Shown: one piece after another, positions 1 to 64,000 of the stretch
Layout: each line of letters starts with the position of its first letter
How positions within the stretch are numbered: the first letter of the stretch is position 1
Source: a virus
Length of the DNA stretch: 64,000 bases
Virus record (IMG/VR): IMGVR_UViG_3300025997_000005
Direction: 5' to 3' (one strand)
Notes under the pieces: model-generated
Databases searched by the model: none
Told to the model about the DNA's origin: nothing
The model's input: only the letters and a program-made list of their open reading frames with translations
Translations under genes and position numbers: made by a program

Positions 1-77
1 TAGCTATTGAATTTTTATAAATAAATTTGTTTTTTTTGTTTTAATTATGTATAATTACACAATTAAAACCAATCATT

Positions 78-656
78 ATGAAAAAAGTATTACTATATAT
101 AATCGTTTTATTAACATTTAGTATATCTTCAGCGCAAGTTGCTGGAGAAGACCCTAGGCTATCTTTTAGTCTTTATCAAGATATTAAGTTAGCAATGACT
201 ATAGATGATTATGGTAATGAACCTTTTACTCCAGATGTGAGATTTGAATTTATGATGGAAGGTGATTATGATGGAACTGGTAGTCTTGTAATTGGTTTGA
301 CTTTTGAGTATGCTGATTTATATGAATTCAATTTCACTCGTTATGGCCTTCAAGGGGGTTACAATTTTAGAAATAATAAATTGCCTTTTAATTTAGGTTA
401 TTTTGATAACGCAATTTATGGTGGTGCTGGGGTTATTATAAGAAATTTCCCTGAAGATAACTTAAGTTATATAAGTCTTGAAATCACTGATGATTTTGCT
501 ATATTCTTAACCAAGTGGTTAAGTCTTAATTTAAAAACAACATTAATGCAACGAGGGGATTTGGCCGCCAAATATGATGACCCCTCTGGTTCTTACAGAC
601 CTTGGGAATGGAGACTCAATGTTTATGGTGGTTTAAAAGCGTATATTAATCTTTAA
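78..656 (+). CDS. Secreted, putative outer-membrane beta-barrel-like protein
   Basis: Signal peptide MKKVLLYIIVLLTFSISSA-Q; alternating hydrophobic/aromatic beta-strand pattern to the C-terminus (LNVYGGLKAYINL). Confidence 0.5.
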   Translation: MKKVLLYIIVLLTFSISSAQVAGEDPRLSFSLYQDIKLAMTIDDYGNEPFTPDVRFEFMMEGDYDGTGSLVIGLTFEYADLYEFNFTRYGLQGGYNFRNNKLPFNLGYFDNAIYGGAGVIIRNFPEDNLSYISLEITDDFAIFLTKWLSLNLKTTLMQRGDLAAKYDDPSGSYRPWEWRLNVYGGLKAYINL

Positions 657-667
657 AATAATAATAT

Positions 668-898
668 TATGACAACTATGACAATTCTAAAAAACTTCCA
701 TATGGGAACCATAAAATGTTTTCCATGGAAAATAAATTTCTTGCACATGTAGATACCAAACGTATGAATTGGTATCTAGATAGGGATTTAGCTATCATGT
801 TAAACGAATATAGATACCAATCATTTTTAAAAGGGGCTATCCAAATCACCTGGTTCACCAGCCGAAGAGAGAAACTTCAAGCCCTTTTTATTTTTTAA
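668..898 (+). pseudogene. Truncated gene fragment (YDN...KRMNWYLDRDLA), possibly the N-terminus of an HNH-type protein
   Basis: Frame extends upstream of ORF 716 without a clear start, then degrades. Confidence 0.3.
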
Positions 899-1076
899 AT
901 GCTGAAAATCAAGTAGTTAAAAAAAGTTTAAAATTTTTTGTTATTTTACTTGTTTTTTAAATATATATTATGTACATTTGCAGAGTAAAAATAGGAAAGT
1001 TATAATGAGGCGAAATCATTATAAAACAACTTTAAGTGAGGCTCTTAAAACTTTTTTAAAAAAAATCGCAAAAAAC

Positions 1077-1140
1077 TTGTTTAATTAAAAAATAAGTTGT
1101 ATATTTGCACAAGAATTAAAATACGTTCATTAAAATATTG
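1077..1140 (+). promoter_or_regulatory. Bacteroidota sigma70-type promoter plus boxA-like element
   Basis: TATATTTG (TAnnTTTG) at 1100-1107; GTTCATTAAAATATTG at 1125-1140 resembles GTTCTTTGAAATATTG at 2974. Confidence 0.6.
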
Positions 1141-1968
1141 AAAATAATGGGGTGCTTATGCTCCTTCCTTCGGGAAAAGATAAACCTAGTGATAGGTATA
1201 AAGTGATGTCCAAACAAGGCATTGCGTTGAGGGCTTTCGGGTCAACAATCTGTGTAAGCATATTAACTACGAACAAGGGTCAATGGCTGAATGGCTGAGA
1301 TTAACGAGTTCACTCCCTAGCTTCGGGGAGTTGAGATAGAAATATCAATAGGCGGTTAGTAGATTTCGGTTGAAACGTGTAAAAAGCGGATAGGCTGATT
1401 TCATCATGATTTGTTATGGAATGTTTAATAATGATGCTTCATTATAATCTTGGGAAACCAAGCGTTATATTAAGTTAAGTTAATTTGTAAATCTAAGTAA
1501 TGAAGAAATGATGTGGTGGTAAAACACTGCAACGGGGTGTCGTAAACTAAACTGGTCAAAAGCCAGCACGTTTGTCAACTGCTAGACACATCCTGTAAGA
1601 GAGAGCATCGCTAATCAATTAGGTGGGGCGATAGCCCAACCACTTTTATGTTAAAAAAGCAAAGATAAGTAAAAGTTCTAGCGGTCACGGATACAAAATT
1701 AAGTTATCCCACTGAAATATGTGGGCAGTTATTAACCTCACAAGGGTAACGCTGAAACGGAGACTAGGTATCGTTAGTAGGAGGGTCGCACCTTCTCATC
1801 CTCGCAAGGGAGCTAGGTAGTGAAATTGGTTTATATCAATCTGTGGTAAAAGAGTTTGCAGTCACTCCAAGACTGTCTTAATGATGCCTACCAAGTGGAA
1901 ACATGAGGTGTGTGAAATAGGGAAACCGAAAGCAAAAGGTATTACAAGGGCCCAACACTCAAGCCTTT
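1141..1968 (+). ncRNA. Large structured ncRNA, GOLLD-like candidate
   Basis: ~830 nt without a long ORF, GC-richer than flanks, many short hairpins with UUCG/GNRA loops (CCTTCGGG, CTTCGG, GGAAACC, CTCGCAAGGG); follows a promoter and precedes tRNAs. Confidence 0.6.
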
Positions 1969-1970
1969 AA

Positions 1971-2042
1971 CGGAGATATCGTCTAATTTGAAGACACTTC
2001 CTATTGCTGGAAGGTAATGTAGTATCAAATCTACCATTCCGA
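1971..2042 (+). tRNA. Degenerate tRNA-like gene (anticodon TTG, Gln)
   Basis: Cloverleaf with D stem GTCT/AGAC, anticodon stem CTTCC/GGAAG, loop TATTGCT; non-canonical T loop and position 33. Confidence 0.45.
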
Positions 2043-2106
2043 CTATAAAATGAATATGTGAATACATGACGATATGAGTTGCCTACCACACATATTCATT
2101 TTGAAA

Positions 2107-2196
2107 GGCGCAGTAGCTCAATTGATAGAGCGTGTTGAAACATCCGATAAACGGTTGAAGTAGGCAAGGTTGGTGGTTTGAGTCCATCTTGTACCA
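2107..2196 (+). tRNA. tRNA-like gene with expanded anticodon arm (identity uncertain)
   Basis: TAGCTCAATTGATAGAGC D arm, GGTTTGAGTCC T arm, acceptor GGCGCAG/TTGTACC; extra ~17 nt in anticodon arm. Confidence 0.4.
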
Positions 2197-2260
2197 CTAA
2201 ATGGGGAGTGTAGCCAGACCAGCATTGAGTTGGTATCTGTAACCAAGCTGAAAATGCAAT

Positions 2261-2430
2261 TGTGAATGTTGCCACTTCCATAAAATCATGGAAAGCAAAT
2301 GAAAAGAATTTTCATGTCTGAATGTGGGACGCATTTCGGACAATAAACAAAAACAAGTGGAGGCGTTGTCGTTGGGCAAGTCAATGAAACTTGAAGCCCA
2401 TCCATCACGAAGTGTGGATGGGTAGTTCAC
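2261..2430 (+). mobile_element. IS200/IS605 remnant (tnpB 3' end / omegaRNA region and right end)
   Basis: GAAGCCCATCCAT...GTGGATGGGTAGTTCAC matches the right end of the full element at 22835; left boundary approximate. Confidence 0.7.
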
Positions 2431-2440
2431 AGTCCCTAGA

Positions 2441-2665
2441 GTGATGATTAGAACTAAATATAAATGTGAGAATGAATTATCATACATTCCAACTGAGTTA
2501 GCTTTAATGGATGCTTTTGATAAAAATGATATTGTCGTTCAAGTAACTTATAAGGCGAAAACTAAATATAATGTTGAATTATTATATACTGAAGTATATC
2601 GTATCAGTGAAAATTTAGAAATTGATGAATTATATAAAAAAAATATAAGACTGATAATCAAGTAG
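2441..2665 (+). CDS. Hypothetical protein
   Basis: 74-aa ORF with AT-rich codon usage. Confidence 0.5.
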   Translation: MMIRTKYKCENELSYIPTELALMDAFDKNDIVVQVTYKAKTKYNVELLYTEVYRISENLEIDELYKKNIRLIIK

Positions 2666-2901
2666 TTAAAAAATAATTTAAAAATAATTGCAAAAAAACT
2701 TGTTTTATATTAAAACATTTACTATATTTGCACTATATATTAATAACAAGGGTAAATCCCAAAATAAGAAATAATGAGAAATTATACAACATATACGAAA
2801 CAGTATCAACCGAAGGGCGGGAAGTCCCAAGGTCAACTGAGTATACGTTGTAGTGACATAACAGAATTCTAATGTAGAATATAGTTATATAAACAATATA
2901 T

Positions 2902-2940
2902 AAAAACCCAGTTGATAAAACAATTTCAACTGGGTTTTTT
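2902..2940 (+). terminator. Intrinsic terminator upstream of the tRNA cluster
   Basis: AAAAACCCAGTTGA...TCAACTGGGTTTTTT hairpin with U tract. Confidence 0.8.
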
Positions 2941-2998
2941 GCGTTTAATAGTTTCCAAATCTATAAAATTGGAGTTCTTTGAAATATTGTATTTTTAT

Positions 2999-3085
2999 CT
3001 AGGGGTTAGAGCAGATGGCTAGACTCGCTTGCCTTGGGTGCAAGAGTTAGAAATAACATCGTGGGTTCGAATCCCACCCCTTAGA
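2999..3085 (+). tRNA. tRNA-Pro(TGG) with long variable arm
   Basis: CTTGC-CTTGGGT-GCAAG anticodon arm, GTGGGTTCGAATCCCAC T arm, acceptor CTAGGGG/CCCTTAG. Confidence 0.8.
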
Positions 3086-3154
3086 CATGAAAATTTTTTG
3101 GATTTTGGTTCAAAATCTTTACTTATGTATAAATTAAAAGAATATATTAAAAAA

Positions 3155-3237
3155 CGGGAAATGACCAAGGTAGAATGAAAAAAGGCTACGGGGCCTTGGA
3201 AGCTTCAGTATGGTCGGTTCGATTCCGACTTTCCCGA
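3155..3237 (+). tRNA. tRNA-Pro(TGG)-like, aberrant D arm
   Basis: Acceptor CGGGAAA/TTTCCCG, loop CTTGGAA, GTCGGTTCGATTCCGAC T arm. Confidence 0.6.
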
Positions 3238-3413
3238 CGACCAGACTGTTACTAATTCATAGAAGGAGAAACGTATCCTAGCATAAAATTAGATTTATTG
3301 GGGCATCGTCTAGATTCCAGAAGGATTTAGATTAGGTCGTAAAATGAAATAAGAGAATAGTGAACCTAAGAAATACGTGGTAGCATGGTTAACAATGTCT
3401 TGTCTCTTATAAT

Positions 3414-3486
3414 GACCTCGAAGCTCAAGTGGACGGGCATCTCCCTTTTAAGGAGAGGGTTACGGGTTCGAAGCCCGTGGGGGTCA
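3414..3486 (+). tRNA. tRNA-Lys(TTT)
   Basis: TCTCC-CTTTTAA-GGAGA anticodon arm, GGGTTCGAAGCCC T arm. Confidence 0.85.
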
Positions 3487-3575
3487 CAAAGTTCAGTTGA
3501 TAGTCTGAACTGAACCAAAATTATCATTTGCCTATATCGCATACCAACATATAAAGCACTTAACACTGGATGATA

Positions 3576-3656
3576 TGCACCATAGACTGAATAGGAGAAG
3601 GTACTGGATTTGTAACCCAGAAGGCTGGTCGGTTCGATTCCGACATGGTGCCCCAC
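3576..3656 (+). tRNA. tRNA-Thr(TGT)
   Basis: GCACCAT/ATGGTGC acceptor, loop TTTGTAA, GTCGGTTCGATTCCGAC T arm. Confidence 0.7.
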
Positions 3657-3799
3657 AAAAAGAGGATATTATTTGGTGAGTAGACTATCGAGCCAGTTAT
3701 AGCGAGTATAGTTAAAGTGACAAGTAAGATGACAGGGCATATTGGGTATGTTTATAACAAACCTGAACTTAGCGGTTTTGGTGTCGTCCTCTTTAAAAT

Positions 3800-3880
3800 T
3801 GGGAAGTAGGTAAGCGGTCAAAACGGCCTGACTGTAAATCAGGTGCTTAGGCTTCGGGGGTTCGAATCCCTCCTTCCCAA
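3800..3880 (+). tRNA. tRNA-Tyr(GTA)
   Basis: CCTGA-CTGTAAA-TCAGG anticodon arm, long variable arm, GGGGTTCGAATCCCT. Confidence 0.9.
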
Positions 3881-4029
3881 CTATACATGTAGAAAGCAAT
3901 TATTGATGTCTAGCTTCAGCTTCGTGGAGAGGTCAGGCTACAATCTGGTGATAAGATTAATTACCTTAAGTCAGATACATTATGAATTGTGACATATCGC
4001 ATATTACGATATGGAATATTAGTAAATAT

Positions 4030-4103
4030 TGCCCCATGGTGTAATTGGTTAACACGTCTGGTTTTGAGCCAGAAGAGTCTAGGTTCGAGCCCTAGTGGAG
4101 TAA
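4030..4103 (+). tRNA. tRNA-Gln(TTG)
   Basis: TGGTGTAATTGGTTAACAC D arm, TCTGG-TTTTGAG-CCAGA anticodon arm, CTAGGTTCGAGCCCTAG. Confidence 0.85.
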
Positions 4104-4216
4104 CTTTGGAACTTTTGTACTTTTTGATATATTATATATAAAAGATTAGGTCGCAAAATGAAATAAAGATAAAGAGGGAGATGTTTTAACCTAACATCTT
4201 TAAAAAATAGGTTAAT

Positions 4217-4303
4217 GGCCCCGTAGCTCAGTTGGTTTGGAGAAATCCTTAGAGCTTTCCGCTTTTAACGGAAATGTCACAGGTTCGAATCCTGTCGGGG
4301 TCA
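4217..4303 (+). tRNA. tRNA-Lys(TTT) with D-loop insertion
   Basis: GGCCCCG/CGGGGTC acceptor, TTCCG-CTTTTAA-CGGAA, extra TGGAGAAATCCT in D loop. Confidence 0.8.
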
Positions 4304-4412
4304 CAAAAATTACCAGATGTTACCGTTAAGGTGGTATAAAAAGTGTAATTAATTGGTTTACAATGGATTGATTTTATAGAAAATCACAAAACGTTACCGT
4401 TAATTACCGAAT

Positions 4413-4485
4413 GCACCCATAGTTTAAGTGGTTAGAATTTTGGATTGGTATTTCAAGGGTCTCGTATCGTGTACGAGTGGGTGCT
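4413..4485 (+). tRNA. tRNA-Thr(GGT)-like, degenerate T loop
   Basis: GCACCCA/TGGGTGC acceptor, loop TTGGTAT, T stem CTCGT/ACGAG. Confidence 0.55.
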
Positions 4486-4608
4486 CCGAGCCATTTGGAT
4501 TGTGAAACTTGTGGTACAAGATATTGTGACCAAAGTTGTTAAATTATAAGGTATGATTTGGTTATTACATTAATATTTCGTATCTTTGTAGTAAATTAAA
4601 AATAAGAT

Positions 4609-5484
4609 ATGAGAGAATTAGTGGTAACACCATCGATAACAGATAGAAGTTCACCTTCATTACAAATGTACTTCAATGACATTCAATCAATTAAGATTTT
4701 AACACCTGAAGAAGAGTATGAAATTGCGGTAAAAGCGTTTGATGGTGATGAAAAATCTAAAGAATTATTAGTAAAACATAACCTAAGATTTGTAATAAGT
4801 GTTGCAAAACAATATCAAATATATGGGATTAAATTTGAAGATTTAATCAATGAGGGTAATATAGGGTTGCTTAAAGCGTCAGAAAAGTTTGACCCATCAA
4901 GAGGTTTTAAATTTATATCATATGCTGTATGGTGGATTAGACAAACAATAATAGCACACATACAAGCAAACAGTAAAATTGTTAGACCACCACTTGGTAA
5001 ATATATTAAATCATTTAAAATGAAAAAAGAATATACCTTGTTGGAGCAAAAGTTAGAAAGAACTCCAGCTTACAATGAATTGGTAGACCATTTAGGTAAT
5101 GAGTTTAGTGATTCTGAAATAGAGTTTTTTATTGATAATTTAAGTAATAAGGTACAATCATTAGACGCACCTTTAGGAGAAGATGATGATTCTATAACGT
5201 TATTAGATTTGTTAAAAGATTCAAATGATTTCGATTCAAATGACTTAGTTAAGTTAGGTGATTCTGACATTAGAACTGAAGTATTACTTAGTAGGTTAAA
5301 TGATGAAGAGAAAACCATATTAATATTATTATATGGCTTAGATGGTAGAGAACCAGTAAGTATCAAAGAAGTATCAAATATGTTAGAACTTAGCAAAGCA
5401 AGAATTGCTTTGATTAGAGATAAGTCTTTACGTAAATTAAAATTCCAATTGCTTCATAAGGGTAATTGGTTGAAAGAAATATGA
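4609..5484 (+). CDS. RNA polymerase sigma factor, RpoD/SigA family
   Basis: LVKHNLRFVISVAKQY, DLINEGNIGL, KFDPSRGFKFISYAVWWIRQ, region 4 HTH. Confidence 0.95.
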   Translation: MRELVVTPSITDRSSPSLQMYFNDIQSIKILTPEEEYEIAVKAFDGDEKSKELLVKHNLRFVISVAKQYQIYGIKFEDLINEGNIGLLKASEKFDPSRGFKFISYAVWWIRQTIIAHIQANSKIVRPPLGKYIKSFKMKKEYTLLEQKLERTPAYNELVDHLGNEFSDSEIEFFIDNLSNKVQSLDAPLGEDDDSITLLDLLKDSNDFDSNDLVKLGDSDIRTEVLLSRLNDEEKTILILLYGLDGREPVSIKEVSNMLELSKARIALIRDKSLRKLKFQLLHKGNWLKEI

Positions 5485-5587
5485 GGTAAAACAACCCCAG
5501 CAACTGTATAAGTAATATATTGTTGAGAGCTGACTCAACACTCCTTAGTGAACTGCTAGGTGTGAAAGGTAGTTGAGACACCGACTT

Positions 5588-5661
5588 GCGGGATTGGTGT
5601 CCAATGGCTAACATGTGACCCTTCCAAGGTTGAGCTGTCGGTTCGAATCCGACATTCCGCA
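5588..5661 (+). tRNA. tRNA-Gly(TCC)
   Basis: GCGGGAT/ATTCCGC acceptor, loop CTTCCAA, GTCGGTTCGAATCCGAC. Confidence 0.85.
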
Positions 5662-5675
5662 CAAAAATACAACAT

Positions 5676-6071
5676 TTAAATTGAATCTTTAATTCGTTTA
5701 AGTAAATCAATCTTATTCTCAAATAAGGTTTCTTTTAAGGCTTGTCGTTCATCTTCAAGTCTATCTCTTACGATACTTTTAACCTTTTCCGTAAATGATA
5801 AACCTAATTCCACAGTAGTACTAAATTTATGGTTAGCCAATATTATTTTATCATGGCCAATAACCATACAGTATTCATTTACCCTATCTATTAGAAAGTA
5901 TTCATCTGATTTAGGTGAAATCATTCTTTCAACATCAGTTCTATCTAATAACTTATTAACAATTTCAATTGTTTCTTTAGCTTCTTCATTATCTTCCAAT
6001 TTACTCTTAAATGTCCAATTCATAATTTTTATTTTTGAGTTAATCTTACAAAGATACAACAAATAACCCAA
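5676..6071 (-). CDS. Hypothetical protein
   Basis: 131-aa ORF filling the gap on the minus strand; real start probably the internal Met (MNWTFK). Confidence 0.65.
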   Translation of the reverse strand: MGYLLYLCKINSKIKIMNWTFKSKLEDNEEAKETIEIVNKLLDRTDVERMISPKSDEYFLIDRVNEYCMVIGHDKIILANHKFSTTVELGLSFTEKVKSIVRDRLEDERQALKETLFENKIDLLKRIKDSI

Positions 6072-6197
6072 TTATCAAAGTATTTCGACATTCTACCTAT
6101 AATATCGTTAAAGTGTAGATTAAAAGAAAATCATAGTTTTATTTGTGTAATTAAAATATTTTTCATATCTTTGTATTCTAATATAAAATATAGAATT

Positions 6198-6578
6198 ATG
6201 AGTTATTGGGATGATTGTGACGAATATTGGTTTGGGCAAGAATTTGGTAGCAAGAATAAAAATGCTCCTGAAGGTGTTCATATAATGAACAAAGACGAAA
6301 GTAAGTTACTTCGTAGGCTTATGTCTGAAAATGGAATGACTGAGGAAGAAGTGCGGAGTCACAAAAAATATCGAAAGATGTTATCTAATGCACAAAAGGA
6401 AGGTCAAAAATGTCATAGAAGTAAAAATCAAAAGGTTAAGGACGGTATTATGAAAGAAATAACTAAAGAGTTAAAACTTCCGAAAGAACATCCAGATGTT
6501 GTTGAAAGATACAATGCCAAGATAAAGGAAATTATGAGCGGTAAAGATATTTGGAATAGATACTATTTGTTCCATTAA
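6198..6578 (+). CDS. Hypothetical protein
   Basis: ATG after a TATCTTTG promoter. Confidence 0.7.
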   Translation: MSYWDDCDEYWFGQEFGSKNKNAPEGVHIMNKDESKLLRRLMSENGMTEEEVRSHKKYRKMLSNAQKEGQKCHRSKNQKVKDGIMKEITKELKLPKEHPDVVERYNAKIKEIMSGKDIWNRYYLFH

Positions 6579-6606
6579 CTGATGATGAATTTTAAGAAAT
6601 TAGCTG

Positions 6607-7038
6607 ATGATGAATTTTAAGAAATTAGCTGAAAGAGTAATTAAACGTTTAAAAGCGGAAGGGGTTGAATGTTATTTATGGCATGCGGCCACCACTGGTA
6701 GTGCTTATATACGTTTTAGTGATAGTAGAATAGGTTCAGTTAGATTTGGTGACCATAAAGGTAGAGCTCAATATAGCTACCGATGGAATGTTAGAAGTGA
6801 TTTTCCAGTTGGCCACAGCAAATGGCATAAGATAGAAGGTAGATGGAGATATTATACGCACACAAAGAATTGGATTGATATGATACCTTTAATTATTGAA
6901 CAAAAAAAGAAGGTTGAACAATGGGGACCTAACCCATATGAGTATTATGTACCTGAACATAAAAGGAAAAATGAAATAAAATCAACAACTAAAATAAAAT
7001 TAACGGAAGTCGAACTTAATAAATTAATAGATGGATAA
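6607..7038 (+). CDS. Hypothetical protein
   Basis: 143-aa ORF; 25-bp tandem duplication at its start. Confidence 0.7.
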   Translation: MMNFKKLAERVIKRLKAEGVECYLWHAATTGSAYIRFSDSRIGSVRFGDHKGRAQYSYRWNVRSDFPVGHSKWHKIEGRWRYYTHTKNWIDMIPLIIEQKKKVEQWGPNPYEYYVPEHKRKNEIKSTTKIKLTEVELNKLIDG

Positions 7039-7083
7039 TTCAAAAGAAATTAAAGAACAAAATGAACTTTTAAAAAATAAGTA

Positions 7084-7524
7084 ATGAATAACAAAGGTAG
7101 AAAAATATATATTAGGAAAGACTTAGTTGGTGTTGATGAATTAAGTGAATTGGATTTTGAACTACAGGATAGTTTTGGGTATGATTATGAAAATGATGAA
7201 ATATACATTATAGATTCAATTAAAAATGATTCAATTAGAAAGAAAGTACGATACTATGTTGATACAACACCACTTAAAATTAGTGATTTAGAAAAGCTAT
7301 TGAAGAAGTATAAAAAGAAAGGTGCGACACATATAGCTATAGAACATCATACTGACCATAATGGTTATGAATTTTCAGGATTTAACGTTGAGTTGGCAGA
7401 TGATGAGATTATACAAAGATATGAAGATGAATTATCAAAGAAATTAGAATTAAATAAAAAATATAATAAATTAAAACTTGAGATAGATAAAGTTAGGCAT
7501 GAATATGATAAATTAAAGGTTTAA
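7084..7524 (+). CDS. Hypothetical protein
   Basis: 146-aa ORF. Confidence 0.7.
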   Translation: MNNKGRKIYIRKDLVGVDELSELDFELQDSFGYDYENDEIYIIDSIKNDSIRKKVRYYVDTTPLKISDLEKLLKKYKKKGATHIAIEHHTDHNGYEFSGFNVELADDEIIQRYEDELSKKLELNKKYNKLKLEIDKVRHEYDKLKV

Positions 7525-7560
7525 TTTGTTTATATCAAAGTTTTATAGTATAATTGTAAA

Positions 7561-7820
7561 AATAAGTCAGAGGTTTATACGCACTACGGTGAGGAACTTC
7601 ACGGCATCACTGCTAGAGGTAGGAGAGTTTAATAAAGGAGAAGTCATAAAATAGGAAAGATACCAAAGACTTCGTTGGTAAATGCCTTTATTACTCGTTT
7701 GCACTACCGAGGATGCAACCCAAATAGATTTAGGTGAGAGGCAGACCTATGATAATCGGGTTGGGGCAAATAGGTAAATGTATAATTAAAACAGAACCGT
7801 GGGTACGACATGCACTTATT
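7561..7820 (+). ncRNA. rnpB: RNase P RNA (compact)
   Basis: GAGGAACTTCACGGCATC (CR-I), GGATGCAACCCAAATAG, AGGTAAATG (CR-IV), AACAGAACCGTGGGTA (CR-V); P4 pairing TCACGG/CCGTGG; terminal AATAAGT/ACTTATT. Confidence 0.85.
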
Positions 7821-7844
7821 TTTTAATTTAAATAAATTATAATT

Positions 7845-8204
7845 ATGAATGATGCATTAATAGAAGCTGAAGTTAACAAAAGAGTTCAATTTAAAATGAA
7901 TGAATTTTGGACCTCATTCGAAAATCACATGAAACGAAATGAGCACTATAAATGGGCTTCAATGAATAAAGATAATATAATGAGGGCAACCCATTATATT
8001 GATGCTTATGAAGAAATACGGGGTATCTTAAGGAAGGAAATTGACCTACCTACAGCATTGGATGGTGAGATAGCAAAACGAATTTGGGAAAATAAAGAAG
8101 AACTAGTCAGTAAGATAAGTGATAGAGTACTTAATAAAGGTACTTTCAATTATTTGTATCTTAAAAGCTTTATAAAGGAGCGTAAAACCCATTCATCGCT
8201 TTAG
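7845..8204 (+). CDS. Hypothetical protein, C-terminus disrupted by the IS derivative
   Basis: ORF runs into the element at 8174. Confidence 0.65.
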   Translation: MNDALIEAEVNKRVQFKMNEFWTSFENHMKRNEHYKWASMNKDNIMRATHYIDAYEEIRGILRKEIDLPTALDGEIAKRIWENKEELVSKISDRVLNKGTFNYLYLKSFIKERKTHSSL

Positions 8205-8407
8205 CGTGAATGGGATGTAAGCAACCAAAAGATTTGAATTTTAAAAATAAAGTCGTATATTTTTATTAACTCTGGTTTTGGGATGCAATCGGAGTATAAA
8301 CAAAAACGGGATGAGGCGTTACCATTAGGTGAGTCTGTGACCCCCGAAGCCCAACCCATCGCCTCTGGCGTGGGTGGGTAGTTCACTGGCGTGGGTGGGT
8401 AGTTCAC
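8174..8407 (+). mobile_element. Non-autonomous IS200/IS605 derivative (left end + omegaRNA-like region + duplicated right end)
   Basis: Inserted after TTAT; GGAGCGTAAAACCC left end; GGGTGGGTAGTTCAC right end twice; near-identical to 27551-27763. Confidence 0.85.
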
Positions 8408-8433
8408 TAATAATTGTATAGAAGATTTTATAA

Positions 8434-8733
8434 ATGGGTAAGAAATATTGTGATTGCGGTAAGCCAGCGAAATGGTTATACATGCCAGGTTATAGTGATA
8501 GTGATAATGATTTTTCATGTGATGATTGTGTTCCAAGAGGTTGCTCTTGTAATTCACACCATTTATTTAATAAATGGGAAAGTGCACCAACCGACAAAGA
8601 TGGGGTTGAAGGTAAAGATTGGAAGTGGCTTGAGAAAGACGTTGAATGGACTCCATTAGATAGTAAGGGTAGAGAATACCCATGTTGTGAATTTGAATAT
8701 GATACAGACGAAGATACTTTTAGTGATTTATAG
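8434..8733 (+). CDS. Cys-rich hypothetical protein
   Basis: CDCG, CDDCVPRGCSC, YPCCE motifs. Confidence 0.7.
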   Translation: MGKKYCDCGKPAKWLYMPGYSDSDNDFSCDDCVPRGCSCNSHHLFNKWESAPTDKDGVEGKDWKWLEKDVEWTPLDSKGREYPCCEFEYDTDEDTFSDL

Positions 8734-8776
8734 GTAAAAAATTTGTTTATTCATTTTTTTATAGTATAATTGCGTC

Positions 8777-9208
8777 ATGATAGAATCGTTTAAAGGTCAA
8801 TATGCTTGGTTAAGCAACATGACACCAGTTAAAATAATGTATGATGGAATTGAATATCCATCAGTCGAACACGCTTATATGTCGGCCAAATCGCATAATA
8901 TGGAATGGAAATCTAGATGTGCCGATGGTCAAATATCAGCAAGACAAATAAAAGCTGAAAGTAAAGGTATCTTCTTAATTGAGGGTTGGCATGATTTCAA
9001 ACTTGATGTAATGAGAGAATGTATTAACCAGAAGTTTTCTCAAGAACCATATAAAACCCAATTGGATGAAACGGGTAACATGTATATTCAAGAAGGCAAC
9101 TGGTGGAATGATACTTTTTGGGGTGTTGTTATCAAAACTGGTATAGGTGAAAACAATTTAGGTAAATTAATAATGGAAAAAAGGGATGAAAACAGAAAAA
9201 ATAAATGA
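8777..9208 (+). CDS. NADAR (YbiA-like) family protein
   Basis: LSN, YPSVEHAY.SAK, KFSQ, EGNWWNDTFWG, GENNLGKLIM. Confidence 0.9.
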   Translation: MIESFKGQYAWLSNMTPVKIMYDGIEYPSVEHAYMSAKSHNMEWKSRCADGQISARQIKAESKGIFLIEGWHDFKLDVMRECINQKFSQEPYKTQLDETGNMYIQEGNWWNDTFWGVVIKTGIGENNLGKLIMEKRDENRKNK

Positions 9209-9554
9209 ACTAATTGCTGAATTTATGGGTTATTCCAAACACCCCGATTACAATGGATATGAAATTGATGGTGACCCATATCATGCTAGTCAATTAAGAT
9301 ATCATGAAAAATGGGATAAATTAATGTTGGTGGTTGAAAAAATCGAATCAATCAAAGATGAGCATCATGGCTATTTCGCTGTATATATTGGTGCTAACGG
9401 GTGTACCATTCAAGGTACTAAATTAAGGCTTGATAAACCAATTGCTAATCCACCAATATATTTTAATAATGTTGTATTAAGTACAAAGTTAGAAGCAACA
9501 TATCAGGCGGTACTTAATTTCATTAAATGGTATAATAAACAAATAAAAAAATAA
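9186..9554 (+). CDS. Phage hypothetical protein
   Basis: NELIAEFMG...YHEKWDKLMLVVEKIE...FIKWYN pattern. Confidence 0.7.
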   Translation: MKTEKINELIAEFMGYSKHPDYNGYEIDGDPYHASQLRYHEKWDKLMLVVEKIESIKDEHHGYFAVYIGANGCTIQGTKLRLDKPIANPPIYFNNVVLSTKLEATYQAVLNFIKWYNKQIKK

Positions 9555-9556
9555 TT

Positions 9557-9811
9557 ATGTTAGAACAAATTTTAGAAAATTATGAAGATGAGTAAATCTT
9601 CATAGCTGATGGTTTTGATAAAGCTGTTATTGGTATTGCAACTGATTTTACAGACCCAAGATTAATATACTCTGTAAGTAAATGTATTGCAATATTAATG
9701 GAACGAGATGAAATGTCGTATGAAGAAGCATATGAATATTTTACATATAACGTTTCTGGCGGTTACATAGAAAATGGACCGATTTGGTGTTGGGATGATT
9801 TTGAGTGGTAA
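9557..9811 (+). pseudogene. Phage protein (ADGFDKAVIG...EEAYEYFTYN) with premature TAA at codon 13
   Basis: Frame from ATG 9557 is continuous except one in-frame TAA. Confidence 0.65.
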
Positions 9812-9864
9812 AAATTTATTATTTTCAAATAAATTTAGTATATTTGCAACACAAAATATAAATT

Positions 9865-10461
9865 ATGATAATACAATTAGTAGATAGAAATAAAGAAATG
9901 TGCGATGCATGGGCAAAAGAATTCGTGGATTGTGACGATGTTATTACATTTTGTGGCGACTTTTTCACACCAGAAACTGACTGCATAGTATCACCAGCAA
10001 ATTCATTTGGGTTTATGGATGGCGGCTTAGATGGTGTGATTACTAAACGTTTAGGTTCACAAGTTGAGAAAAATATTCAAGACCGAATTAAAGAAACTGA
10101 TATAAAAGAATTATTGGTTGGTCAAGCAATAATGGTTCCAACTGAAAACAAAGAAATACCATTTTGTATTTCAGCACCAACAATGAGAGTCTCCATGAAT
10201 ATTGAGAATACAGTTAATGTCTATTTAGCGGCCAAAGCTATTTTTAGTCAATTAAAAGGTGAAACTAGAATTAATAAAGTTACAATTAGTGGTTTAGGAA
10301 CTGGTGTGGGTAATGTATCACCTGAAATATGTGCCGCACAGATGAAACAAGCTTATGATGAAATTTGGTTAGGTAAATCAAAATTCCCGAATTCTTTAAA
10401 AGATGCTTTTTTATTAAACATAAAATATATTAATGAATCCATTAGAAAAAATAGAAAATGA
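9865..10461 (+). CDS. Macrodomain (Appr-1''-p / ADP-ribose processing) protein
   Basis: GD, IVSPANSFGFMDGGLD, APTMR, GLGTGVG. Confidence 0.92.
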   Translation: MIIQLVDRNKEMCDAWAKEFVDCDDVITFCGDFFTPETDCIVSPANSFGFMDGGLDGVITKRLGSQVEKNIQDRIKETDIKELLVGQAIMVPTENKEIPFCISAPTMRVSMNIENTVNVYLAAKAIFSQLKGETRINKVTISGLGTGVGNVSPEICAAQMKQAYDEIWLGKSKFPNSLKDAFLLNIKYINESIRKNRK

Positions 10462-10720
10462 CCCTAGATTGCAGACCATACTACATGGTTTAACCCAAAT
10501 GTGGCACTATCCTGAAGAATTTTTAGCGTTAGTTGTATATCATACTGATGATTTTGATTTAGCTAATGAAAGTATTGAAATGTTTTCTGAACATGATATT
10601 GATTTGGAAGAAGTATTCATTCAAATAATGGATATTACTGATTTTAAAGAAAGGTGTTTGAATAGTGAATATTTAAACCGAGAACGTTGCAAAGAAGTAT
10701 ATGATGAAAGAACTTTATGA
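10433..10720 (+). CDS. Hypothetical protein
   Basis: 95-aa ORF in operon. Confidence 0.6.
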   Translation: MNPLEKIENDPRLQTILHGLTQMWHYPEEFLALVVYHTDDFDLANESIEMFSEHDIDLEEVFIQIMDITDFKERCLNSEYLNRERCKEVYDERTL

Positions 10721-10833
10721 GTTTATAAATAAAAGAATTGAACATATTGAGAATTCAGCAACATCTTCAATGGGGTTAGGTAGAATTTTAGAGTTAAATA
10801 TTATAAAGTTTAAAGTAGAATAATTACTGAAAG

Positions 10834-11094
10834 ATGGATAGAGATGTAAAATTAAAACAATTACGTTATAAATTTCCAAAATTGATAAGTGAAGGTAAAG
10901 TTAAAATTTCTACTAGAAGAAGTGAAAATTCAAATAACCGCATGATAAATTTCTTAATACCCGCTGAAATAGTAGTTTATTTAGAGACTTCATGTTACTT
11001 TGAAGATGGTAAAGTTGGAAGGGATAAAGTTACTAGTTGGTTAAGACGTAATAATTATAGATATTCACCATTGTTTGATTCATATCTATATTAA
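10834..11094 (+). CDS. Hypothetical protein
   Basis: 86-aa ORF in operon. Confidence 0.6.
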   Translation: MDRDVKLKQLRYKFPKLISEGKVKISTRRSENSNNRMINFLIPAEIVVYLETSCYFEDGKVGRDKVTSWLRRNNYRYSPLFDSYLY

Positions 11095-11105
11095 TAAATT
11101 AAAAA

Positions 11106-11639
11106 ATGAAAAATAATAGTAAATTTTTAAGTTTGGTTTTAAGACATAAACCTGAAACCATTAAAATAAAATTGGATAAAAATGGATGGGTTGAGGTTGA
11201 TGAATTATTAGCTAAATTAAAACAGCATAATAAAGAGATTCCTTTAATGGAATTAAAGGAAATTGTTTATTTTAATGATAAAAAACGTTTCGAATTTAAC
11301 GAAGATGAAACCAAAATTAGAGCGGCTCAAGGTCATAGTGTAAAGGTTGATTTACAACTTAAAGCTCAACGACCACCAATGGAGTTATACCATGGAACTG
11401 TATCTAAATTTCTGGATGCAATCAAAAAAGATGGTCTAAAGAAAATGAATCGCCATGCAGTCAATTTAAGCCATGATTTATCTACTGCGACTAAAGTTGG
11501 TAGTAGAAGAGGTGAGGCAATCATATTGGTTGTTAATAGTGGTGCTATGTATGCTGATAAATTCAAGTTCTTTCAATCAAAGAATGGTGTTTGGTTAGTG
11601 GATGAAGTTCCACCAAAATATATAAAAGTTAAAGAATAA
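11106..11639 (+). CDS. kptA: RNA 2'-phosphotransferase Tpt1/KptA
   Basis: SKFLSLVLRH, DKKRF, IRAAQGHS, LYHGT, NGVWL. Confidence 0.95.
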   Translation: MKNNSKFLSLVLRHKPETIKIKLDKNGWVEVDELLAKLKQHNKEIPLMELKEIVYFNDKKRFEFNEDETKIRAAQGHSVKVDLQLKAQRPPMELYHGTVSKFLDAIKKDGLKKMNRHAVNLSHDLSTATKVGSRRGEAIILVVNSGAMYADKFKFFQSKNGVWLVDEVPPKYIKVKE

Positions 11640-12034
11640 TGTATAAAAAAATAATTGAAATTGAAATTAACGATATTAGGTATGAGGCTGAAATATTATT
11701 ACCTGAATATGATGAATCATTAAATCGTAACCCAAATAATTATAAAGTTGTTATTGAAAATGCCGATGAAGATTTGATTCTATATCTTAATGACCGTTTG
11801 GTTAATACAGAATATCATAATTCAAAACCAATAGCGTCTTCATATAAAATTGATTGTAAGATTTTTTATAAAAAACTTCATGTTGGTACATTAAAGGGTG
11901 TATTTCCTACTATAATAGACGCTAATTTTGAACACATTGTACTTAAATCAGATATATTTGAACTAGAAGTATTTAAACTGTTAGAAGGGACAAAAACCTT
12001 AAATGGTACTAAAATTTATAAACTAGGAGAATGA
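11639..12034 (+). CDS. Hypothetical protein
   Basis: TAATG-coupled 131-aa ORF. Confidence 0.65.
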   Translation: MYKKIIEIEINDIRYEAEILLPEYDESLNRNPNNYKVVIENADEDLILYLNDRLVNTEYHNSKPIASSYKIDCKIFYKKLHVGTLKGVFPTIIDANFEHIVLKSDIFELEVFKLLEGTKTLNGTKIYKLGE

Positions 12035-12188
12035 TAATAGAAGAAACAGAAAATGGTGATTTAAAGTTTGGAACGAATAATTTTGATGGTTTGAATAAGG
12101 GAATAGTGATTTTCCCTGAAAATTTGAGTGATATCAAAAAATTAGAACAAATTAAATTATTTTTAGAAAATATATTAAAAAAAGATTA

Positions 12189-12692
12189 ATGGGTGATATT
12201 AAATATTGGTTTAAAAGAAAATTTTGGCAAATACGTAACGTATTTAGATGGTTACCTATCATTTGGAATCAATTCGATTTTGATTATAGATATGCCATTG
12301 ATGTATTTAAATTTCAATTACAAAAAACTTCAGATTATTTAAATTCAGATAAAGCAATGACTTTATCAGCTAAAGATAATCATAAACGTTTACAGATGAT
12401 AATTAATTTAATGGATAAAGTTTATGATGAAGAATATGGAGGTGAATATTATGATAAACTAATTGAACTATATGGTGAAGATATATTAAAGCATAAATTT
12501 ATTCCATGTGAAGACAATCAAGGTTATAGTGAGTTGAAATATTCATATGAATTAACTGAAACCCCTGAGCGGATTAAAGAGATTAATGAAACTAGATTAA
12601 GGTTGTTAAAAGAAAGCCATGAAAAACAACTTAGAGCGCATAAACTTTTATGGGAATTAGTGGAACATAACATTCAAAAAATGTGGGATTAA
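12189..12692 (+). CDS. Phage hypothetical protein
   Basis: WLPIIWNQFDFDY...IQKMWD pattern. Confidence 0.7.
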   Translation: MGDIKYWFKRKFWQIRNVFRWLPIIWNQFDFDYRYAIDVFKFQLQKTSDYLNSDKAMTLSAKDNHKRLQMIINLMDKVYDEEYGGEYYDKLIELYGEDILKHKFIPCEDNQGYSELKYSYELTETPERIKEINETRLRLLKESHEKQLRAHKLLWELVEHNIQKMWD

Positions 12693-13621
12693 TGTTTGAA
12701 ATATATAAAATATATGGGTGTATAAGTGCTATATCTGAGCGTTGTAGAAATAAAATAAAAAATATAAAGGTTATATTTGGAATTTTAAAAATTAATAAAA
12801 TTAAAGATAATTTAGAAATAAAAAATACAAATAAAAAGGGGCGACGCTTCATCTTGGGCGACATACATGGCGCATATTTAGCACTTTTACAAGTTTTAGA
12901 ACGTTGTGGATTTGACTATGATAATGATGAGCTTATAACCATTGGTGATATTGTTGATGGATGGGGCGATTCATTCATGGTGGTTGAAGAGTTGCTTAAG
13001 ATTAAGAATAGAATTGATATTCGTGGGAATCATGACTTTTGGTTTCAAGAGTTTTTAGACACTACCGTTCATTCAGAACGATGGGGGATGGGTGCTTTAT
13101 CTACAGCTAAATCATACGCAAAAGCTGCTGGGATTGAATTATTGATTCAAAAGTTACCAAGTAAAGATGATGAATTTTTTAGAGATAATGGATATATTTT
13201 GAATTTTAATTCAGGTGATGTACCAGATAGTCATAAAGCTTTCTTCAGAAAACAAAACAATTATTATAAAGACCACCTTAATAATTTATTTGTTCATGGT
13301 GGGTTTAATCTAGGTATTCCGATAAAACAAACTTTACCTTACATATTCATGTGGGATAGACATTTATGGAAAAGAGCGTTAGAGATTAAAGATTCAGGAA
13401 TGATGTTGATTTATCCTGAACAATTCAACCAAATATTCATTGGACATACAGCGGTAAGAGGTACTGAACCTATAAAAGCTGATAAGATTTGGAATGTTGA
13501 TACTGGTGCTGGTGGGGGTGGTAAATTAACTATAATGGATATTGATACCAACGAATATTGGCAGTCAGATAACGTACCCGATTTATATCCTGATGATGAA
13601 CATAATAAAAACAATTGGTAA
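12692..13621 (+). CDS. Metallophosphoesterase (Ser/Thr phosphatase-like)
   Basis: GDIHG, GDIVD, RGNHD, FVHGG, IGHT, DTG; start uncertain. Confidence 0.9.
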   Translation: MFEIYKIYGCISAISERCRNKIKNIKVIFGILKINKIKDNLEIKNTNKKGRRFILGDIHGAYLALLQVLERCGFDYDNDELITIGDIVDGWGDSFMVVEELLKIKNRIDIRGNHDFWFQEFLDTTVHSERWGMGALSTAKSYAKAAGIELLIQKLPSKDDEFFRDNGYILNFNSGDVPDSHKAFFRKQNNYYKDHLNNLFVHGGFNLGIPIKQTLPYIFMWDRHLWKRALEIKDSGMMLIYPEQFNQIFIGHTAVRGTEPIKADKIWNVDTGAGGGGKLTIMDIDTNEYWQSDNVPDLYPDDEHNKNNW

Positions 13622-14196
13622 TGAAATATAAAATTAAAGAAGAATTAAGAAGAGGTTTATTAGAAAAGAAAGGTGACACTTATGATTATGGGTGTGTTAT
13701 GCTTTATTTTAATATAAAGAAAAGTGATTGGGATAGGATTCAATCATTAATAGCTGATGAGGACCTTTATGAAGAAGAAGGTGACCAGACATATGGCCGT
13801 GAAAATGACCCACATGTAACCGTATTATATGGTTTGCATGCGGATGTTCCAGATTCTAAAATTGAAGAATTGGTTGATGGACTTAAACCAACGGAATTGA
13901 TATTGAAAAAGATTTCAATCTTCGAGAATAATGATAAATATGACGTTGTTAAATTCGATATCACTGGGGTTAGTAAAGGTAAGTTAAGTGATATGAATAC
14001 TAAATTTGTAAAATTACCTCATACAAGCGATTACCCCGATTATTATCCACATGCAACGATAGCATATGTTAAAGCTGGAACTGGTAAGAAATATGTACAA
14101 ACGTTATCTACTAAAGATGCGATTACTGTAGAAGCAAAAGATTTTAGATATAGTAAGGCTGATGGGACTGAAAACAAATATAAATTAAAATGGTAG
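13621..14196 (+). CDS. 2H phosphoesterase, Acb1 (T4 gp57B)-like anti-CBASS candidate
   Basis: Two HxT motifs (PHVTVLYG, PHATIAY); N-terminal leader ending in LLE. Confidence 0.75.
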   Translation: MKYKIKEELRRGLLEKKGDTYDYGCVMLYFNIKKSDWDRIQSLIADEDLYEEEGDQTYGRENDPHVTVLYGLHADVPDSKIEELVDGLKPTELILKKISIFENNDKYDVVKFDITGVSKGKLSDMNTKFVKLPHTSDYPDYYPHATIAYVKAGTGKKYVQTLSTKDAITVEAKDFRYSKADGTENKYKLKW

Positions 14197-14573
14197 AACA
14201 AATTAAAAAAGACATGGTACAAGCCATGAAAGAAGGTGATACACTTAAAAGAGATGTGTTACGAGTATTACGAGGTGAATTACAAAGAGGTTTCTTAACT
14301 GAAGATGCTGATGTAATTAGAACAGTTAAAAAAATGATTGAAAATATCAAAGAAAACGGTGGTAATGATGCTGAAGTTGAAGTGTTGGAAAAATATTTAC
14401 CCCAACAAATAACTGAATCTCAAATGAGATATTTGGTTAAAGAAGTTATCAACAAAGATGATATCGAATCAATGAGTGGTATGGGGCTTATTATGGCTCA
14501 TTTCAAAAGTAAATATGATGGGACATACGATGGTAGGGTGTTAAGTACAATAGTTAGAGACGAATTATCATGA
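14190..14573 (+). CDS. GatB/YqeY domain protein
   Basis: IKKDMVQAMK, LEKYLPQQ, MGLIM, DGRVLS. Confidence 0.9.
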   Translation: MVEQIKKDMVQAMKEGDTLKRDVLRVLRGELQRGFLTEDADVIRTVKKMIENIKENGGNDAEVEVLEKYLPQQITESQMRYLVKEVINKDDIESMSGMGLIMAHFKSKYDGTYDGRVLSTIVRDELS

Positions 14574-14580
14574 GCATATA

Positions 14581-14898
14581 ATGAAAGCGTATAAATTAGT
14601 ACGAGAATTGAAAAATGGCGAAATCACTTCCTTATTCATCAACAAGCAAGAGCGATATGATTTTGGGATTTGGTATGAGGCGCAAAACCATCCAACAAAC
14701 GGTTTTGCGGAAAGACCATTTTTTCATTGTACAGCTAAGATGTCAGCACCACATTTGAAAACGCAACTTAAAACTGGTGAAAATCGAATTTGGGTTGAAT
14801 TGGAAATCGATGGGTTTACTGAAATGAAACGCCCCGAAAATCAAGGTGGTGTATGGTATCTAGCAGAAAAAATTAAATTCATTAAAAAAATACTTTAA
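14581..14898 (+). CDS. Phage hypothetical protein
   Basis: HPTNGFAERP.FHC, QGGVWYLA. Confidence 0.7.
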   Translation: MKAYKLVRELKNGEITSLFINKQERYDFGIWYEAQNHPTNGFAERPFFHCTAKMSAPHLKTQLKTGENRIWVELEIDGFTEMKRPENQGGVWYLAEKIKFIKKIL

Positions 14899-14908
14899 AT
14901 AATAAGCT

Positions 14909-15412
14909 ATGACAATATTTTTTATGATAACAACCATTATGTTTTTAACTTTATGGTTAAATACTTTCTGGATTACAAAAACACCTGATATCATTAAATC
15001 AATTGAGCGTGAATATCAAAATATGCGTGATAGAGGTTGGGATAGAATATTCTTGATGTTTGATTTGCATGGGACTATCATAAAACCTAATAGGGCTGTC
15101 GGAAATACTGACCTTGTTTATTATCCTTACGCTAAAGAAACACTTCAATTACTTAGTAAACAGAGTGATTTAGATTTAAATATCTACACATGTTCACATG
15201 AAGATGAGATTATTGAATATCAAGCAAAGTTCAAAGAAGATGGAATAATCTTCAAATATGTGAATGAAAACCCTGATGTTCAAACAAGTGGGTATGGAAA
15301 TTATGATAAGAAGCCATACATGAATATCTTATTTGAAGATAAAAGCGGTTTTGACCCAACAAAATGGAAGCTTATTTACGATTATTTTAAGGAAAAATAT
15401 AAAGATTCTTGA
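14909..15412 (+). CDS. HAD-like protein
   Basis: FDLHGT, YTCS, VNENP, KPY.NILFEDKSGF. Confidence 0.7.
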   Translation: MTIFFMITTIMFLTLWLNTFWITKTPDIIKSIEREYQNMRDRGWDRIFLMFDLHGTIIKPNRAVGNTDLVYYPYAKETLQLLSKQSDLDLNIYTCSHEDEIIEYQAKFKEDGIIFKYVNENPDVQTSGYGNYDKKPYMNILFEDKSGFDPTKWKLIYDYFKEKYKDS

Positions 15413-15457
15413 CTTTTCTAATAAATTGTAATATTTATATGTATAAGTATTACAATT

Positions 15458-15610
15458 ATGAAAAGAAAAAAAATTAAAAAAACATTTACATTAGATGAAG
15501 AAATTTATAATAACTTCTGTGAATTAGCTGATTCATTAGCAATTAATAAGTCAAAATTTGTTGATAATAAATTGAAAGAATTCATAAAACTTAATAGTGA
15601 TGAAAAATAA
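15458..15610 (+). CDS. Small ribbon-helix-helix DNA-binding protein
   Basis: MKRKKIKKTFTLDEEIYNNFCELADSLAINKSKFVDNKLKEFI; preceded by ATATTTATA. Confidence 0.65.
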   Translation: MKRKKIKKTFTLDEEIYNNFCELADSLAINKSKFVDNKLKEFIKLNSDEK

Positions 15611-15839
15611 GTTTTATATTACGTTTAGGGTGGTCACCAACTAAATACGATAAAAGTAATAATATTATAACTAAAGATAGGGCTATTAAAATGTTCTTAT
15701 CTGATGGTAAAATGAGAGCACCAAATTGTAAAGTCGATATTGTAAAATTAGATTGGTTTAATAAGAAATATAATAATGGTCTTTAATTACTTGGTTAATT
15801 AGAAAAAATTGTGTATATTTGCATTAAATAAAATTAGTT

Positions 15840-16253
15840 ATGAGTGAAATGGTAGATAAGTTAAAAGCCATACTTGAAAGTGAAGAGGGTAAAAAGGCAA
15901 CTGAAGAATATTTCGGTAGGCTTGCTCGTGCTGATAAACGACAAAAAAAGAGAGTTAAAAATCTTAATAAATACGTTCAAACATTAACTAATGAGTGTTT
16001 ACATAGTTTAGTAGTTAGATATTGTAAATGGGAAGAAAAGATTCAGGATAGATTATATTATCGTGGGATTGATGGTAGTAGTACGTTGATGGGCGTAGTG
16101 TTTGATTTTTTTCAAGAATATGGAACTGAATTAGAGAGTGAAGATATGTTTCAAACAGCTCGTTATCAATTTAGAAACTATGAAATGAGCCTTTATCAAG
16201 GTCAAGGTTGCTTTTTTAAAATAGAATACATAGAAAAAACAAGATTAATATAA
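15840..16253 (+). CDS. Phage hypothetical protein
   Basis: Ends in YQGQGCFF motif; TATATTTG promoter upstream. Confidence 0.7.
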   Translation: MSEMVDKLKAILESEEGKKATEEYFGRLARADKRQKKRVKNLNKYVQTLTNECLHSLVVRYCKWEEKIQDRLYYRGIDGSSTLMGVVFDFFQEYGTELESEDMFQTARYQFRNYEMSLYQGQGCFFKIEYIEKTRLI

Positions 16254-16609
16254 TGGTATTAGTAAAATTTGAAATAGAAGAGTATCACTTAATTTTAATT
16301 AAGCATTTGGGTTGGGAAATAATCAAAGACAGTAATAAAATATCAAGCTTTATCGAAGAAGGTGCTGAAACACCTTTTGGTGGTTTTCACATTATTGAAG
16401 ACATTGGTATTATGTTATTTGGTAAACCAGAAGATGATTTTGACCCATTAAGCCCATATGGACCACAATACACTGATGAACAAAAAGAAATCATAAAACG
16501 TGTATGGTATACATTACCAAAAGCGTTAGAAATTTGCTGTTATGTACAGAAATTTGAAGCTGGAGTTTATCGCACAAAATATAATCTTAAAAACTGGAAA
16601 AAGATATAA
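16253..16609 (+). CDS. Hypothetical protein
   Basis: TAATG-coupled 118-aa ORF. Confidence 0.7.
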   Translation: MVLVKFEIEEYHLILIKHLGWEIIKDSNKISSFIEEGAETPFGGFHIIEDIGIMLFGKPEDDFDPLSPYGPQYTDEQKEIIKRVWYTLPKALEICCYVQKFEAGVYRTKYNLKNWKKI

Positions 16610-17560
16610 ATGGAATCAGTAATATTTAATCTAAATGAAACTAATAGTTTATTCAATGGAATAATTGATTCCAGTTGGCACGCAATTGTTTTGGGTGAAG
16701 TTGCAATTCCAATCTTTAAAGATGGTGAAACATGCCCACATTTTAAAACAAGTGTTAGAGGTAAAAGAGTGTATCTTCTTACATCACCAAATTCATCATT
16801 AAAAATCATGCAACTAATGTTAGCAATAGATGCCCTTAAACGAGCTAGTGCTGCTGAAATAATACCCATAATACCTTATTTTCCTTATGCTAGACAAGAT
16901 AAACGTGACCAACGAAGAGGCCCAATTGGTGCTAGAGTTATGGTTGAAATGATTGAAGGTAGAGGGGCAACGTCTATTATTACATTAGACTTGCATTCAG
17001 ACCAAATTGAAGGGTTTTTTAGAATACCCGTAATTCATTTAAGAGGTAAATATCTATTCCATGATTATATAGTTAAAACAAGCTCTTCTAAGACCGTTTT
17101 ATGCTCACCTGACGCTGGTGGATTAAAACGTGTTAAAATGATAAGAGACCTTATATATAAGCGTAATGAAAGTATTAAATTATCATTCGTATCAATAGAT
17201 AAAACTAGGTCGGAAGCTAACAATGTTGATAGTATGGAAGTGTTGGGTAATGTTGAAGGTAAAGATGTTTTGGTAATAGATGATATGTGTGATACTGGTA
17301 ATACATTGGTTAAAGGAGCCAATGCATTATTAGCCGCTGGGGCATTAACCGTTAGAGTGTTGGTAACGCATGCGGTTATGAGTGGTAATGCTTATGAGAT
17401 GATTGAAAGTTCTATTATTGATGAATTTATTTGTTCAAATTCATTAGAACAAGAAGAAGAAATATATAATATGGGTGGTAAATTGACCGTCATTTCAGTG
17501 GCAAATGAAATAGCAAATGCAATAATTAATATTAATAACAGTGGAAGTATTCACAGATAA
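16610..17560 (+). CDS. prs: Ribose-phosphate pyrophosphokinase family protein
   Basis: PYFPYARQDKR, DLHSDQIEGFF, SPDAGG, VIDDMCDTGNT, THAV. Confidence 0.92.
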   Translation: MESVIFNLNETNSLFNGIIDSSWHAIVLGEVAIPIFKDGETCPHFKTSVRGKRVYLLTSPNSSLKIMQLMLAIDALKRASAAEIIPIIPYFPYARQDKRDQRRGPIGARVMVEMIEGRGATSIITLDLHSDQIEGFFRIPVIHLRGKYLFHDYIVKTSSSKTVLCSPDAGGLKRVKMIRDLIYKRNESIKLSFVSIDKTRSEANNVDSMEVLGNVEGKDVLVIDDMCDTGNTLVKGANALLAAGALTVRVLVTHAVMSGNAYEMIESSIIDEFICSNSLEQEEEIYNMGGKLTVISVANEIANAIININNSGSIHR

Positions 17561-17567
17561 GATTATA

Positions 17568-17795
17568 ATGGATGAATTAGAATTATTAATGTCGCAATGT
17601 GAGATATACTTAGACGTACCAAAAGAGCGTGTAGGTGGTCAAGTAGCTGGCATGCAGTATTACCCTACAGTTGTTGAACATAAAGACTTAGGAATTAAGA
17701 TAACTATAAACTCTAGTAAATCACAATATAAGAATAAAGAACTTGCTAAAACCCTTATGGAATTAGCCATTTTAGATTTAATTAAATTAAAATAA
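17568..17795 (+). CDS. Minimal GGQ (release-factor peptidyl-tRNA hydrolase domain-like) protein
   Basis: GGQVAG...VVEHKDLGIKIT...KSQYKNKELA resembles RF domain 3 (GGQ...H.PTGI...RSQ.KNK..A). Confidence 0.65.
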   Translation: MDELELLMSQCEIYLDVPKERVGGQVAGMQYYPTVVEHKDLGIKITINSSKSQYKNKELAKTLMELAILDLIKLK

Positions 17796-18053
17796 TGAAG
17801 ATTACGTGGAATTTTAGAGTGTTGGTCACAGAACATAAACATGCTGATGGTGAAGTGGAAACTTGGTTGGCTATTCATGAAGTTTATAGTGATGACAAAA
17901 GTAACCCCCATAGTTATACAGAAAACTCAGTTGATATTTCTGGAAATACAAAAAAAGAGTTGAAGTAGCGTATTAAAAATGAAGGAATGTTTAAACAAAC
18001 CTTATTTATGGGGTGATGATAGATTCCCACAAGAATATAAAAAAGGTGAGTAG
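17795..18053 (+). pseudogene. Phage protein (WNFRV...IHEVY...KPYLW) with internal TAG and a frameshift
   Basis: ELK*RIK, then a frameshift to MKECLNKPYLWGDDRFPQEY. Confidence 0.55.
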
Positions 18054-18273
18054 TTTTACAGACCCAATTATTAAGCAACTTAGAAAATCTATTCCTGAAT
18101 CTGAAGCAAGACTTAGACAGCTTAAGAAAGAGATAATACCTGAATTCATTAAACCATATCACGTTAGGATATGTGAATTGATGGAAGGTAATCTTGAAGC
18201 TAATATAAGGTTTCTTAAAAAGATGGAAGCGTTTAAAAATGAAGAAATGACATCGAAATTTAAAAAGAAAAAA

Positions 18274-19620
18274 ATGAATAATTTAATTGGTGTTAGTGGG
18301 GGCATTAAAGCTGGTAAAGACCTTGTAGGGCAGATGATTCAATATATTGGTGATGAAATTGCTGAACCAACATTTGAAGGCTTTCAAGAGTTTCAAGTTA
18401 CATTTACATTTACATTATATACCAAATATCAAATAAAGAAATTCGCTGATAAACTTAAAGATTGCCTATGCCTTATTTTAGGTTGTACTAGGGAACAACT
18501 TGAAGATAGAGATTATAAGAATACTGAATTAAGTGAAGATTGGTGGTATTATAAAGGAAATACTGGAATTTATCTTTATAATACTCCTTATAAAAGTAAT
18601 AAGAAATTACCTCTTATTAAATTAACTCCTAGACTTTTACTTCAATTATTAGGTACTGAATGTGGTAGAAATATTATTCATCCAAATATTTGGTGCAACT
18701 CGCTTTTTTCTGACTACACAGGAGATATTGAAACTTGGAAAAATATTAAAAGTTATGAAGGATTATACCAAATCTCTTCTTTTGGTAATGTAAAAAGTTT
18801 GGATAGAAAAATAACTTATGGTAATCATAAAGGAGAATACCACACTAGAAAAGGACAATTATTAAAACCTACTTTAAGTGGTGGATATGCAACAGTATCG
18901 TTAAGTGGAATTACTTACACTGTACATAGTTTAGTGGCTAGACATTTTTTGAAACAACCTGAAGGTAAAGATTATGTGATTAATCATATTGATTACAATA
19001 AAGAAAATAACTTTTATAAAAATCTTGAGTGGGTTAAACAAGCAGATAATGTAAGATATAATTATAAAGTAGGTAAAGCTAATATAGGAGAAAAGCAAAA
19101 AGATGCTAAACTTACAGATACTATTGTTTTACAAATTAAAGACTGGTTATTTTCTGGAAAATATACCAATACTGAAATAGCAAGAAGAGTTAATGTATCA
19201 CCTACAACTATTACAGATATAAAAAAAGGAAGGAAATGGAAGCATGTAGGTAAAGAAATAGAAGAAATTCAACCAATATTACCTGAACCTACCTCTAACT
19301 GGATTATAACTGACGTTAGATTTCCTGAAAATGAAGGTAAAGCTGTTAGTGATAGAGGCGGTTTATTGATTGGCGTTAGACGAAAATTTGGGTTAAGATT
19401 TCCAGAGTATGCATTTCGTGAAATGCCTGATGACCCATATGCCATACCATCAATGCTACAGAATGATGACGAAAAGTTATTTGATACTTTAACTCATGAG
19501 TCCGAGGTAAATATGGGTGACCATTCATGGTGTGATGTAGTAATAGAAAACAACGGAACGGTTGAAGAGTTATTCAATGAAGTTTTGAAAGCTGTTTATT
19601 ATAAAAAAGAATTAGTATGA
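18274..19620 (+). CDS. Deoxynucleoside monophosphate kinase with in-frame NUMOD4-HNH endonuclease insertion
   Basis: IGVSGGIKAGKD, FADKLK, TPRLLLQLLGTECGR, WIITDVRF, HESE, IENNGT; insert ETWKNIKSYEGLYQISSFGNVKS...HIDYNKENN...NLEWV; the listed ORF from 18013 also includes an upstream in-frame segment. Confidence 0.9.
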   Translation: MNNLIGVSGGIKAGKDLVGQMIQYIGDEIAEPTFEGFQEFQVTFTFTLYTKYQIKKFADKLKDCLCLILGCTREQLEDRDYKNTELSEDWWYYKGNTGIYLYNTPYKSNKKLPLIKLTPRLLLQLLGTECGRNIIHPNIWCNSLFSDYTGDIETWKNIKSYEGLYQISSFGNVKSLDRKITYGNHKGEYHTRKGQLLKPTLSGGYATVSLSGITYTVHSLVARHFLKQPEGKDYVINHIDYNKENNFYKNLEWVKQADNVRYNYKVGKANIGEKQKDAKLTDTIVLQIKDWLFSGKYTNTEIARRVNVSPTTITDIKKGRKWKHVGKEIEEIQPILPEPTSNWIITDVRFPENEGKAVSDRGGLLIGVRRKFGLRFPEYAFREMPDDPYAIPSMLQNDDEKLFDTLTHESEVNMGDHSWCDVVIENNGTVEELFNEVLKAVYYKKELV

Positions 19621-19764
19621 GTTTATTTAGTGTAGCTTTTAGAGATAAATTAGGTCTATATATTAAGCTATAATCATAGAGAAAAACAATCAAAATTAGG
19701 TGACTTTTATCACTTTTTTTGATATTTATAGTATAGGGAATTTTACAAAAAACGTTTTAAAAAT

Positions 19765-20034
19765 ATGCAAATATTAGTTAGTATTGATGGCGATGGACAC
19801 TTCATGGCCGCATATCCAAGTGATAGAAAATCAGTGATAAAATTATTAGAAAGTATCAATGATGGTGATTATTATTATGACATTATAAATGATAATGGAA
19901 TAAAATTACCTTCTGATATATCAACTATGTGCTGTCAAGATTGGGATGATTTTATCCAAAATTTTACCCAAAGAGGTATGTTAGAATATGTAGAAATTCC
20001 TAATATAATTCCTAAAGCTTGTGAGTGTGTATAA
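19765..20034 (+). CDS. Hypothetical protein
   Basis: ATATTTATA motif upstream. Confidence 0.6.
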   Translation: MQILVSIDGDGHFMAAYPSDRKSVIKLLESINDGDYYYDIINDNGIKLPSDISTMCCQDWDDFIQNFTQRGMLEYVEIPNIIPKACECV

Positions 20035-20114
20035 AAATAAATCACAAAAAACGGGGTTTATATACCTAAAAAGCGTACATTTGCTTTAATTAACAAAAAA
20101 ATTTATTATATTGT

Positions 20115-20645
20115 ATGGATGTAACCAAGATTACAAAAGTCTCTGTCTTCGATTTTGACGGTACGTTAATAGACACTACGATGCCTGATGAGGGTAAAAA
20201 ATTATGGAAAGAGAAAACTGGTGAAGACTTCCCACACAAAGGTTGGTGGAGTAAAAGAGAGTCACTTGATTTAAACATTTTCCCTAATAACGCCTTTGAT
20301 GATATGGAAAGTGAATTTAATAAAGCCAAATCACAACCTGATACTTTTGTAGCATTATGCACTGGTAGAATCACACCATTAACAAATCAAGTTAAAGCTA
20401 TTTTAAAGAAACATGGTTTTAAGTTTGATGACGTTGTTTTAACTGGTGATAAGAGATTTAACAACGGAGCTAATAACACATTATCATTTAAAATAAACTA
20501 TCTAAATTCATTACAAAAACAATTTCCAAATTTAAAAGAAATTACTTTTTTTGATGACCGTAAAATACATACCGATGCATTTTTAGAATGGGGAAAAACA
20601 CAAAAAATTACATTTAACCATCATTTAGTTGAACGTGGGGAGTAA
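20115..20645 (+). CDS. HAD phosphatase (Swiss-army-knife RNA repair HAD-like)
   Basis: VFDFDGTL, WWS, CTGR, FFDDR. Confidence 0.8.
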   Translation: MDVTKITKVSVFDFDGTLIDTTMPDEGKKLWKEKTGEDFPHKGWWSKRESLDLNIFPNNAFDDMESEFNKAKSQPDTFVALCTGRITPLTNQVKAILKKHGFKFDDVVLTGDKRFNNGANNTLSFKINYLNSLQKQFPNLKEITFFDDRKIHTDAFLEWGKTQKITFNHHLVERGE

Positions 20646-20729
20646 TACACCACGTAAAAAGACAAGAAAATCATTACGACACCAACATGTAAAACACTAA
20701 ATAATTATAAATTTTAACCTAATTAAATA

Positions 20730-21584
20730 ATGAAATCAGTCGAAATTAAACAATCTATCACAAATCGTGACTCTCATGCCTTGAAGTCATACTTCCAAGA
20801 ACTTGCAAAAATAAAAGTTTTAAAACATGACGAAGAATACGAGATAGCTTACTTAGCCTTTAATGGTAATGAAAAAGCTAAAGAATTATTAGTAAAACAT
20901 AACCTAAGATTTGTTATAAGTGTTGCAAAACAATACGAAAAATCTCAGCTTAGACTTGAAGATTTAATCAATGAGGGTAATATAGGATTGGTTATCGCTT
21001 CATCTAAATTTGACCCATCAAGAGGTTTTAAATTCTTATCATATGCAGTATACTGGATTAGACGTTATATTTTATCTTTTATTGCTGAAAATGGTAAAAC
21101 AATTAGATTACCAAATAACAAAATTAACGTTATTACCAAGATAAAAGAAGAATTTAATATTCTTGAACAAAAATTACAAAGGTCACCATGTTATGATGAA
21201 GTTGTACATGCATTAGATGGTGTTTTTTGTGAAGAAGATGTGGCATTTTATTTTGATTCAATTGATACTCATACAATCTCTTTAGATGCTGAAATGGGTC
21301 ATGAAGGTTCAACAACAGCCTTGTATAATCTTATTCAAGAAACCAATAACATTGATGCATCACACTATCTAGATGAAGAAGATACTAAAAAACGTCAAAA
21401 CGCCATTTTAAATCTTTTAGATAAAGATATTGAGCGTGAAGTTGTTAAATTAATCTACGGTTTGGATGGGCAAGAACCTATACCGCTTAAGACAATAGGC
21501 TTCTTATTAGGTATTACAGCTGAGAGAGTTAGACAAATCAGAGATGAGTCTTTGGAGAAATTAAAATTAAATTTAGTAAAATAA
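20730..21584 (+). CDS. RNA polymerase sigma factor, RpoD/SigA family (second paralog)
   Basis: LVKHNLRFVISVAKQY, KFDPSRGFKFLSYAVYWIR, GITAERVRQI. Confidence 0.95.
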   Translation: MKSVEIKQSITNRDSHALKSYFQELAKIKVLKHDEEYEIAYLAFNGNEKAKELLVKHNLRFVISVAKQYEKSQLRLEDLINEGNIGLVIASSKFDPSRGFKFLSYAVYWIRRYILSFIAENGKTIRLPNNKINVITKIKEEFNILEQKLQRSPCYDEVVHALDGVFCEEDVAFYFDSIDTHTISLDAEMGHEGSTTALYNLIQETNNIDASHYLDEEDTKKRQNAILNLLDKDIEREVVKLIYGLDGQEPIPLKTIGFLLGITAERVRQIRDESLEKLKLNLVK

Positions 21585-21608
21585 TTTTGTATTTTAATTA
21601 ATTTTTAT

Positions 21609-21908
21609 AAAAGGGAGCGTAAAACCCACAGGTCTTTAGCCTGTGGGATGTAAGCGACTAACCTTGTGAAAGGATATACTCACGAATGGTATCAGGAGAA
21701 GCCTCACCGATTGAGCAAACGAAATAACCATCTGACCAAAAAGTATGTTCTTTCCAAAAATGTTTAAATAAGAATGACCTGTGAGATGAACGCCAAATGT
21801 GATAAGTAATTTCGGGGTTAGGGACAACCCTTTGTACGCTAACGTGAGCCATTAGGCTATGCGTTGTGCAAGAAGCCCACACATCTTTTTAGTGTGTGGG
21901 TAGTTCAC
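21609..21908. mobile_element. Internally deleted IS200/IS605 element with tnpA 3' fragment
   Basis: After TTAT; left end GGAGCGTAAAACCC; minus-strand FWSDGYFVCSIGEASPDTIREYILSQG; right end GGGTAGTTCAC. Confidence 0.85.
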
Positions 21909-22090
21909 TACATAACATAGGGGTCAATTGGTATAATGGTCAGGGTAAATTATATAAAGAGTTTGGATATCCACCTTTCTGGAATGAACCTGAAAACCTA
22001 GAATTAATATAATATTTTACGTCTTTTTATTACTTTTCAGTATATTTATAGTATAACTGTAATAAGTTTGATGTGTAAAGTTATAATATA

Positions 22091-22471
22091 ATGGAAAAAA
22101 ATAAGATTAAAAAAATATTGCGAGAAATAAGTGTTGGGCTATCTGAAGCTCCCAACCCACATATTCAGCATGCTGTTAAGCCTAAATCTAACGATGAAGC
22201 GGCTAAAGATAACGATTATGAAAAAGTTGTCAAGTTATTAGATAATGACCTTATCAATCATGCAGCAATTGTTCGTAGAATGAAAGGTGAAGAATGGTCT
22301 AATAATAGTGAAGCTACCAACAGGTCTAAATTCAGAAAGAAAGTTAAGAAAATGCAAAATGATGAAGGTGGTACTTACATGTTTGATGAAGATGAATTAG
22401 GACAAATTCAAAAAGTTCTTATGAATTTTTCTTCAACAATAAATCATTCATTAGGTAGGCAAGGAAGATAA
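22091..22471 (+). CDS. Hypothetical protein, putative late/virion-internal
   Basis: ATATTTATA upstream; leader MEKNKIKKILRE...LSE. Confidence 0.6.
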   Translation: MEKNKIKKILREISVGLSEAPNPHIQHAVKPKSNDEAAKDNDYEKVVKLLDNDLINHAAIVRRMKGEEWSNNSEATNRSKFRKKVKKMQNDEGGTYMFDEDELGQIQKVLMNFSSTINHSLGRQGR

Positions 22472-22472
22472 T

Positions 22473-22838
22473 TTGAGTAAAAAAGTAGACACTAATGACA
22501 TTAAAAGTCTAATCGATAACATTCATGAGACTTTTGACCAATTACTATCATTAAGAGAACAAGCTAAAAAAGAATTATCTGAATTAGATAAAGACTTATC
22601 AAATCAATATCATAATATTGAAGGTACTGAAATTGACCATATGTGTGATTCACATTTTATGGTCATGAAACTAAAAGATATTCTATATCAACGAAGAACA
22701 GCTAAAATTAATCATACGTTATTGGAATCATTTATCACTGCCCTAGATTTAAATATGAGGAAAACTAAAAAACGGACCGCTGAGATAGTTAAACGACATG
22801 ACGAAGTAATACAAGAAATTATAAATAGAGCCAAGTGA
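22473..22838 (+). CDS. Coiled-coil hypothetical protein
   Basis: Stop codon supplied by the IS right end. Confidence 0.65.
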   Translation: MSKKVDTNDIKSLIDNIHETFDQLLSLREQAKKELSELDKDLSNQYHNIEGTEIDHMCDSHFMVMKLKDILYQRRTAKINHTLLESFITALDLNMRKTKKRTAEIVKRHDEVIQEIINRAK

Positions 22839-22839
22839 A

Positions 22840-24072
22840 CTACCCACCCACAGCATAGCTGATGGGATGGGCTTCTGGTTTCATAGAGTGTGCTTTGTTA
22901 CCAAAGTCTGATTTCCTCTCCACCTTTGTAATCGCACCAAAGTCTGATTTACTCTCCACCTTTGTAATCGCAAGTTCCTCACGATATATTTTTAACCCTT
23001 CATTTAAGATATTGGTGCTTGCATTTAAATCACGGTCTAATTTATGACCATTATTGCAAGTCCACTCTCTATCTGAAAGATTTAAGTCTTGATTTATATA
23101 TCCACAAACACTACAAGTCTTACTTGAGGGATACCAACGATTGATTTTAACAACAGTTTTATCATTCCAATTTGCTTTGTACTCAACAAATCTAACAAAC
23201 GTACCCCAACTTGCATCAGAGATATGTTTGGATAATTTTCTGTTTTTAACCATTCCTTTAATATTTAAATCTTCAAGGCATATTACATCATAATTATTTA
23301 CAATTTCATTACTTACTTTATGTAATACATCTTGCCTTGTGTTTGTGATTTTCTCGTGAATTAAGGCAACTTTGAGTTTTTGTTTTTCAAACCCATTACT
23401 ACCATTCTGTTTACGAGAAAGATGTTGTTGTGCTTTCTTTAATTTTCTTTCATATCTTTTTGTGTATCTATTATTTTTATACTTTATTCCATCAGAAGTG
23501 ATAGCAAAGTCTTTTAAACCTAAATCTATTCCAACCGATTTATAAGTTTTTTTACTTGGATGATATTCTTGTTCAGTGAAAATTGAAACAAAATACTTCC
23601 CAGTTGGAGTTTTAGATATTGTGAATTTACCCACCTCACCTTTAATTTCTCTATGAATATTCACCTTAATACCACCTTTAAATTTAGGTGCGTATATTCT
23701 GCCATCCATAACTTTAGTATGTTGTGGTACTGTAAATGTATTTTTATTCTTTTTTGATTTAAATCTTGGGAACTTAGCGTTACCTCTAAAGAAGTTCACA
23801 TAAGCGGTGTCTAAAGAGCGTAAAGCAAATTGAAGTGTTTGGCTATTCACTTCTTTCAACCAAATGGTGTCTTCTTGTTTTTTTAATTCAGTTAATGTTT
23901 TGGCTTGTCCGTAATAGTTATCGGTTTTTTTATCTGCTTGATACTGTTCCTTACGTTCATTTAAAAAGTGATTGTAAATATACCTAACACAACCAAAGTG
24001 CTTATCCAATAAGGTTTTCTGCTCCTTATTAGGTAATAATTCAAATTTATATGTTCTGTGTATATTCTTCAC
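22840..24072 (-). CDS. tnpB: RNA-guided endonuclease TnpB
   Basis: HTH_OrfB N-terminus, GIDLG, LEDL, SSKTCSVCG zinc finger, DRDLNAS. Confidence 0.95.
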   Translation of the reverse strand: MKNIHRTYKFELLPNKEQKTLLDKHFGCVRYIYNHFLNERKEQYQADKKTDNYYGQAKTLTELKKQEDTIWLKEVNSQTLQFALRSLDTAYVNFFRGNAKFPRFKSKKNKNTFTVPQHTKVMDGRIYAPKFKGGIKVNIHREIKGEVGKFTISKTPTGKYFVSIFTEQEYHPSKKTYKSVGIDLGLKDFAITSDGIKYKNNRYTKRYERKLKKAQQHLSRKQNGSNGFEKQKLKVALIHEKITNTRQDVLHKVSNEIVNNYDVICLEDLNIKGMVKNRKLSKHISDASWGTFVRFVEYKANWNDKTVVKINRWYPSSKTCSVCGYINQDLNLSDREWTCNNGHKLDRDLNASTNILNEGLKIYREELAITKVESKSDFGAITKVERKSDFGNKAHSMKPEAHPISYAVGG

Positions 24073-24219
24073 TCTATTATTAAATAGTCTAAACTTTTGT
24101 AAAAGTACAATATTTTATACGATTTGTTAAGTTTTTTGTAAATTTATTTCATTTGATGCCATATTTTGTTTAAATCATTTCGTCTTTGGTTGTAAATAAT
24201 TTAAACAAAATACTACATT

Positions 24220-24624
24220 ATGCAATCAAATTACATTTCTACAAATCATTCAAAACATTATCTAAAAGCACATATCATATTGGTTACAAAGTATCGTAAA
24301 CCATTATTAGTTAATCAACTAAAGGAAGATATGTACTTAATATTCAACAATATCATAGATAATTCAGATTTTAGTGTAGAGGTCTTCGAGTCAGATATAG
24401 ACCATATACATTTCCTTATCCGTTACATACCACGTCTTTCAATATCACAAATAGTCCGTAGGTTAAAACAAGAATCTACATATCGCATTTGGCAATTATA
24501 CCCAACCTTACTTCGTAGAGAATACTGGTACAAAGATATGTTCTGGTCAGCAGGTTATTTCGTTTGTTCAATAGGTGAAGCAAGTCCAGAAACCATACGT
24601 CAATATATCTTATCACAAGGTTAG
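24220..24624 (+). CDS. tnpA: IS200/IS605 Y1 transposase
   Basis: HIILVTKYR, DHIH HUH motif, FWSAGYF, YILSQ. Confidence 0.95.
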   Translation: MQSNYISTNHSKHYLKAHIILVTKYRKPLLVNQLKEDMYLIFNNIIDNSDFSVEVFESDIDHIHFLIRYIPRLSISQIVRRLKQESTYRIWQLYPTLLRREYWYKDMFWSAGYFVCSIGEASPETIRQYILSQG

Positions 24625-24973
24625 TGTGTCGCTTACATCCCATTGGTGAAACGACCAATGGGTTTTACGCTCCGTTTCGTATAAATTAAAAATTATTTGG
24701 TTTTTTCGTTTTTATAGCACCTGAAACAATCAGCCCGTTTTATGGCAATATTCGTATTCCCAGAAAATTAAAGAAAAAAGTTAAAGCCTTTGTCGGCACC
24801 TCATGGAGTAATAATGATAATGCTAGTAGATTATGGTATTACATGGAAAAAAGTAATCCAAATTATAAGCGATTTTTAATAAAACAAATCTGTGAAGAAA
24901 AAAAACCAAGATTTTATTAGGATATATCAAACATTCTTTTTATCTTTGTATCATAATAATTAAAAACTACATC

Positions 24974-25459
24974 ATGGAAATTACAAAAACATTAGAATTC
25001 AATTCAATTAAAACAATTAGATTAATCAACAAAGACCCTTTACTTCAAAGAGTGCACATCGACAAAACTGGTACATATGGTTTTAATACCTTATTAGAAT
25101 CCGCTGAAAATGGTACGTTAACACCTAAAGAAGTTGAATCTCTTGAAACTATTCACCAAGATGTGATATTGGTTTCTGATAGGCATAAACAACTTTATCA
25201 AGAAATTAAAATTAAACCTGACACACCTAGACGTTACGGTAAGAAACAAGTCTTGGTCGAAGTTAAAAAGCAAGGTGGTAAAGCAACTTCACAACAAGAA
25301 ACGGCATTAGAAATAGCCGATTTAAAGGCTATAGCTGCTACTTTTAATAGTAGAGTTACATCTGATAGATATAAAGGCACTAACAAGCTTACAGATGAGA
25401 AACAACGTATTATCAAAGCGGCCATTAGAGACCTTAAAAAGAAATTAAAAGCAATATAA
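24974..25459 (+). CDS. Hypothetical protein
   Basis: TATCTTTG promoter upstream; 161 aa. Confidence 0.7.
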   Translation: MEITKTLEFNSIKTIRLINKDPLLQRVHIDKTGTYGFNTLLESAENGTLTPKEVESLETIHQDVILVSDRHKQLYQEIKIKPDTPRRYGKKQVLVEVKKQGGKATSQQETALEIADLKAIAATFNSRVTSDRYKGTNKLTDEKQRIIKAAIRDLKKKLKAI

Positions 25460-25718
25460 TAAGATAAATACAAAAATGAAAAGTAACACAGGACAATTGA
25501 TTAGATGTAGAAAATATAATATTAACAACAGCAATAGTAAAAACATCTAACAGTTATTGCTTATACAATTTGTTAGCCCAGTACGCTTTATTAGTAGAAT
25601 TTTAAATTTGGAATATTTATATATAAAATAAAGGACAAATGGAATTGAGAAAATTTATAAAAACAATAATCAAAGAATACTTAATGTCTGGTGCGGATTT
25701 TAAACAAAAAACTTTGAT

Positions 25719-27464
25719 ATGAAAAACGAACGTAGTAATAATATTTTTTTGAGCGAGGGCATTAACGTACTGTCTTTATTTGATGGCATTAGTTGTGGAC
25801 AAGTAGCTTTAGAACGTGCAGGAATTAAAGTAAATAAATACTTTGCTTCCGAGATTGACAAACACGCAATTAAGGTAACTCAAAGCAACCACCCAAATAC
25901 AAAACAGATTGGTGATGTAACCAAAGTAAAAGTAAAATTACTTTACTTATCGGAGGTTTATTCGTATATTTGCAATTATGATAACAATTTACAAAGCAAA
26001 ATTTCCGAATGGGAAATATTATATTGGCTTGACAAGAAATACGCTATGTCAACGAAAGTCGGAACACAAAAGTCGAATGAAGGACAAGAAGTACAAGAAT
26101 TTACCACTTTACAATGCATTGAGGAAATACGGTTTTCAAACAATAGTATGGGAAGTATTACTAAAGGTAGGAACAATACAGGAAGCAGAAAGAATGGAGA
26201 TGAAAATGATTGTAGAAAACCCTTTAAACTACAATGTAGCAGCTGGGGGTATGACTATGAGTTTCACACCCGAAATTTGCAAGAAAATATTAGAGAGTCA
26301 AAAGGGAGTGCCAAAGACAGATATTCAGAAAAAGAGAATATCACAAACATTGAAGAAAAGATTTCAAGACAAAAAGGAGAGGGATTTAATTTCAAAGAAA
26401 ACCAAAGAAGCGATGCGGACTCCAGAAGTGAGAAAGAAATACTTGGAGAGTCGGATGAAGATAGATTACGAAGAGAGGTCAAGAAAAAAGAAAGAGACCG
26501 AAAAGAAGAAGAGATTAATTCTATTGAAGAAATTATCAAAGAATTACAAAGATGGGATGAAGTTGACAAAATTGAAAAGAATTACTGGGATTTCTTACGA
26601 CTTCATAAGGAGGAACAAGTCACGGTGGTTGAGTATGAGGGAGGATTAAACGTATTTAAAGGAAGAATAGACCTTTTATGTGGTGGTTCTCCTTGCCAAG
26701 GATTTAGTTTTAGTGGTAAGCAATTGAACTTTGAAGACCCACGAAGTAAACTATTCTTTGAATTTGTTCGGTTGCTTAATGAAGTGAAGCCTAAATACTG
26801 GCTACTTGAAAATGTGGTAATGAAGCAAGAATACCAAGACGTAATAAGCCAACATTTGGGTGTTGAGCCAGTAAAATTGAATAGTTCTTTAACTTCTGCT
26901 CAAAACCGTGTGAGATTGTATTGGGCAAACTTCGATATTACTGAACCAACCGACAAAGGAATAGGACTTGAAGATATTTTGGAAGATACTGAAATGATTG
27001 GCCCAAGTGCGATACGTGGCAGAAGATTGAATAAAGCCACTATTTTAGGGCGTAGATTAGATGAACTAGGTAAACGACAAGATTATGACAAAACCATACC
27101 AATTACGCAATGCCTTGAAGTAAGAGCAACTAATCGAGATAAAAGTAATTGCCTTACTACCGTAGCAAAAGACACGGTTTTAACGACAATGGAAATAGGG
27201 CGACACCCTGACGCTTTTAATAGGAAATTACCATTTAGGAACTACAATAAAATTGAAAGGTGTAGGTTGATGAATTTGCCTGACAATTATTGTGATGAGA
27301 TAAGTGATAACCAAACAGTAAAAGCGACTGGTAATGGTTGGGAAGTTGGAATGATTACTCACATATTTAACCAAATGGCTGCCCAAGCAGACAAAGAGCG
27401 TGGGGAAGAAAAAAATATTATTACGGCTTATATGCACGAACCATCATTGAAAACGGGAACGTAG
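25719..27464 (+). CDS. DNA (cytosine-5)-methyltransferase with ~240-aa insertion encoded in an alternate frame of a nested endonuclease gene
   Basis: LSLFDG, SEID, GGSPCQ, ENV, QNRVRLYW, GNGW; insert between GDVTKVK and IDLLCGG. Confidence 0.85.
   Translation: MKNERSNNIFLSEGINVLSLFDGISCGQVALERAGIKVNKYFASEIDKHAIKVTQSNHPNTKQIGDVTKVKVKLLYLSEVYSYICNYDNNLQSKISEWEILYWLDKKYAMSTKVGTQKSNEGQEVQEFTTLQCIEEIRFSNNSMGSITKGRNNTGSRKNGDENDCRKPFKLQCSSWGYDYEFHTRNLQENIRESKGSAKDRYSEKENITNIEEKISRQKGEGFNFKENQRSDADSRSEKEILGESDEDRLRREVKKKERDRKEEEINSIEEIIKELQRWDEVDKIEKNYWDFLRLHKEEQVTVVEYEGGLNVFKGRIDLLCGGSPCQGFSFSGKQLNFEDPRSKLFFEFVRLLNEVKPKYWLLENVVMKQEYQDVISQHLGVEPVKLNSSLTSAQNRVRLYWANFDITEPTDKGIGLEDILEDTEMIGPSAIRGRRLNKATILGRRLDELGKRQDYDKTIPITQCLEVRATNRDKSNCLTTVAKDTVLTTMEIGRHPDAFNRKLPFRNYNKIERCRLMNLPDNYCDEISDNQTVKATGNGWEVGMITHIFNQMAAQADKERGEEKNIITAYMHEPSLKTGT
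25978..26649 (+). CDS. GIY-YIG homing endonuclease nested in the MTase gene (+1 frame)
   Basis: TIY...YYIGLT, R..EH, ALRKYG, E, YN; basic NUMOD3-like tail; TATATTTG at 25965-25972. Confidence 0.88.
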   Translation: MITIYKAKFPNGKYYIGLTRNTLCQRKSEHKSRMKDKKYKNLPLYNALRKYGFQTIVWEVLLKVGTIQEAERMEMKMIVENPLNYNVAAGGMTMSFTPEICKKILESQKGVPKTDIQKKRISQTLKKRFQDKKERDLISKKTKEAMRTPEVRKKYLESRMKIDYEERSRKKKETEKKKRLILLKKLSKNYKDGMKLTKLKRITGISYDFIRRNKSRWLSMRED

Positions 27465-27550
27465 CACTTGCAGCTAACGGTTGTGTGTATGAAACGTAGC
27501 CATAGTAAACAGTTGATATAAACCACAGACCTTGATTGGGTATGTTTTAT

Positions 27551-27763
27551 AAAGGAGCGTAAAACCCATTCATCGCTTTAGCGTGAATGGGATGTAAGCG
27601 ACAAAAAGATTTGACTTTTAAAAATAAAGTTGTATATTTTTATTAACTCTGGTTGTGGTATGCAGTCGGAGTATAAACAAAAACGGGATGAGGCGTTACC
27701 ATTAGGTGAGTCTGTGACCCCCGAAGCCCAACCCATCGCCTCTGGCGTGGGTGGGTAGTTCAC
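27551..27763 (+). mobile_element. Non-autonomous IS200/IS605 derivative inserted in an attC arm
   Basis: Near-identical to 8174-8386; follows TTAT. Confidence 0.85.
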
Positions 27764-27890
27764 GTTACATTTAAACCAAATCAAATTAAATCGGTTGATA
27801 ATGATGGAACTTGGGATATTGGGGATAATAACATTTTTTCTTAAATTTGTGTGGTGGGAGAAAAAATAAAACAATGAAAGATTTGAAACA

Positions 27891-28451
27891 ATGAAAGATT
27901 TGAAACAATTTATAAAAACAACGATGCGAGAATTTTTGAATGAGAATAGAGTTTATCATTTATCCGATAATCCAAATTTAAAAATTGATAAAAACTATAA
28001 CCCGAAACAAGGACAATTGGGTAAAGGTTTTTATGTAACAAAAAATATTGATGATTGGGGTATAGAATCTATTGGAAAACGTGATTATATATATGTAATA
28101 GAAAATTTTGAGGAATTAAGAATAGCCAAACCAAATGAACAACCAAATAGGGAACAACTCGTTGATTTTGGAATTAAAAATGGGTTTTATGAAATGGATA
28201 AGGTAATTAAACCTAATGGTGATGTTGTTAAGAATTTAGATGGGAATGATTTAATTAGACCTATTGAAACTGATAAATATAAAAAATATGCAACATATAT
28301 AGACCCGATGACTGGTAGTAGTATTGATTTTTTAGAACAAGAATATTTAAAATCAAAAGGCTTTGATGGCAAAGAACCATATTATAGCAGAGATGGTCAT
28401 CAAATAATTATATGGAATTATGATAAAATCAAATTAAAAAGAATTAAATAA
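27891..28451 (+). CDS. Cassette gene: leader (FIKTTMREFLNE) + ADP-ribosyltransferase-like domain
   Basis: VYH, GKGFYVT, GFDG motifs. Confidence 0.55.
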   Translation: MKDLKQFIKTTMREFLNENRVYHLSDNPNLKIDKNYNPKQGQLGKGFYVTKNIDDWGIESIGKRDYIYVIENFEELRIAKPNEQPNREQLVDFGIKNGFYEMDKVIKPNGDVVKNLDGNDLIRPIETDKYKKYATYIDPMTGSSIDFLEQEYLKSKGFDGKEPYYSRDGHQIIIWNYDKIKLKRIK

Positions 28452-28673
28452 AGTGGGTGGGATTTTCTTTTAAATTTTTCAACCGAAATGTTGGTTAGAA
28501 CGATGAACTGAACACTTACACATAACGTTTTGCGTGTATATGCCAGGTGGCGATTAGAAGCACTTACCTTTCAATTACACAGAATGTTTGATAGAAGAAC
28601 GAATGTTGAATAAACAACAGAACTCCCACTTGCATATATACCTTGTTATAACACGTTTTTAAAAATTAAAATT

Positions 28674-29000
28674 ATGAAAAGAAATATAACCGAAACCCCT
28701 GAAAAGTGGGTAATATTAAAACTATCAAACAATTATTATAAAGTTTTTGGAACTTGGAGTGGTGATTATTTAAATGGTGACAGGTGGAAGTTAAATTCTG
28801 GAATTGAAAAAGTTGAACAAGATGCTGATTTCTATTATTTTATCGGTTTTAGCGGTAGTTGCTACAAATGTCATAAAAAGAGTTATGGAACTGCAACTTC
28901 TTATGGATTAGGTATGTTGAATAAAATAATAGAAGATAGTAATAGTCAGATTGAATTAGTTGAAGATGAGGATATTGATGATTGGTCAAATGGGTGCTAA
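28674..29000 (+). CDS. Cassette gene: phage hypothetical protein
   Basis: PEKWVIL, YYKVFGTWSG.YL.GD.WKLNSGI, GFSGSCYKC. Confidence 0.75.
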   Translation: MKRNITETPEKWVILKLSNNYYKVFGTWSGDYLNGDRWKLNSGIEKVEQDADFYYFIGFSGSCYKCHKKSYGTATSYGLGMLNKIIEDSNSQIELVEDEDIDDWSNGC

Positions 29001-29830
29001 CGTTTAGTGTATGGCAAGTAAGCCACGCACGAAACTATCAAATTACTAATAACTTAATAGAATGAACGAAACTTTAAATAACGCAGAAACCCACCATGTT
29101 TTATACACGGTGTTAGGCACAGTTTTATATCAAATTTGTGCAAAAGGAAAATATGCTTCATTTGATGGAAAAACCAAATATTATAGTAAAAACGCTTACA
29201 TTAACAAACCATCACAAGATGAAATAGATTCTTTTATTGATAAGTGCTGTAACAGTAAACATCCTAAGAATTTATATGATTTGGAAAAGGAAACAGTTGA
29301 AATATTTATTGTTGAATTGAAACTTGCTCGTTAAATAGTGTATAACGGGTTGCATATAACCTAAGTAGCGGACTTTAAAACCAAATGTTGAATATAAAAA
29401 TAAACTTGATATGAAAGAAAAATGGACAATTAACATACCTAACCCGCTATTTTGGTTATATGCTGTTATGTATCGTTTTCATAAGTGTAAATTTGAAAAT
29501 AAATTGTATGATATACCTATGGAAAACAATACAAATTTTCTAGTAACACAATGCAGATGTGGAAAAACTAATATGGTAAGAGCACACAGGGAAAGTGAAA
29601 TGTATAAGGATTGGATTAAATGATACATACCAAGTAGAACAAAATGGGCACTGCGTGTATCAAGGAACTGAAAGTGATTGTAATGAATGGCTTAAATGTC
29701 AGTTAGGGTATTGTGGCTCTCGTGCCGAATTATTAAGCACAAAACTTAATTTGGAACAATAAAGAAAAACAAAAAGAATTTTAGGGTGGAAATTTTAATT
29801 TGGAATATTTATATATATAAAGAAAATACT

Positions 29831-30418
29831 ATGAGTGAGATGAAAAACCATATTAAAACTACCTTAAAAGAATTTGTTGCTAAAATTATTAAAGAAGAAC
29901 TTGAAAATGACACATATGCTTCATTTAAAGGTGTAAAGCCATATAAAGAAAGATTATTAGATTTTAAAAATTCAATAAAAACATTCCACGATTTAGATGA
30001 TGATAAAATATTGAAATGTATTGATTTTTTTGGGTGGGAAGGATTTGAAGATGAAGAAGAAGCTTTTAAAGAATTAAAAGAAAGGGTGGAATTTTATAAA
30101 AAATTACCAAATCCTTCAATAATGTATAGAGCAGTTGGTGTTAAAAATAAAAAACTGATAGACATTGAAAATATTGGGGAACACGTTACACCATATAAAT
30201 GGGCTATTGATGGAGATATGCTTTTAATGATTGGTAGTGAGAACTGGGATAATGATGTAGTGCCTTATATAATGGAACTTAGTGTTCCTTTATCTGAAAT
30301 AGATATTATTCAAACAATAATTCAGAATTTATCATTTCCAAATGAACATGAAATAAATTTGAAAAATAAAGGAAAAGGTGCTAAATTTGTAAAAGCATAT
30401 AAATTAAAAGGTTTTTAA
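29831..30418 (+). CDS. Cassette gene: leader (IKTTLKEF...ELE) + possible ART-like domain
   Basis: ATATTTATA at 29805; MYRAV, IGEHVT, EHEI. Confidence 0.5.
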   Translation: MSEMKNHIKTTLKEFVAKIIKEELENDTYASFKGVKPYKERLLDFKNSIKTFHDLDDDKILKCIDFFGWEGFEDEEEAFKELKERVEFYKKLPNPSIMYRAVGVKNKKLIDIENIGEHVTPYKWAIDGDMLLMIGSENWDNDVVPYIMELSVPLSEIDIIQTIIQNLSFPNEHEINLKNKGKGAKFVKAYKLKGF

Positions 30419-30615
30419 AAGTGCGTTGGGAAAATTCTTTTTGTTTTTCATCACAAATGTTAAATAGAAGGACTGAACTAAGGCATGGAGCATAACGGCT
30501 GCAAATATATTGTCGTTTTAATGCAATATATTTGTTGTTAGCACCAGTACGGTAATTTAAGATAAAACTTGATTAAATGGATAATAATTAGTATATTTGT
30601 AAAAAAAATAAATTT

Positions 30616-30987
30616 ATGGAAAAACAATGGAACTGGTTTGAAAAAACCAATAAAAAAGATGCAATTAAAAATGAGTTACAACCATTAATTACTGAAATGA
30701 TTAGTGATGATGTACAGTGTTTATTTATTAGCCCACAAGTTGGCGTAATTTTAGAAGAGTGTGACAATGTGTTTATAATACCTAATGATGAAATAATCCA
30801 TCATAACGAAAATTTAACCGTAGAACATTTTTTTAATTTTTATAAAAATGATGAGCCGATAAGGGTTTACATTGATAGAAACAAAGAAGATGTTGAAATT
30901 ATTGATTTTCGTGGACATAAAGAAATTGTTAATACTTTAAGAATTGGTAGTGATGGATTTTTTACAAAATATAGCAATAAACTTTAA
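30616..30987 (+). CDS. Cassette gene, hypothetical
   Basis: Own TATATTTG promoter inside body 30537-31018. Confidence 0.65.
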   Translation: MEKQWNWFEKTNKKDAIKNELQPLITEMISDDVQCLFISPQVGVILEECDNVFIIPNDEIIHHNENLTVEHFFNFYKNDEPIRVYIDRNKEDVEIIDFRGHKEIVNTLRIGSDGFFTKYSNKL

Positions 30988-31324
30988 ATCGAAGCACTTT
31001 CGTAGTATTGGTGCTAACGGTTGGGTGTATGAGAAGGTTTGCTTGTATAAACTTTCAAATTACCACACTGTTAATAGCAAACTTTCTTATACACCTTGTT
31101 ATAACCAGTACGGTAATTTAAGATAAAACTTGATTAATTGGAAAATAATTAGTATATTTGTAAAATAATGAATTATGGAGAATAGAAGAATTATTAAAGT
31201 AGAAGTTCCAAAAGAAATTTGGGATGCACATATGTCTATTTTTAATTTTAGAAAAGATATATTAGGTGCTTGGATGGAAAGCGTTAGAAAAGTAATTAAC
31301 GAAATGACATTAACAAATTAATTT

Positions 31325-31654
31325 ATGGATAATAGTTTATTAATATTTGGTAATGAAAAACAAAATTACACTTCAGATATATTTTATATTGAAAATGATA
31401 ATGTTTATTTTACCGAAGTAAATGTTTTTAAATTAAACGGAAACATCTACGCAATAGATGATACTTGTAAAGTAGATAGAAATGATATAGTTGATGGAAT
31501 TAACAATGGTGATGATGTTATAATTAAGATAGATAGTTCTTTTTTAGTTGCAGTTATAATACCAAGGAGTTTAGAAACCAAACTAAAAAACGCAATTGAT
31601 AATGAAGATTATGAATTAGCAAAAATAATAAATGATAAAATTAAAAACAAGTAA
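31325..31654 (+). CDS. Cassette gene with C-terminal UVR (UvrB/C) motif
   Basis: LKNAIDNEDYELAKIINDKI. Confidence 0.7.
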   Translation: MDNSLLIFGNEKQNYTSDIFYIENDNVYFTEVNVFKLNGNIYAIDDTCKVDRNDIVDGINNGDDVIIKIDSSFLVAVIIPRSLETKLKNAIDNEDYELAKIINDKIKNK

Positions 31655-33036
31655 AATGGAAAATTTAACAATTAAAATCACTATTAGTGATGATGAAAAA
31701 GAAATCAAAGCTACAAACATCAATGTGGGTGATTATAAAAAAACTAAAGACTTACATGGTATCTCTTTGGTTGATGAAATGGTTAATGAATTATTATCTA
31801 CAATCGAAGCGGATAAGTAGTATTGGTTATAACGTATCGGTTGTATGGTTAGTGCGATTTAATAATAATAAACTTTAATGAAATGACAGAAGCAGAGTAA
31901 ATATTCGAAAAACACATTGGGTTAAATACTGAATTAGGTTATTTGCCTTTTGAAAGACGAACCTTTTAATTATTAACCGCCCTTTTTCTTTTATTTTTTT
32001 TGAGCGTGGGCAAATGCTTGTAAAAGCAATTATTTACAAAATAATTAAAATATTTTGCTTTTTTCTTTGGTAGTTACAAAATAAGTTATATATTTGTAGT
32101 GTAATAATTAATTAATAACAATTTAAAACACAAAATTATGAAAACTTTACATTACATCTTAAACACAAAAACAGACGAAAGCTTTGATACAATAGAAATG
32201 AAATTTTATCCTAATAATTGGGAACCTGAAATGGAAGAGGATAAAGATTATTTACAAAGCTTAATTGACGAAGACCCAGAAAAATTTAAAAACTGTATAA
32301 TCGAAACAAGAACTTTTGAATAATGGCTTACTGGTTTTTAAATAAGCAAACAAAAGAGCCGAGAATATTCTCGACTCTTTGCCTGTTATGTGTGAAGAAA
32401 TTACTGAACTTGATAAGCAAAGTTTAGAGTACCATTTTAGCAGACTGAAAAAAGAAGAATTTGAAAACGATAATTACAGAATTGTTAAGCGTAATCTTGA
32501 GAGGGGTGGAAAAAAATAAAAGAAAAAGATTAGAAGCACTAAACGTTGATACAGCACGGAATTAGGCATAAACTATATACCGTGTTGTGCAATCGTTTTA
32601 ATGTTGCACAACGTTTTTCGGCTTGGTGTCTGTTATTTTGCCTTGCAGACATTTCAAGTTTTAGATAAATTTAATAGGTAAAATAATAGCACCAAACCGC
32701 TGTTAGTGGCTGGTGCGGTAAATTAAACGAAAATGAAATTTCATAAAACAAAAGATGGTAAAAAAATTAAGTTGACTGATTTAGAAACGAATCACTTGAA
32801 AAATATCATTAAATGGATTGAACGGAAAGCAAAGGAAGGATTAACGGTAGGAATGGGCGGTGGCTCGTGTGCTGAAGATATGTGGTATGATGAGGAAACT
32901 TATTATGGCAAAGAAGCTAAAAGCCAACTTAATTTTTCAGACTACAAAGCTGAATTGAAGCGGAGAGTTAGCACTTGCCACTAACGTAGATAGGCTATGA
33001 ATAGTAAGGCGATTTTAAAACACAAAACTTTGAATT

Positions 33037-33225
33037 ATGAAATGGATTAAATTAAAAGACCGAAAGCCATCTTGCGAGATTGATGGTGAAAAGATGTTGG
33101 TTTACAGAATAATGAATGAAAGCCAAGCGAGTATGGCAATAAGCATCCTTGATACGAAGATGATTAAATACAGTAATGAGGATGAAACTTGGTGGATGGC
33201 TTTACCTGATGAACCACGAACCTAA
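33037..33225 (+). CDS. DUF551-like small protein encoded inside an attC loop
   Basis: WIKLKDRKP...WWMALPDEP; lies between hairpin arms at 32982 and 33247. Confidence 0.65.
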   Translation: MKWIKLKDRKPSCEIDGEKMLVYRIMNESQASMAISILDTKMIKYSNEDETWWMALPDEPRT

Positions 33226-34494
33226 GCCTTATTATTTATAGCCTTTGTTGTAAAATCGTTTTAATGTTTTACAACGATTTGCAGCTAACCGAAGTTGGCG
33301 ATTACGAAGCACAAAACTTGAATTTAAAAAAAATGTATAATCGAAGCATAAACGTTGATATAACCACTGAACCGCCAATTTTGGTTAGGTGCTGTTATAA
33401 GCCGTTTTTCTTCACAAATTTTAAATAAAATGTATAATAAAATACCAGATAACAAAGTAAAAGAAGCTATAAAGGATTATAGTATTACCAAATTGAAATT
33501 ATTTATAGATGCAATGGATATAGCTAATGAAAAAGCAGAAAGAGGTTCAGATGTTCGTTTCCAAACTTATGATGCTAAACAAGTAGCTATCGACTTGCTT
33601 TATGAAAAGACGTGTAGTTTCTTAAATGGCTTATAACGGAAAAATGTAAAAAATCGTTGCGATATGAATGAAGAACTATTTGGAAAACTGCACGAACAAG
33701 AAGAATATGGATTGTTTGGGAAGGAACACGAACGCCAGCAATGTTTTTTACATAGTGTTAGCACCAGTGCCTACACGAAATTAAATATTAAAACTTAAAT
33801 AAAAATACAATGGCAAAAACAGTAAAATTACCCGATAACATTTCCGAAGAAGAATTAGTAAGGCTTTCTAAAATGAAAGAACTTTATATGACATACACCA
33901 ATGAAGGATTAAAAGATGATGAGTATGAACAAATGAGGCAATTAGCAGAAGAATTATCTTACTGTTTTGCTGTCGATACGAAGGTCTGATGGCATTGGTG
34001 CTAACGGTTTGCAGATAGGCGATGTGGCGGATTTTGGAACGCTGAACTATCTGTAAGCACTTAACTTGATTTGAAACACTAAACTTAATATTAACCGAGA
34101 AACCCGCCATAGTGCTGTTATGTGCTGGCCTTCTCAAAAACTCAAATAGAATGATAAACAAAATAATTGAAATCGCATTTAGTGGCTTTTGGCCATTTGT
34201 AGGAATGATGATATTACTAAACGGAGCGGCCTATTTTGCTGTAAACGGTTTGGTAAAAATGTGGAGCAGGTTTATGAGAATGTTAATGGTTAGGAAACAT
34301 GGTTGGCCGCCTATTCATTTAGATGCTGATGGCGATTGGAAACCTGAGCCAAAAGCTGACTATGACGCTAATTAGGCTTGCACATAACGGTTGCAAATAT
34401 AAAACGTTGTAACAAAAATTATAATTAGTGTAACAAAATTTGAAATTAAACGTATAATATAATTGAAAAACGACAGCAATGTTTTATATTTGTT

Positions 34495-34611
34495 GTTATA
34501 TTTCAGTTTTGGGGATGAGTTTCAGTAAAACTCCTTGAACTATTTGCCATCTGAGAAGGATGCGGTCTGAATTAACAGATACACAATGGTTTCCCCAAAA
34601 TTGAATATAAC
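34495..34611 (+). ncRNA. ORF-less cassette, putative small structured RNA
   Basis: TTTTGGGGA/TCCCCAAAA closing stem with three internal hairpins. Confidence 0.4.
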
Positions 34612-35378
34612 GTTACGCAAGTATGAAACGTGCCAACACAAACTTTGATTGAAACAATGGACATTAAATTAACATAAATATTAACTTAGATGCAGGATAG
34701 GCATGTTTTATACTTGCTGTTAGGCATCTGTAAAAATTACGGATATGAAAGACCAAGACAAACAAATGATGAAATTTAGAGCAAAAGAAGAATTGAAGAT
34801 AAAACTTCTCAAAGTTATATTAGACTATAAAAGTGAAGAAGAACCTAAATGTGAATTAACAAGCACTGATATTATTAATGTTTTATCTTCAATGATAGTA
34901 AGACAAACTGAGTAATTTTTATTGTGCCTAACGTTTTGCGTGTATATGTCAGGGGGGCGATTAGAAGCTCTAACTTTTCAATTACGCAGAAAGTTTGACA
35001 GAAGAACTAAACTTGAATAAACCACAGAACCGCCACTTGCATATACACGCTGTTAGTGGCTGGGCTTTTCACAAAAAAAATTAAAATGACAGACGAAATT
35101 AAAAGACTGAAAAAAGAACTGAAAGACTGGAAATCTCAAGAAGTTAAAGAACGATTTGAAAGAGTTAATTCTCAACTTCATCTTGTTACTATCAATGAAT
35201 TGCAACACAAAATTAAAAGATTGAAACGTGGTGAAGATATTTAGGTCGTTCTTTAGCCTTGCCACTAACGAAAAGTTTATGGCGTGTTGCGTGAACAGAG
35301 AATTAACTTAACAAATAGATAATGAAACATAGTGAAGATATTAAAATGGAAATTGGGGGTAAATTTATAAGTAAAAAT

Positions 35379-35855
35379 ATGGAAATAAGAAAATTAATAG
35401 ATAAAGTTAAAAACTTTGGTAAAACCAAAGTGTATAAATGTGTTGATGGTGTTTACGATAAAAACCGAAGTGGTGTTGATTATTTAGCGGTTAACTTAGA
35501 TTACGCTAAAAAATTCGGTGATAATTGTTATAAAATAACCATAGATACAACAAATTATAATATTCTAAAATTAGATAAATGGAATAAAATTTATAGTGAA
35601 AAAACTGGTAAAAACGGAAATAGATTTAATAGACAACAAGGATTATTCGTAATCGGTGATATAGCAATTACATCAAATTACAAAGAAGAACTTGATTTAT
35701 TTTCAAATGTTTTGGGAGAATACTTATCAAGCAAATTTCTAACTGAATTGAATAGTTGCGATGCTATTTACGGAGAAGACGCAGGATATGTAGGTGAATT
35801 TGTTTTTGCTGTAAAAAATAAAGATATGATACTTGAAATCGAAGCACTTTCGTAG
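35379..35855 (+). CDS. Cassette gene, possible ART-like protein
   Basis: VYK, YLAVNLDYAKKFG, DAI, E motifs. Confidence 0.4.
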   Translation: MEIRKLIDKVKNFGKTKVYKCVDGVYDKNRSGVDYLAVNLDYAKKFGDNCYKITIDTTNYNILKLDKWNKIYSEKTGKNGNRFNRQQGLFVIGDIAITSNYKEELDLFSNVLGEYLSSKFLTELNSCDAIYGEDAGYVGEFVFAVKNKDMILEIEALS

Positions 35856-38586
35856 TATTGGTGCTAACGTTTAGTGTATGGCAAGTAAGCCACGCACGAA
35901 ACTATCAAATTAGTACAAACTTTAATGGCTTATTTGCTATACACTTTGTTAGCATTTCGGCTTTTGTTAAACAATAATATTTAAAAATATGAATGAATTG
36001 AACGATTGGCAAACAGAAATAACAATTGATGCTTTAAATCATTATTGGCGTTATGTTGTTGAAAAACTATCTCAGACAGACTTAGGAGATATTGAACGCA
36101 AGAATTTAGAGTTAGATAAAGAAAGAACTCATTCAACTCTACGGCATCTCGGAGCATTTTAAGCTGAATGCTAACGGTTGCAAATATAAGTAGTTATTAA
36201 CTAAACTTAATTAAAAGAGTAAAAATATTATTAAACAACAATATTTATTAAAAGTAATGAAATAATTGCTTATATTTGTTGTTATAAATATGTAAAAATT
36301 ATGTATAAAAAGAAAGAACAATTTGCAGTTTATGAAAAAGAACCTGCACATGGAAAAGATAAGAATGGTGTGATACTTGCACCATATAATACAAAAGAAG
36401 AAGCAGAAACTGCAAAGAAGCAATATGGTTATGATAACGATAATTATTATGTTGATATACTTAGGTAATAATTTTTATTATTTATAACGTTTTGTAGCTA
36501 TAAGCAGTTGCCAATAAAACTGCCTAAACTTCAAATTAATAAACAATGAAAACAAGAACAAAACGGTCTTTAAATTTAAGACAAAAGTGGCAATTGCTTA
36601 TAACCACTGTTATGAGTAGTGCGGTGTTGTTAAAAGCAAATCACATTTTATTTTGGTGGTATTATAAAAGAGTTCCAAAATTCTTTCATAAATGGACAAT
36701 TTTAAAAAGTGTTACACTACTTAAGCAAAATTATGAACACGCAGAATTTAGATATGAAGGGTTAAATGAAGTTGTTAGAAATGCTTCAAAAAGGGAAAGA
36801 GAAATGACTACTGAAATTTCTAATTTAAGATTAAAATTAATGGGAGTTTCTCAAGATGTTATTGACCCTTTAAATGAAATTTTCGGAACGAATTTAAAAG
36901 GAAAATCGACTTTTGAAAGGGATAATTAGCATTACTCATAACGGTTACGTATAAGAAACGTTGCCATTTTGAAACACGAATGTTAAACTTAAAATAAACT
37001 TGATATGAAATACGAATTTAAAATTACCGATGAAGCTGGCAATGTTTTTTTATACGATGTTAGCCGTAGTTCATCTGATGAAGAAAAAAGTTTGAATGAC
37101 TTCATTTTAGAGGCATTACAGATTTCGGAAGATAAACGTAAGCTACCATTTAAAATACAATGCCCAAACAATTTAGAAGTATATCCTTTATTAAAAATGA
37201 AGTTTGAAAACTATGGTTCGCCACTGCTCGGAGATAAGCTCGAAGCAATGCACGTAACATGGCGTGATTGAATTACGGCTAACGGACGAGTGTATGAAAA
37301 TTAGCCCATACATAGGCGTTCGGAATTATTACAAAACTTAATTAGGCTATTTTTTATACACATTGTTAGAAACCTTTTTTATTATGACAGTAGTACAAGA
37401 ATTAATTGATTATATTAAAACTTATACAAGTTTGAATGACCCTTTGAGAAATAATATAGATGCAGATATTCAAATTTGGTTGAACAAAGAGAAAAAGCAA
37501 ATAGTTGATGCCGTAAATAATGGATGTAAATCTAGGTGTAATATAGATGCTCCAAGAGATGGGGAAACTTATTATAAAGAACGTTTCTCAAATGGTGGCT
37601 AACGGACGGGTATAAACCATCGTTTTAATGTGGTTTATACCTTGTTACCTGCTGGTGCGGTTAATTAACGATAAACTTAAATTAATACACAAGTTTGAAG
37701 AAAAAAGTGGTAGAACATGTGTTGAATTCAGGATATTTTCTGATGGAAGTGGAACTATAAATGAATATGATGTTGAACTTTTTTCTTTTGATACATTAGA
37801 TTACTTAATACAATGGTTGGAAGCATAATTTTTATGTTTGCTAACGAACGAGTGTATGGGTAGTTTTTGCCCGATTAAATAAAACTGAATTATGGATAAG
37901 ATTAAAGAATTAACAGACTTTTATATGTGGATGCAAGAAAATGACTATGACCACAACATAAGAGCAAGAGTTGAAAAAAAAGCAGAAATGTACTTAAAAG
38001 GTATTAACGTAGGGCAAAAATTACCTATACACAATGTTAGCAATCTTTTATGTGGCTCTTTCGACCCTGACAATAGCACAAGCAGTGCCACTAAATGTAA
38101 ATGCGGACGTGAGAAATGTGAACACCCCAAAGCCACATAATTGTTGCTAACGGCAAGGTATAAAAACAGTAGCGACATGAAAGAAAAGATAACTGAATTA
38201 ATGGAAAGATTTGATGAAGGAAACATGTGTATAAATGACCTAGAGCAAGAGCTATTGGTTTTATACAATGTTACCCCACGTTATTCTGTTTCATTGGTAT
38301 TTGTAAACGCAAGAGAAAACCTTTTGCGATGCTTAATAACTGATGCTTCAAATGAACACGAGGCTTTAGGTAAAGCACTTGACCACTTTAAAGAAGAAAC
38401 AAAAGGTTTTAATCTAAGTATGAAAGTTGTACTCCCTGCTTATAATGTGGGGTAACGGTTTGGCTATGTGCCGTTGTGAGGTACGAGCAATGGACATATA
38501 GCCGTTGTTACCATTAGTACGGTAAAATTATTACAAAACTTTTTAATATTCCTTTTGTATTTACAAATTATTTACTATATTTGCAT

Positions 38587-38842
38587 AAGTTCTTTGAGTA
38601 AACAAAACCGAAAACGTGAAAGCAACAAGATGCGGTCTATGGAGATGAGAGTTATGAAGGTTATACGCTATATAAGATAGGGAAAAAGTACGCTTTAGGA
38701 AAATAAAACCCGAACACTTGGCGAAGTGTTCAACCTAAATAAACGGTGGTGTCATAGTTATGCAGGAATTAAAACCGATGCACTGAAAAGAATGTGTTGA
38801 CAGGCTTGATAACAGGCGACTGGGCTGATACTCAAAGAACTT
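38587..38842 (+). ncRNA. Promoter-driven ORF-less cassette, putative ~255-nt structured RNA
   Basis: TATATTTG promoter directly upstream; perfect 14-bp terminal IR AAGTTCTTTGAGTA/TACTCAAAGAACTT; internal GAACACTT/AAGTGTTC hairpin. Confidence 0.55.
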
Positions 38843-39338
38843 TATTATTATAAATTAAGACAAAAAATAAAAAATAACGATATGAATGACTGAAGATACC
38901 AAACAGAAAGCAGTTAATTTATCTGTTTTGGTATTAGGAACTGAAAATATAAGCGGTTATATAAGCTACTTAATCAATAAGGCACATTTAGAAGCACAGA
39001 AGTAGTATTAATGGTAACGTATCGCAGCTAAACGCCTGTGTCCCGCAGGGCATGGCGTTTTAGGTGTTGTTATCTTCTGTTTTTGCGTGCGGTGGGAAAA
39101 TATATTTGTACCTGATTTGGTACTTCCAAATATTATGCGTACCTTTGTTGGTACAAGCACTAAAATATAAAGTTATGCTGAAATGTAAAAAATGCTCTTA
39201 TGAATTTGAAGTACCAAAGAATGCAATTGAACCTGTCTTTGCCATATACTGTAAAGCATGTATCAAAGAAGGTTTAAAAAAAATGGCTAAAATGCCGCTC
39301 AAAGAATACATGAAAATGACAGCTAAATCAATTGGACT

Positions 39339-39623
39339 ATGAATTTGACAGACGAGCAACTCAATGCCTTTCGCAAATTGTGGTTTATATACGGCAATGA
39401 CGGGGGGAAATGCACAATGCTTAACCATAAGCTGGTGCAAGGTTTTTACCAATACCACGAAGATAGGCGGGAAGCCTACCGAGAGGCAGAAAAGAACATG
39501 ACCGAACGCTTTGGTAAGGACAGCCCACGGCTGAAAGACCTCCCCACCGAAGAATGTTTTCAGGTATGCGGTTTGGTATTGGATGGAAAAATAGCTAAAG
39601 CGTTAGAAATAGCTAAAGAATGA
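39339..39623 (+). CDS. Cassette gene, hypothetical (GC-richer than surroundings)
   Basis: ATGA-coupled in a three-gene cassette. Confidence 0.7.
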   Translation: MNLTDEQLNAFRKLWFIYGNDGGKCTMLNHKLVQGFYQYHEDRREAYREAEKNMTERFGKDSPRLKDLPTEECFQVCGLVLDGKIAKALEIAKE

Positions 39624-39796
39624 AAGACTGGCTAAAAGAAAGACCTTGCCTTTCGCTTCGTTGTTTGGAACGTGAGGCAGGGCTTCCTACTAAAACCCTT
39701 AGCCATTACTTGCAGGGGAGGCGGGAATTGAATGAGCAACATCTTCAAAAGCTGACTCCTGTACTTGAGCGGTATGGGTGGGAAAGCAAAAATTGA
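39620..39796 (+). CDS. Small HTH protein closing a three-gene cassette
   Basis: LRCLEREAGLPTKTLSHYLQGRR (below the ORF-track length cutoff). Confidence 0.7.
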   Translation: MKDWLKERPCLSLRCLEREAGLPTKTLSHYLQGRRELNEQHLQKLTPVLERYGWESKN

Positions 39797-40521
39797 AGAT
39801 AACGTTAAAAATAAACGCAGAACGATGAAAGAGAAAATAGAACAGATGTACATACAGGCTTTGATAGATGACCTTGCGCCCAATGTATTCGCAGACCAAG
39901 TTTTGCGTTTATTGGGTGTTGGCACACGTACTTTCCGATTTTCTGGAATGGCAAACGGAGTGAAGTTTGTAATAAATGTACAAGCACCAAACAGGGAATC
40001 AGCTATTGCTTACTTTGAAGATGAACATCCTAAACTGAATTGGAGGACAACTACTGAAATAACGGACATTTCTTAGTATGTGTGCCAACGGTTGGGTATA
40101 TATGCAGTACCTTTGCACGAACTTTGAATATTAGTATAAACCTTAATAAGGTATTGCATATATACCTTGTTAGCAACAGTAATATTTTATGAACGAAATT
40201 AAAATCGGAGAAAATAGATTAATTCCCAAAGGAACTAAGTTTTGGTCAATCAAAAACCAAACAAATATTTTATTGGATGAAGATGCTATTGTAGAAGTAA
40301 AACATACTTGTATTGGAAGTGATGTGGTTTTTGTTGAACCAAAACAGTTGATATTTAATATGATTGGACACATACCAACATTAATAGGAAGAGGAACTGA
40401 TGAATGGGAATTAAGCTATTCCAAAACATTACCATATACTGTTCCAGAAGCACAATTCTAATTATTGTTGCTAACGTTTTGGGTATGGTTAGTTTTTTAA
40501 CGGGTAAATAAAACAGAAATT

Positions 40522-40770
40522 ATGATAAAAGAAATAGAAAATAAAATAGGACAATTGCAATACGAGATTAGTTGTTTAGGATTGGATAAAGAAGAATTGA
40601 CTGGTGTTAGTGTAAGAACGGAAGAATTAAAGGTACTAGTTAAAAAATTAACTATACCCGTTGTTGTAGGGCGAAGCGAACAGTTAAAATGCGAACACAA
40701 AGGTCGCAGAACAGCAACTGAACTCGTGGAATATTGCGAAGATTGTAAAAAGATACTTTACCATCCGTAG
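40522..40770 (+). CDS. Loop-to-body fusion ORF with C-terminal zinc-finger module
   Basis: VVGRSEQLKCEH...CEDC shared with 52467-52712. Confidence 0.75.
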   Translation: MIKEIENKIGQLQYEISCLGLDKEELTGVSVRTEELKVLVKKLTIPVVVGRSEQLKCEHKGRRTATELVEYCEDCKKILYHP

Positions 40771-40936
40771 CATTTTAATTGCCTACAACGGATGGTGCTA
40801 TATGTCAGGTTTGCCTTGTAGAAATTGTCAAGTTACAACAAACTTAATGGCAAACTTGCATATAGCACGTGTTATAGCCAGTACGGTTTAATTAGTACAA
40901 AACTTTAATCGAAGAACTAAAAAAAGAATTTAAAAA

Positions 40937-42022
40937 ATGAGCGTGGGAAAAGAAAAAATAAATGTATTGAGTTTGTTTGATGGTATTAGCTGTGGACAGA
41001 TTGCGTTAGAACGACAAGGAATTGAAGTTGAAAATTACTTTGCTTCTGAAATTGAGCCATCACCAATAAAAGTAACACAAGCAAATTATCCAAATACAAA
41101 GCAATTAGGAAGTGTTTTGACTGTAAAAGGTGCTGACTTACCAAAGATTGATTTATTGATAGGTGGAAGCCCTTGTCAAGGGTTTTCATTTGCAGGGAAG
41201 CAACTAAACTTTGATGACCCAAGAAGTAAACTGTTTTTTGAGTTTGTGAGATTGAAAAACGAATGTAATCCGACTTACTTTTTATTGGAAAATGTAAAGA
41301 TGAAAAAGGAATACCAAAATATAATTTCAAGTTATTTAGGTGTAGAGCCAATAATGATAAACTCAAATTTAGTATCAGCACAAAATAGAGTTAGGTATTA
41401 TTGGACAAACATACCAGTAAAAGGATTACCAAACGATAAAACCATCCTACTAAAAGATATTACCGAAGATGGATTGCAAAGTTTAGGTTTAGCACAAAGA
41501 GGTAGATACGATGAGAATGGGAAAGTAATTCAGAAATATGAGTTGAACGGTACAGAAAAAAGCAATGCAATGACAACCGTTGCAAAAGATACTTTGCTAT
41601 TTATACCTGTTGACAAACATTCTTCAAACTCTGGATTAGTTTGCTTGGGTGGTGTAATGAAACCAACACATAAACTTTGGCTTGATAATGGAAAATTATT
41701 ACAGCGTAATTTTTCACAAGGAAATAGAGTTTATTCAAGCAATGGAAAATCAGCAACACTAAACGCAAATAGCGGTGGGATTGGTGGAAAAACGGGACTA
41801 TATGAGATTGAGGGTGTAATTAGAAAACTAACAAGATTAGAGTGTGAAAGATTGCAAACTGTACCTGATGGATATACAAACTCAATTTCAGACACACAAG
41901 CAATTAAGGCGCTTGGTAATGGCTGGACTGTGGATGTGATTTCTTTTATTTTTTCTTTTTTGAGAGGGGAAAATTTTTTAAATTCTTTTTCTTACGAAAG
42001 TTCAATCGAAGCACAAAAGTAG
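40937..42022 (+). CDS. DNA (cytosine-5)-methyltransferase (cassette)
   Basis: LSLFDG, GGSPCQ, ENV, QNRVRYYW, RLQT, LGNGW. Confidence 0.93.
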   Translation: MSVGKEKINVLSLFDGISCGQIALERQGIEVENYFASEIEPSPIKVTQANYPNTKQLGSVLTVKGADLPKIDLLIGGSPCQGFSFAGKQLNFDDPRSKLFFEFVRLKNECNPTYFLLENVKMKKEYQNIISSYLGVEPIMINSNLVSAQNRVRYYWTNIPVKGLPNDKTILLKDITEDGLQSLGLAQRGRYDENGKVIQKYELNGTEKSNAMTTVAKDTLLFIPVDKHSSNSGLVCLGGVMKPTHKLWLDNGKLLQRNFSQGNRVYSSNGKSATLNANSGGIGGKTGLYEIEGVIRKLTRLECERLQTVPDGYTNSISDTQAIKALGNGWTVDVISFIFSFLRGENFLNSFSYESSIEAQK

Positions 42023-43127
42023 TATTGGCTATAACGTGATGCAGCTAAACGCTGCGGAGCGTAGCGGAGTTGCGATTTAGGTGCTGTTATGCATCTGGTG
42101 GCGGACTTAAAAGACAAATATTATGAAAAATAAAGCAGATTACAGTAAATACGAATGCCCATACTCGCATTTAGAAAAGGAAAGTGGACACGAACTGCAC
42201 GGACCAGAAGGTTATCAAGATTGCTATGGTGTATGGTGTGCTTGTGGTTTTCGAGCACCTGTATTTTATTTAGAGCCTGATGAATTAGGACTAAAGTTGA
42301 AAAAGGAAACGGATGTAGCCACTTGTGCATAACGGGAAGTATATGCGTTCGGTTGCGATTAGAAGCACGAACGTATCAATTTAAAAGAAAACTTAATAGA
42401 ATGGAAAAAGTATCGAATAAGCACCAAACTGCAACTGACGTATATACAGTGTTACCCACCGTTTTTGATTCGGTGGCTGATGCCGTTAAAAAACTAAAAC
42501 TTGACAAAAGGCATAAATGGGAAGAGTTTTGCGGTGAATTAGTTTACCCTTACAAGTATAGCCACGCTTGTAGTGGATGTGCAGAACAAAAAGAAATGCA
42601 ACAAACACCACAAAAAGGTTGTGGATGCCATGAATGTGGATATACAGGTAGAAAGCGTGATGTAGTTCCTGTACCTGCATTTATGCCTGACGGAAGTATT
42701 GTGAAAGTACGTTCTTCAAATGGTGGGTAACGGTTGAGGCTAAAAGCAGTTGCCTATAACAAATACTGCTTGATAACACGCTTAGTTGCAATTGCTTTTT
42801 AGCCTTTGTTATAAGCTGTAAAAATTAAACTTATGAATTGGGTAATTTGGAATAAAACAAAAGACAAGTTTTGGGATGATAAAAATAAAGATTGGAGCAA
42901 TCAATTTTATGCTACAAAATTTACGTTTAAAGAACTTGAAAAGCGATTAGAAACAAAAACTTGGCTTGGTGGTGGAGATGTGATATTAGCAGTAGTAGCG
43001 GTGTATGTTTAATTTTTATTGCTTATAACGATAGGTATATGGTTTGTGCCTTTTGAAAAACGAACCTTTTAATTATTAACCGCCCTTTTTCTTTTATTTT
43101 TTTAGCGAGGGCAAAAGAACTAAAATT

Positions 43128-43430
43128 ATGAGAGGTGGATACACTTTAGACTGGAATGATAAAATGCTTTCAGAAAAGAAAATAACTAAAAGCACTTATT
43201 TGGTAAACAAAAAGTACATCGAATTGGACGATGCTTTAGATAAAGCTATTGATAAACTTAAAAAACATTATAGGAAACTATATAAAGCTGAAATTGAAAG
43301 TGCTGAAACGAAGGAAGATTTTGAAGCTATTAAAAACAAACTTCGTATGATGCCAGAATCTGTAGCTAAAGTTTTTATGTTTAGAGATATTATTTTAAGG
43401 GAGGAAGAAAAAATAAAAGAAAAAGATTAG
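43128..43430 (+). CDS. Hypothetical protein encoded inside an attC loop
   Basis: Between arms GGTATATGGTTTGTGCCT and AGGCATAAACTATATACC. Confidence 0.7.
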   Translation: MRGGYTLDWNDKMLSEKKITKSTYLVNKKYIELDDALDKAIDKLKKHYRKLYKAEIESAETKEDFEAIKNKLRMMPESVAKVFMFRDIILREEEKIKEKD

Positions 43431-43976
43431 AAGCACAAAACTTTTATACAGCACGGAATTAGGCATAAACTATATACCGTGTTGTAAAATCGTTTTAATG
43501 TTTTACAACGTTAAAGTATAACCGCTAGTTGGCGATTTAAAAGCGAAAATTATGGATAAAAAACAAAGTAAAATAAAAAGCACAGACGATGGATTAAGCA
43601 CTAAACCAGCCAATTACGGTTATACAGTGTTAGCCACCGTTTTTGAAAAGCACATACTCCATTTTGACATTGGGGATAGTGTTTATTTAAAAACAGACCC
43701 TGAACAATGTGAGAGACTTGTAACTGGTATAAATATTAGACAAAATGGAATTAGTTACGCACTATCACATTTGACAAACGAAAGCTATCACTATGACTTT
43801 GAAATAAGTAAAGAACGTGATATTGTAAAAGCCACTTCATCTTAAATGGTGGCTAACGGACAGGTATATGAAAAGTAGCCTAACCACAGACTTTGATATT
43901 ATGTACTGACCTTTCATAGGCTATTTTTTATATACCATGTTAGCCATATGGTGCGGTTTAATTAACGAAATTTAAA

Positions 43977-44489
43977 ATGAAAACATTAGTAATACATCCG
44001 AAAGATTCAACAACCGATTTCTTGTGTGAAATATACAAGGATAAAGATTGGACTGTTATCAATACAAACACATCAAAAAAAGTGTTGAAAGAACAAATAA
44101 AAGAACACGATAGAATTGTGATGTTAGGACACGGAACAGAAAAAGGATTACTTGGATTTAACAAATTTGTAATTGATTCAACGTGGGTTTATTTGTTACG
44201 TGATAAAAATTGTGTTTGTATTTGGTGTAATGCTGATGAATTTGTTATGAAATATGGATTAAAAGGATTTTATACTGGTATGATAATTTCAGAATATGAA
44301 GAAGCTATTATATGTTGTGTCCCTACAAATTCACAATGGATAGCTGAATCAAATACTGATTTTGCATTAGCAATTAAAAACTCAATTAATGATGAAAATA
44401 TGTTAGAAAAAGCAAAAATTCTATACGAAGGTAATTCTTCGGTTGTTGAATTTAATCGCAACAATCTTTATTACGAAGCACTATCGTAG
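43977..44489 (+). CDS. Cassette gene, hypothetical (MLGHG, CIWCNA)
   Basis: 170-aa ORF filling body 43939-44503. Confidence 0.75.
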   Translation: MKTLVIHPKDSTTDFLCEIYKDKDWTVINTNTSKKVLKEQIKEHDRIVMLGHGTEKGLLGFNKFVIDSTWVYLLRDKNCVCIWCNADEFVMKYGLKGFYTGMIISEYEEAIICCVPTNSQWIAESNTDFALAIKNSINDENMLEKAKILYEGNSSVVEFNRNNLYYEALS

Positions 44490-45409
44490 CACTTGTGGCT
44501 AACGGTAAGTATAAGAATAGTAGGCGATTTAAAACGCTAAACTTCGCAACCAGAAAGAGTTAATTAAATGAATATAAACAACCTACTTGCACGGACACGC
44601 CTATTGTTTTTATACATTGTTATGCGTTCGTTTTGTGCGGTGGTATAAAACTTTAAAAATGACACGAACAAAGAAACTTTACGGATTCAGATTAGGAGAA
44701 AGCATTCCAAAATGGACTGACAGATTTGGAAGAAAAGGAGGTAAAATAATTCAGTTAATTAGATTAAAATACTGTAATAAATTTCAGATACAGATAAGCA
44801 ACGGGGATATCTTGACAACTGAATTTATGATACAGGATGATTTTCATAAGCGTGGGTTGGCAAATGAGGCATAACGGATTAGTATAAACTTAGTTAAAAA
44901 AACGGAAAATTATGTACACAAGTTTTTATATAGCAGAAAGCAGACTTAACGAACTAAAATCTTTTATTAGGGTCGGTTTTTTATTTAGTCCCCTGCGAAG
45001 AAGGTCAAGCTTTAATTTCTGAAGAATTACCTACTATGAAAGATTGGTGTTTGAATATGTATGCAACTAACTTTAGTAGACGAGTGCAACCACCTAAGAA
45101 AATTAGACATTATAAAAATGCCATTAAGGATTATAGATGGGAGTACCATAGAAAAGTAGTAGCAGCAGACCACATAAGAGACTTACCAAACATTAAGGCG
45201 TTTTTAAATTGCGACTAACGTTTTGCGTGTAAGGAAATTTGCGTGCAAGTACACTGCAATTTTCAGATTAATAAATAAAAATAATTAAAAAACCAGAACA
45301 AATGGAATTAAACATAATTAGCAATTTTTACAAATCGATGTTTGCAGTAGTGCCTTTATAGAATTAAAATAAAACTTCTAGGTGAAGTTATAAAACCCAA
45401 ATAAATAAA

Positions 45410-45613
45410 ATGAATAAATTAAAACAAGCACCAATGGCTAAGTATAGTAACCAAGTGCAAACAAGTAGGGATTACTCAAAGTTTAAAACTTTGATTGGTA
45501 ACAGAAAGCCAAATGAATTGCACATTAAAAGGCTAATCAGTTCATTTAAGGAACGCTATTTATTCAGTCCAATACTTGTAAATGAAAAAATGCAAATCAA
45601 TGTTGTGCTTTAG
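45410..45613 (+). pseudogene. Truncated ParB-like N-terminal fragment
   Basis: DYSKFK.LIGNR...PILVNEKMQI, cut before the expected IDGQHR by a junction at ~45600. Confidence 0.6.
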
Positions 45614-46136
45614 TTATTTTGCGGGTTATGTAAAAATATGTTTACTTTAATTTGGTAGTTAGTAAATTTATGTTTACATTTACAGAGTAAAACAAATAGA
45701 GATGGAAACTGTAACAATAACAAAAAGAATTATAAACGGAACAGAGGTTTATAACAAAAGGTTTGATGATTATGAAAAAGGTTTTTATGGCGAAAAAATT
45801 TCTAAAAAAGAATATGAAGAAAGTAAATCTTCTAATACGCCAAAATATACAGATACAAATAAAACATTAAACATTATAGAAAGGATAACTTATGAAAACT
45901 AGAAAGAAAAAAGTTTTTACAAACTGGTGCAGAAGTTGTCATTTTGATTGGATGATTGCTGTAAGAGAAGTAAAAGGTAAAAGGTGGATGAATGTATTAT
46001 CTCACCTTGAAAACAAAGGAAATTTTAATGTTGATGATTTTAATAAAATTGAAGATTCTTGGAAAAAGATATTAGAAACAATCAATTTAATGACAGAAGA
46101 AGAAATAAGTTATTTACACAATCAAAAATACAATGT

Positions 46137-46316
46137 ATGAATTGGCACGAAAGATTTAAAGCAATGAAATCAGGGTTAGGATTAACTAACTCCGATATTG
46201 CTGGCATAACTGGTAATAGTGATGATTCTGTAAAGTCGATTACTCAACCAAATAAAGACATACCACGTTGGCTAAAACTCGCTATTGTAGTTTATGAACG
46301 GATGGTAGCAAAATAA
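46137..46316 (+). CDS. Small HTH protein closing a three-gene cassette
   Basis: LGLTNSDIAGITGNSDDSVKS...IPRW. Confidence 0.7.
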   Translation: MNWHERFKAMKSGLGLTNSDIAGITGNSDDSVKSITQPNKDIPRWLKLAIVVYERMVAK

Positions 46317-49300
46317 TTAAGCACAACGGTCTTGTATATGAAAAGTAGCGTGTAAATAAGCACATACTTTTCCGACTAAAATAACGTTATTAAATTAGTA
46401 AAGCAAATTGAGTTTAGCACTTATTTAGCTATTTTTTATATACGGTGTTGGCAATAGTTATTTTATTTTCGTATTATTAACAATAATTTAAGTCAAAAAT
46501 ATTTACTTTTGCACTCAATTTCACTTATATTAGTATTATGGAATTAAATTTTTTAGAAATGATAGACACAGATAAAAGGACAGACTTTTTGTTTCCAAAG
46601 AGAAGTTTTTGGACAGGTTTTTCTAATGTATTAAGCATTTTCGGAGAACCAAATAAATTTAACACTTCAAAATCAGGAGAAGAAGCAGACTACAAAGCTT
46701 TAAAATCCGATTGGGAAATGGTTGGACAAGATATTCGGAATGTAATGTCTGATGAAATTAAATTGTCAGACTGTGAGTAAACGAAAGGAGGATGATAATC
46801 ATTAGTGTTTTCATCAACTTTTTTATATCTAAATGTATTATTAAAATAATTTCTATTTTTATAAATCATCATTTTTTTTTCAAATGTGTGCCAACGTTTT
46901 GCGTGTAAGGAAATTTGCGTGCAAGTACACAGCAAGTTTCAGATTAATAACTAAAAATAATTAAAAAATAAAAATAAGTGATAAAATATTTGGAAATTTG
47001 ATTTAAATGTTTTATATTTGTTGTTATAAAATCGTAAAATTATGAACTTAGAAACTTGGATTGTAGTTGAAAATGGTGATATGTTTGAAGGAACACGAGA
47101 ACAGTTTATGGATTGTTTCTTTTCAAATGCAACAGATGAAGAAATTAAAGATTGGTGTTTTGATAATGGTTGGAAACTTAAAATAGGCGAAGAAACAATC
47201 TTTGCTTAATAATTTTATGTTTTATAACGGACAGGTATATGGTTAGTGCACCTACCACAAACTATTAAACTAAGCACTGACCTTCATTGGTACATTAACT
47301 ATATACAATGTTGTGTGCCGTTAATTTTAGAATTATGAGAACTGGATATTTTGCAAACACAAAAACAACAACAAAAACACATTTGGTAGATAGCAATAAT
47401 AAACCAATATGTAAAAGTAACATCAGAAATAAAACTTTTCAATGGTGTGCAAACGGTGTAATGTACTCTTACATTGAATGCAATACTTGCAAAACAAAAG
47501 CAAAACAACTATTGGAGCAAGAGGTTAAAGACCGTTTGCGTTAATGGCACACAACGATGAGGCTAAGAAACGTAGCCTTGTAATCACGTTTCAAAATAGG
47601 TAGGAACTTTATTGGCTATGTTTTTTAGCCTGTGTTACCACCAGTTAATTTAATAATTATGTTTAAAATTTACAAAGGATATTTGAAATGGAAAATGATT
47701 TCCTTAATCAAGGATAAAATAATACACTACACAGTTGAAAAAAACAATTATTTACAACGACAAAATGAATGGGAAAAGAAAGAATATAAACCAAATAGAT
47801 GTTCAGATGAAGCAAGGTTTGAAAAAGAAAAAGCAGAACAAATAAGATGGTCTAATGAACAATATAAAGTAAACCATTTTAAAGGTGAGGCTGTTTTAGA
47901 AATACTCCGAATGGTTGAGAACCTTTAATTGGTGGTAACGGGTTGTGTATGAAACGTGGTGGAATAGAAACCACATAACTATCAAATTACTAATAACTTA
48001 ATAGAATGAACGAAACTTTAAATAACGCAGAAACCCAGCATGTTTTATATTGCGTGTTGTGCGTAGTGCTTTAATAATCAAAACGATGGAACAAATTTAT
48101 TATTGGATTGGATTAGTAGTTTTTTGGCTTTCTGCAATAATTGGAAGCGTAGTAGCAGTAGGATATTTAAGTAAACTTCTACTTGATAAATTAGGTAGGC
48201 AGATAAAAACTACTTGGATAATTGTTGAGTTTGCTTATTATCGAAAAGAGTTTAAAGAGTGGGTTAAAGACAAAAAACGGCATCCGAAGTGCAAATCTTA
48301 GCATTACGCACAACGTTTTGCGTATATACAAGGTACGCCTTAACGAAATTTCAATTATAAACAAATGCTTGTAGGCGTATCTTGTATATACGCTGTTAGC
48401 AGATAGTAAAAATTACGGATTATGAAAGAAAAACATATTTGTTCTGCTACTGTAAATGACAAAACAAGTAGGCAGATTATGAGTAAAATGATAAACGGAT
48501 TTTCTGATGAAATATGTGGGTTTAATGCTAAATACTTTGAAAATAATAATTGGTATTGTGGCAAACACGCACCAAGTAAAATAGCAGAACGAGAACGAAT
48601 AAGTTATGAAAAGTGGAAAGCTAAAATTGAAGCACGAAAGCAGTAATTTTTATTTCTGCTAACGGTACGCAAGTATAAAACGTGCCAACACAAACTTTGA
48701 TTGGAACAATGAATTTGAAATTAACATAAATATTAACTTAGATGCACGACAGGCATGTTTTATACTTGCTGTTAGGCATCTGTAAAAATTACGTATATGG
48801 AACAAAAAGTAAAACACGATATTTATAAGATGCTGATACCAATAATTGGTACATGGTGGGTAATAAAGCGAATATTGCCTGATTTGGGTGAAATAACATG
48901 GTGGGATATATCTAAATATTCAATTCCATTAACATTCGGATTAGTGATGTATCAGGCGATATGTTGGATAGGGTACAAAGTGTTTTACATGATGTACTTT
49001 TTTGATTACACATTTGAACAAGTATTTACGCAATGGTAGTAATTTTTATTGTGCCTAACGGACGAGTGTATGGCAAGTGCCTACACAGAACTTAATTAAT
49101 AATACAAAATATTGAAATTATGAAACAAATTATCAAAAGAATACAAAAGGCATTTGCTATACACATTGTTAGCAAACGTTTTAAGATTGAATTTTTAATG
49201 GATGGAAATTTAGAACCATTACACACAACTTACTTGGAAGGTAAGAATAAAAATGACGTAGAAAAAAGGTTTGATAGACTTGATTTAGAAAGCAGACGAG

Positions 49301-49749
49301 ATATTGTTAGTGTAAATGTTTGCTAACGTTTTGCAAATAAAAACAGTAAAAGATATGAAACGACAAATTTTAAAAATAGCAGATGAACTTGCCAATGATG
49401 TAATAACTACGGAACAGGCAAAAAACCTTTTATTGGTTTTATTTGATGTTAGCCACAGTACTTCTTACTTAGATGATAAGTACGAGGTTAAATGGCTAAT
49501 AAATAATACATACCAAGTAGAACAAAATGGGCACTGCGTGTATCAAGGAACTGAAAGTGATTGTAATGAATGGCTTAAATGTCAGTTAGGGTATTGTGGC
49601 TAACGTGCCGAGTATATGAAATGTAGCGTGTAAACAGCCGAAAAGCAACGATTAAGAGCTGAATTAAATAAATAGAATATTAACCAAGTGGGAAGCGAAA
49701 ACAGCTATATTTTATATACTGTGTTACCCACTTTTAAAAATAGCGGTAA

Positions 49750-50052
49750 ATGAAAGCTAAACTAGAAAAATATAACGGAATTGATTACTTGACTTTTAAA
49801 GTAAATGAAGAAATTGGATTAACACAACTTCCTGTAATTACAAAAGGAACACGAGAAGGCACAAATGCTTGGACTTGGAACGGTGATTTGGAAAAACCAA
49901 CACTAAGACCAAGCGTAAGAACAGGCTACTACAATGGTAAAGAAACGACGGAAATACATTACTGGCTTAATGATGGAATTGCTGATTGCTTGGGCGATTG
50001 CAAAGATGGAAATGCAGGTAAAAAACTTGCCTTAATGGAACTCGAACAGTAG
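49750..50052 (+). CDS. DUF6527-like protein (cassette)
   Basis: WTWNGDLEKPTLRPSV, H.WLNDG. Confidence 0.7.
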   Translation: MKAKLEKYNGIDYLTFKVNEEIGLTQLPVITKGTREGTNAWTWNGDLEKPTLRPSVRTGYYNGKETTEIHYWLNDGIADCLGDCKDGNAGKKLALMELEQ

Positions 50053-50701
50053 CCATTTTTTATTGTGGCTAACGGTTGCGTGTATATTCAGGTTTGCTTG
50101 TAGAGACCTTGAATTATGCACAAATGCTGATGCAAACTTGAATATACACGTTGTTATGCTCTCGTTGCGGTAAATTTACTCAAACCCTTCAATCGAAGCA
50201 CTAAAAACATTTTTATTCTTTTGTGTGATGGGGAAAATAATTATATTGATTATCAACATATTAGAAAATATATTGAAAATATTTGCAAATTTATTAGGTA
50301 ATTTGAAACAAAAGTATTACCTTTGACGTATAAATTAATAAACAACTTAAAATTTAAAGGTATGACAAATTCAGAATTAAACAAATTATCAGTTGCTGAA
50401 CTTAGGGAGTTAAGAAATAGAGTAACTGAAATGCTTCAATTGAAAATGCAAATTGAAGGTAAATTAAACAAGGATGTTTTAAAATTTGGTATGACCGTTA
50501 AATATATTGGTGGTCGTGATAAAATTAAAAACGAAACTTTTGTAATCGAAAGAATTAACAAAGTGAATGCTGTTTGTAAAAGTAATGTAGATGGAAGACG
50601 TTGGAATATTAATATTGCAAACATTCAACCATGTGAAGATTTAATAGAAACAATGGGAGATGATAATTATGAACCAGAAAGTGGTTTCCAAAAATAAAAT
50701 T

Positions 50702-50887
50702 ATGGCAAAGCGAATATCATTAAAATTAACTGACAAAAATGATTGGTTAGTTGAAGCAATAAATAAGGAAATTGATGAAACGAATAGACCATCATTTAAT
50801 AATATGGTTGAAACCATTCTTGTTTCTTATTTTAAAGCGAAGGAAGAAAAGAATAAAAATGTTACCACAAATGCTAATTCGGAGTAG
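50702..50887 (+). CDS. Small ribbon-helix-helix protein closing a cassette
   Basis: KRISLKL...SFNNMVETIL. Confidence 0.6.
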   Translation: MAKRISLKLTDKNDWLVEAINKEIDETNRPSFNNMVETILVSYFKAKEEKNKNVTTNANSE

Positions 50888-50942
50888 TTCCTTAGCAATG
50901 GAGCATAACGGACAATAATAAACAATCGTAAAATTATGACTT

Positions 50943-51209
50943 ATGAAAAAATTTAAAGGAAGCAAACACTCACATGCTAAATGGGTGGCAGAAGAATTAT
51001 TTAATGAGATGCAAAACACAGTTGATGAAGCAGCAGAATTGTTTGCTTCTGATATTTATAGCATAGCCAAGTGTTGCTCTTATAAAGCTATTGAACTAAA
51101 TAAACTAGCAGTTCTTGACGGATGGGGTTATAAAGAGGTTTGTAATCAAACACAAGAGCAACACGACTTTTGGGAACTCGTGAAATCATATTTAGATGAC
51201 ATTAAATAA
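50943..51209 (+). CDS. Hypothetical protein encoded inside an attC loop
   Basis: Between arms at 50906 and 51230; followed by a 29-bp empty body. Confidence 0.7.
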   Translation: MKKFKGSKHSHAKWVAEELFNEMQNTVDEAAELFASDIYSIAKCCSYKAIELNKLAVLDGWGYKEVCNQTQEQHDFWELVKSYLDDIK

Positions 51210-51864
51210 TTTTATGTTGTTTATTTATTGTTGTGGTGTCGTTTTAATGCAGCACAACGTTAAGTATATGGCAAGTTGGGGATTAAAATGTGCTACCCTT
51301 TTAATTTGCAGAAAAGTAAATTAAAAGCACAAATGTAGTTTATTGGAATTGCGCCCCAATTTGCTATATACATTGTTAGGCGCAGTTATTTTTAAAATTA
51401 TGACAACAAAAAAATTAGTGAACTTAATGATGAAATCTTCTGACCACAATCCATATACTGGTAAGCTGTCAGAAAGTGCTAATGTATTGGCTGCAATAGA
51501 ACTTGCAAAAAAGTTTAAGGAATTTGCAGACGAAGTATATACAGACGAGGCAATGGGTATTGAAAGCAGCCAATGGGTTGAAGTGATAAACAAACTTGAA
51601 GAGAAGCGACTTAATTGCGCCTAACGGTTGGGTGTATATGTAGTAGTGGATAGAAAGAACCGAGCTTTGATTAACCACTGAACTTCATAGAAACAACTAA
51701 CGTTGATTTACAGATGAAACCACCATTACATATACACCTTGTTATGACCAGTACGGTTTATTTACCACAAAACTCGATTAGAACCACTGAACAAAACTTT
51801 TTAAAAATGTGCGGTGGGAAATTTAATTATGAATATTTATATATAAGATAAAGTATTTACTTAT

Positions 51865-52341
51865 ATGGAAAACGACAAATTAAGAAGTTTTATAAAAACG
51901 ACAATCAGAGAATTTCTAAATGAGAATGTTAAAGGTAAAACAATATACCATTTTACTGATGGTTTGGATTCATTATATTCAATTTTGAAAGGTGACTCAT
52001 TAGAATCTGGTTCATTTAATGGTATTTATGGTAAAGGATATGATAATATTTCCTTTACTTGGAATCCAAAATTATGGGATATTGAGTATGCTGGTGATAG
52101 CAATGGTAGATATAATGCAAGAATATCATTTGACTATGGTAGAATTAGTCAGAAATGGAATTTTAAACCATTTAATTACGGTATAGATGAGGAAATGGAA
52201 GAAATAGTTGAAACTGATGAAATGCACGGAATTGTTGCATATATTACAGAAATTCTTATTAGTGATGAAGAATCTATGTTAGAGATTAATAATTTGAAAC
52301 GTTCTTATCCGAATTTAAATATTAGAACAATTAAAAGGTAG
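51865..52341 (+). CDS. Cassette gene: leader (FIKTTIREFLNE) + ART-like domain
   Basis: ATATTTATA at 51833; IYHFT, L.SIL, ISFT, EMEE. Confidence 0.55.
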   Translation: MENDKLRSFIKTTIREFLNENVKGKTIYHFTDGLDSLYSILKGDSLESGSFNGIYGKGYDNISFTWNPKLWDIEYAGDSNGRYNARISFDYGRISQKWNFKPFNYGIDEEMEEIVETDEMHGIVAYITEILISDEESMLEINNLKRSYPNLNIRTIKR

Positions 52342-52466
52342 GAAATTTTTAAAAAGTTTTGAAACAAAAACCCAATTAGAACGTATAATATAGTATTGGT
52401 CATAACGTATCGCAGATATGGAGTCGATTTTTTACGGATTTAAAACACACTAAAATAATTATTATT

Positions 52467-52712
52467 ATGAGAAAAGAAGAAATACTTAGGAAGCATTTTA
52501 AAGTTGAATTTGGACACGAGGGACATGGTAAATTTATGCAGTATATTTTAGCAGCAATGGATGAGTATGCAAAACAGGAAGTAAAAAAATGCTCTATACC
52601 TGCTGTTGTAGGGAGAAGCGAACAGTTAAAATGCGAACACAAAGGGCGCAGAACAGCAACTGAACTCGTGGAATATTGCGAAGATTGCAAAAAGATACTT
52701 TTCCATCCGTAG
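52467..52712 (+). CDS. Loop-to-body fusion ORF with the same zinc-finger module as 40522
   Basis: Near-identical 3' half, unrelated 5' half. Confidence 0.75.
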   Translation: MRKEEILRKHFKVEFGHEGHGKFMQYILAAMDEYAKQEVKKCSIPAVVGRSEQLKCEHKGRRTATELVEYCEDCKKILFHP

Positions 52713-53726
52713 CATTTTAATTGCCTACAACGTTGAGTATATAATTTCGTTGTTGCTTAACAGCACGACACTAACAAAATAAGATAAAGATGAAGAAAGC
52801 AAAAAGAATCCAAAAACGCAGAACCCACAACAATGAATTATATACATTGTTAACTACTGGCGTTTTACAAGAACTTAACTTTAAGGACATTGGACAGAGT
52901 GAATTTGAGTTATTTGAAAACATGAGTTATTGGATAAAGAATAGTATTTGCCTATTCTATAACACCCCAATAAATAAAGATTGGCAAGATAGCTTTTATA
53001 TAGGATATGCTGAAATGAGGCAAGGCAAATACGTTGCTGTTACTTTTAGATGGATTGATAGTGTAGAAGAACTAACTCAAATTTACGAGAGTATAACACG
53101 AAAGAAAATAGATGAGCCGATTTAACGGTTGTAGTTAACGGCTGGCGGTATGAAAAGTTGCGTTTTTAACCGCACGAACTTCTACTAACCGATGAACGTT
53201 AAATAAATGTAGAAACTTAAATATTAACCGCTGACCCCGCAATTTTTTATGACCGCTTGTTATAGTGCGTTTTCTGCGGGTAGGCATTAAAACTAATAAA
53301 ATGGCAAATTTATATGTAAAAGAAATTGGATTGCTTAATATCAAAGAAAGCAAAGAGGAAGTTTTAATTGAGCTAAAAAATGAAAATCCTGAGTGGGCTG
53401 AATATACAGTTATAGAAAGTTTTTATGGTGAAATGAGCGGAAAAACTCACACAAATGAAAAACTATTAACTATACGAACAAGAAATATAATTGCAGTTGA
53501 ATAGTGCGGTAGGAAAATGCACTATAACGGTTGGGTGTATGAGAAGGTTTGCTTGTAGAAACTTTCAAATTTACCACTACCGTTGATAGCAAACTTTCTT
53601 ATACACCTTGTTATGCTCTCGTGCCGACTTATTAAGCACAGAACTTGATTTGAAATACGAAAGAAAAACAAAAAGAATTTTAGGTGGATTTTTTTAAATT
53701 TGAATATTTATATATAAAAGAAAACA

Positions 53727-54236
53727 ATGAATGATTTGAAAAAGTTTATAGCAACCACAATAAGAGAATATTTGAACGAAACTTCAAAATCTATTGTAAC
53801 TTATAATAATGATACTGTAATTAAGAAATTTAATGACAAATATGAATTAGAAAATACTATTAAATATTTTCCAAACCATCCTAATTTATTTCCTATAATT
53901 TATAATATTAATGGAGACGAAATAGAAATTGAAAGATTAGATACTAAAAAAGCAATAAAAGAATTTAATATATTAAATAATTGGTTTAAGAAAAATCTTA
54001 AAATATCTTTTGGTTCATATTTAATGAGAGATTATACTTTCAAACATATCTATCCAGATAGACCATATCCGAAATTACCATCAGATTTTCCAAAAGAATA
54101 TAAACAAATACTTGATAAGTATCAAAAACTAATTAATGATATAATGAAAATTGTTGGTAAATATTTCTTACTTGATGTTCATTCATTAAATTTTGGATAT
54201 GATAAAAATGGAAATTTAAAAATGTTTGATATTTAA
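53727..54236 (+). CDS. Cassette gene: leader (FIATTIREYLNE) + protein kinase-like domain
   Basis: ATATTTATA at 53704; VIKK, DVHSLNFG catalytic-loop-like, MFDI. Confidence 0.65.
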   Translation: MNDLKKFIATTIREYLNETSKSIVTYNNDTVIKKFNDKYELENTIKYFPNHPNLFPIIYNINGDEIEIERLDTKKAIKEFNILNNWFKKNLKISFGSYLMRDYTFKHIYPDRPYPKLPSDFPKEYKQILDKYQKLINDIMKIVGKYFLLDVHSLNFGYDKNGNLKMFDI

Positions 54237-55587
54237 AAAATATTTAGTATCTTTGTTGTGTGTTGGTAAAATTCTTTTTGTTTTTCATCACAAATGTTAA
54301 ATCGAAGAACTGAACTAAGGCATGGAGCATAACGACTGCGTGTATGTTGTCGTTGCGGTAAATTAGTATAAACTTTAATAAATGAACGAAATGAAAAAAC
54401 TTTGGAAATGGTTATTTGGAAAACGAAAACAGCAATGCAATATACACGATGTTGTGTGTAGTGCGACCACTGAAAGGAAACCAAACCCATATATGCTGTT
54501 GTGGTATAAACAAGGTTGGAGTGAAAAAAGAATTGCTATTAATAACTCAAAGTATTGGAAATGGGAGATAGACCACAACGGTTTTCGTCCATAGCATTAC
54601 ACACAACGTTGGTAATATGAAAAGTTGGCTTTGCAGCCACTTTCAAGTTACCAAACAGTTTGATAGCCAATTTTTTATATTACGTGTTATCGCTTCGGGT
54701 TTTATTAATCTTTTAAATTAAAATATATGATAGTCAGAATTAAACTAAAATCAAAAGGAGAAACATTCACAATGATGTTTGGAAATTCTTATAAAAATTG
54801 GGAAGAGCAATTTCGTGAATATTGCTTTACTTTCAAACCAATAGAAATAATTCAAATTGAAACATCTCCTGAAAAATGGAAAGGTTGGGGAGGGTTGAAG
54901 TGGTGCAATGAAACAGAGTTTCAACACGAATTAAACCGTGAGGGTTGTCAGCAAAATGAACCAGATAATCCTAAACCAAGAAAGTATGAATATATGAGAT
55001 TCAATTCAAATCAAATTGTTTCAAATATTGCCAATAAGATTGCTCGTAGGTATCTTTAACCTGAGCGATAACGTTTTGTGGCTTTGTGTCTGTTATTTTG
55101 GCTTGCAGACACTTGCCTTTAAAGATAAATTTTATAGCCAAAATAATAGCACAAAACCACTGTTAGTGGCTGGTGCGGTAAATTAAACGAAAATGAAATT
55201 AACAGAAGAACAATTTAATGAGCAGTATGGTGAAGCAAAAGTTGTTTTCGCCTATTATTACAAGTATTCATTCTCATTTGTGGGTGAATTTGAAGGTAAA
55301 ACGATAAATATTAGTGTAGGTGGCAACGCTGATGATATTTATAGATTTGATGTTGAATCTAACAAAGAATATCAAGTAAAGGAATTAGGTATTAATTATG
55401 CCACCGTAAAAGAAGGCGAAACAACTATTGCTGAATTTACAGACGGATGGTAGCACTTGCCACTAACGGACAGGTATATGAAAAGTAGCCTGACCACAAA
55501 CTTTGATATTATGCACCGAACTTTCATAGGCTATTTTTTATATACCATGTTAGCTGTCTGGTGCGGATTTAAACGATAAACTTTGAT

Positions 55588-56421
55588 ATGGAAAACGAAC
55601 GTAGTAATAATATTTTTTTGAGCGGTGGCAAAAATGGTTTTGAAAAAACCAAGAACGTTCTTTGGTATGGAGAATGCCTTCAGTTAATGAAACAGATACC
55701 CGACCAAAGCATAAACCTTATTTGTTGTGATTTGCCGTATGGGGTGACTAAAAACAAATGGGATTCATTAATTGATTTGGATTTACTTTGGAAGCAATAT
55801 GAACGGGTAATTATTGAAAATGGTGCAATAGTTCTTTTTGGGCAGGATAAATTTTCTGCAAGGTTGATGCTCTCAAATGAAAAGCTACACAGATATAATT
55901 TGGTATGGCAAAAAACAACACCAACTGGACACTTGAATGCTAAAAAAATGCCTTTGAGAAGCCACGAAGATATATTGGTGTTCTACAAGAAATTACCGAC
56001 CTATAACCCACAAAAAACAACAGGACACGAAAGGAAGGTAAGCACCGCAAAGCATAAGCGAAACTCGAAAAAGACAACCAACTATGGTGAACACGGACTT
56101 ACTACCTATGATAGTACTGAACGATACCCAAAAAGTGTTTTGACTTTTGCAACGGATAAACAGAAATCTGCATTACACCCAACACAAAAACCACTGGAGT
56201 TGATTAAGTATCTTGTAAGAACTTACTCAAATGAAAATGATTGGGTACTTGATAATACTTGTGGAAGTAACACTACTGGTCTTGGTTGTTTTGAATTAAA
56301 CCGAAACTATATTGGAATTGAAAATGATTTTGATATGTACGAAATTTCAAAAGAGCGGGTGGGAGAAAAAAATATTATTACGGCTTATACGCACGAACCT
56401 TCAATTAAAACGGGAACGTAG
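55588..56421 (+). CDS. DNA amino-methyltransferase (N6-A/N4-C, beta class; cassette)
   Basis: DLPY, HPTQKP, VLDNTCGSNTT, YIGIE. Confidence 0.92.
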   Translation: MENERSNNIFLSGGKNGFEKTKNVLWYGECLQLMKQIPDQSINLICCDLPYGVTKNKWDSLIDLDLLWKQYERVIIENGAIVLFGQDKFSARLMLSNEKLHRYNLVWQKTTPTGHLNAKKMPLRSHEDILVFYKKLPTYNPQKTTGHERKVSTAKHKRNSKKTTNYGEHGLTTYDSTERYPKSVLTFATDKQKSALHPTQKPLELIKYLVRTYSNENDWVLDNTCGSNTTGLGCFELNRNYIGIENDFDMYEISKERVGEKNIITAYTHEPSIKTGT

Positions 56422-56734
56422 CACTTGCAGCTAACGATAAAGCTAAACACCGTCTGAGGCGGATAAATAATGAAAACTATGATAATAGAACTAACAAAAA
56501 CAGAAACACGAGCCTTGAAATGGTTGCTTCATAAAGGCATGGAAATAACCAAGAGCGACCAAAAATACGAGGTGTTTGATGCTTTGAGCCAACGACTAGC
56601 CTCAGATGGTGATTTAGCTGATGTTGTAGGGCGAAGCGAACAGTGCGCCCATCCGAGAGATAAGCGTGAGTATATAGGCTCTAATATGCTTAGATGTAAA
56701 GTTTGCGGCAAAGAGTTCAGTTAGGGCGCATTGC

Positions 56735-56770
56735 CTACAACAACACTTATACACAATATATAAAAACGTC
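56735..56770 (-). promoter_or_regulatory. Putative attI-like site
   Basis: Last core CTACAAC is not followed by G or a hairpin; minus strand reads TGTGTATAAGTGTT-GTTGTAG; directly upstream of the integrase ATG. Confidence 0.55.
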
Positions 56771-56791
56771 AATAAAAACAACAACTTTAAA

Positions 56792-57601
56792 ATGAATTTG
56801 ACAGAATTACGTAAAAATTATGACAGGTATTTAACATTAAACTACGATGCTCAAAACACTATAGAAGCATATACAAATTGTTTTGAGAAGTTTATTTTTG
56901 AGAATAATAGGGTTTATAGAATGTCAAAAATAGATTTGGAAAATTATTTTATGGAATACACTAAACGGTACTCAAATTCTTATTATAACCAAATGTTATC
57001 CTCGGTCAACATAATATATAAATTGCTTGGACAACCTTTCAAGTTAAAAGGTATTTCATATAAAAGAGTAATCGAAAAACCTATTGACATACTATCAAAA
57101 AACGAGTTGATAGAAACGTTCAAATCAATTAAAAATCTAAAACATAAGGTTATCATATCTGTTTTATATTTAGGCGGACTTAGGGTTTCGGAATTGTTGA
57201 ATATGGAACTACGGAATATTGATTTTGAGAATAAAAGGATTTTAATCAAGTCCTCTAAAAATAATATTTCAGGGTATTTCCCAATAAATGATAAGTTTGT
57301 TAAGACACTTAGTGAATATATTGAACAATATAGCCCTTCAAAATACTTAGTTGAGGGGAGAAGTGGTGTTAAGTACTCGGCTACTTCTGTCAGGAATATA
57401 GTTAAAAACAAAATAAAGAGTGGAAAAAGATTATATCCCCACCTACTTAGGCACACCTGTTTGACCAATTTAGTTGATGAAGGACACAATACAGTGAAAG
57501 TTCAGGTTTTTGCAAGACATAAAACACCTAAATCCACACAACGATATTACCATATAAGCAACACAGCACTTCAAGGTATGACACTTTCTCTTAAACCATA
57601 A
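56792..57601 (+). CDS. Tyrosine recombinase (putative array integrase)
   Basis: GLRVSE (R), KSSK (K), HLLRH, ARH, TQRY (Y); SAM-like N-terminus with SYYNQMLSSV; no IntI-specific insertion before HxxR. Confidence 0.93.
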   Translation: MNLTELRKNYDRYLTLNYDAQNTIEAYTNCFEKFIFENNRVYRMSKIDLENYFMEYTKRYSNSYYNQMLSSVNIIYKLLGQPFKLKGISYKRVIEKPIDILSKNELIETFKSIKNLKHKVIISVLYLGGLRVSELLNMELRNIDFENKRILIKSSKNNISGYFPINDKFVKTLSEYIEQYSPSKYLVEGRSGVKYSATSVRNIVKNKIKSGKRLYPHLLRHTCLTNLVDEGHNTVKVQVFARHKTPKSTQRYYHISNTALQGMTLSLKP

Positions 57602-57746
57602 TACATATAAATTTTATGATAGTAAAATATTTAACTCAAAATTATTTATAATACGACAATATAGAAGATGTAAATAATAGTTAATATTATTGGAAATATG
57701 AAAAATATTTTGTATCTTTGTAGTATAATAATTAAAATATAAGATT

Positions 57747-58097
57747 ATGACAGCTGGTGAAAGGCAAAATTTTCAATGGAGACCGAATGATAATTCGGCC
57801 ACCACTCGTTTAAGATACGACCTTGAAGCCCAACATTGGGTAAATTCAATCGACACCGCTTTAAAAACTAAATCAACTGGAAGTACATTCCATGGTTTAG
57901 GTCTAGTTTTAGGGATTATCCTTAATATATTATCTTTACTTTTTTGGGGCATAGCTAGTATTGTTCGTTGGGATTCCAATGAAAGACGTAAATCTAAAAT
58001 GAGAAAAGAAACAAGATTCGTTCCATTAACTGATGATGAATTTGAATCTAGAATAAATAGTGGCCGAATGAAAGTAGTTGATTTATATGAAGATTAA
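57747..58097 (+). CDS. Membrane protein, hypothetical
   Basis: One hydrophobic segment; TATCTTTG promoter. Confidence 0.65.
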   Translation: MTAGERQNFQWRPNDNSATTRLRYDLEAQHWVNSIDTALKTKSTGSTFHGLGLVLGIILNILSLLFWGIASIVRWDSNERRKSKMRKETRFVPLTDDEFESRINSGRMKVVDLYED

Positions 58098-58386
58098 AGG
58101 AGTTATATTTGATGAAAATGGTGTTACCTATTCAATTGATAATCTAGAGATATTCGTAGGTGATATGAAAGATGCATTGTTAGCTAAGAGTTATGTTAGA
58201 ACAATCTTTCACCATGAATCTATTTTAAAAATAGAAGAGTTGGTGAAAGAAGGTAAGGTTGAAGCTGTTGCAACAGCCTATAACGCTGAATTAACAATGA
58301 ATGCGATTGCAGCAATGAGAGATGAAATTGTAGAACGTTTTGGTGAAGAATATCACAATTATTTAATAACTAAAATTGACTTATGA
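58087..58386 (+). CDS. Hypothetical protein
   Basis: ORF overlapping the previous stop. Confidence 0.65.
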   Translation: MKIKGVIFDENGVTYSIDNLEIFVGDMKDALLAKSYVRTIFHHESILKIEELVKEGKVEAVATAYNAELTMNAIAAMRDEIVERFGEEYHNYLITKIDL

Positions 58387-58401
58387 AAGCATACCTTTTA
58401 A

Positions 58402-58442
58402 GTGAACTACCCACCTACGCTAAAGCGATGAATGGGTTTTAC
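58402..58442 (-). mobile_element. Minimal fused IS200/IS605 ends
   Basis: GTGAACTACCCACC joined to TAAAGCGATGAATGGGTTTTAC. Confidence 0.7.
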
Positions 58443-58632
58443 CTGAGAGAGTAAAGCTCTGTGAGCCAATGATTAACCCAAATGATAGAAGAGTATTCAT
58501 ATCAGGGATTGACCCATATAAAGTGGATAACCCATTTAAAAAATTTAAAAAAAAGATAATGTTTAAAGTAGCAAGATTTTTAAATAAGAAGAGTAAACAG
58601 TAAACACCCCACGCTAAGTTGTAGGGGTACAC

Positions 58633-58706
58633 TCCCCTATAACTCAGTTGGTTAGAGTACCGTGCTTTTAACACGGGAGTCCCAAGTTCGAATCTTGGTG
58701 GGGAAA
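58633..58706 (+). tRNA. tRNA-Lys(TTT)
   Basis: CCGTG-CTTTTAA-CACGG, CCAAGTTCGAATCTTGG. Confidence 0.88.
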
Positions 58707-58854
58707 CAAAAATTAAAGTAATGGGAAAGACTTATAGAAGGTCAGTCAGGATGTCTAAGAACTTATAGATGCAAATGTTTAGCTTGCACTAATAAAAAGA
58801 GAAGGAATAAGAACACTACTAGTGTGGATGAAGCATTAGATTTAGATTACTAAG

Positions 58855-59325
58855 ATGAAAAAAATTTGGATAACAATTAAGAAGTTTTTCGGGTGGAAGC
58901 CTAAAGTAACACCAACTTTAAGAAATAATTTCTTGGAGTGGAATTTTGAGGAACAAGACCTAGCTGCTGTAATAAACAGTGTAAGAGAAGACAATATACA
59001 TAACTCCATGTTAGGTATGAAGCAAATTAAAGTTGAGGAGTTATTGTGGTGGGAAGCTAGGAGAAGATGTAATGCCCAAATAAAAAAGGGAGTTATATCC
59101 CATGATGGGGTTGGAGCCACTTTTGAGGTAATTACTGGAGGGGGCTTTAAGTACCCTGCGGAAATATTAGCTTCTGGATACACCTCAGCTGAGGCTGTAG
59201 TACAAGCTTGGTTGAATAGCCCAAGCCATAAAAAAATAATTTTGAATCCATTACACACCTATTTTGGTGTGGGTGTATTAAAGAATAATGGTAAATATTA
59301 CTATTGTGTATTATTTGCTAGATAA
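58855..59325 (+). CDS. CAP (SCP) domain protein
   Basis: IN..R, SHDG, EILA.G, VVQAWLNSPSHKKIIL, GVG. Confidence 0.9.
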   Translation: MKKIWITIKKFFGWKPKVTPTLRNNFLEWNFEEQDLAAVINSVREDNIHNSMLGMKQIKVEELLWWEARRRCNAQIKKGVISHDGVGATFEVITGGGFKYPAEILASGYTSAEAVVQAWLNSPSHKKIILNPLHTYFGVGVLKNNGKYYYCVLFAR

Positions 59326-59530
59326 AATGGGTAAGAGAGAAAAGACCATTTTGGTTATGGTTTGATGATGAAGATGGGTTTTGGGTATAGATATACATTT
59401 AGATTTAAAATTAGAAATGTAGTTTACGCAAAAAGTTAAAATTATGTTAATAACTTGCACAGTAAATAAATAAGTGCTACATTTGTACCATCAAAATGAA
59501 ACAATAAGTATTAATTAAAACGAAGAAGTT

Positions 59531-59743
59531 ATGTCAGTAAAGACAAATGGAGTTAAGCACAGTATGAGCCTTACAGTAAAAGGGCGCAGGCTACGAGCTT
59601 TAGAGAGGTTAGATGCTCAATTACAATTAGGGAAGAAACCTATTAAAAACCAAGTAGGTGACCACAATGGTATGACAGAGTTAACAGCTAGTGATATCAA
59701 GCGTATTAATAAGGAAATGGAAATACTTAAAAAAAGATGTTAA
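59531..59743 (+). CDS. Hypothetical protein
   Basis: TACATTTG promoter upstream. Confidence 0.6.
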   Translation: MSVKTNGVKHSMSLTVKGRRLRALERLDAQLQLGKKPIKNQVGDHNGMTELTASDIKRINKEMEILKKRC

Positions 59744-60006
59744 GATGAGCAAGATACTTATAATAGACAAAAAAGAAGAGGAAATTAATTATGTTGCTAT
59801 ACTTACAAAAAATAAAGTTAAGTTAAGACGTAGTAAGAGTGAGATTTGGGCTGATTCAGCCAAAGGGGAGTATATAGGAGCTCTAAAAGATACTGGAAAT
59901 GGTATTGAGATTTCTTTAGGAAGTCAAGAACTTAATCTAGATTATTCAGAATTTGTAGAGTTATATCATTTAGTAGCTTTAAAATATAAAACTGATAAAA
60001 ATTTAT

Positions 60007-60150
60007 AATCACTTTTTAAATGAAGGGTTAAAAATATCGTGAGGAACTTGCGATTACAAAGGTGGAGAGGAAATCAGACTTTGGTAACAAAGCACACTCT
60101 ATGAAACCAGAAGCCCATCCCATCAGCTATGCTGTGGGTGGGTAGTTCAC
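60007..60150 (+). mobile_element. Orphan tnpB 3' end / omegaRNA region with IS right end
   Basis: Near-identical to the reverse complement of 22835-23006 lacking the 39-bp duplication. Confidence 0.85.
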
Positions 60151-60226
60151 AACTATCTTTGTTCAGATAAAAGTAATTAATTTAGATATGAGACTACAAA
60201 TAGTTAAAACACCTGATTACAATATT

Positions 60227-60562
60227 ATGATTGAAAATAAAATTAAAGAAATTCAAGATTATTTTATAGACAAAGTTAAAAAAGGCGAGTATAAGGTTGT
60301 AAAAATAGAAACACATACGGCTACTATAATTATAGATGATAAATATGAGTTTGAGATGTGGATTTGTAATGGAAAAGAGTCATATGATTTTTATAGTGAT
60401 AATATGTTTTCATCTAAAACTTTAATTATGACAATGAAAGGTTATAAAAGTAGAGGTTGGAATCATATGAAAGTCCATTTACTAAAAATAGATAAAGAAA
60501 AAGAAAGACAGGAAAAATTAAAAGAGTTTAACCGCCTTAAAAAAGAACTGCAAATACCATGA
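60227..60562 (+). CDS. Hypothetical protein
   Basis: ATGA-coupled operon. Confidence 0.65.
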   Translation: MIENKIKEIQDYFIDKVKKGEYKVVKIETHTATIIIDDKYEFEMWICNGKESYDFYSDNMFSSKTLIMTMKGYKSRGWNHMKVHLLKIDKEKERQEKLKEFNRLKKELQIP

Positions 60563-61107
60563 ATAAAAAGTTTAAAATAATTATAGAAGATTCATACTTA
60601 AAAGCGTATGATGAAAACAATGTTTCGGTGGGATACCAACCAAAAAACAATGCACCTGAATTAGATGGATTACCATTGCTTCCAGAAATAGTTGTGGAAG
60701 ATGATGTTGAGAAGTTGGCTGAAATAAATGTTAAAAAAGTTATGGGTCATCTTTTTGATAAGAGTGATTTGAATACACTATCAAGAATAGAAATGTTTAA
60801 AAGAGGTTACAAAGTAGCAACTAAAATTTATAGTGAAGAGGATTTGAGGAAAGCATTTAACTATGGAACTAATGAAGGTTATAATTATAGAGATTTAGAA
60901 TCAATAGATGAAAAGCCTGAACAACTATCTGAAGAAGAGTGGAATAGTTTTGTTAAAAATCTCAAACAATTTAAAACACCTAAATGGTTTGCTGCTGAAA
61001 TGAAAAATGAAATAGCTTTAGATGGACATACTGTAATAGGGCAAGAATTAAAAACCACAACAATTAATGGTAAAACTTATTTAGTAGGAACTTACTTATA
61101 CGAATAA
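60559..61107 (+). CDS. Phage hypothetical protein
   Basis: APELDGLPLLP, YSEEDLRKA, LKTTTINGKTYLVG. Confidence 0.7.
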   Translation: MNKKFKIIIEDSYLKAYDENNVSVGYQPKNNAPELDGLPLLPEIVVEDDVEKLAEINVKKVMGHLFDKSDLNTLSRIEMFKRGYKVATKIYSEEDLRKAFNYGTNEGYNYRDLESIDEKPEQLSEEEWNSFVKNLKQFKTPKWFAAEMKNEIALDGHTVIGQELKTTTINGKTYLVGTYLYE

Positions 61108-61109
61108 TT

Positions 61110-61535
61110 ATGAAAAATATACATGTATTACCAACAGATAAACCAAGTAGAATTTATAATATTTTAGGAAGTAAAAAAATTGGATTTACTTCAAATGACC
61201 CATTTTATACTGAAAATTGTGGTGGTGGTACTAAAAACCAAAACATCTACATCACTTCTGATGAAGAAATTAAAGAAGGTGATTGGTATTTAGACACTTT
61301 TAATACCCAAAGAATCAAAGCTAATCAATTTTCAGACCATAAGCATTATAGAAATGCTTGCAAAAAAATTATTTTGACTACAGACCAAGACTTAATCAAT
61401 GATGGTGTACAAGAAATTAATTATGAGTTTTTAGAATGGTTTGTTAAAAATCCAAGTTGTGAAAAAGTTGAAATTAGATATAGTTATCCTACTATTGATG
61501 ATGAAGGAGATGGTTCTATTAGTGAAGGTTATTAA
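61110..61535 (+). CDS. Phage hypothetical protein (MKNIHVLPTDKPSR family)
   Basis: NIYITSDEEIKEGDW, CKKIILTTDQDLI, FLEWFVKNPSCE; coding-like sequence continues past the stop. Confidence 0.7.
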   Translation: MKNIHVLPTDKPSRIYNILGSKKIGFTSNDPFYTENCGGGTKNQNIYITSDEEIKEGDWYLDTFNTQRIKANQFSDHKHYRNACKKIILTTDQDLINDGVQEINYEFLEWFVKNPSCEKVEIRYSYPTIDDEGDGSISEGY

Positions 61536-61895
61536 TCATTCCAGAAGAAGAACCTAAACAAAGACTTGAAAAATATTCTGAAAGATTTGATAATAAAGAT
61601 AATCAAATTGTAGAGGGTATTTTTAATTCTGATACTTGGGGCAAGAGAATTGTAGAAGAACATAAACAAGAAATAACTCTTAAAGAAGAGGAATGAAAAT
61701 TGTAAAATATCTTGATAAATACAGAGGTCAAAATATATAGAACCTAATTCAAGTGGAGTATGGGATTCATTTGAAGATGCACTGGAAAATGCTTTACAAA
61801 TTCAATTATCTTATGATTTACCCAATGATACTAAAGTAATTAAACATTGGGGAAATTATGTGAGTTTTGCTTTAAAAATATTAAATTAATTAAAA

Positions 61896-62765
61896 ATGAA
61901 AACATATAAATTAAAAAAATGGTATCCTAGTTTACCAAAAGATTGGGAAGTTGGGATGGAAGTTAGTCGTTGGGGTAGAGCAGTAAATAATATATTTAGC
62001 CCACGTAGTAGTAAATATAAAAATTATTATGTTTCATTTGATGAAATTAATAATTTTGAATTTTGGGAAGAAGTGATTGAATATCCTATTGGAACTAATA
62101 TGGGAGTTGTAATAGAGGAGATAGTTGAAAAAGATTATGAGATATTATCTTTTGTAAGAAATGAAAGCAGTCTAATTTATAAAGGAACTATTTTTATGAA
62201 AGATGAAAATAATAAATATAATTCTTCTTATAAATATTCTGGACTTACTTTAGAGCATTGTTTAAAGGGTGGATTTGATATTCATTCAATCAAAAGGTTA
62301 AGTGATGGGGAAGTGTTTACTGTTGGTGATAAAATAATAGGAACTTATTCTACAAAAGAACGAACTCATGGATATGTAACTATACAAAAAATTTATTTGA
62401 AAAATGGTATATTACATATAAGTATAGATGCTGGTTTTATTGATAGTTCTTTGTGTAATGGTTTTGAAAAAATAAATCATTTTAAACAACCATTATTCAC
62501 AACAGAAGATGGGGTTGATATTTTTGAAGGAGATAAAGTACATACTGTAACTCCTAATTTTAATCTAGGTTTATCAGGAGAATTAAAATACAAATCAGTA
62601 ATGAAATGCTTTTCAACAAAAGAAAAAGCTGAAGAATATGTCTTAATGAATAAACCTTCTTTAACTTATATAGAAGTAATGAAATTATGGAATAGTCAAT
62701 GTAGTAATTGGAGAGACAGTTTTAAATCAGAGTTAACTAAATTAGTAAAATCAAAATTATTATAA
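61896..62765 (+). CDS. Phage hypothetical protein
   Basis: IHSIKRLSDGEVFTVGD, PLFTTEDGVDIFEGD, FSTKEKAEEY. Confidence 0.75.
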   Translation: MKTYKLKKWYPSLPKDWEVGMEVSRWGRAVNNIFSPRSSKYKNYYVSFDEINNFEFWEEVIEYPIGTNMGVVIEEIVEKDYEILSFVRNESSLIYKGTIFMKDENNKYNSSYKYSGLTLEHCLKGGFDIHSIKRLSDGEVFTVGDKIIGTYSTKERTHGYVTIQKIYLKNGILHISIDAGFIDSSLCNGFEKINHFKQPLFTTEDGVDIFEGDKVHTVTPNFNLGLSGELKYKSVMKCFSTKEKAEEYVLMNKPSLTYIEVMKLWNSQCSNWRDSFKSELTKLVKSKLL

Positions 62766-63275
62766 AAAGGCTAAACATTGAAAAAAACAATTTTGTGAAT
62801 TAACAAAAAAAGGATTACTTGGTATCAAGGTAAATGTGAATAATAGTAACATTATACAGGTATTGATATTTCATAATAGATAACAACTGAAAACGAAACA
62901 GAAGTTAATTCACATAAAGATACTAATCCTGAATTGACAGGATATTAATAAGAGACGTTAAACGCCTTGATGTAATGGAGTAATCCTAGTATCTTTTCAA
63001 TGTTTAATAACTCGGAAAATATAAATAAGAATATGTTTTGGTAAAAACTAAGTGTTAATAAATTCTAATGAAACTAGAAAACTCAGATAAACTAAGCTTA
63101 ATTATAATAGCAATAGCTATATTGATATGCCTAACTATATACTATAAATAATAAACACTATAACAACCTAAAAAGAAAATTTTTTAAAGATTTCCCATAT
63201 AAAGATATATATACACATACACATTTGTGTACCTGTAAATTTACTACCCACCCATATAACACATTTGTATATATA

Positions 63276-63359
63276 TACAGACACTTTTGTGTATCTGGAA
63301 ATATTTCCCTATATGGAGCCCGTACGGACCAACCTACAGACACTTTTGTGTATCTGGAA
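63276..63359. repeat. 25-bp direct repeat TACAGACACTTTTGTGTATCTGGAA (2 copies)
   Basis: Copies at 63276-63300 and 63335-63359 in a non-coding region. Confidence 0.85.
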
Positions 63360-64000
63360 CCCACCCGCAGAGATAATCGCTCTAGAGAGCTGAAACATAA
63401 CTTAAAAAGGGTGTATAATACCACCGATAGGGATTTCTAACAACACGTTGCGTCTAAATCGACATTATAACCTTTTCCCACTTTTTACCACAAAAAACCA
63501 CTTTGAGTCCTCTACACGTTTTCGGGATATAGTCGAATGTTAAAAAGGGACCGACCTCTCCCTAAAATTTCAGAGAAAAACCAGCGATTTTTAAAGAGCC
63601 ACGCCCCGAAGGCACCGCTCTGAAACGGCTGTTAATTTATTTAATTTAAAAGCGTGGACAGTTAGGCCCAGAGATATTTACATATGGGATATAAGCGGGT
63701 ATAAGAAATCGCTATGGTATCGGCATCAGAAAAAACTTACACAAACTCCGTAAAGTTTGGGCAGTTTTCATCTAAGCCGTCATGTAAGCGATTTCTTACA
63801 AGCGGAGTATAGGTGTAACACGTTAGCCCGAAAGCCAAATGGTTTTCGGGAATAAAGGTGTGTTCGGGTATATTGCTATAACCGATTGGAAGTACAAAGA
63901 TACGAAATATATCTCGAATAAAAAAGAAAAAAAATTAGGATATTAAAAAAGAATTTCGTATCTTTACGGGGCCATAGGTGGTCATCGTATTGGGGCAATT

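Follow-up and report, generated by a model that had tools for sequence, protein, structure and literature searches.

Integrons capture gene cassettes at folded attC sites by means of the tyrosine recombinase IntI. In this study, we describe an integron-like array of small gene cassettes in the genome of a large marine phage (IMG/VR record IMGVR_UViG_3300025997_000005). About 31 kb of the analysed stretch of 64,000 nucleotides, referred to as the window, is made of roughly 50 small gene cassettes, each bounded by a folding hairpin site. The array ends beside a small Xer-like tyrosine recombinase. This is the layout of a bacterial integron, but with a different enzyme as the candidate recombinase, and related cultured phages differ by whole cassettes inserted exactly at the corresponding site. 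Clusters of attC sites without an integrase were already reported in phages in 2023 (PMC9892861), and one of those sites belongs to the hairpin family described here. A large array tied to a non-IntI recombinase and an attI-like site did not turn up in our literature searches. Catalysis has not been shown, and the assignment of the recombinase to the hairpins is inferred from association and from the position of natural breakpoints.

Results

Hairpin sites of the array

An anchored scan for AAC/GTT stems, together with a covariance model built from 13 of the elements, revealed 50 strict elements between 28524 and 56625, in addition to an interrupted one and some degenerate or miniature ones (Table 1). 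The original prediction of about 62 attC-like cassettes was therefore somewhat high but of the right order. The elements are imperfect hairpins of the form flank-AAC, bulge, 19-22 bp stem, loop, stem, GTT-flank, and they separate small + strand genes. With filters off and E up to 1, the model hits only 27469-55558 of the window. Hits on the + strand are strong, whereas those on the - strand are the same loci at far lower scores. The same strict scan gave 2 hits in about 230 kb of upstream DNA (both strands) plus about 120 kb of downstream DNA from 24 loci with unrelated integrases, 1 upstream and 1 downstream, so the density in the array is not due to chance.

The stems covary strongly. In the seed alignment, 15 of 19 stem pairs show compensatory changes. 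On 67 model hits, 94% of cells are paired as compared to 66% in shuffles, and the covariation score is 0.627 against 0.158, with slid controls reaching at most 0.098, although this alignment was fitted to the model. The + strand folds better in 36 of 45 elements (p = 2e-7) and one G.T position is near-invariant, a strand asymmetry as in attC. However, a G.T bias on the transcribed strand is also what an RNA structure would show.

Table 1. Coordinates of the array and neighbouring features in the window.
Position	Strand	Feature	Remarks
25548..56741	+	Whole cassette array	Borders of the original prediction; clear model-supported elements run from 27469 to 56625, last cassette ends at the AAC at 56739-56741; left (distal) end not sharply defined
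25548..25580	+	Miniature AAC...GTT hairpin	At the predicted left border, from reading of the sequence; weak, membership in the family uncertain
25719..27464	+	Cargo: C5 DNA methyltransferase	Pfam PF00145; roughly 240-codon insert relative to its paralogue at 40937
27469..27568	+	First model hit	5' arm followed by a 218-bp repeat also present at 8169-8386; looks interrupted
28524..28647	+	Hairpin site (AAC to GTT)	
28999..29114	+	Hairpin site	
29344..29467	+	Hairpin site	An ORF starts in its loop (29411)
30494..30539	+	Miniature hairpin	46 nt, with the 11-nt loop TCGTTTTAATG
31016..31100	+	Hairpin site	Best model score (95.5 bits); example given in the original prediction
32610..32704	+	Hairpin site	
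33247..33275	+	"Empty cassette"	GTT + 6 nt, the 11-nt TCGTTTTAATG, 6 complementary nt + AAC; second copy at 43481-43509
33273..33396	+	Hairpin site	
33635..33759	+	Hairpin site	
34386..34497	+	Hairpin site	
34609..34721	+	Hairpin site	
34930..35054	+	Hairpin site	
35866..35950	+	Hairpin site	
36173..36283	+	Hairpin site	
36486..36611	+	Hairpin site	
36940..37061	+	Hairpin site	
37281..37367	+	Hairpin site	
37601..37646	+	Miniature hairpin	46 nt; the ATG in its loop starts ORF 37628-37828
37843..38038	+	Long-loop hairpin site	196 nt
38149..38272	+	Hairpin site	
38454..38509	+	Short hairpin site	
39801..39920	+	Hairpin site	
40087..40171	+	Hairpin site	
40473..40662	+	Long-loop hairpin site	190 nt
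40787..40873	+	Hairpin site	
40937..42022	+	Cargo: C5 DNA methyltransferase	Pfam PF00145
42331..42453	+	Hairpin site	
42729..42810	+	Hairpin site	
43507..43631	+	Hairpin site	
43855..43941	+	Hairpin site	
44501..44621	+	Hairpin site	
46325..46449	+	Hairpin site	
47226..47312	+	Hairpin site	
47553..47636	+	Hairpin site	
47937..48058	+	Hairpin site	
48312..48397	+	Hairpin site	
48661..48773	+	Hairpin site	
49057..49170	+	Hairpin site	
49325..49450	+	Hairpin site	
49602..49725	+	Hairpin site	
50071..50155	+	Hairpin site	
51256..51377	+	Hairpin site	
51623..51743	+	Hairpin site	
52404..52607	+	Long-loop hairpin site	204 nt
52729..52851	+	Hairpin site	
53137..53261	+	Hairpin site	
53526..53612	+	Hairpin site	94% identical to 31016-31100; similarity begins at the AAC and ends at the GTT
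54331..54453	+	Hairpin site	
54605..54688	+	Hairpin site	
55070..55164	+	Hairpin site	
55465..55551	+	Hairpin site	
55588..56421	+	Cargo: N6/N4 DNA methyltransferase	DNA-level similarity to methyltransferases of Polaribacter, Tenacibaculum, Flavobacterium and Cellulophaga phages
56433..56625	+	Last hairpin	193 nt; ORF 56470-56724 starts in its loop and reads through the GTT
56739..56791	+	attI-like site	Terminal AAC followed by a stretch conserved in four phage lineages; single copy in the window; conservation between variants starts at this AAC
56792..57601	+	Tyrosine recombinase	269 aa, Xer-like, full set of catalytic residues, no IntI insertion
63154..63161	+	Second breakpoint against variant contig L045	At an ATAAC motif; may be a secondary recombination site; unexplained

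Structure of the cassettes

As proposed in the original prediction, gene bodies are closed by their own inverted repeat. The 6 nt after the GTT of one element match the reverse complement of the 6 nt before the AAC of the next perfectly in 21 of 45 pairs and at 5 or more of 6 positions in 29 of 45. Random pairs are perfect 1% of the time, and the two flanks of one element match each other no better than random. With 50 elements, 33 of 49 neighbouring pairs have at least 5 of 6 matches, while 16 of 49 lack complementary flanks. The perfect repeat including the core is most often exactly 10 bp, not 9-20 bp as first stated. The same flank complementarity holds in the arrays of two relatives, L014 and L008.

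Each cassette consists of one hairpin site plus the gene or genes downstream of it. On the + strand it reads C of the AAC core, bulge, long stem, loop, stem, GTT, 7-nt flank, payload, complementary 7-nt flank, AA. Blocks of paralogous sequence within the array start within 3 nt of an AAC in 13 of 54 ends, against 0.9% expected. Moreover, ORFs start in hairpin loops, and the array ends at an AAC with no hairpin after it. In a circularised cassette the two flanks would close into a 10-bp outer stem, giving a complete two-stem hairpin with an asymmetric internal bulge and the G.T mismatch. In contrast to the original reading, the crossover is placed at the 5' AAC of the + strand. Read in integron convention, the ORFs are antisense.

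The recombinase and the attI-like site

The array ends at an AAC located 50 nt before the ATG of the recombinase, which faces away from it. The enzyme is Xer-like, scores below the IntI model cut-offs and, as originally noted, lacks the IntI insertion. The sequence after the terminal AAC is conserved in the window and in the related loci L002, L014 and L006, while everything before the AAC is unrelated. Recombinases 42-58% identical to that of the window carry the same hairpins upstream on the same strand (L002, L008, L014 and L015). That the contig is a phage is inferred from phage-type genes in the window and from relatives that carry terminase, portal and capsid genes, since no structural gene lies in the window itself.

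Natural variants

Relatives do not have a fixed gene order, and closely related phages carry different cassettes with breakpoints exactly at the AAC core. L002 and a further locus, L004, are 100% identical rightward from the AAC of the last hairpin and unrelated leftward, and L004 carries a superoxide-dismutase cassette with complementary flanks. The variant contig L045 carries the identical recombinase, is 99.94% identical over 3.4 kb, and diverges from the window exactly at the AAC of the attI-like site, although the payload next to this site in L045 has no GTT partner on its contig. L002 and L014 share a backbone at 91-94% identity but have wholly different arrays that end at the attI-like site.

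The clearest case is provided by the cultured Polaribacter phages Freya_1, _2, _5, _8 and _10, which differ only by whole cassettes inserted or excised. They carry 0, 842, 1744, 4040 and 4942 nt, respectively, inserted exactly after the AAC that lies 48 nt before the integrase ATG. Freya_1, _2, _5 and _10 form a nested series, and Freya_8 has a precise 902-nt excision between two AAC cores. The Freya integrase is, however, only 25% identical to the enzyme of the window and our covariance model does not detect the Freya hairpins, so this evidence applies by analogy.

Discussion

Every structural part of the integron analogy that could be tested in sequence holds. We consider it probable that this is a cassette-capture platform of the integron type, carried by a large phage of marine Flavobacteriia and run by a small Xer-like tyrosine recombinase rather than an IntI. 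In the mechanism we infer, the recombinase would bind the folded + strand of the hairpin site and the double-stranded attI-like site just upstream of its own gene, cut within or at the AAC and exchange strands, thereby inserting, excising or reshuffling cassettes. Read on the opposite strand the layout is the classical one, with the recombinase gene pointing away, then attI, then the array, and the + strand of the window playing the integron "bottom strand". The cassette genes, however, are antisense to the classical direction and co-directional with the rest of the phage genome, so they would be expressed by phage read-through or by their own promoters. That this recombinase is the catalyst, that the substrate is folded single-stranded DNA and where exactly within AAC the cut lies are inferences, and without read-level data no circular cassettes or junction reads have been seen. 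Published work treats these enzymes as lysogeny integrases (PMC8776804), and a double role cannot be excluded.

The array might instead be a cluster of genuine attC sites without its own integrase (a CALIN), captured from or serviced by a cellular integron integrase of the host, with the neighbouring Xer-like gene unrelated to it. Phage CALINs exist, and several phage attC sites are recombined by IntI1 (PMC9892861). HattCI called one family member an attC, and Polaribacter phage P12002L has at least 5 such hairpins and no annotated integrase beside them. Still, we regard this reading as unlikely. The one family member tested by others, P12002L_attC1 (L009:10513-10573, L009 being the P12002L locus), was the only one of six phage sites that IntI1 did not integrate. 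Arrays in at least six phage lineages end at a conserved site directly in front of a recombinase of the same broad type, the 24 loci with unrelated integrases yielded only the 2 hits mentioned above, and no IntI-type gene was seen in the window among the ORFs tested.

It appears still less likely that the hairpins are mainly RNA-level signals in a long polycistronic transcript (processing sites, stabilisers or weak terminators), with genes shuffled by homologous recombination between repeats, as proposed for the PeSL motifs of T4-type phages (PMC2839356, PMC4122927), and an ordinary lysogeny integrase that happens to sit there. In favour of this, the hairpins lie between co-directional genes, the stem of about 22 bp including the core may suit a double-strand-specific RNase, G.T pairs are strongly biased to the transcribed strand (73 against 7), ORFs and translation starts sit in the loops, and Bartlau et al. 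read the integrases as markers of a temperate lifestyle. Yet homologous recombination between direct repeats cannot create unique 7-nt flanks that are complementary across each gene. Breakpoints are at one nucleotide position, the AAC, and not spread over the repeat. Moreover, the Freya insertions sit exactly between the AAC and the conserved site in front of the integrase, a platform that is empty in Freya_1. An RNA role may well coexist with recombination, but it does not explain the anatomy. Least likely of all are miniature inverted-repeat or REP-like elements moved by a transposase, for example an IS200/IS605-type enzyme acting on hairpins. A TnpB (IS605 OrfB) gene does lie at 22840-24072, copies of its end are repeated in the window, and hairpin ends are probably typical of that family. 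However, no Y1 (HUH) transposase was found among the ORFs tested, and no TnpB-family gene is annotated in the hairpin-carrying loci of L002, L008, Freya and Leef (L014 was not annotated). The mobile units are genes bounded by AAC cores and not the hairpins themselves, the orientation is strictly uniform, and the arrays are tied to one site.

Among known systems, integrons are closest, especially sedentary chromosomal integrons with homogeneous attC repeats such as the Vibrio cholerae repeats. Shared are hairpin sites with AAC/GTT cores, two stems separated by an unpaired bulge and conserved mismatches, structure that is conserved while sequence varies, complementary cassette ends, and an array abutting a single site next to a tyrosine recombinase gene that faces away from it. 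In addition, one strand folds better, the inferred cut lies at the 5' AAC of that strand, the attC-like sites within one array resemble each other, and the cargo is mostly small genes of unknown function plus DNA methyltransferases. Different are the recombinase, which lacks the roughly 46-residue insertion that carries the I2 helix, the outer stem of 10 bp instead of 7, the antisense cassette ORFs for which no common Pc-type promoter is needed, the frequent start of ORFs inside the hairpin loop, and the phage genome as host.

The attC clusters reported by Qi et al. 2023 (PMC9892861), including that of P12002L, share a family member and methyltransferase cargo with the present array. In that work, 2-3 sites per phage, no associated recombinase and no attI were found, and the sites were interpreted as bacterial integron parts carried by phages. 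Here there are about 50 sites, with a dedicated candidate enzyme, a conserved attI-like site and natural insertion series. The PeSL promoter/stem-loop motifs in hyperplastic regions of T4-type phages likewise flank small accessory genes in a plastic region of a large phage and mark the borders of gene gain and loss. They are thought to act through homologous recombination and as promoter/terminator units, and have no AAC/GTT cores, no complementary cassette ends, no single insertion site and no recombinase.

Integration of the CTX filamentous phage by XerCD probably provides a precedent for a Xer-type enzyme without the IntI insertion using a hairpin of single-stranded DNA as a recombination site, although there a whole single-stranded phage genome is integrated into the chromosomal dif site by host enzymes, not an array of gene cassettes. 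Archaeal XerA (PDB 4a8e, 5hxy) and bacterial XerC/XerD are the best sequence matches of the recombinase, of the same size and two-domain build and aligned end to end without large gaps. Its scores lie far below the equivalog cut-offs (136 against 220 bits), and its gene context is a phage cassette array, not chromosome dimer resolution.

Genomic setting and cargo

The window carries co-directional small genes, nine or ten tRNA genes, two sigma-70 paralogues, PRPP synthetase, a dNMP kinase split by an HNH endonuclease, tRNA-repair-type enzymes and a TnpB gene. No ribosomal or other housekeeping genes were seen, and no virion genes lie in the window. Phages with related recombinases carry terminase, portal and capsid genes just downstream. 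Together with the phage-type methyltransferase described in the table, this makes a large phage of Flavobacteriia a reasonable inference, although it is not shown. A JGI contig (L007) confirms positions 46792-64000 at 99.94% identity and with the same cassette order.

The array of the window carries three DNA methyltransferases. Most other ORFs have no Pfam or PHROG match. Relatives carry SOD, a thioesterase, HNH endonucleases and a restriction-enzyme gene. Moreover, a recombinase 58% identical (P0006 contigs) lies in a crAss-like phage with an MUZ protein nearby and is preceded by small genes, a C5 methyltransferase and an HNH gene. The system may reach crAss-like phages.

Features of the window, of a variant contig and of two Polaribacter phages
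Sequence	Position	Feature	Observation
Window	4609-5484 and 20730-21584	Two sigma-70 family paralogues	84% DNA identity over 250 nt
Window	8169-8386 and 27546-27763; also 58417-58442	218-bp repeat, 97% identical	One copy in the tRNA-rich region, one inside the first hairpin of the array, as if inserted there; a 26-nt piece recurs inverted near the tRNA-Lys at 58.4 kb; may be a small mobile element or a structured RNA
Window	18013-19620	dNMP kinase reading frame	HNH/NUMOD4 endonuclease domain in its middle; looks like a homing endonuclease fused into or inserted in the kinase gene
Window	22835-24072 and 60016-60150	TnpB (IS605 OrfB, Cas12f-like) gene, - strand	The 102 nt at its end are repeated 100% identically, inverted, at 60049-60150; contig L045 ends exactly at that repeat
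Window	25719-27464 and 25978-26649	C5 methyltransferase	Long insert relative to its paralogue at 40937; the out-of-frame 223-aa ORF inside it gave no Pfam match at E up to 0.01
Window	27469-55558	Range of hits of hairpin model R1	No other hits in the window
Window	29716-30517 and 53615-54354	Two units with the same shell and different payloads	Outer 100-130 nt shared, including a 20-bp inverted repeat that encloses the gene; different genes inside (210 and 169 aa)
Window	55588-56421	Methyltransferase	Resembles those of Polaribacter, Tenacibaculum, Flavobacterium and Cellulophaga phages at the DNA level
Window	56739-56791	attI-like site	From the last AAC to the start codon of the recombinase
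Window	56792-57601	Xer-like tyrosine recombinase	269 aa; Phage_integrase and SAM-like domains (Pfam PF00589 and PF13495)
Window	63230-63360	Iteron-like repeats of about 22 nt	Three copies, two of them near-identical, in a non-coding stretch downstream of the recombinase module; could be an origin or an operator region
L045 (variant contig) and window	L045:1-1318 and window 63154-63554	Reverse-oriented gene matching HindVP restriction endonuclease	Profile positions 1-277 of 332; joined to the reverse complement of window 63159-63554, with the junction at an ATAAC motif
L009 (Polaribacter phage P12002L)	10513-10573	Hit of hairpin model R1	Identical to P12002L_attC1
L050 (Polaribacter phage Leef_1, MT732473)	5835-7986	Three hairpins of this family	Complementary neighbour flanks; an AAC followed by a site resembling that of Freya lies about 60 nt before the integrase gene

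Hairpin elements

Reading of 28.4-34.5 kb showed intergenic elements which begin with AAC-G and end with T-GTT, with complementary arms. An ungapped comparison of the arms missed nearly all of them, since the 5' side has a bulge of 4-6 nt and the 3' side of only 1-3 nt. A scan anchored on AAC and GTT that allows the bulge found them densely from about 28 to 57 kb. Thirteen elements of about 87 nt align well, and RNAalifold finds 19 stem pairs, 15 of them with compensatory changes. A covariance model with the AAC/GTT pairs added (R1) was run with filters off. The + strand scores 60-95 bits for the seed class, and the - strand hits the same loci at about 20-32 bits. With 67 hits from the window and three relatives, 94% of cells pair against 66% in shuffles and the covariation score is 0.627 against 0.158, while slid controls reach at most 0.098. 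This alignment is fitted to the model, which favours it. One position is G.T in 59 of 65 sequences and is never a Watson-Crick pair. Element lengths fall in classes near 46, 85, 95, 112, 124 and 190 nt. With DNA parameters the + strand folds better than the - strand in 36 of 45 elements (p = 2e-7), and G(5' arm).T(3' arm) outnumbers the reverse 73 to 7. Rfam has no matching family, and a paper on conserved MITEs (PMC11602168) does not treat these elements.

Complementary cassette ends and position of the crossover

For each element, the 6 nt before its AAC were compared with the 6 nt after its GTT and with the flanks of its neighbours. An element's own flanks match no better than random (mean 2.37 against 2.28 of 6). 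In contrast, the flank after GTT of element n is the perfect reverse complement of the flank before AAC of element n+1 in 21 of 45 pairs, and matches at 5 or more of 6 in 29, whereas random pairs are perfect 1% of the time. With 50 elements, 33 of 49 pairs pass. The perfect repeat including the core is 10 bp in 19 of the 33 passing pairs, and payloads are 110-881 nt. A leftward walk along the chain of cassettes from attI broke at duplicated flanks, and neighbour statistics are therefore reported instead of a full cassette chain. The pattern is what results when a circular cassette with one complete hairpin site is opened within the outer stem and inserted.

Four observations place the crossover at the 5' AAC of the + strand, so that a cassette is the hairpin plus the gene after it. 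In two TARA contigs (L002 and L004) that are 100% identical for more than 700 nt, identity starts at the AAC of the last hairpin and everything upstream differs. Blocks of paralogous sequence in the window start within 3 nt of an AAC in 13 of 54 ends (0.9% expected) and often run past the GTT into the next gene, while other blocks end at an AAC. Several ORFs start in a hairpin loop and read through the GTT. Finally, the array ends with a flank plus AAC and no hairpin. Crossover at the 3' GTT of the + strand was considered and rejected, because the identical hairpin in L002 and L004 has different upstream genes, ORFs run from the loop through the GTT and the array ends in a bare AAC. Turned over, this is the integron layout, with the recombinase pointing away, attI, the array and a cut between G and TT. 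The + strand of the window then takes the role of the attC bottom strand, which is also the better-folding strand here.

Recombinase and attI-like site

The best curated model for the recombinase is archaeal XerA (XerA_Arch), with 136.5 bits against a cut-off of 220. XerC scores 77 against 335 and XerD 76 against 330. Of the integron-integrase models, TIGR02249 scores 72.4 bits against a cut-off of 265, covering the N-terminal half only, and NF011946 scores 32 against 435. The best solved structures are XerA and an XerC-like protein, aligned end to end. Against VchIntIA (2a3v) the family profile aligns in two pieces, jumping from position 176 to 185 where VchIntIA runs from residue 180 to 235, the region of the IntI insertion. 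XerA structures align without this gap. The residues we read as the catalytic set (R131, K156, H217, R220, H243 and Y252) are invariant in 19 homologues. The enzyme is a simple two-domain Xer-like tyrosine recombinase and not an IntI.

The attI-like site is conserved in the window and in the related loci L002, L014 and L006, whose enzymes are 51-57% identical. The DNA before the AAC is unrelated in each. The motif occurs once in the window, and scanning IMG/VR for it gave only four chance matches, none next to a recombinase. In L014 the unit next to the site is an 'empty cassette' with the 11-nt TCGTTTTAATG between complementary flanks, a unit also found twice in the window.

Hairpins of this family lie upstream of the recombinase gene, on the same strand, in L002/L004/L005, L008, L014 and L015, and some of their neighbours again have perfect complementary flanks. 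A strict version of the scan found 9, 2, 3 and 1 elements upstream in L014, L015, L002 and L008, and 2 in the cultured phage Leef_1, but none on the opposite strand or downstream in these loci. In 24 loci with unrelated integrases it found 1 upstream and 1 downstream. A profile search of genome contigs with the family alignment found nothing, and the corresponding search of metagenomes found only four loci.

Natural variants

L004 has a superoxide-dismutase cassette with complementary flanks where L002 has other genes, and both share the next unit, which carries a 4HBT thioesterase. L002 and L014 share replication and packaging modules at 91-94% identity, yet the 4.4 and 6.5 kb between a conserved gene and attI have nothing in common. 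L045, from another metagenome, has the identical recombinase and 99.94% identity over 56738-60150, and departs from the window exactly at the attI AAC. Upstream it has the HindVP-like gene, which matches over most of the profile, followed by the inverted stretch of the window. We could not reconstruct this rearrangement. A prophage-host junction was rejected for L045, since its left part is 100% identical to window 63159-63554 in reverse orientation and is thus not foreign host DNA. A mobile 6.4-kb unit (56739-63158) flanked by short direct repeats is not supported by the relatives, in which the recombinase sits in the conserved phage backbone.

The cultured Polaribacter phages Freya_1 to Freya_10 have record lengths from 43,978 to 48,920 nt, and the integrase position shifts accordingly. 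Of these, Freya_1, _2, _5, _8 and _10 were compared. In Freya_1 the last backbone gene is followed by a flank, an AAC and then a conserved stretch 48 nt before the integrase ATG. In Freya_2, _5, _8 and _10 there are 842, 1744, 4040 and 4942 nt inserted exactly after that AAC. Each insertion begins with G plus a hairpin arm and ends with a new flank plus AAC. Freya_1, _2, _5 and _10 form a nested series that shares the part far from the integrase. Freya_8 lacks exactly the 902 nt between two AAC cores of the Freya_10 array, and its junction joins the left flank of one to the hairpin of the other. The Freya integrase is only 25% identical to the enzyme of the window, and model R1 does not detect the Freya hairpins, which were found by direct comparison and by the scan. 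This shows the principle in a wider group rather than in this phage. The paper that described these phages reads the integrase as a sign of a temperate lifestyle and, in the passages searched, does not mention the array.

Discussion

The anatomy and the natural variants, which are indirect evidence, make site-specific cassette exchange at the AAC core very likely. That the neighbouring Xer-like enzyme performs it is likely. That it acts on folded single-stranded DNA is plausible from the covariation, the strand asymmetry and the fixed mismatch, but no direct evidence supports it as yet. Neither a regulatory hairpin nor homologous recombination between repeats predicts the complementary cassette ends. 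An added role of the hairpins in RNA is nevertheless not excluded.

Current thinking holds that gaining the I2 helix is what let IntI move from double-stranded sites to folded hairpins (PMC7790495, PMC8138268). A recombinase without that insertion tied to an attC-like array would show either that the hairpin-cassette solution arose more than once or that it can work with a simpler enzyme. It would also give phages their own engine for gaining and losing accessory genes one at a time, which could explain part of the plasticity of large marine phage genomes and the orphan methyltransferases they carry. We consider it slightly more probable than not that a family of small Xer-like recombinases lacking the I2 insertion runs a true hairpin-based cassette capture system in many phages of marine Flavobacteriia, through which phages trade accessory genes such as methyltransferases and other host-takeover or anti-defence genes. 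In this reading, the system is either an independent invention of the integron principle or a picture of its ancestral state before IntI acquired the I2 helix. It is present in cultured phage-host pairs (Polaribacter phages Freya and Leef).

Clusters of attC sites without an integrase are already known from 17 phages, and five of six tested sites were shown to be integrated by IntI1 (Qi et al. 2023, PMC9892861). Their P12002L_attC1, a hit of our model R1, carries the same 11-nt loop and was the one site that IntI1 did not integrate. HattCI did call one family member in P12002L. P12002L has at least five R1 hits flanking methyltransferase genes, and no integrase is annotated in the stretch examined. 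Integron-detection tools that require IntI would label all of the arrays described here as integrase-less clusters. We found no report of a non-IntI recombinase tied to attC-like arrays in phages, although the literature searched was not complete.

The PeSL motifs of T4-type phages are the nearest phage-specific analogue for modular shuffling. In PeSL-type regulatory cassettes a conserved promoter and stem-loop form one unit and the borders of indels are spread within the repeat, whereas here borders fall at one position, the AAC, and the Bacteroidetes-type promoter motif that we read in some cassettes lies outside the hairpin. The recombinase has the two-domain build and catalytic residues of simple tyrosine recombinases but remains below the equivalog cut-offs of XerA, XerC and XerD. 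With IntI-based integrons the array shares hairpin sites with AAC/GTT cores, conserved in structure and variable in sequence, complementary cassette ends and an attI-like site next to the recombinase gene, inferred to be the point where cassettes enter. It differs in that the enzyme does not pass the integron-integrase models and lacks the insertion described as essential for integron function (PMC8138268). Moreover, integron cassette genes are oriented away from attI and expressed from a common promoter, whereas nearly all cassette ORFs in the window point towards the recombinase, antisense to the classical direction, which is found only in a few cargo genes of relatives (4HBT, SOD, HindVP fragment).

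Follow-up and report, generated by a model that had tools for sequence, protein, structure and literature searches.

An A/T inverted-repeat and G-motif frame around long cargo in a phage-borne integron-like cassette array

In the window, the whole 64,000-nt stretch of virus record IMGVR_UViG_3300025997_000005, nine cassettes between 25.7 and 56.4 kb carried perfect A/T inverted repeats (IRs) of 16–20 nt, each arm being bordered on its inner side by a G-rich motif. This IR/G frame was confirmed as real and far beyond chance: 25–57 kb contained 10 IRs that were 16 nt or longer, eight of which had G-rich flanks on both inner sides, and the means in 200 Markov shuffles were 0.15 and 0, respectively. 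We propose, at about an even chance of being right, that the ends shared by such cassettes (shells) would together make up a single long attC-like hairpin of several tiers, one half each, in single-stranded DNA (ssDNA) of the + strand, with the A/T stem clamping a long cargo. No description of a cargo-framing IR/G frame was found in the literature searched, and it appears to be a new variation on integron-like cassettes. The features were as follows (IRL and IRR, left and right arms).

25685–25761, + strand: left half of shell A copy 1, with leader, ATG at 25719, IRL 25735–25750 (GTAATAATATTTTTTT) and G motif 25751–25761 (GAGCGAGGGCA)
25762–27392, + strand: cargo of shell A copy 1, a C5 DNA methyltransferase (MTase) core (PF00145)
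27393–27479, + strand: right half of shell A copy 1, with G motif 27396–27408, IRR 27409–27424, trailer, shell-supplied TAG stop and R'' (..GCTAAC)
27468–55559, + strand: array of ~45 attC-like hairpins with covarying stems, all on this strand (context)
29764–30449, + strand: shell C copy 1, with IRL 29764–29782, G motif AGGGTGG 29783–29789, cargo with its own TATTTATATATA promoter-like motif and a 195-aa ORF, G motif 30421–30430 and IRR 30431–30449
31982–32528, + strand: shell B copy 1, with IRL 31982–32000, G motif 32001–32012, cargo of a 61-aa ORF with a consensus Bacteroidota promoter at 32067, G motif 32498–32509 and IRR 32510–32528
39069–39803, + strand: end-stem cassette, with R'ext 39069–39086, G motif 39087–39097, cargo, G motif 39774–39784 and R''ext 39786–39803 (15/17 complementary)
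40921–41990, + strand: shell D, with IRL 40921–40938 (AAAAAGAATTTAAAAAAT), G motif 40939–40949 overlapping the ATG, G motif 41961–41972 and IRR 41973–41990
43085–43425, + strand: shell B copy 2, with IRL 43085–43102, G motif 43103–43113, cargo of a 100-aa ORF, G motif 43399–43407 and IRR 43408–43425
50206–50863, + strand: shell E, with IRL 50206–50222, G motif 50223–50234, cargo, G-rich stretch 50835–50846 and IRR 50847–50863
51792–52361, + strand: shell F, with IRL 51792–51808, G motif 51809–51819 (GTGCGGTGGGA), cargo of a 158-aa ORF, weak G-rich stretch 52334–52344 and IRR 52345–52361
53259–53528, + strand: small end-stem cassette, with R'ext 53259–53275, G motif 53276–53284, 79-aa ORF, G motif 53503–53513 and R''ext 53514–53528
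53663–54286, + strand: shell C copy 2, with IRL 53663–53682, GGTGGA 53683–53688, 169-aa cargo unrelated to that of copy 1, G-rich stretch 54255–54266 and IRR 54267–54286
55555–56436, + strand: shell A copy 2, with leader, IRL 55604–55619, G motif 55620–55630, N6/N4 MTase cargo (PF01555), G motif 56353–56365, IRR 56366–56381 and trailer
56792–57601, + strand: Xer/XerA-like tyrosine recombinase of 269 aa adjoining the array end (only context for the frame)

A covariance model built from nine attC-like sites gave ~45 matches on the + strand, all within 27.4–55.6 kb, and 12 of its 17 stem pairs showed compensatory changes. The sites were imperfect hairpins with R''/L''/L'/R' boxes and AAC/GTT cores in a single orientation, as in integron attC sites. 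In most cassettes, the 5' and 3' ends of the cassette itself were complementary over 9–16 nt. Shell B copy 1 occupied the loop of a very large attC-like site (L'' 31830 to R' 32582), copy 2 was in the same loop position (L'' 43026 to R' 43479), and shell A copy 2 closed the array with a terminal R'' half-site. The best match of the recombinase was the XerA-like family NF040815 (136 bits; cut-off 220), and it showed weak similarity to FimB/FimE-type invertases. Its identity as an IntI-type integrase was rejected (TIGR02249, 72 bits against a cut-off of 265; PRK15417, 32 bits against 435).

The initial annotation described an A/T inverted repeat followed, on both sides of the cargo, by a G-rich motif in the same orientation. 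This description fitted the nine cassettes, whereas at 39085/39767 and 53277/53503 the R'/R'' end-stem of the cassette served as the repeat (39069–39097/39774–39803 and 53259–53284/53503–53528). The motif GWGYGNKGG was enriched (17 occurrences, 3.3 expected), and 12 occurrences, all of them + strand, coincided with the boundary of a cassette or an IR, but its right-hand copy was more degenerate than the annotation had implied. Both the G motifs and the AATCGAAGCAC motifs were direct, not inverted. Leaders and trailers were equal in length (50–55 and 46–54 nt), and the arms were 0.3–1.9 kb apart. The frame was present in 10 of the 15 cassettes of at least 700 nt and in one of the 31 below this length (Fisher, 7e-6). 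Framed cassettes, mostly long ones, made up roughly one in four of the total, which indicated that the frame is not needed for cassette function. In the cassette at 27849/28452, the G motifs were present and the A/T flanks were direct instead of inverted. A transposon or MITE with terminal IRs was rejected, as the window held six different arm sequences, the G motifs inside the arms were direct, and arms of neighbouring cassettes were not mutually complementary.

The cassettes at 25685–27478 and 55549–56435 had been annotated as sharing both ends around a C5 MTase and an amino-MTase, and the comparison bore this out. Their left halves (25685–25761 and 55555–55630) and right halves (27393–27479 and 56350–56436) were each 92% identical by self-BLAST and pairwise alignment, and the cargoes belonged to PF00145 and PF01555. 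A GIY-YIG-like ORF (25978–26649) was located inside the first cargo in another frame. The annotated pairs 29715/53610 and 31945/43048 also had shared shells, 80–93% identical in nucleotides, around different cargoes. The shell C halves were 29716–29873 and 53615–53769 (80%) and 30421–30517 and 54258–54354 (91%), and the two proteins had only the N-terminal leader in common; the shell B halves were 31935–32014 and 43038–43115 (90%) and 32511–32615 and 43408–43512 (93%). The pairs 32702/55162 and 34719/48771, assigned to the same pattern, shared an attC-like site and the complementary ends of the cassette, but not an A/T repeat with G motifs. Homology between shells ended at the G motifs or only a few bases away from them.

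The frame was also found in ~40 IMG/VR viral contigs, in Polaribacter phages P12002L and P12002S and in Flavobacterium phage mymlan6-1. In the window and 57 related loci, shell A carried at least five types of MTase, and shells B, C and D carried two to three unrelated cargoes each. Conversely, the same cargo family recurred in different shells: three IR classes contained C5 MTases, and two each contained N6/N4 MTases and a C1-like cargo; the C5 MTase in shell D was 70% identical in nucleotides to that of shell A copy 1. These combinations supported a reassortment of shells and cargo. Because the same frame surrounded unrelated genes in many Flavobacteriia phages, it may be a sign of the way in which accessory genes, DNA methyltransferases among them, are packaged and reshuffled in these phages.

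The pairing of the arms was under selection. In homologous B-type shells, both arms had changed in a compensatory manner without any loss of pairing (CTTTTTCTTTTATTTTTTT in the window, CTTTTTCTTCTTTTTT in P12002L and CTTTTTCTTTTCTTTTTT in mymlan6-1). Arm mismatches, read on the + strand, were 7 G·T, 0 A·C and 2 others, a small count (p ~0.01–0.03) that showed a strand-specific constraint, and the attC-like stems were biased in the same way (17 G·U, 2 C·A). We also considered that the ends are shared because they encode conserved N- and C-terminal peptides of the MTases, serving as targeting or regulatory tags, with incidental complementarity. The MTase ORFs do run through both arms to the stop codon of the shell, and the tails ..HEPSxKTGT and ..EPPTLFNAQT are similar across shells. 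However, the IRR of shell A was conserved although different MTase cassettes read it in two frames (EKNIIT.. and KKILLW..), the tail overlapped a AATCGAAGCAC-type motif that was also present in non-coding loops, and the same frame was non-coding around cargoes with their own start and stop. Peptide selection cannot be the source of perfect 16–20 nt complementarity with compensating changes. Comparison of the arms thus showed a nucleotide-level constraint, and the peptide explanation, which we consider very improbable, was contradicted as the main cause.

When the circularly permuted junction of cassette D was folded as DNA, it formed one rod of ~190 nt (-38.7 kcal/mol, z -9.5) with the A/T repeat as its outer stem; the same attC-like site, taken in its array context, had a z of -1.5. 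The A/T repeat is therefore probably better read as the outer stem of an extended hairpin of the cassette's own. A shell would then be no container with a second exchange system; every cassette of the integron-like array in the phage would have such a hairpin. Counted inwards from the cassette termini, its first tier would be the end-stem of 10–16 bp between R'ext and R''ext. The second would be a symmetric region of ~50 nt per side with the AATCGAAGCAC motif on both strands, and the third would be the perfect A/T-only stem of 16–20 bp, which is the inverted repeat of the initial annotation. The G motifs (GWGCGGTGGG or AGGGTGG types) would be unpaired, in the same orientation, at the junction of stalk and cargo. 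Once formed in the single-stranded + strand, the stalk would bring together the cassette ends and the flanking attC-like hairpins, whatever the length of the cargo, and in a circularised cassette it would be one rod of ~200–300 nt. Several points weakened this clamp model: A/T-only stems are weak DNA clamps, most cassettes do without the frame, and the G motif is given no role beyond that of a boundary.

The single strand could also be RNA. In this case, the arms would pair in the transcript as a long-range 5'–3' stem bracketing the ORF, like rRNA processing stalks, and RNase III would cut the A-U duplex of 16–20 bp, or the duplex would control translation or stability. The G motifs would be single strands at the stem base facing a protein or the ribosome, and shells would be conserved as expression frames in which recombination swaps genes. 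An mRNA-level role remains a serious rival, which we regard as possible but rather unlikely. The + strand was the sense strand of every gene, so that the absence of A·C mismatches and the G·T bias of the arms fit mRNA equally well. Arms lay within ~57 nt of the start and stop codons in most well-defined cargo ORFs, including all MTase shells, where the frame supplied the ATG and the TAG or TAA and every intact cargo was in frame. No U-tract was present at the attC-like hairpins, and read-through polycistronic transcripts were thus plausible. Moreover, the frame was kept perfect in P12002L and mymlan6-1, neither of which encodes a tyrosine recombinase, and a recombinase-independent role, for example in RNA, fits this at least as well.

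On the other hand, in several cargoes the left arm was followed by a promoter of the cargo itself (32067; TATTTATATATA at 29801 and 53700), and their main transcript would miss one arm. Both arms were translated in shells A and D, where the stem would be opened by passing ribosomes. The only Rfam 15 matches at the gathering score were tRNAs, and 25400–33000 gave nothing at E≤1. The geometry also continued into the end-stem, the crossover logic of which is that of DNA recombination. A consensus TTG-N19-TAnnTTTG promoter was enclosed by the repeat in shell B copy 1 (32067), and the cassettes at 30569 and 31130 each had one within the end-stem. Stems that enclose whole transcription units point to DNA rather than RNA, and we infer that the multi-tier hairpin would form in ssDNA and its A/T stem would act as a recombination clamp.

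The initial annotation had instead proposed a second layer of exchange that swaps cargo inside shells, possibly with the G-rich motif as a recombination or priming signal. In this reading, a dedicated system would insert and excise cargo at the G motifs, by site-specific recombination between the direct motifs or by template switching or priming on ssDNA, and the A/T palindrome would be the target hairpin. The exchange of cargo within shells agreed with the reassortment above, and the motif was repeatedly the point, left and right, at which unrelated cargoes joined one and the same shell. The variable G-motif positions of shell A co-varied with cargo type, the C1-like cargo kept its AGGGTGG and AGTGCGTGGG ends in two different shells, and a GTGCGG-type motif followed the end-stem in ~18 of 40 cassettes. 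A separate machine, however, was not supported. Cargo-less shells (IRL-G-IRR or IRL-IRR) were absent from ~0.6 Mb of related loci, and a search of 241 million metagenome records for empty shell A with exact arms returned two matches, both unrelated hairpins. Long perfect palindromes are unstable, and empty shells may be unseen because the A/T palindrome left by excision would not persist. The breakpoints were not at one fixed base and varied by up to ~35 nt, P12002L and P12002S carried the same MTase with different leaders and G motifs, and no candidate enzyme was tied to the motif. With the frame retained in isolates without a tyrosine recombinase, a role of the G motif as a recombination or priming signal was not supported, and we consider a second layer unlikely. 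In the multi-tier hairpin model, cargo would be reassorted by recombination inside the conserved frame, of which the G motif would be the innermost block that is shared. A whole MTase cassette occupied different places in P12002S and P12002L, with a 72-nt attC-like duplication.

Cargo that flips at the repeats, as in the phase variation of Bacteroidota, was largely refuted and is scarcely credible. The length and spacing of the IRs were similar to those of invertons, and the adjacent recombinase resembled invertases weakly. However, the cargo had one orientation relative to leader and trailer in ~35 shell A instances (15 right junctions examined) and in all window copies. Fifteen matches to IRL joined to the reverse complement of the right G motif were ordinary right junctions on the other strand. 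The arms differed between shells, which left no single invertase site, and the flanking motifs were direct.

Clusters of attC sites without an integrase (CALINs) occur in phages such as Polaribacter phage P12002L, and an attC site of this phage recombined with IntI1 (PMC9892861). The array resembled integron cassettes in its short cassettes separated by imperfect hairpins, AAC...GTT ends, covarying stems, cassette ends that seem to travel together and MTase cassettes. Cassettes of one hairpin family carried unrelated cargo, as do cassettes with a common attC type in chromosomal integrons. In contrast to classical attC sites, which are 57–141 nt long and lie wholly 3' of the gene, the composite hairpin was ~190–300 nt and spanned both cassette ends, the conserved element reaching ~70 nt into each. 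It had two extra tiers (extended end-stem and perfect A/T stem) and G-rich flanks and sometimes supplied start and stop codons; the folding strand was the sense strand, and the neighbouring recombinase was Xer-like rather than IntI.

Several other systems were partly similar. The promoter-early stem-loops (PeSL) that Arbiol et al. reportedly described in 2010 are said to be mobile regulatory cassettes of T4-type phages. Like the shells, they are conserved short non-coding modules that flank small accessory ORFs in a hyperplastic phage region and provide homology for gene shuffling. They are, however, direct repeats of a promoter and a local stem-loop, whereas the complementarity here was long-range across the gene, with shell-specific arms inside attC-like hairpins; some leaders had consensus promoters (30569, 31130), but an A/T repeat with G motifs is something other than a promoter joined to a local hairpin. 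In rRNA processing stalks, which are RNase III substrates, IRs hundreds to thousands of bases apart also bracket a gene and pair in a single strand; the phage arms were often translated or upstream of the cargo's own promoter. The pdif modules of Acinetobacter plasmids are genes bracketed by short recombinase-type sites and shuffled by Xer enzymes. They resembled the array in their bracketing sites near a Xer-family enzyme, but a pattern search of one Flavobacteriia genome for a dif-like 11-6-11 site gave no signal above control. Retrons possess a1/a2 inverted repeats with a priming G, and the common feature was inverted repeats whose 5' arm is directly followed by a conserved ..TTAGCGAG..-like G motif. 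No reverse transcriptase was noticed in the window, however, and the phage insert differed in being a whole gene of 0.3–1.9 kb, with a further G motif beside the opposite arm.

Integron-like arrays in phages are a recent discovery, and so far they have been recognised solely as attC site clusters. In the window, about 45 attC-like hairpins lay on the + strand from about 27.4 to 55.6 kb. They ended in AAC...GTT, and 12 of 17 stem pairs showed compensatory changes. The sites were located by a covariance model, which took the place of ungapped or energy-based attC finders that produced too much noise. The first 9–16 nt of each cassette were complementary to its own last 9–16 nt and not to the ends of its neighbours. 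The recombinase and the named cassettes were as follows.

29764-30449, cassette C1 (first copy of shell C)
31982-32528, cassette B1 (first copy of shell B)
40921-41990, cassette D, with a C5 methyltransferase as cargo
53663-54286, cassette C2 (second copy of shell C)
56792-57601, Xer/XerA-like tyrosine recombinase, 269 aa

The recombinase did not satisfy the IntI models, and a search for relatives through it returned a single distant match. In the DNA comparison to isolated phages (over 20 kb), the sole near-identical match was the attC-like site at 37600-37667 (67 nt, 95.5%), and its partner was the uncultured 635-kb phage LR745206.1.

The initial annotation had described cassette shells, with matching left and right halves, around differing payloads. 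Self-comparison and alignments bore this out for three pairs. The 77 nt 5′ and 87 nt 3′ of the C5 methyltransferase at 25719-27464 also flanked the N6/N4 methyltransferase at 55588-56421 with 92% identity, and the pairs 31935/43038 and 29716/53615 likewise shared ends around different genes. In all three, shell similarity stopped at a G-rich motif, to within a few bases. Two further proposed pairs (32702/55162 and 34719/48771) did share sequence, but only the attC-like site and their own complementary cassette ends. The G motifs proposed at 39085/39767 and 53277/53503 were present without the A/T repeat, whose place was taken by the end-stem formed by the complementary cassette ends.

Nine perfect inverted repeats of 16–20 nt, almost pure A/T and with six distinct arm sequences, bracketed cargo genes with their arms 0.3–1.7 kb apart. 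A G-rich motif stood immediately inside each arm, both copies oriented alike (direct, not inverted). Between 25 and 57 kb, 10 inverted repeats of at least 16 nt were observed, 8 of them with strict G/G flanks; the means in 200 composition-preserving shuffles were 0.15 and 0, respectively. The motif GWGYGNKGG occurred 17 times vs. 3.3 expected, with 12 of the 17 on the + strand at cassette or repeat boundaries. This frame, comprising the repeat and its G motifs, went strongly with long cassettes: of the 15 that measured at least 700 nt, 10 had it, as against 1 of the 31 shorter cassettes (p = 7e-6).

The order in a framed cassette was R′ext, leader, left arm, G motif, cargo, G motif, right arm, trailer, R″ext and inter-cassette hairpin, R′ext and R″ext being the complementary ends. 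The leader (~50 nt) contained AATCGAAGCAC-like motifs, which recurred, oriented alike, in the trailer (about 46–54 nt). The two copies of shell B, B1 and B2, were placed differently, within the loop of a giant attC-like site. In methyltransferase shells the ATG was provided by the frame, and the ORF crossed both arms and ended at a conserved TAG or TAA directly before the R″ box. Non-methyltransferase cargoes came with a promoter, start and stop of their own; neither Pfam nor PHROG assigned them a function.

Most R″ boxes were preceded, a few bases 5′, by a conserved TAG or TAA (e.g., at 27462-27464, 42030-42040 and 56419-56421), in the contexts ..GTAGCAC TTGC..CTAAC and ..GTAGTATTGG.., so that any ORF entering the trailer would be stopped by the shell. 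The C5 methyltransferase at 25719-27464 held an insert of ~750 bp relative to its paralog at 40937, with the methyltransferase frame still open. The insert contained, in another frame, an ORF of 223 aa (25978-26649) with a GIY-YIG-like start (IYKAKFPNGKYYIGLT), which had no Pfam match. The cargo ORFs at 25640, 27891, 29831, 51865 and 53727 had unrelated bodies; they had in common the N-terminal leader ..LKxFIxxxIxEFL.. and, upstream of it, a TATTTATATATA motif, which would fit a targeting leader or a late-promoter module.

Exact matches to the shell-A left-junction 21-mer were found in 29 IMG/VR stretches, each time with an attC-like R′ box and the leader before it; the methyltransferases that came after it were of at least five kinds. 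In 20 of the 29, the matching right arm lay 743–1843 nt downstream and was followed by the conserved trailer. When these stretches and 26 further loci were scanned, additional arm classes arranged in the same way appeared; an inner G motif flanked 43 inverted repeats and an outer one 5. A search for arm variants anchored on the shell-A trailer GNTGATATGCACGAA gave mostly chance matches and no new shells among the matches listed. Three isolated phages also carried the frame: Polaribacter phages P12002L and P12002S, and Flavobacterium phage mymlan6-1. For P12002L, the methyltransferase cassettes have been described as an attC cluster without an integrase (PMC9892861), and the literature searched held no description of the inner frame. 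The frame is real and widespread, an elaboration of the integron-like cassettes of Flavobacteriia phages that apparently has not been described before, and it can be studied in these culturable phages.

Three arm classes contained C5 methyltransferases and two contained N6/N4 enzymes, and at least two unrelated cargoes were present in each of the shells A to D. This distribution shows free combination of shells and cargo. Cargo/shell reassortment is well supported, in line with the payload swapping proposed by the initial annotation. The frame forms a standard socket, in some cases providing the start and stop codons, for swapping unrelated anti-restriction methyltransferases and other accessory genes among many marine phages.

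The initial annotation had further proposed a dedicated second layer of exchange, with the G motif as a recombination or priming signal. This part was not sustained, and we regard such a layer as improbable. Cargo-less shells were absent from the related loci searched: there, G-rich-loop hairpins were no commoner than C-rich controls (4 vs. 4), and short-loop A/T palindromes of the shell type were not found. No cargo-less shell A was found in 241 million metagenome records, where the two matches were unrelated hairpins. Moreover, the breakpoints differed by up to ~35 nt. Between P12002L and P12002S, the same methyltransferase had different leaders, and a whole methyltransferase cassette was relocated, with a 72-nt attC-like site duplicated on both its sides. 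Neither phage encoded a tyrosine recombinase.

P12002L (L057) 2780-2851, 72-nt attC-like site
P12002S (L187) 2862-2933, 72-nt attC-like site
P12002S (L187) 3780-3851, 72-nt attC-like site

Several other roles were considered for the G motif, and inversion of the cargo between the repeats. A TAnnTTTG box adjoined it in two cases only (27819 and 54226), and a general promoter role was rejected. A Shine-Dalgarno role was also rejected, the distance to start codons ranging from -44 to over +100 nt. A dif-like reading of GGTGCGG found no dif-like site above control in one Flavobacteriia genome. Cargo was never inverted: because the inversion pattern reads the same as a normal right junction on the opposite strand, flank context was needed, and by it all 15 candidate junctions were normal.

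The arms themselves were constrained. Homologous B-type shells of three phages showed compensating arm changes with complementarity still perfect. The shell-A right arm was kept as nucleotides, yet it was translated in two frames in different cassettes, and thus peptide selection cannot explain its conservation. Arm mismatches on the + strand comprised 7 G·T, 0 A·C and 2 others (probability about 0.01–0.03), and attC-like stems were biased likewise. Together with the direct flanking motifs, these observations point to pairing in the single-stranded + strand.

The + strand is also the sense strand, which makes mRNA a real candidate for the level at which the stem acts. However, the stems enclosed complete transcription units, with a consensus promoter within the B1 repeat; promoters also lay within the end-stems of two cassettes, and both arms were translated in shells A and D. 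Rfam gave no family match. We consider action in mRNA unlikely. In the predicted fold of the circularly permuted junction of cassette D, a single rod of ~190 nt formed (DNA z -9.5), with the A/T repeat as the outermost stem and the G motifs just outside it; the attC-like site of D in its array context did not adopt this fold (z -1.5). Since C1 has lost its upstream attC, a hybrid junction (C1 3′ end plus C2 5′ end) was used for the C type, and it folded as D did (z -7.8).

The enclosed transcription units, the translated arms, the D and C folds and the association with long cargo argue for an extended hairpin. The shell would represent two halves of one extended attC-like hairpin, and its A/T tier would act as a clamp on long cargo, bringing together the flanking hairpins and the ends of the cassette. 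We give about an even chance to the frame being a structural tier of the cassette hairpin that acts in single-stranded DNA. The recombination hairpin of these cassettes would then far exceed a classical attC in size, be more structured and reach into both cassette ends.

The sharp, motif-marked cargo boundary offers a concrete place to seek the mechanism joining genes to attC-type sites. It is conceivable, though doubtful, that cassette creation left its footprint where the G motif meets the A/T stem, genes having been captured into a pre-formed hairpin apex in single-stranded + strand DNA via priming or a template switch at that motif. If so, these arrays would show readably how an ORF joins an attC-type site.

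An 11-nt loop, TCGTTTTAATG, capped short attC-like hairpins and "empty cassettes" (R′-loop-R″) at 30519-30529, 32591-32601 and elsewhere. It was identical in P12002L (L057 4139-4149 and 5040-5050), which implies sequence-specific loop recognition. Positions 29715-29720 joined a sequence like 49500-49611 (97% identical), which elsewhere enters R″, to one like that from 53615 onward, which elsewhere follows R′; it looks as if one attC-like site had been lost precisely and two cassettes fused. An IS200/IS605 pair was also present, and its 218-nt IS end or omega-RNA-like segment, ending ..GGGTGGGTAGTTCAC, was dispersed in the window; one copy split the first attC-like site of the array.

22840-24072, - strand, TnpB
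24220-24624, + strand, TnpA
8169-8386, segment copy
27546-27763, segment copy, within the first attC-like site
60098-60150, segment copy
21892-21909 and 58402-58415, further segment copies

The window was phage DNA with a GC content of ~30% and promoters of the Bacteroidota type (TTG-N19-TAnnTTTG). It contained a tRNA gene cluster and a PRPP synthetase gene. An RNA repair-like cluster (11106-14196; Tpt1-like RNA 2′-phosphotransferase, metallophosphoesterase and RNA ligase) adjoined the tRNA-rich region. Two sigma-70 family paralogs (4609-5484 and 20730-21584) shared 73% identity over the first 300 nt. The HNH-split dNMP kinase was one ORF of 535 aa (18013-19620) in which parts of the kinase were combined with an HTH domain and, internally, a NUMOD4/HNH endonuclease; this suggests an in-frame fused homing endonuclease or an intein-like insertion.

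Follow-up and report, generated by a model that had tools for sequence, protein, structure and literature searches.

Small genes in the window, by which we mean the whole 64,000-nt stretch of viral DNA analyzed here, open with what is probably a portable cassette head, a late promoter joined to a capsid-targeting leader of the T4 internal-protein type. In the mechanism that we propose, a cassette gene would be transcribed late alongside the head genes, the leader would bring the protein into the prohead scaffolding core, a gp21-type prohead protease would cut the leader off after L-N-E, and the mature small enzyme would remain with the packaged DNA, enter the next host cell with it, and modify host or defense targets ahead of any phage gene expression. 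Targeting, cleavage, packaging, injection, and the targets of the enzymes are what we infer. The cargoes so delivered from the window would be two ADP-ribosyltransferase (ART)-fold proteins, one minimal kinase-like protein, and the protein encoded at 29831. The features are collected in Table 1. Two of the window cassettes are exceptions in form: the one at 27891 is without the late box, and the one at 25639 is reduced to a stub.

Table 1. Leader cassettes of the window and the elements upstream of them
Feature	Position	Strand	Basis
Putative late-promoter box, stub cassette	25613..25625	+	Exact motif; extended context as in other cassettes
Leader-ORF remnant, 27 aa, MELRKFIKTIIKEYL...	25639-25722	+	Sequence read
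17-nt tandem duplication of start region, ATGAAAGATTTGAAACA twice	27874..27907	+	Sequence read
Leader (27891-27944) + 168-aa body, MKDLKQFIKTTMREFLNE...	27891..28451	+	Sequence read, homologues
Conserved upstream module, box at 29805-29817	29716..29825	+	Repeat family D5, motif
Diverged leader MSEMKNHIKTTLKEFVAKIIKEELE (29831-29905) + body	29831-30418	+	Sequence read
Conserved upstream module, box at 51833-51845	51744..51853	+	Repeat family D5, motif
Leader (51865-51924) + predicted ART-fold body, MENDKLRSFIKTTIREFLNE...	51865..52341	+	AlphaFold2, Foldseek
Conserved upstream module, box at 53704-53716	53615..53724	+	Repeat family D5, motif
Leader (53727-53780) + predicted minimal protein-kinase-like body, MNDLKKFIATTIREYLNE...	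53727..54236	+	AlphaFold2, VIA

The preliminary description had placed the 13-nt box ATATTTATATATA ahead of leader ORFs at 25613, 29805, 51833, and 53704, and a motif search of the window returns all four exact copies, all on the + strand, each at 14-23 nt from the start of the downstream leader ORF. With one mismatch allowed, the window has 6 matches versus 1.5 expected, and TTTATATATA has 8 versus 1.5 expected, a count that 0 of 100 shuffles reach. The ORFs open on the consensus FI(K/A)TTIRE(F/Y)LNE. The box is real as a repeated element, but the unit that is conserved exceeds 13 nt and actually runs to about 110 nt, with three window copies in repeat family D5 and a consensus of GGGTGGAAATTTAAAATTTGAATATTTATATATAAA over 67 instances on other contigs. 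Within the unit, the promoter core is TATTTATA, with the extended form AATATTTATATATAA and a GGTGG about 20 nt upstream.

A tool to ask what the box does is G001, a related complete genome of 310 kb which, like G003, is complete with terminal repeats. Its kinship to the window is distant at the protein level, with 13 of 88 window ORFs matching at 27-55% identity, and its own upstream modules have 72-74% similarity to the window module at 53615..53724. The top strand-specific enriched upstream word in G001 is TATTTAT[AT], and ATATTTAT stands ahead of 38 genes, its reverse complement ahead of 4. The box is found upstream of TerL, the prohead protease, the scaffold, the tail sheath (assigned by phrog_23, E = 2.8e-62), the tail tube, and three leader ORFs. 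Because it precedes these structural genes, we take TATTTAT(A/T) to be the late promoter of this lineage of T4-like phages, in line with what had been proposed for the window, and late expression of the leader ORFs together with the head genes is predicted by promoter association only.

The related genomes also supply a candidate for the cutting enzyme. The gp21-type prohead protease family PF03420 scores 74-86 bits in G001, G003, and G005 and is over the cut-off in G006, and all 4 of these genomes carry leader ORFs, G003 having four; no PF03420 match turned up in five leader-carrying contigs that are incomplete (43-74%). The major capsid proteins of the related genomes are gp23 homologues with an L/I-x-E (LINE↓A, ILTE↓A, LVE↓S) just ahead of the conserved core, which we take as the cleavage site, although in the alignment the T4 site GSFLTE↓A lies opposite GSFE-T and not opposite this upstream motif.

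The full leader has 18-20 residues and reads M-x-x-L-(K/R)-x-F-I-(K/A)-T-T-I-R-E-(F/Y)-L-N-E. A degenerate DNA pattern for it, searched against IMG/VR, metagenomes, and MAG contigs, gives 94, at least 116, and 17 matching stretches, respectively. Pooled over public viral, metagenome, and MAG contigs there are at least 282 instances; among the matches listed, 96% are N-terminal, 272 of 282 have an ATG no more than 12 codons ahead of the motif, and the box lies within 90 nt of the leader ORF in 169 of 199. The matches listed comprise at least 206 distinct proteins in at least 81 body clusters unrelated by BLAST, and an identical leader also occurs on a different body, in P0009. Searched with Pfam, 136 leader proteins include 11 with ART-PolyVal, about 10 with GNAT, 2 with PARP, and 2 with DUF3990, cargo types in keeping with the published idea of frequent head packaging among phage ARTs (PMC9503650).

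With so much conserved at the nucleotide level, the whole unit might act on DNA or RNA only, as a mobile promoter, 5′ UTR, or translation-start cassette, with the peptide as an incidental passenger of recombination. Some 110-260 nt of upstream sequence are indeed conserved along with the leader, the leader genes are flanked by long hairpin repeats, and the cassette at 25639 is truncated exactly within the leader. Against that, the conserved residues are spelled by 3-6 synonymous codons each, including four for Thr, three for Arg, and six for Leu; the conserved entity is therefore the peptide, which would be under selection. Homologous bodies moreover bear quite different leaders, still ending F-[LI]-x-E. 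We regard a purely nucleic-acid role as quite improbable; such a role is compatible with capsid targeting and cannot replace it. Since related phages share promoter and leader as conserved DNA, the two may offer a homology patch for exchange, loss, and truncation of cargo.

The stub at 25639 illustrates the last of these. As the preliminary description had it, this ORF is truncated, the cut lying inside the leader; its stop overlaps the ATG at 25719 of a C5-methyltransferase gene (Pfam PF00145), the original body having been replaced.

The main point of interest in the leader is its end. The pre-body peptides of one cargo family contain [LI]-x-E in 37 of 38 cases versus 11.2 ± 2.7 in shuffles, and those of a second set in 42 of 52 versus 21.2 ± 3.3, so that, judged from these sequences, leaders that vary elsewhere seem to keep the cut motif more constantly than any other feature. 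One caveat is the shortness of [LI]-x-E. In both AlphaFold2 models (51865 and 53727) the leader has a predicted local distance difference test (pLDDT) score below 55, which places it outside the folded domain. The idea of a capsid-targeting-like leader is supported: the peptide is N-terminal and modular, ends in L-N-E, has short-leader homologues that start much like T4 internal proteins, and goes with a gp21-type protease in related complete genomes.

A tag recognized by some partner other than the prohead, be it a modifying enzyme such as a radical-SAM protein, a chaperone, or a host structure late in infection, would likewise give unrelated proteins an N-terminal helix in common, and the leader is indeed predicted as a free helix. 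We consider this unlikely. The complete genome G003 has no radical-SAM domain despite its four leader ORFs, and G001 has a single weak radical-SAM match lying 10-25 kb away from its leader ORFs. A partner tag also leaves unexplained the constant L/I-x-E in differing leaders, the late promoter that the leader ORFs have in common with the head genes, and the likeness to the T4 capsid-targeting sequence (CTS).

As to the cargoes, the model of the 51865 protein (pLDDT 83.4) matches DarT in Foldseek with E = 7.4e-5, probability 1.0, and TM 0.57, with further matches to Tpt1, pierisin, and scabin. Across 40 homologues, H29, S63-F64-T65, E110, and E112 are invariant, which makes them candidates for the catalytic triad positions (H/R, Y/S, E/D) of ARTs. 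The HYD1 connection comes from PF15633, which matches at E = 3.7e-6 only the paralogous N-domain of P0023 and not 51865 itself. The body is predicted to have an ART fold that is DarT/Tpt1-like and HYD1-like.

The 53727 model has a pLDDT of 87.4, with the leader part below 50, and its best 50 VIA matches are kinase folds in 50 of 50 cases (Z = 5.5-7.6), including Ark1, Bud32, RIO, and NleH1. The top match is Ark1 at Z = 7.6 with an rmsd of 2.4 Å over 106 residues, and a profile search gives NleH1 at E = 0.02. Since Z stays below 8, the fold call leans on the uniformity of the match list and on the motifs. The family pattern is D-x-H-x-x-N-F-G-Y-D ... L-K-M-x-D, with no variation at D150, K165, or D168 and hardly any at K33; this agrees with a bilobal kinase fold that has a catalytic-loop D-x-x-x-x-N, a metal-binding D, and a beta3 Lys. 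A glycine-rich loop, G-x-G-x-x-H-x-V-Y, is present in most members, but in the family alignment glycines are missing at this ATP-binding position from the 53727 protein and the relatives closest to it. The body is best modeled as a minimal protein-kinase-like fold, and because the loop is missing, the protein is maybe an atypical kinase or an inactive one. Structure prediction with Foldseek had been named earlier as the check on such folds, and it bears out the ART fold of 51865, the predicted 53727 model being kinase-like by VIA.

The 27891 body is linked more remotely. Aligned by hhalign to a leader-borne ART-PolyVal cluster it gives E = 5.9e-5 with a probability of 65%, and its Atlas features agree at 0.95 with AcrIF11/ART-PolyVal clusters, 192 being shared. 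A Pfam search of the 27891 protein itself gives no match, and the match of a homologue, P0007, to PF18760 (E = 0.01) falls short of the cut-off. Judged from these profiles, the body appears to be ART-PolyVal/AcrIF11-like. Its homologues occur some with and some without the leader. The upstream region has GGTGGGA, and the promoter box between it and the start is deleted; the orthologous locus L004, on a related contig, retains the box that 27891 lost. The first copy of the duplicated ATGAAAGATTTGAAACA creates a 6-codon upstream ORF ending on the true ATG of 27891.

The 29831 protein finds no match in Pfam or, by sequence, in the PDB. Three bodies behind the canonical leader are homologues of the 29831 body, which has a conserved YR ... 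ExE pattern, and the Atlas provides a lead at most. Of the ART-like or kinase-like character once ascribed to the bodies in general, the part that stands covers 51865 as ART, 53727 as kinase-like, and, tentatively, 27891 as ART-PolyVal/AcrIF11-like, and 29831 falls outside it.

That the proteins past the leader are unrelated, as had been claimed, agrees with the absence of mutual alignment and with BLAST of the bodies, which links none. One could still picture the four genes as diverged paralogues of one family whose strongest structural conservation lies in an N-terminal helix; they are all small, AT-rich, and clustered, and a similar YH(L/F)(S/T)D strand opens two of the bodies. The different body folds, ART and kinase-like, refute this unless both models are wrong, and the at least 81 BLAST-unrelated clusters, the position of the leader outside the folded domain, and the leaderless homologues of the same body also speak against it, so we give common descent of the bodies hardly any credence.

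The kind of system is already known from T4, and the leader system here is a distant and much larger variant of it. T4 gp21 cleaves its substrates behind L/I-x-E, and targeting needs no more than the first 10 residues of IPIII (PMC9026906). In both systems, unrelated small proteins carry a short tag at the N-terminus that closes with L/I-x-E, and both have a gp21-type protease in the lineage, late expression signals, and variable cargo loci. T4 IPII and IPIII start MKTYQEFIAE and IPI starts MKTFKEFTSTTTPVSTITE; P0019, a cargo homologue with a short leader, starts MKTFKQFINE, identical to IPIII at 6 of 10 positions and to IPI (MKTFKEF) at 6 of 7, a stretch too short for homology statistics. More generally, the short-leader homologues, MKT(F/Y)x(E/Q)FI..E, resemble the T4 internal proteins, and the long leader, MK.(L/F)K(Q/E)F..TT, resembles IPI. 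As no more than 7-10 residues are involved, the likeness to the T4 CTS could be convergent. The leader here differs in being 18-20 residues long with a strong consensus of its own, FIxTTIRExLNE, and in heading at least 81 body clusters on hundreds of uncultured contigs, known from sequence alone, versus three proteins in T4. The cargoes here are predicted enzymes (ART, kinase-like, GNAT), whereas in T4 IPI inhibits restriction and the other two, IPII and IPIII, are small and basic. The late box TATTTATA differs from that of T4, which is TATAAATA, and the hosts are probably Bacteroidota.

T4 also has an ART, Alt, a late product that travels in the head, has its N-terminus trimmed by gp21, and is injected (PMC9026906). 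Alt is an R-S-E ART of about 75 kDa with a 7-residue propeptide and C-terminal processing, unlike the ARTs here, which have 140-170 residues, fall in the DarT/Tpt1/HYD1 and ART-PolyVal/AcrIF11 branches, and bear an IP-type leader. The polyvalent and MuF- or portal-fused effectors, predicted to be virion-borne and to act at entry (Iyer et al. 2017, PMC5512222; Iyer et al. 2022, PMC9503650), have the same domain repertoire of ART-PolyVal, PARP, DUF3990, and GNAT; they are addressed through fusion to a structural domain or through a giant multidomain chain, in contrast to the short, putatively cleavable leader on single-domain proteins here, and neither "N-terminal leader" nor "HYD1" occurs in the text of PMC9503650. 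In phiKZ-like giant phages (phiKZ, 201phi2-1, SPN3US), many head proteins have propeptides that a diverged homologue of gp21 removes by cutting behind Glu (PMC9026906). Their ejection proteins differ in having an S/A-x-E motif, long propeptides, no shared short tag, and a different lineage. Arbiol et al. reportedly described in 2010 the PeSLs, mobile promoter-stem-loop cassettes of T4-type hyperplastic regions. The resemblance is in small accessory genes bordered by promoter and hairpin repeats, which favor shuffling; PeSLs have early promoters and no coding leader, whereas here a late promoter is joined to a coding tag.

Injected proteins are prime candidates for host take-over and anti-defense because they act before phage gene expression, and they are hard to spot by sequence. 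The conserved leader and promoter give a simple search key, yielding more than 200 distinct proteins in at least 81 families, most of them without a known domain, and including nucleic-acid-type ARTs, AcrIF11-like ARTs, GNATs, and minimal kinases. If the capsid-targeting reading is true, the T4 mechanism would be extended far beyond the T-even phages, and there would be ready-made tags for loading foreign proteins into the capsids of non-coli phages. A bolder version, which we hold to be somewhat less likely than not, is that FIxTTIRExLNE is a true homologue of the T4 CTS and the address marking the whole injected proteome, with over 80 families of small enzymes on a portable cassette head, in a deep-branching, mostly uncultured clade of T4-like large and jumbo phages whose hosts are probably Bacteroidota. 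In that case, injected phage effectors could be listed from sequence alone, and any captured gene could join the injected proteome by way of the cassette head.

The 13-mer ATATTTATATATA has four exact copies in the window, all on the + strand (25613, 29805, 51833, and 53704), each with an ATG 14 to 23 nt downstream, and its 10-nt core has 8 matches against 1.5 expected, a number reached by 0 of 100 shuffles. Both the positions of the box and the starts of the leader ORFs behind it are as in the preliminary description. A cassette here consists of an upstream module, the box, a leader that is an N-terminal tag of 18 to 20 residues, and the rest of the protein, which we call the body; proteins are named by start coordinate. 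Conserved DNA extends beyond the 13-mer to about 110 nt in three cassettes (repeat family D5), and the extended promoter form in the window reads GGTGG...TATTTATATATA. At 27891, about 25 nt including the box have been lost relative to an orthologous metagenome locus, and 17 nt around the start have been duplicated, giving an upstream ORF of 6 codons whose end falls on the genuine ATG.

Leader ORFs of the window, and other window genes referred to in the text
Feature	Coordinates	Strand	Remarks
Stub ORF, MELRKFIKTIIKEYL...	25639-25722	+	27 codons; stop overlaps start of C5 methyltransferase gene
Leader ORF without box	27891-28451	+	
Leader ORF, diverged leader MSEMKNHIKTTLKEFVAKIIKEELE	29831-30418	+	
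Leader ORF, canonical FI(K/A)TTIRE(F/Y)LNE	51865-52341	+	
Leader ORF, canonical FI(K/A)TTIRE(F/Y)LNE	53727-54236	+	
C5 methyltransferase frame	25719-27464		PF00145, E = 2.6e-31
GIY-YIG homing endonuclease	25978-26649		phrog_314, E = 1.9e-16
TnpB gene	22840-24072	-	
ORF of second leader family, MEKNKIKKILREISVGLSE...	22091-22471		late box 40 nt upstream
Sigma-70-family paralogue	4609-5484		regions 1.2, 2, 3, 4
Sigma-70-family paralogue	20730-21584		regions 1.2, 2, 3, 4

The late promoter of the stub cassette now lies just 5' of the C5 methyltransferase gene, whose frame stays open through about 720 nt that also encode, in another frame, the homing endonuclease. In two cassettes a host-type -7 box, TAAATTTG, is immediately 5' of the late box (25601-25612 and 53692-53703), so that both genes might be read early as well as late. 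Imperfect hairpins with stems of about 28 bp are repeated between genes (53527-53612, and families D6, D9, and D13 at ~27466, 31006, 35831, and 50061); the one before the 53704 promoter has a folding z of -3.4, and these long hairpins might terminate transcription or serve for recombination in the cassette array. An element of ~120-220 nt has copies at 27546-27774, 8169-8386, 2336-2430, 22835-22887, and 60098-60150, one of them just 5' of the promoter-less 27891 gene. It matches the flank of the window TnpB gene and, in the related complete IMG/VR genome G001, the flank of the TnpB homologue at 106722-106851. The copies probably represent ends of the IS200/IS605 type or guide-RNA regions, now dispersed over this part of the phage DNA.

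An indication of what the box does comes from G001, where every 8-mer in the 45 nt before the genes was compared with its reverse complement. The most enriched are ATATTTAT, before 38 genes, and TATTTATA, before 34, the reverse complements giving 4 and 12. The form TATTTAT[AT] is within 50 nt upstream of TerL, the prohead protease, the scaffold, the tail sheath (phrog_23, E = 2.8e-62), the tail tube, an adaptor-like protein, several very large ORFs, and all three leader ORFs; the exact string TATTTATATATAAT is upstream of TerL. The host-type TATATTTG box marks another set, of 16 genes. This association with structural genes supports what had been called a putative late promoter, and hence TATTTAT[AT] as the late promoter of the lineage, different from the T4 late box, TATAAATA.

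The window has a G+C content of 29-36%, many small + strand ORFs, nine tRNA genes, and TTG...TATATTTG promoters (repeat family D11), which are of the Bacteroidota type. Its other genes include the two sigma-70 paralogues, both full-length and with a homologue in G001, Tpt1, a macrodomain, PRPP synthetase, TnpB, and a tyrosine recombinase. The phage of the window is carried on contigs of 85-162 kb. A set of 50,697 phage records contains nothing closely related to the window, the single match being 67 nt, and no homologue of 51865. Leader ORFs are found in two IMG/VR genomes with terminal repeats, G001 (310.5 kb) and G003 (287.9 kb), and both encode a T4 gp21-type prohead protease (PF03420, 82 and 86 bits), which is also present in two incomplete contigs. 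The head genes of G001 follow the T4 order of terminase, portal, protease, acidic scaffold, and gp23-type major capsid protein (MCP); the protease gene is at 17775-18467 and the scaffold gene at 18548-19765. G001 and the window have promoter-leader modules and other intergenic repeats in common at 72-92% nucleotide identity, and at the protein level only 13 of the 88 window ORFs match. Because the closest cultured MCP relatives found are those of Flavobacterium phages, vB_FspM_immuto being named, and Rhodothermus phage RM378, and 6 of the 17 MAG matches of the leader pattern are in Bacteroidota bins, a Bacteroidota host is likely.

Two further observations concern the G001 head region. TerL (10453-13458, 1001 aa) and the portal (13516-16290, 924 aa), both in locus L106, have large insertions with intein-like or HNH-like sequence. 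Beside the head module, gene 24063-25142(-) (14064-15143 in L106) encodes a protein of 359 aa that combines a DGHHR motif like that of ParB with an ART-like C-terminus, and by eye it looks like a small polyvalent-type protein.

Past the leader, the five products give no alignment with one another, which agrees with the earlier claim that they are unrelated there. The 27891 body has homologues that share its leader, others that begin differently, and others that lack a leader, and an identical leader is found on a protein with an unrelated body. Written as a degenerate DNA pattern, F-I-x-T-T-[IM]-R-E-[FY]-L-N-E finds 94 stretches in IMG/VR, at least 116 in metagenomes, and 17 in MAG contigs, with no match in isolate genomes. 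Pooled, these come to at least 282 instances, with an ATG no more than 12 codons upstream in 272 of the 282 matches listed. The listed matches include at least 206 distinct complete leader-bearing proteins and at least 81 BLAST-unrelated body clusters (median body 154 aa), and among them a T[AT]TTTATA box lies within 90 nt upstream of 169 of 199 leader ORFs. The promoter consensus over 67 instances from other contigs is GGGTGGAAATTTAAAATTTGAATATTTATATATAAA. The conserved residues of the leader use many synonymous codons (four per Thr, three for Arg, six for Leu), so it is the peptide that is conserved and not only the DNA, which contradicts the alternative of a purely regulatory DNA cassette as the sole function. 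Judged by its body, which is homologous to three that bear the canonical leader, 29831 is a true member of the leader family that has lost L-N-E; an I-K-E stands six residues beyond the lost position.

A second N-terminal leader family, M-x-I-I-I-T-E-N-Q-L-K-x-I-I-x-E, likewise ends in L/I-x-E and likewise follows TATTTAT[AT] boxes. It is on many other late G001 genes (25087-25782(-), 263609, 267625, 272936, 284448, and others) and on one window ORF.

In T4, gp21 cleaves after L/I-x-E, residues 1-10 of IPIII are enough for loading proteins into the head, residues 4 and 7 of the capsid targeting sequence (CTS) are important in targeting and 8 and 10 in processing, and the packaged ART Alt has a 7-residue propeptide removed (PMC9026906). 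The T4 tags, as read from AF158101, are MKTYQEFIAE/A for IPII and IPIII and MKTFKEFTSTTTPVSTITE/A for IPI. In the 40 homologues of the 51865 body the leader is 13-26 residues long, from the full FIKTTIREFLNE down to the short MKTFKQFINE, MKIIKNYEEFLNE, and MINNWNQFLNE, and the element constant in all is F-[LI]-x-E, 5-8 residues upstream of the body. Of the 38 pre-body peptides of this family, 37 contain [LI]-x-E (shuffles 11.2 ± 2.7, maximum 20 in 2000), as do 42 of 52 in the kinase-like family (shuffles 21.2 ± 3.3). The short form MKTFKQFINE is identical to IPIII at 6 of 10 positions and to IPI at 6 of the first 7, and IPI has MK.(L/F)K(Q/E)F..TT in common with the long leader. None of these stretches is long enough to serve as proof of homology. 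The MCPs of G001, G003, and G005, a further genome with the leader, have L/I-x-E directly before the conserved core (LINE/A, ILTE/A, LVE/S), with the cleavage site of the T4 MCP aligning ten residues downstream. In both structure models, of 51865 and 53727, the leader is a low-confidence extension lying outside the fold. The proposed likeness to a capsid targeting sequence is supported, at the level of sequence, by the constant [LI]-x-E, the resemblance to T4 internal proteins, and the gp21-type protease in G001 and G003.

Our reading, which we regard as fairly probable, is that the leader is a T4-style head-packaging address joined to the late promoter of the lineage: it would direct the protein for packaging into the head, the gene would be under the late promoter with which the leader is paired, and promoter and leader jointly would act as a recombination handle. 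A less likely reading is that the leader marks the proteins for some other partner; this would leave the constant cut motif unexplained, and a radical-SAM partner is rejected as a general explanation since G003, a complete genome, lacks that domain.

As for the bodies, the four window proteins have no significant family in Pfam or PHROGs, the best PHROG hint being "kinase" for 53727 (E = 0.06), and the 27891-, 51865-, and 29831-family profiles find nothing usable among PDB sequences. Structure prediction with Foldseek, suggested as a check in the preliminary description, gives an ART fold for 51865 and, for 53727, weak rows that are all kinase-fold enzymes (best E = 1.9e-3, TM ~0.3). The 51865 model (pLDDT 83.4) matches DarT best (E = 7.4e-5, probability 1.0, TM 0.57) together with Tpt1, followed by pierisin and scabin, and a Tox-ART-HYD1 match falls in a paralogous domain of a fused homologue. 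H29, S-F-T 63-65, E110, and E112 are invariant in the family. Alignment to the ART-PolyVal cluster by hhalign is negative (probability 0.5%), so the assignment rests on the fold search; the predicted structure gives the body an ART fold belonging to the branch that acts on nucleic acids. For 53727 (pLDDT 87.4) the VIA search is more informative, with a kinase fold in 50 of the 50 best matches (Z = 5.5-7.6), including Ark1, Bud32, RIO, and NleH1. Its profile matches NleH1 and NleH2 (E = 0.02), and the family retains the beta3 Lys, D-x-H-x-x-N, and the terminal Asp, the window copy being without the glycine-rich loop.

The evidence on 27891 favours membership of the ART-PolyVal/AcrIF11 group of ARTs: profile-profile comparison gives E = 5.9e-5 with a probability of 65%, language-model features give 0.95, and a homologue has a Pfam match below threshold. 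In the 29831 body a conserved Y-R and E-x-E are suggestive of a candidate ART. The claim of ART-like or kinase-like bodies therefore stands in part, for 51865 and, as a kinase-like fold, for 53727, with 27891 leaning toward ART and 29831 having no usable PDB match. Since the bodies differ in fold, the alternative that the leader genes are one paralogue family is excluded. Pfam on 136 leader proteins from other contigs finds ART-PolyVal in 11, GNAT in ~10, PARP in 2, and DUF3990 in 2, with most having none.

The mechanism is already known from T-even phages: the CTS has been termed a possible general route by which T4-like phages load a variety of proteins (PMC9026906), and phage ARTs are held to be often head-packaged (PMC9503650). 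The literature searched has no published description of the 18-residue leader. The novelty lies in this leader and its constant coupling to an extended late promoter, in its occurrence on hundreds of uncultured contigs with at least 81 cargo clusters, and in the types of enzyme carried behind it.

Follow-up and report, generated by a model that had tools for sequence, protein, structure and literature searches.

How can a methyltransferase gene contain a complete nuclease gene in another reading frame and still be open from end to end, and is the inserted stretch spliced out or read through? This question is raised by a 581-aa ORF in a viral record of 64,000 nt (IMGVR_UViG_3300025997_000005), the whole of which we call the window. 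A preliminary description had proposed that, relative to the paralogous methyltransferase gene starting at 40937, about 720 bp are inserted between GDVTKVK and IDLLCGGSPCQ, that the insert encodes a 223-aa GIY-YIG protein in the +1 frame and that the methyltransferase frame is free of stops over some 240 codons. Our analysis confirmed this layout (Table 1). BLASTP aligned residues 13–71 and 316–579 of the ORF with the paralogue (at 39% and 73% identity), leaving residues 72–315 unmatched. Comparison with insert-free alleles places the insert at residues 72–316 (245 aa), where it takes the place of a 6-residue (18-nt) loop before motif IV, lengthening the ORF by a net 239 aa (717 nt); none of its 245 methyltransferase-frame codons is a stop.

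Table 1. Coordinates of the methyltransferase ORF, the inserted cassette and their parts in the window
Feature	Position	Strand	Basis or remark
C5 cytosine methyltransferase ORF, open through the insert	25719..27464	+	581 aa; PF00145
5′ host part, aa 1–71, motif I to GDVTKVK	25719..25931	+	Comparison with insert-free alleles L072 and L074
Cassette, apparently mobile, 735 nt, 245 methyltransferase-frame codons	25932..26666	+	Bounds from insert-free alleles P0061 and P0066
Cassette leader	25932..25977	+	Methyltransferase-frame reading VKLLYLSEVYSYIC; the candidate nuclease promoter lies here as well
TATATTTG, candidate promoter box of TAnnTTTG (Bacteroidota −7) type	25965..25972	+	5 nt before the nuclease ATG
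Predicted GIY-YIG homing endonuclease gene, 223 aa, shifted by +1 against the methyltransferase frame	25978..26649	+	PHROG matches, catalytic residues, structural model
Disordered, highly charged linker in the methyltransferase frame, aa 151–266	26169..26516	+	pLDDT about 25
Cassette 3′ end	26616..26666	+	Methyltransferase-frame reading QVTVVEYEGGLNVFKGR; overlaps the last nuclease codons and stop
3′ host part, motif IV to X and tail	26667..27464	+	Comparison with 342-aa insert-free proteins
Start of the 3′ host part, 30 nt (IDLLCGGSPC, motif IV)	26667..26696	+	Probably co-converted with the cassette; probably belongs to the nuclease target
Uninterrupted paralogous C5 methyltransferase, 361 aa	40937..42022	+	Insert-free comparison within the window

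Anatomy of the host gene and the nested gene

The 581-aa ORF matches PF00145 at 109.7 bits in two separate stretches (the paralogue scores 145.6 bits in a single stretch) and retains FDGISCG, GGSPCQ, ENV, QNRVR and GNGW, corresponding to motifs I, IV, VI, VIII and X. In its AlphaFold model the core has a pLDDT above 90, and Foldseek pairs it with the catalytic domains of DNMT3A/B (E = 1e-15, target-normalised TM-score 0.72–0.75), predicting that the catalytic fold is intact despite the insert. The 5′ host part is 88–93% identical at the nucleotide level to the insert-free alleles L072 and L074 with dN/dS of 0.04–0.18, and the closest methyltransferase relatives are 342-aa insert-free proteins, with 94–95% amino acid identity in the 3′ host part. 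The methyltransferase parts of insert-bearing (filled) alleles are under strong purifying selection: pairwise dN/dS among these alleles is 0.05–0.09, and an alignment of 62 sequences (A5; 53 filled and 9 insert-free alleles) shows no variation in the catalytic Cys, ENV or RxR.

The 223-aa nested protein matches PHROG families 314, 7168 and 5123 (homing endonuclease) with E values from 2e-16 to 6e-8, and its active-site set, Y5, Y15, I16 and G17 (YIG), R26, H30, E74 and N86, is invariant in 13 homologues. Its model (pLDDT 78.7) follows the order strand–strand–helix–helix–strand–helix, and the top three PDB structure matches are all the I-TevI catalytic domain (target-normalised TM-score 0.67–0.70, Foldseek probability 1.00, weak E value of 0.025), followed by T4 EndoII and UvrC. 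The window nuclease has no match to Pfam PF01541 even at an E value of 10, and the full-length homologue at locus L013 reaches 27.7 bits (cut-off 22.6). A sequence search of the PDB with the nuclease profile gave nothing meaningful, and cultured phage records held no match to the window nuclease; the clade-2 nuclease found only distant free-standing endonucleases there, and a single-sequence scan of viral contigs likewise returned only distant relatives. Judged by its sequence and model, the nested gene is a real, selected gene for an I-TevI-like GIY-YIG homing endonuclease, for which DNA cleavage is predicted.

Read in the methyltransferase frame, the cassette has three predicted parts. The leader forms a strand and helix that leave the methyltransferase sheet (pLDDT 82–89), and its LSEVY.YIC pattern is conserved across both nested clades. 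The middle is the disordered linker, with residues 151–290 being 48% charged with a hydropathy of −1.79. The 3′ end forms a β-hairpin that leads back into the motif IV strand (pLDDT 89–92); here the third codon position of the methyltransferase frame is the most variable (0.39 and 0.55), and the nuclease frame dominates further upstream. Loop length is nearly constant: of 56 filled proteins, 54 have a loop of exactly 245 aa, and of 99 empty proteins, 94 have a loop of 6 aa.

The leader also contains the box that the preliminary description had called a promoter, and the box indeed lies 5 nt upstream of the nuclease ATG. A TAnnTTTG sequence is retained in 10 of 12 nested loci. The window contains 22 copies of the octamer where 9.9 are expected, a count that none of 100 shuffles reached; TATATTTG is treated as a candidate promoter of the nuclease gene.

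Stop avoidance, recurrence and signs of mobility

The closed third frame has about 26 stops in the insert and 29 within the nuclease ORF. Given the GIY-YIG protein, the probability that the methyltransferase frame would be open is 6e-16 with the codon usage of the window and 9e-7 with that of the ORF itself; no open frame appeared among 20,000 synonymous-codon permutations, which had 11 stops on average, and the longest open run in the same relative frame of the other long ORFs of the window is 39 codons. Across the 13 nested loci tested, including the window itself, this probability ranges from 8e-9 to 4e-5. The use of T at the third codon position of the nuclease is 0.16–0.21 in nested copies versus 0.28–0.37 in 10 free-standing relatives, and the latter have 15–25 stops in the frame that corresponds to the methyltransferase frame. 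Chance or purine-rich composition was rejected as the cause of the open frame because of the roughly 29 third-frame stops and the failure of the synonymous-codon nulls.

Purifying selection along the entire methyltransferase-frame peptide was also considered and was not found: overall and in each of three regions, the peptide is conserved to the same degree as the closed third frame. AlphaFold assigns moderate confidence to insert residues 97–150; because the methyltransferase frame is no better conserved than the closed third frame and shows no sign of selection there, we do not take these residues as a folded domain. As far as sequence comparison can tell, selection on the methyltransferase-frame peptide is limited to stop avoidance and the two ends, which corrects an earlier reading.

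The layout recurs at 17 distinct metagenomic loci and in about 56 predicted proteins. Fifty-nine further proteins carry the insert with 45–71% identity over aligned residues, and in 56 of them all 244 residues are aligned. Wherever the nuclease lies between two methyltransferase parts, the methyltransferase frame is open, and no nested copy with a stop was found. The layout persists at nuclease identities down to 35%. Ascertainment bias from gene calling is excluded, since these loci were collected by nuclease-based tblastn scans independent of gene calls and all were also searched for both methyltransferase parts. Depletion of stops in homologous inserts, which the preliminary description had named as a check, is thus seen at every nested locus, and the data support the view that selection keeps the methyltransferase frame open in every nested homologue.

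The host frame also outlives the nuclease gene, which has decayed in two loci. At L010 the nuclease frame contains several stops and three deletions, all of them in frame, with the charged linker among the deleted parts, and at L011 the nuclease has two nonsense codons. A third locus, L076, carries a change of the catalytic Arg to Leu. The methyltransferase frame is open in all three.

Several observations support a mobile cassette, as judged from the sequences: presence/absence polymorphism at one site, a history decoupled from that of the host gene and a trace of flank co-conversion. Insert identity and methyltransferase core identity are uncorrelated (Spearman correlation 0.05); many pairs of loci have inserts at least 90% identical and cores just 44–65% identical, and the reverse pattern is also seen. 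The inserts of the window and locus L005 share 87% nucleotide identity, their 3′ host parts 57%. Over its first 30 nt, the 3′ host part is only 60% identical to insert-free alleles of its own lineage, versus about 90% further on, and 73–80% identical to the other filled ones. No synteny outside the gene was detected when the window was compared with the insert-free locus L072. The nested copies come from uncultured phage-like DNA that is AT-rich and has promoter boxes of the Bacteroidota type, and from one contig of a Sediminibacterium genome bin.

Read-through and its alternatives

We consider it highly probable that the locus holds an unspliced, mobile GIY-YIG cassette within a read-through methyltransferase coding sequence. 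The 735-nt cassette would reside in the phage C5 methyltransferase coding sequence without being spliced out, and its I-TevI-like gene in the +1 frame would probably be expressed independently, with an internal promoter and a start codon of its own. The cassette would span exactly 245 methyltransferase-frame codons, purged of stops by avoiding T at nuclease third codon positions, and ribosomes translating the methyltransferase would therefore run straight through it, yielding, we infer, a 581-aa protein with methyltransferase activity. The through-read peptide would comprise the conserved 5′ strand and helix, a long, charged, disordered and variable linker and the conserved 3′ β-hairpin, so that the insert would loop out of a surface loop between GDVTKVK and motif IV without disturbing the Rossmann core. 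Methyltransferase alleles that lack the insert are most likely cut by the nuclease near the conserved motif IV sequence, and repair from a filled allele would copy the cassette in together with a short flank. A homing endonuclease that spares its host gene by overprinting rather than splicing had been suggested at the outset, and the computational evidence (mobility, stop avoidance and the lack of a splicing signature) supports it. Some points count against this reading: a 245-residue loop beside the catalytic motif might impair the 581-aa methyltransferase; the uninterrupted paralogue in the window might lower the need for the interrupted enzyme; no stepwise route is evident from a nuclease gene with about 20 alternative-frame stops to a stop-free one; and the window nuclease falls below the Pfam GIY-YIG threshold and has a weak Foldseek E value to I-TevI.

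Removal of the insert through a ribozyme not yet described or a protein-splicing element of an unusual kind, with the open frame being incidental or serving something else, would fit the conserved cassette ends and the fact that the same gene family hosts spliced elements: the sister alleles P0142, P0158 and P0167 carry canonical inteins at GGSP/C...HN/CQGFS, 9 codons downstream of the insert site. However, an RNA-spliced insert needs no 245 stop-free codons, yet 17 of 17 nested loci have them, and the internal deletions at L010 are all in frame. Rfam scans found no intron family, including group I introns, in positions 25000–28500 at E values up to 10, and no intron at seven homologous loci at E values up to 1; with hardly any non-coding sequence outside the nuclease ORF (46 nt on the 5′ side and about 17 nt on the 3′ side), a group I or II intron was rejected. 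The lone Rfam match in 25000–28500 was a chance-level snoRNA at 25244–25361, on the other strand and outside the insert. An intein was rejected as well, since Pfam detected no Hint or intein domain and the insert begins with Val and ends with Gly-Arg followed by Ile, lacking both a Cys/Ser/Thr nucleophile and a His-Asn end. These results agree with the initial remark that neither intein ends nor an intron core could be seen, and they make splicing of any kind very improbable.

It is also unlikely, though less so than splicing, that the frame is kept open for something other than an active methyltransferase, such as throttling nuclease expression, preventing transcriptional polarity or a new role of the long protein. 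The methyltransferase-frame peptide varies freely along most of the insert, an intact paralogue is present in the window and the published ShiLan methylase has been described as dispensable (PMC11855218), all of which would suit such a role; the low dN/dS of the methyltransferase parts of filled alleles and their invariant catalytic motifs oppose it. Moreover, the frame is open at L010 and L011, where the nuclease is dead, so regulation of nuclease expression cannot be the reason. That the nuclease insertion simply inactivated the methyltransferase, the open frame reflecting chance or recent inheritance, is barely credible. Disruption of non-essential genes by homing endonuclease genes does occur, and the paralogue could compensate, but chance is excluded by the probabilities given above for the window and for the 13 loci, the layout extends to 35% nuclease identity and the host parts are under purifying selection.

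Related systems and implications

Out-of-frame HNH endonucleases hidden in mycobacteriophage DNA methylases, the ShiLan domain and the Pacc40 gp60 insertion, were described by Arsenault, Gosselin and Gogarten (Genes 2025, PMC11855218), who make no mention of GIY-YIG; the insertions were first noted in PMC9957025. As in the present case, a polymorphic insertion leaves the methylase frame stop-free, a complete endonuclease ORF in another frame takes up nearly all of the insert, signs of an intron or intein are absent and the through-read peptide is predicted to form a loop off the core. Both systems also have free-standing relatives directly upstream of related methylase genes (here at L017) and inteins in the same genes. 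The nucleases do not belong to the same sequence family and are set apart by type, HNH there and I-TevI-like GIY-YIG here, which argues for an independent origin. The present methylase is a C5 cytosine enzyme, unlike those of ShiLan and Pacc40, and it resides in AT-rich phage-like DNA with Bacteroidota-type boxes rather than in actinophages; its nuclease starts with ATG behind a TAnnTTTG box, whereas a GTG with a proposed leaderless start is used in ShiLan/Pacc40. Our literature search found no earlier GIY-YIG case of an out-of-frame nuclease hidden in a read-through gene, so the cassette looks like an independent, convergent variant of the 2025 HNH design; given that publication, the design as such is not new here.

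I-TevI is encoded in a self-splicing group I intron of a phage, and the T4 Seg endonucleases are free-standing, between genes (review PMC2988022). The nested nuclease resembles them in its GIY-YIG core with the same conserved Tyr, Arg, His, Glu and Asn, in having a helical linker and, at the C terminus, a helix-turn-helix-like module, and in the apparent targeting of a conserved host-gene stretch with co-conversion of flanks; it differs in lying inside a coding sequence that would be read through in another frame. The LAGLIDADG inteins of the same methyltransferase family (the sister alleles above) are likewise polymorphic homing endonuclease carriers at motif IV and in frame, but they have a Hint domain, a starting Cys and a final His-Asn followed by Cys, they are excised from the protein and their endonuclease is in the host frame. 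A homing endonuclease in a frame other than that of the through-read element is also known from a splicing intein; since the carrier there splices, the through-read peptide is removed, unlike here. In phage Aeh1, a ribonucleotide reductase is split by mobE, a homing endonuclease gene without intron or intein in a host gene that keeps its function (Friedrich et al. 2007, via PMC10448857; PMC3045599); two separately translated host proteins reassemble in that account, whereas a single continuous polypeptide is expected here.

The GIY-YIG cassette indicates that the 2025 HNH design is no one-off, as it involves an unrelated nuclease superfamily, a different phage world and a different methyltransferase class. 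The size and diversity of the family allow measures unreported in the published HNH case, namely the strength of stop avoidance, a peptide that is free except at its ends and a host frame that survives the death of the nuclease. One broader proposal, to which we give even chances, is that stop-free read-through cassettes are a general fourth lifestyle of homing endonucleases beside introns, inteins and gene splitting, with at least two independent origins (HNH in actinophages and GIY-YIG here) and with a host-frame-selected adaptor, a conserved entry strand and exit hairpin, with which the GIY-YIG cassette would fit into any C5 methyltransferase and leave it functional. For annotation, gene callers give the long methyltransferase only and miss the nested nuclease. 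The locus also offers a compact system for studying tolerance of a 245-residue loop near a catalytic motif, the purging of stops from overlapping frames and the GIY-YIG cut site in a methyltransferase gene. Elsewhere in the window, a NUMOD4–HNH module lies in frame within a further ORF, a hint that phages of this group may often carry endonuclease inserts that are not spliced.

Two reading frames across one methyltransferase segment

BLASTP aligned residues 13–71 and 316–579 of the window's C5 cytosine methyltransferase (MTase) to an uninterrupted paralog, leaving approximately 244 residues between them without a match (see the table). The preliminary description had placed in this insert, relative to the paralog, a 223-aa GIY-YIG nuclease ORF in the +1 frame with an octamer 5 bp ahead of its ATG, and had held that the MTase frame stays open. 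Each of these points was borne out: both ORFs are present, the octamer is TATATTTG, and the MTase frame has no stops across the insert (nt 25932–26666), compared with approximately 26 stop positions in the third forward frame. TATATTTG occurs 22 times in the whole window (17 on the + strand) against 9.9 expected, a count attained in none of 100 shuffles; it fits a putative Bacteroidota-type promoter box used throughout the genome.

Coordinates of the overlapping genes and of other features in the window
Feature	Coordinates	Strand	Details
C5 cytosine MTase ORF	25719..27464	+	581 aa; Pfam PF00145 in two stretches
Nested ORF	25978..26649	+	223 aa; +1 shift relative to MTase ORF; PHROG homing-endonuclease matches
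Octamer TATATTTG	25965-25972		nested ATG 5 nt further on
Uninterrupted MTase paralog	40937..42022		BLASTP comparison for MTase ORF
NUMOD4/HNH_3 ORF	18013-19620	+	535 aa; NUMOD4 aa 240-298 (E 3e-14), HNH_3 aa 304-348, mid-ORF
Sigma-70 family factor	20730-21584	+	regions 1.2, 2 and 4
TnpB / IS605 OrfB-type gene	22840-24072	-	OrfB_IS605, Cas12f1-like TNB, HTH
Stretch past MTase stop	27465-27890		approximately 426 nt; no + strand ORF >42 aa

The nested nuclease is real and under selection. Its matches to PHROG homing-endonuclease families range in E from 2e-16 to 6e-8, and the GIY-YIG motif is cited in the name of one family; its AlphaFold model (pLDDT 78.7) has the GIY-YIG order of strands and helices, with the I-TevI catalytic domain as best PDB matches. 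Residues Y5, Y15-I16-G17, R26, H30, E74 and N86 are retained in thirteen homologues. A homologue lies above the Pfam GIY-YIG threshold, the window's own protein falling below it. By nuclease codon position, nucleotide identity is lowest at the third (0.53, compared with 0.65 and 0.70).

Stop avoidance and the state of the host frame

Every stop starts with T, so the MTase frame can be closed only where a nuclease codon with T in third position precedes one that begins with AA, AG or GA; the next codon has such a start in 95 of 223 cases. With the nuclease protein held fixed, the probability of an open MTase frame was 6e-16 when synonymous codons were drawn from window usage and 9e-7 under the ORF's own codon usage; synonymous permutation of the nuclease codons yielded an open frame in 0 of 20,000 trials (mean, 11 stops). 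In the other long ORFs of the window the longest open run in the same relative frame is 39 codons, and third-position T is 0.18 in the nested nuclease versus 0.40 in other window genes.

Searching with the insert translated in the MTase frame returned the window protein and 59 others (45–71% identity over aligned residues; 56 of the 59 aligned over all 244 residues), all carrying PF00145. Since this search rests on gene calls, we added a tblastn search with the nuclease protein that covered metagenome, viral and genome contigs. The stop depletion proposed earlier as a check on homologous inserts was found: every locus with the nuclease between two MTase parts has no MTase-frame stops and 21–33 third-frame stops, including nucleases just 34–41% identical to that of the window, whereas free-standing relatives have 10–30 stops in the same relative frame. 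When all loci retrieved were searched by tblastn with the two MTase parts as queries, no nested copy with an MTase-frame stop was found. Across 13 nested loci tested, window included, an open frame had an own-codon probability of 8e-9 to 4e-5, and nuclease third-position T was 0.16–0.21 versus 0.28–0.37 in ten free-standing controls. A 49-kb contig binned as Sediminibacterium (Bacteroidota) carries one of the nested copies.

Amino-acid identity over the overlap is 0.376 in the MTase frame and 0.371 in the closed third frame, and is equal in three sub-regions too; thus most of the through-read peptide is not a selected sequence, and only stops are excluded. Over the last approximately 20 insert codons (QVTVVEYEGG, LNVFKGR), variability peaks at the third position of the MTase frame, even in the overlap with the nuclease tail, a signature of selection on the host-frame protein. 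AlphaFold gave pLDDT >90 for the MTase core and disorder (pLDDT ~25) for insert residues 151–266, and 48% of residues 151–290 are charged. Strands that exit and rejoin the MTase sheet are predicted for the 3′-end residues and for the conserved leader LSEVY.YIC, and the whole insert-bearing model still matches DNMT3 catalytic domains.

The host frame persists after the nuclease has decayed. In L010, a locus whose MTase is 85% identical to that of the window, several stops interrupt the nuclease frame, and three deletions, all in frame for the MTase, remove approximately 96 codons in total; the nuclease of locus L011 has two nonsense codons and that of L076 a catalytic Arg-to-Leu change. The MTase frame is open in all three. 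The dN/dS of the MTase parts is 0.05–0.09 between insert-bearing (filled) alleles and the same between filled and insert-free (empty) alleles.

Mobility, splicing and origin of the insert

Sequence comparisons indicate that the insert is mobile. For the 3′ MTase part of the window, the nearest relatives are 342-aa proteins, 94–95% identical, that lack the insert: in place of the window's 245 residues they have six, between GDVTKVK and IDLL. Of 56 filled proteins, 54 have a loop of exactly 245 aa, and of 99 empty ones, 94 have a loop of 6 aa. Insert and core identities are uncorrelated (Spearman 0.05; 1596 protein pairs): inserts are at least 90% identical in 566 pairs, many with cores only 44–65% identical, and P0055 shares 97–99% of its core and only 44–46% of its insert with four proteins. 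Between the window and locus L005, DNA identity is 87% in the insert and 57% in the 3′ host part. Over the first 30 nt 3′ of the insert, identity to the window's insert-free lineage is only 60% (~90% further on) and identity to other filled alleles is 73–80%, the pattern expected of a short tract of co-conversion.

The MTase gene itself moves between genomic contexts, as it is ~89% identical in DNA to the copy in L072, an insert-free locus on a 285-kb contig, with unrelated flanks on both sides (~46% identity, the random level). Approximately 400 nt without a called gene follow the MTase in L072 too, but they do not resemble the window stretch past the MTase stop; the latter lies within a 2-kb block of higher G+C than its surroundings and matched no Rfam family, even at E up to 10.

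Rfam searches of the window region at E up to 10, and of seven homologous loci at E up to 1, returned no intron. The nuclease ORF takes up all of the insert but 46 nt and 17 nt, and neither a Hint domain nor intein junction residues were found at the window insert, in agreement with the earlier reading of no intein ends and no intron core. Sister alleles P0142, P0158, P0167, P0169 and P0170 carry canonical inteins with LAGLIDADG and Hint domains, so the same gene family shows the form of the spliced solution. These sit at GGSP|C...HN|CQGFS, exactly at the motif IV catalytic Cys and nine codons downstream of the cassette site; motif IV is a hot spot in this MTase family, used by two unrelated mobile elements. 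P0100–P0103, P0143 and P0158 (~590–924 aa) each consist of two C5 MTase units fused in tandem, one unit being 62–69% identical to the window MTase.

A maximum-likelihood tree united two nested clades and the free-standing L017 nuclease (support 95/95); the branching order within is left undecided, so that a single origin of nesting is only possible. The L017 gene, the closest free-standing relative (41% identical), has 25 alternative-frame stops, and no stepwise path from such a gene to a stop-free one is apparent. In that locus (1472–3009) an uninterrupted C5 MTase gene follows it after 8 nt, the arrangement reported for HNH relatives of the Pacc40 insertion (PMC11855218).

Relation to known elements and other features of the window

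In a 2023 survey, endonuclease genes sat inside genes only through introns, inteins and one split gene. Out-of-frame HNH endonuclease genes within mycobacteriophage methylase genes, the ShiLan domain and the Pacc40 insertion, were described in a computational study from which GIY-YIG is absent (Arsenault, Gosselin, Gogarten 2025, PMC11855218); we found no other published description of such a hidden design. Those elements and ours share a methylase frame without stops, no intron or intein signature, a predicted structure that is looped out, free-standing relatives upstream of related methylases and inteins in the same genes (PMC11855218). The window element differs from ShiLan in its unrelated nuclease fold (GIY-YIG, not HNH), its C5 MTase and its host group, and is therefore a convergent variant outside the ShiLan sequence family. 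It works like ShiLan, and the GIY-YIG version of the design published in 2025 is new. The proposal of a homing endonuclease that spares its host gene by overprinting instead of splicing is supported on computational grounds; we infer that the long protein is translated and active, and likewise infer the promoter and the site of cleavage.

Elsewhere in the window, the NUMOD4 and HNH_3 domains are in the same frame as the flanking parts of their ORF, which may be a second translated-through endonuclease. The TnpB-type gene is the only minus-strand ORF of at least 200 aa among those listed. The sigma-70 factor suggests a large phage or mobile element that controls its own transcription.
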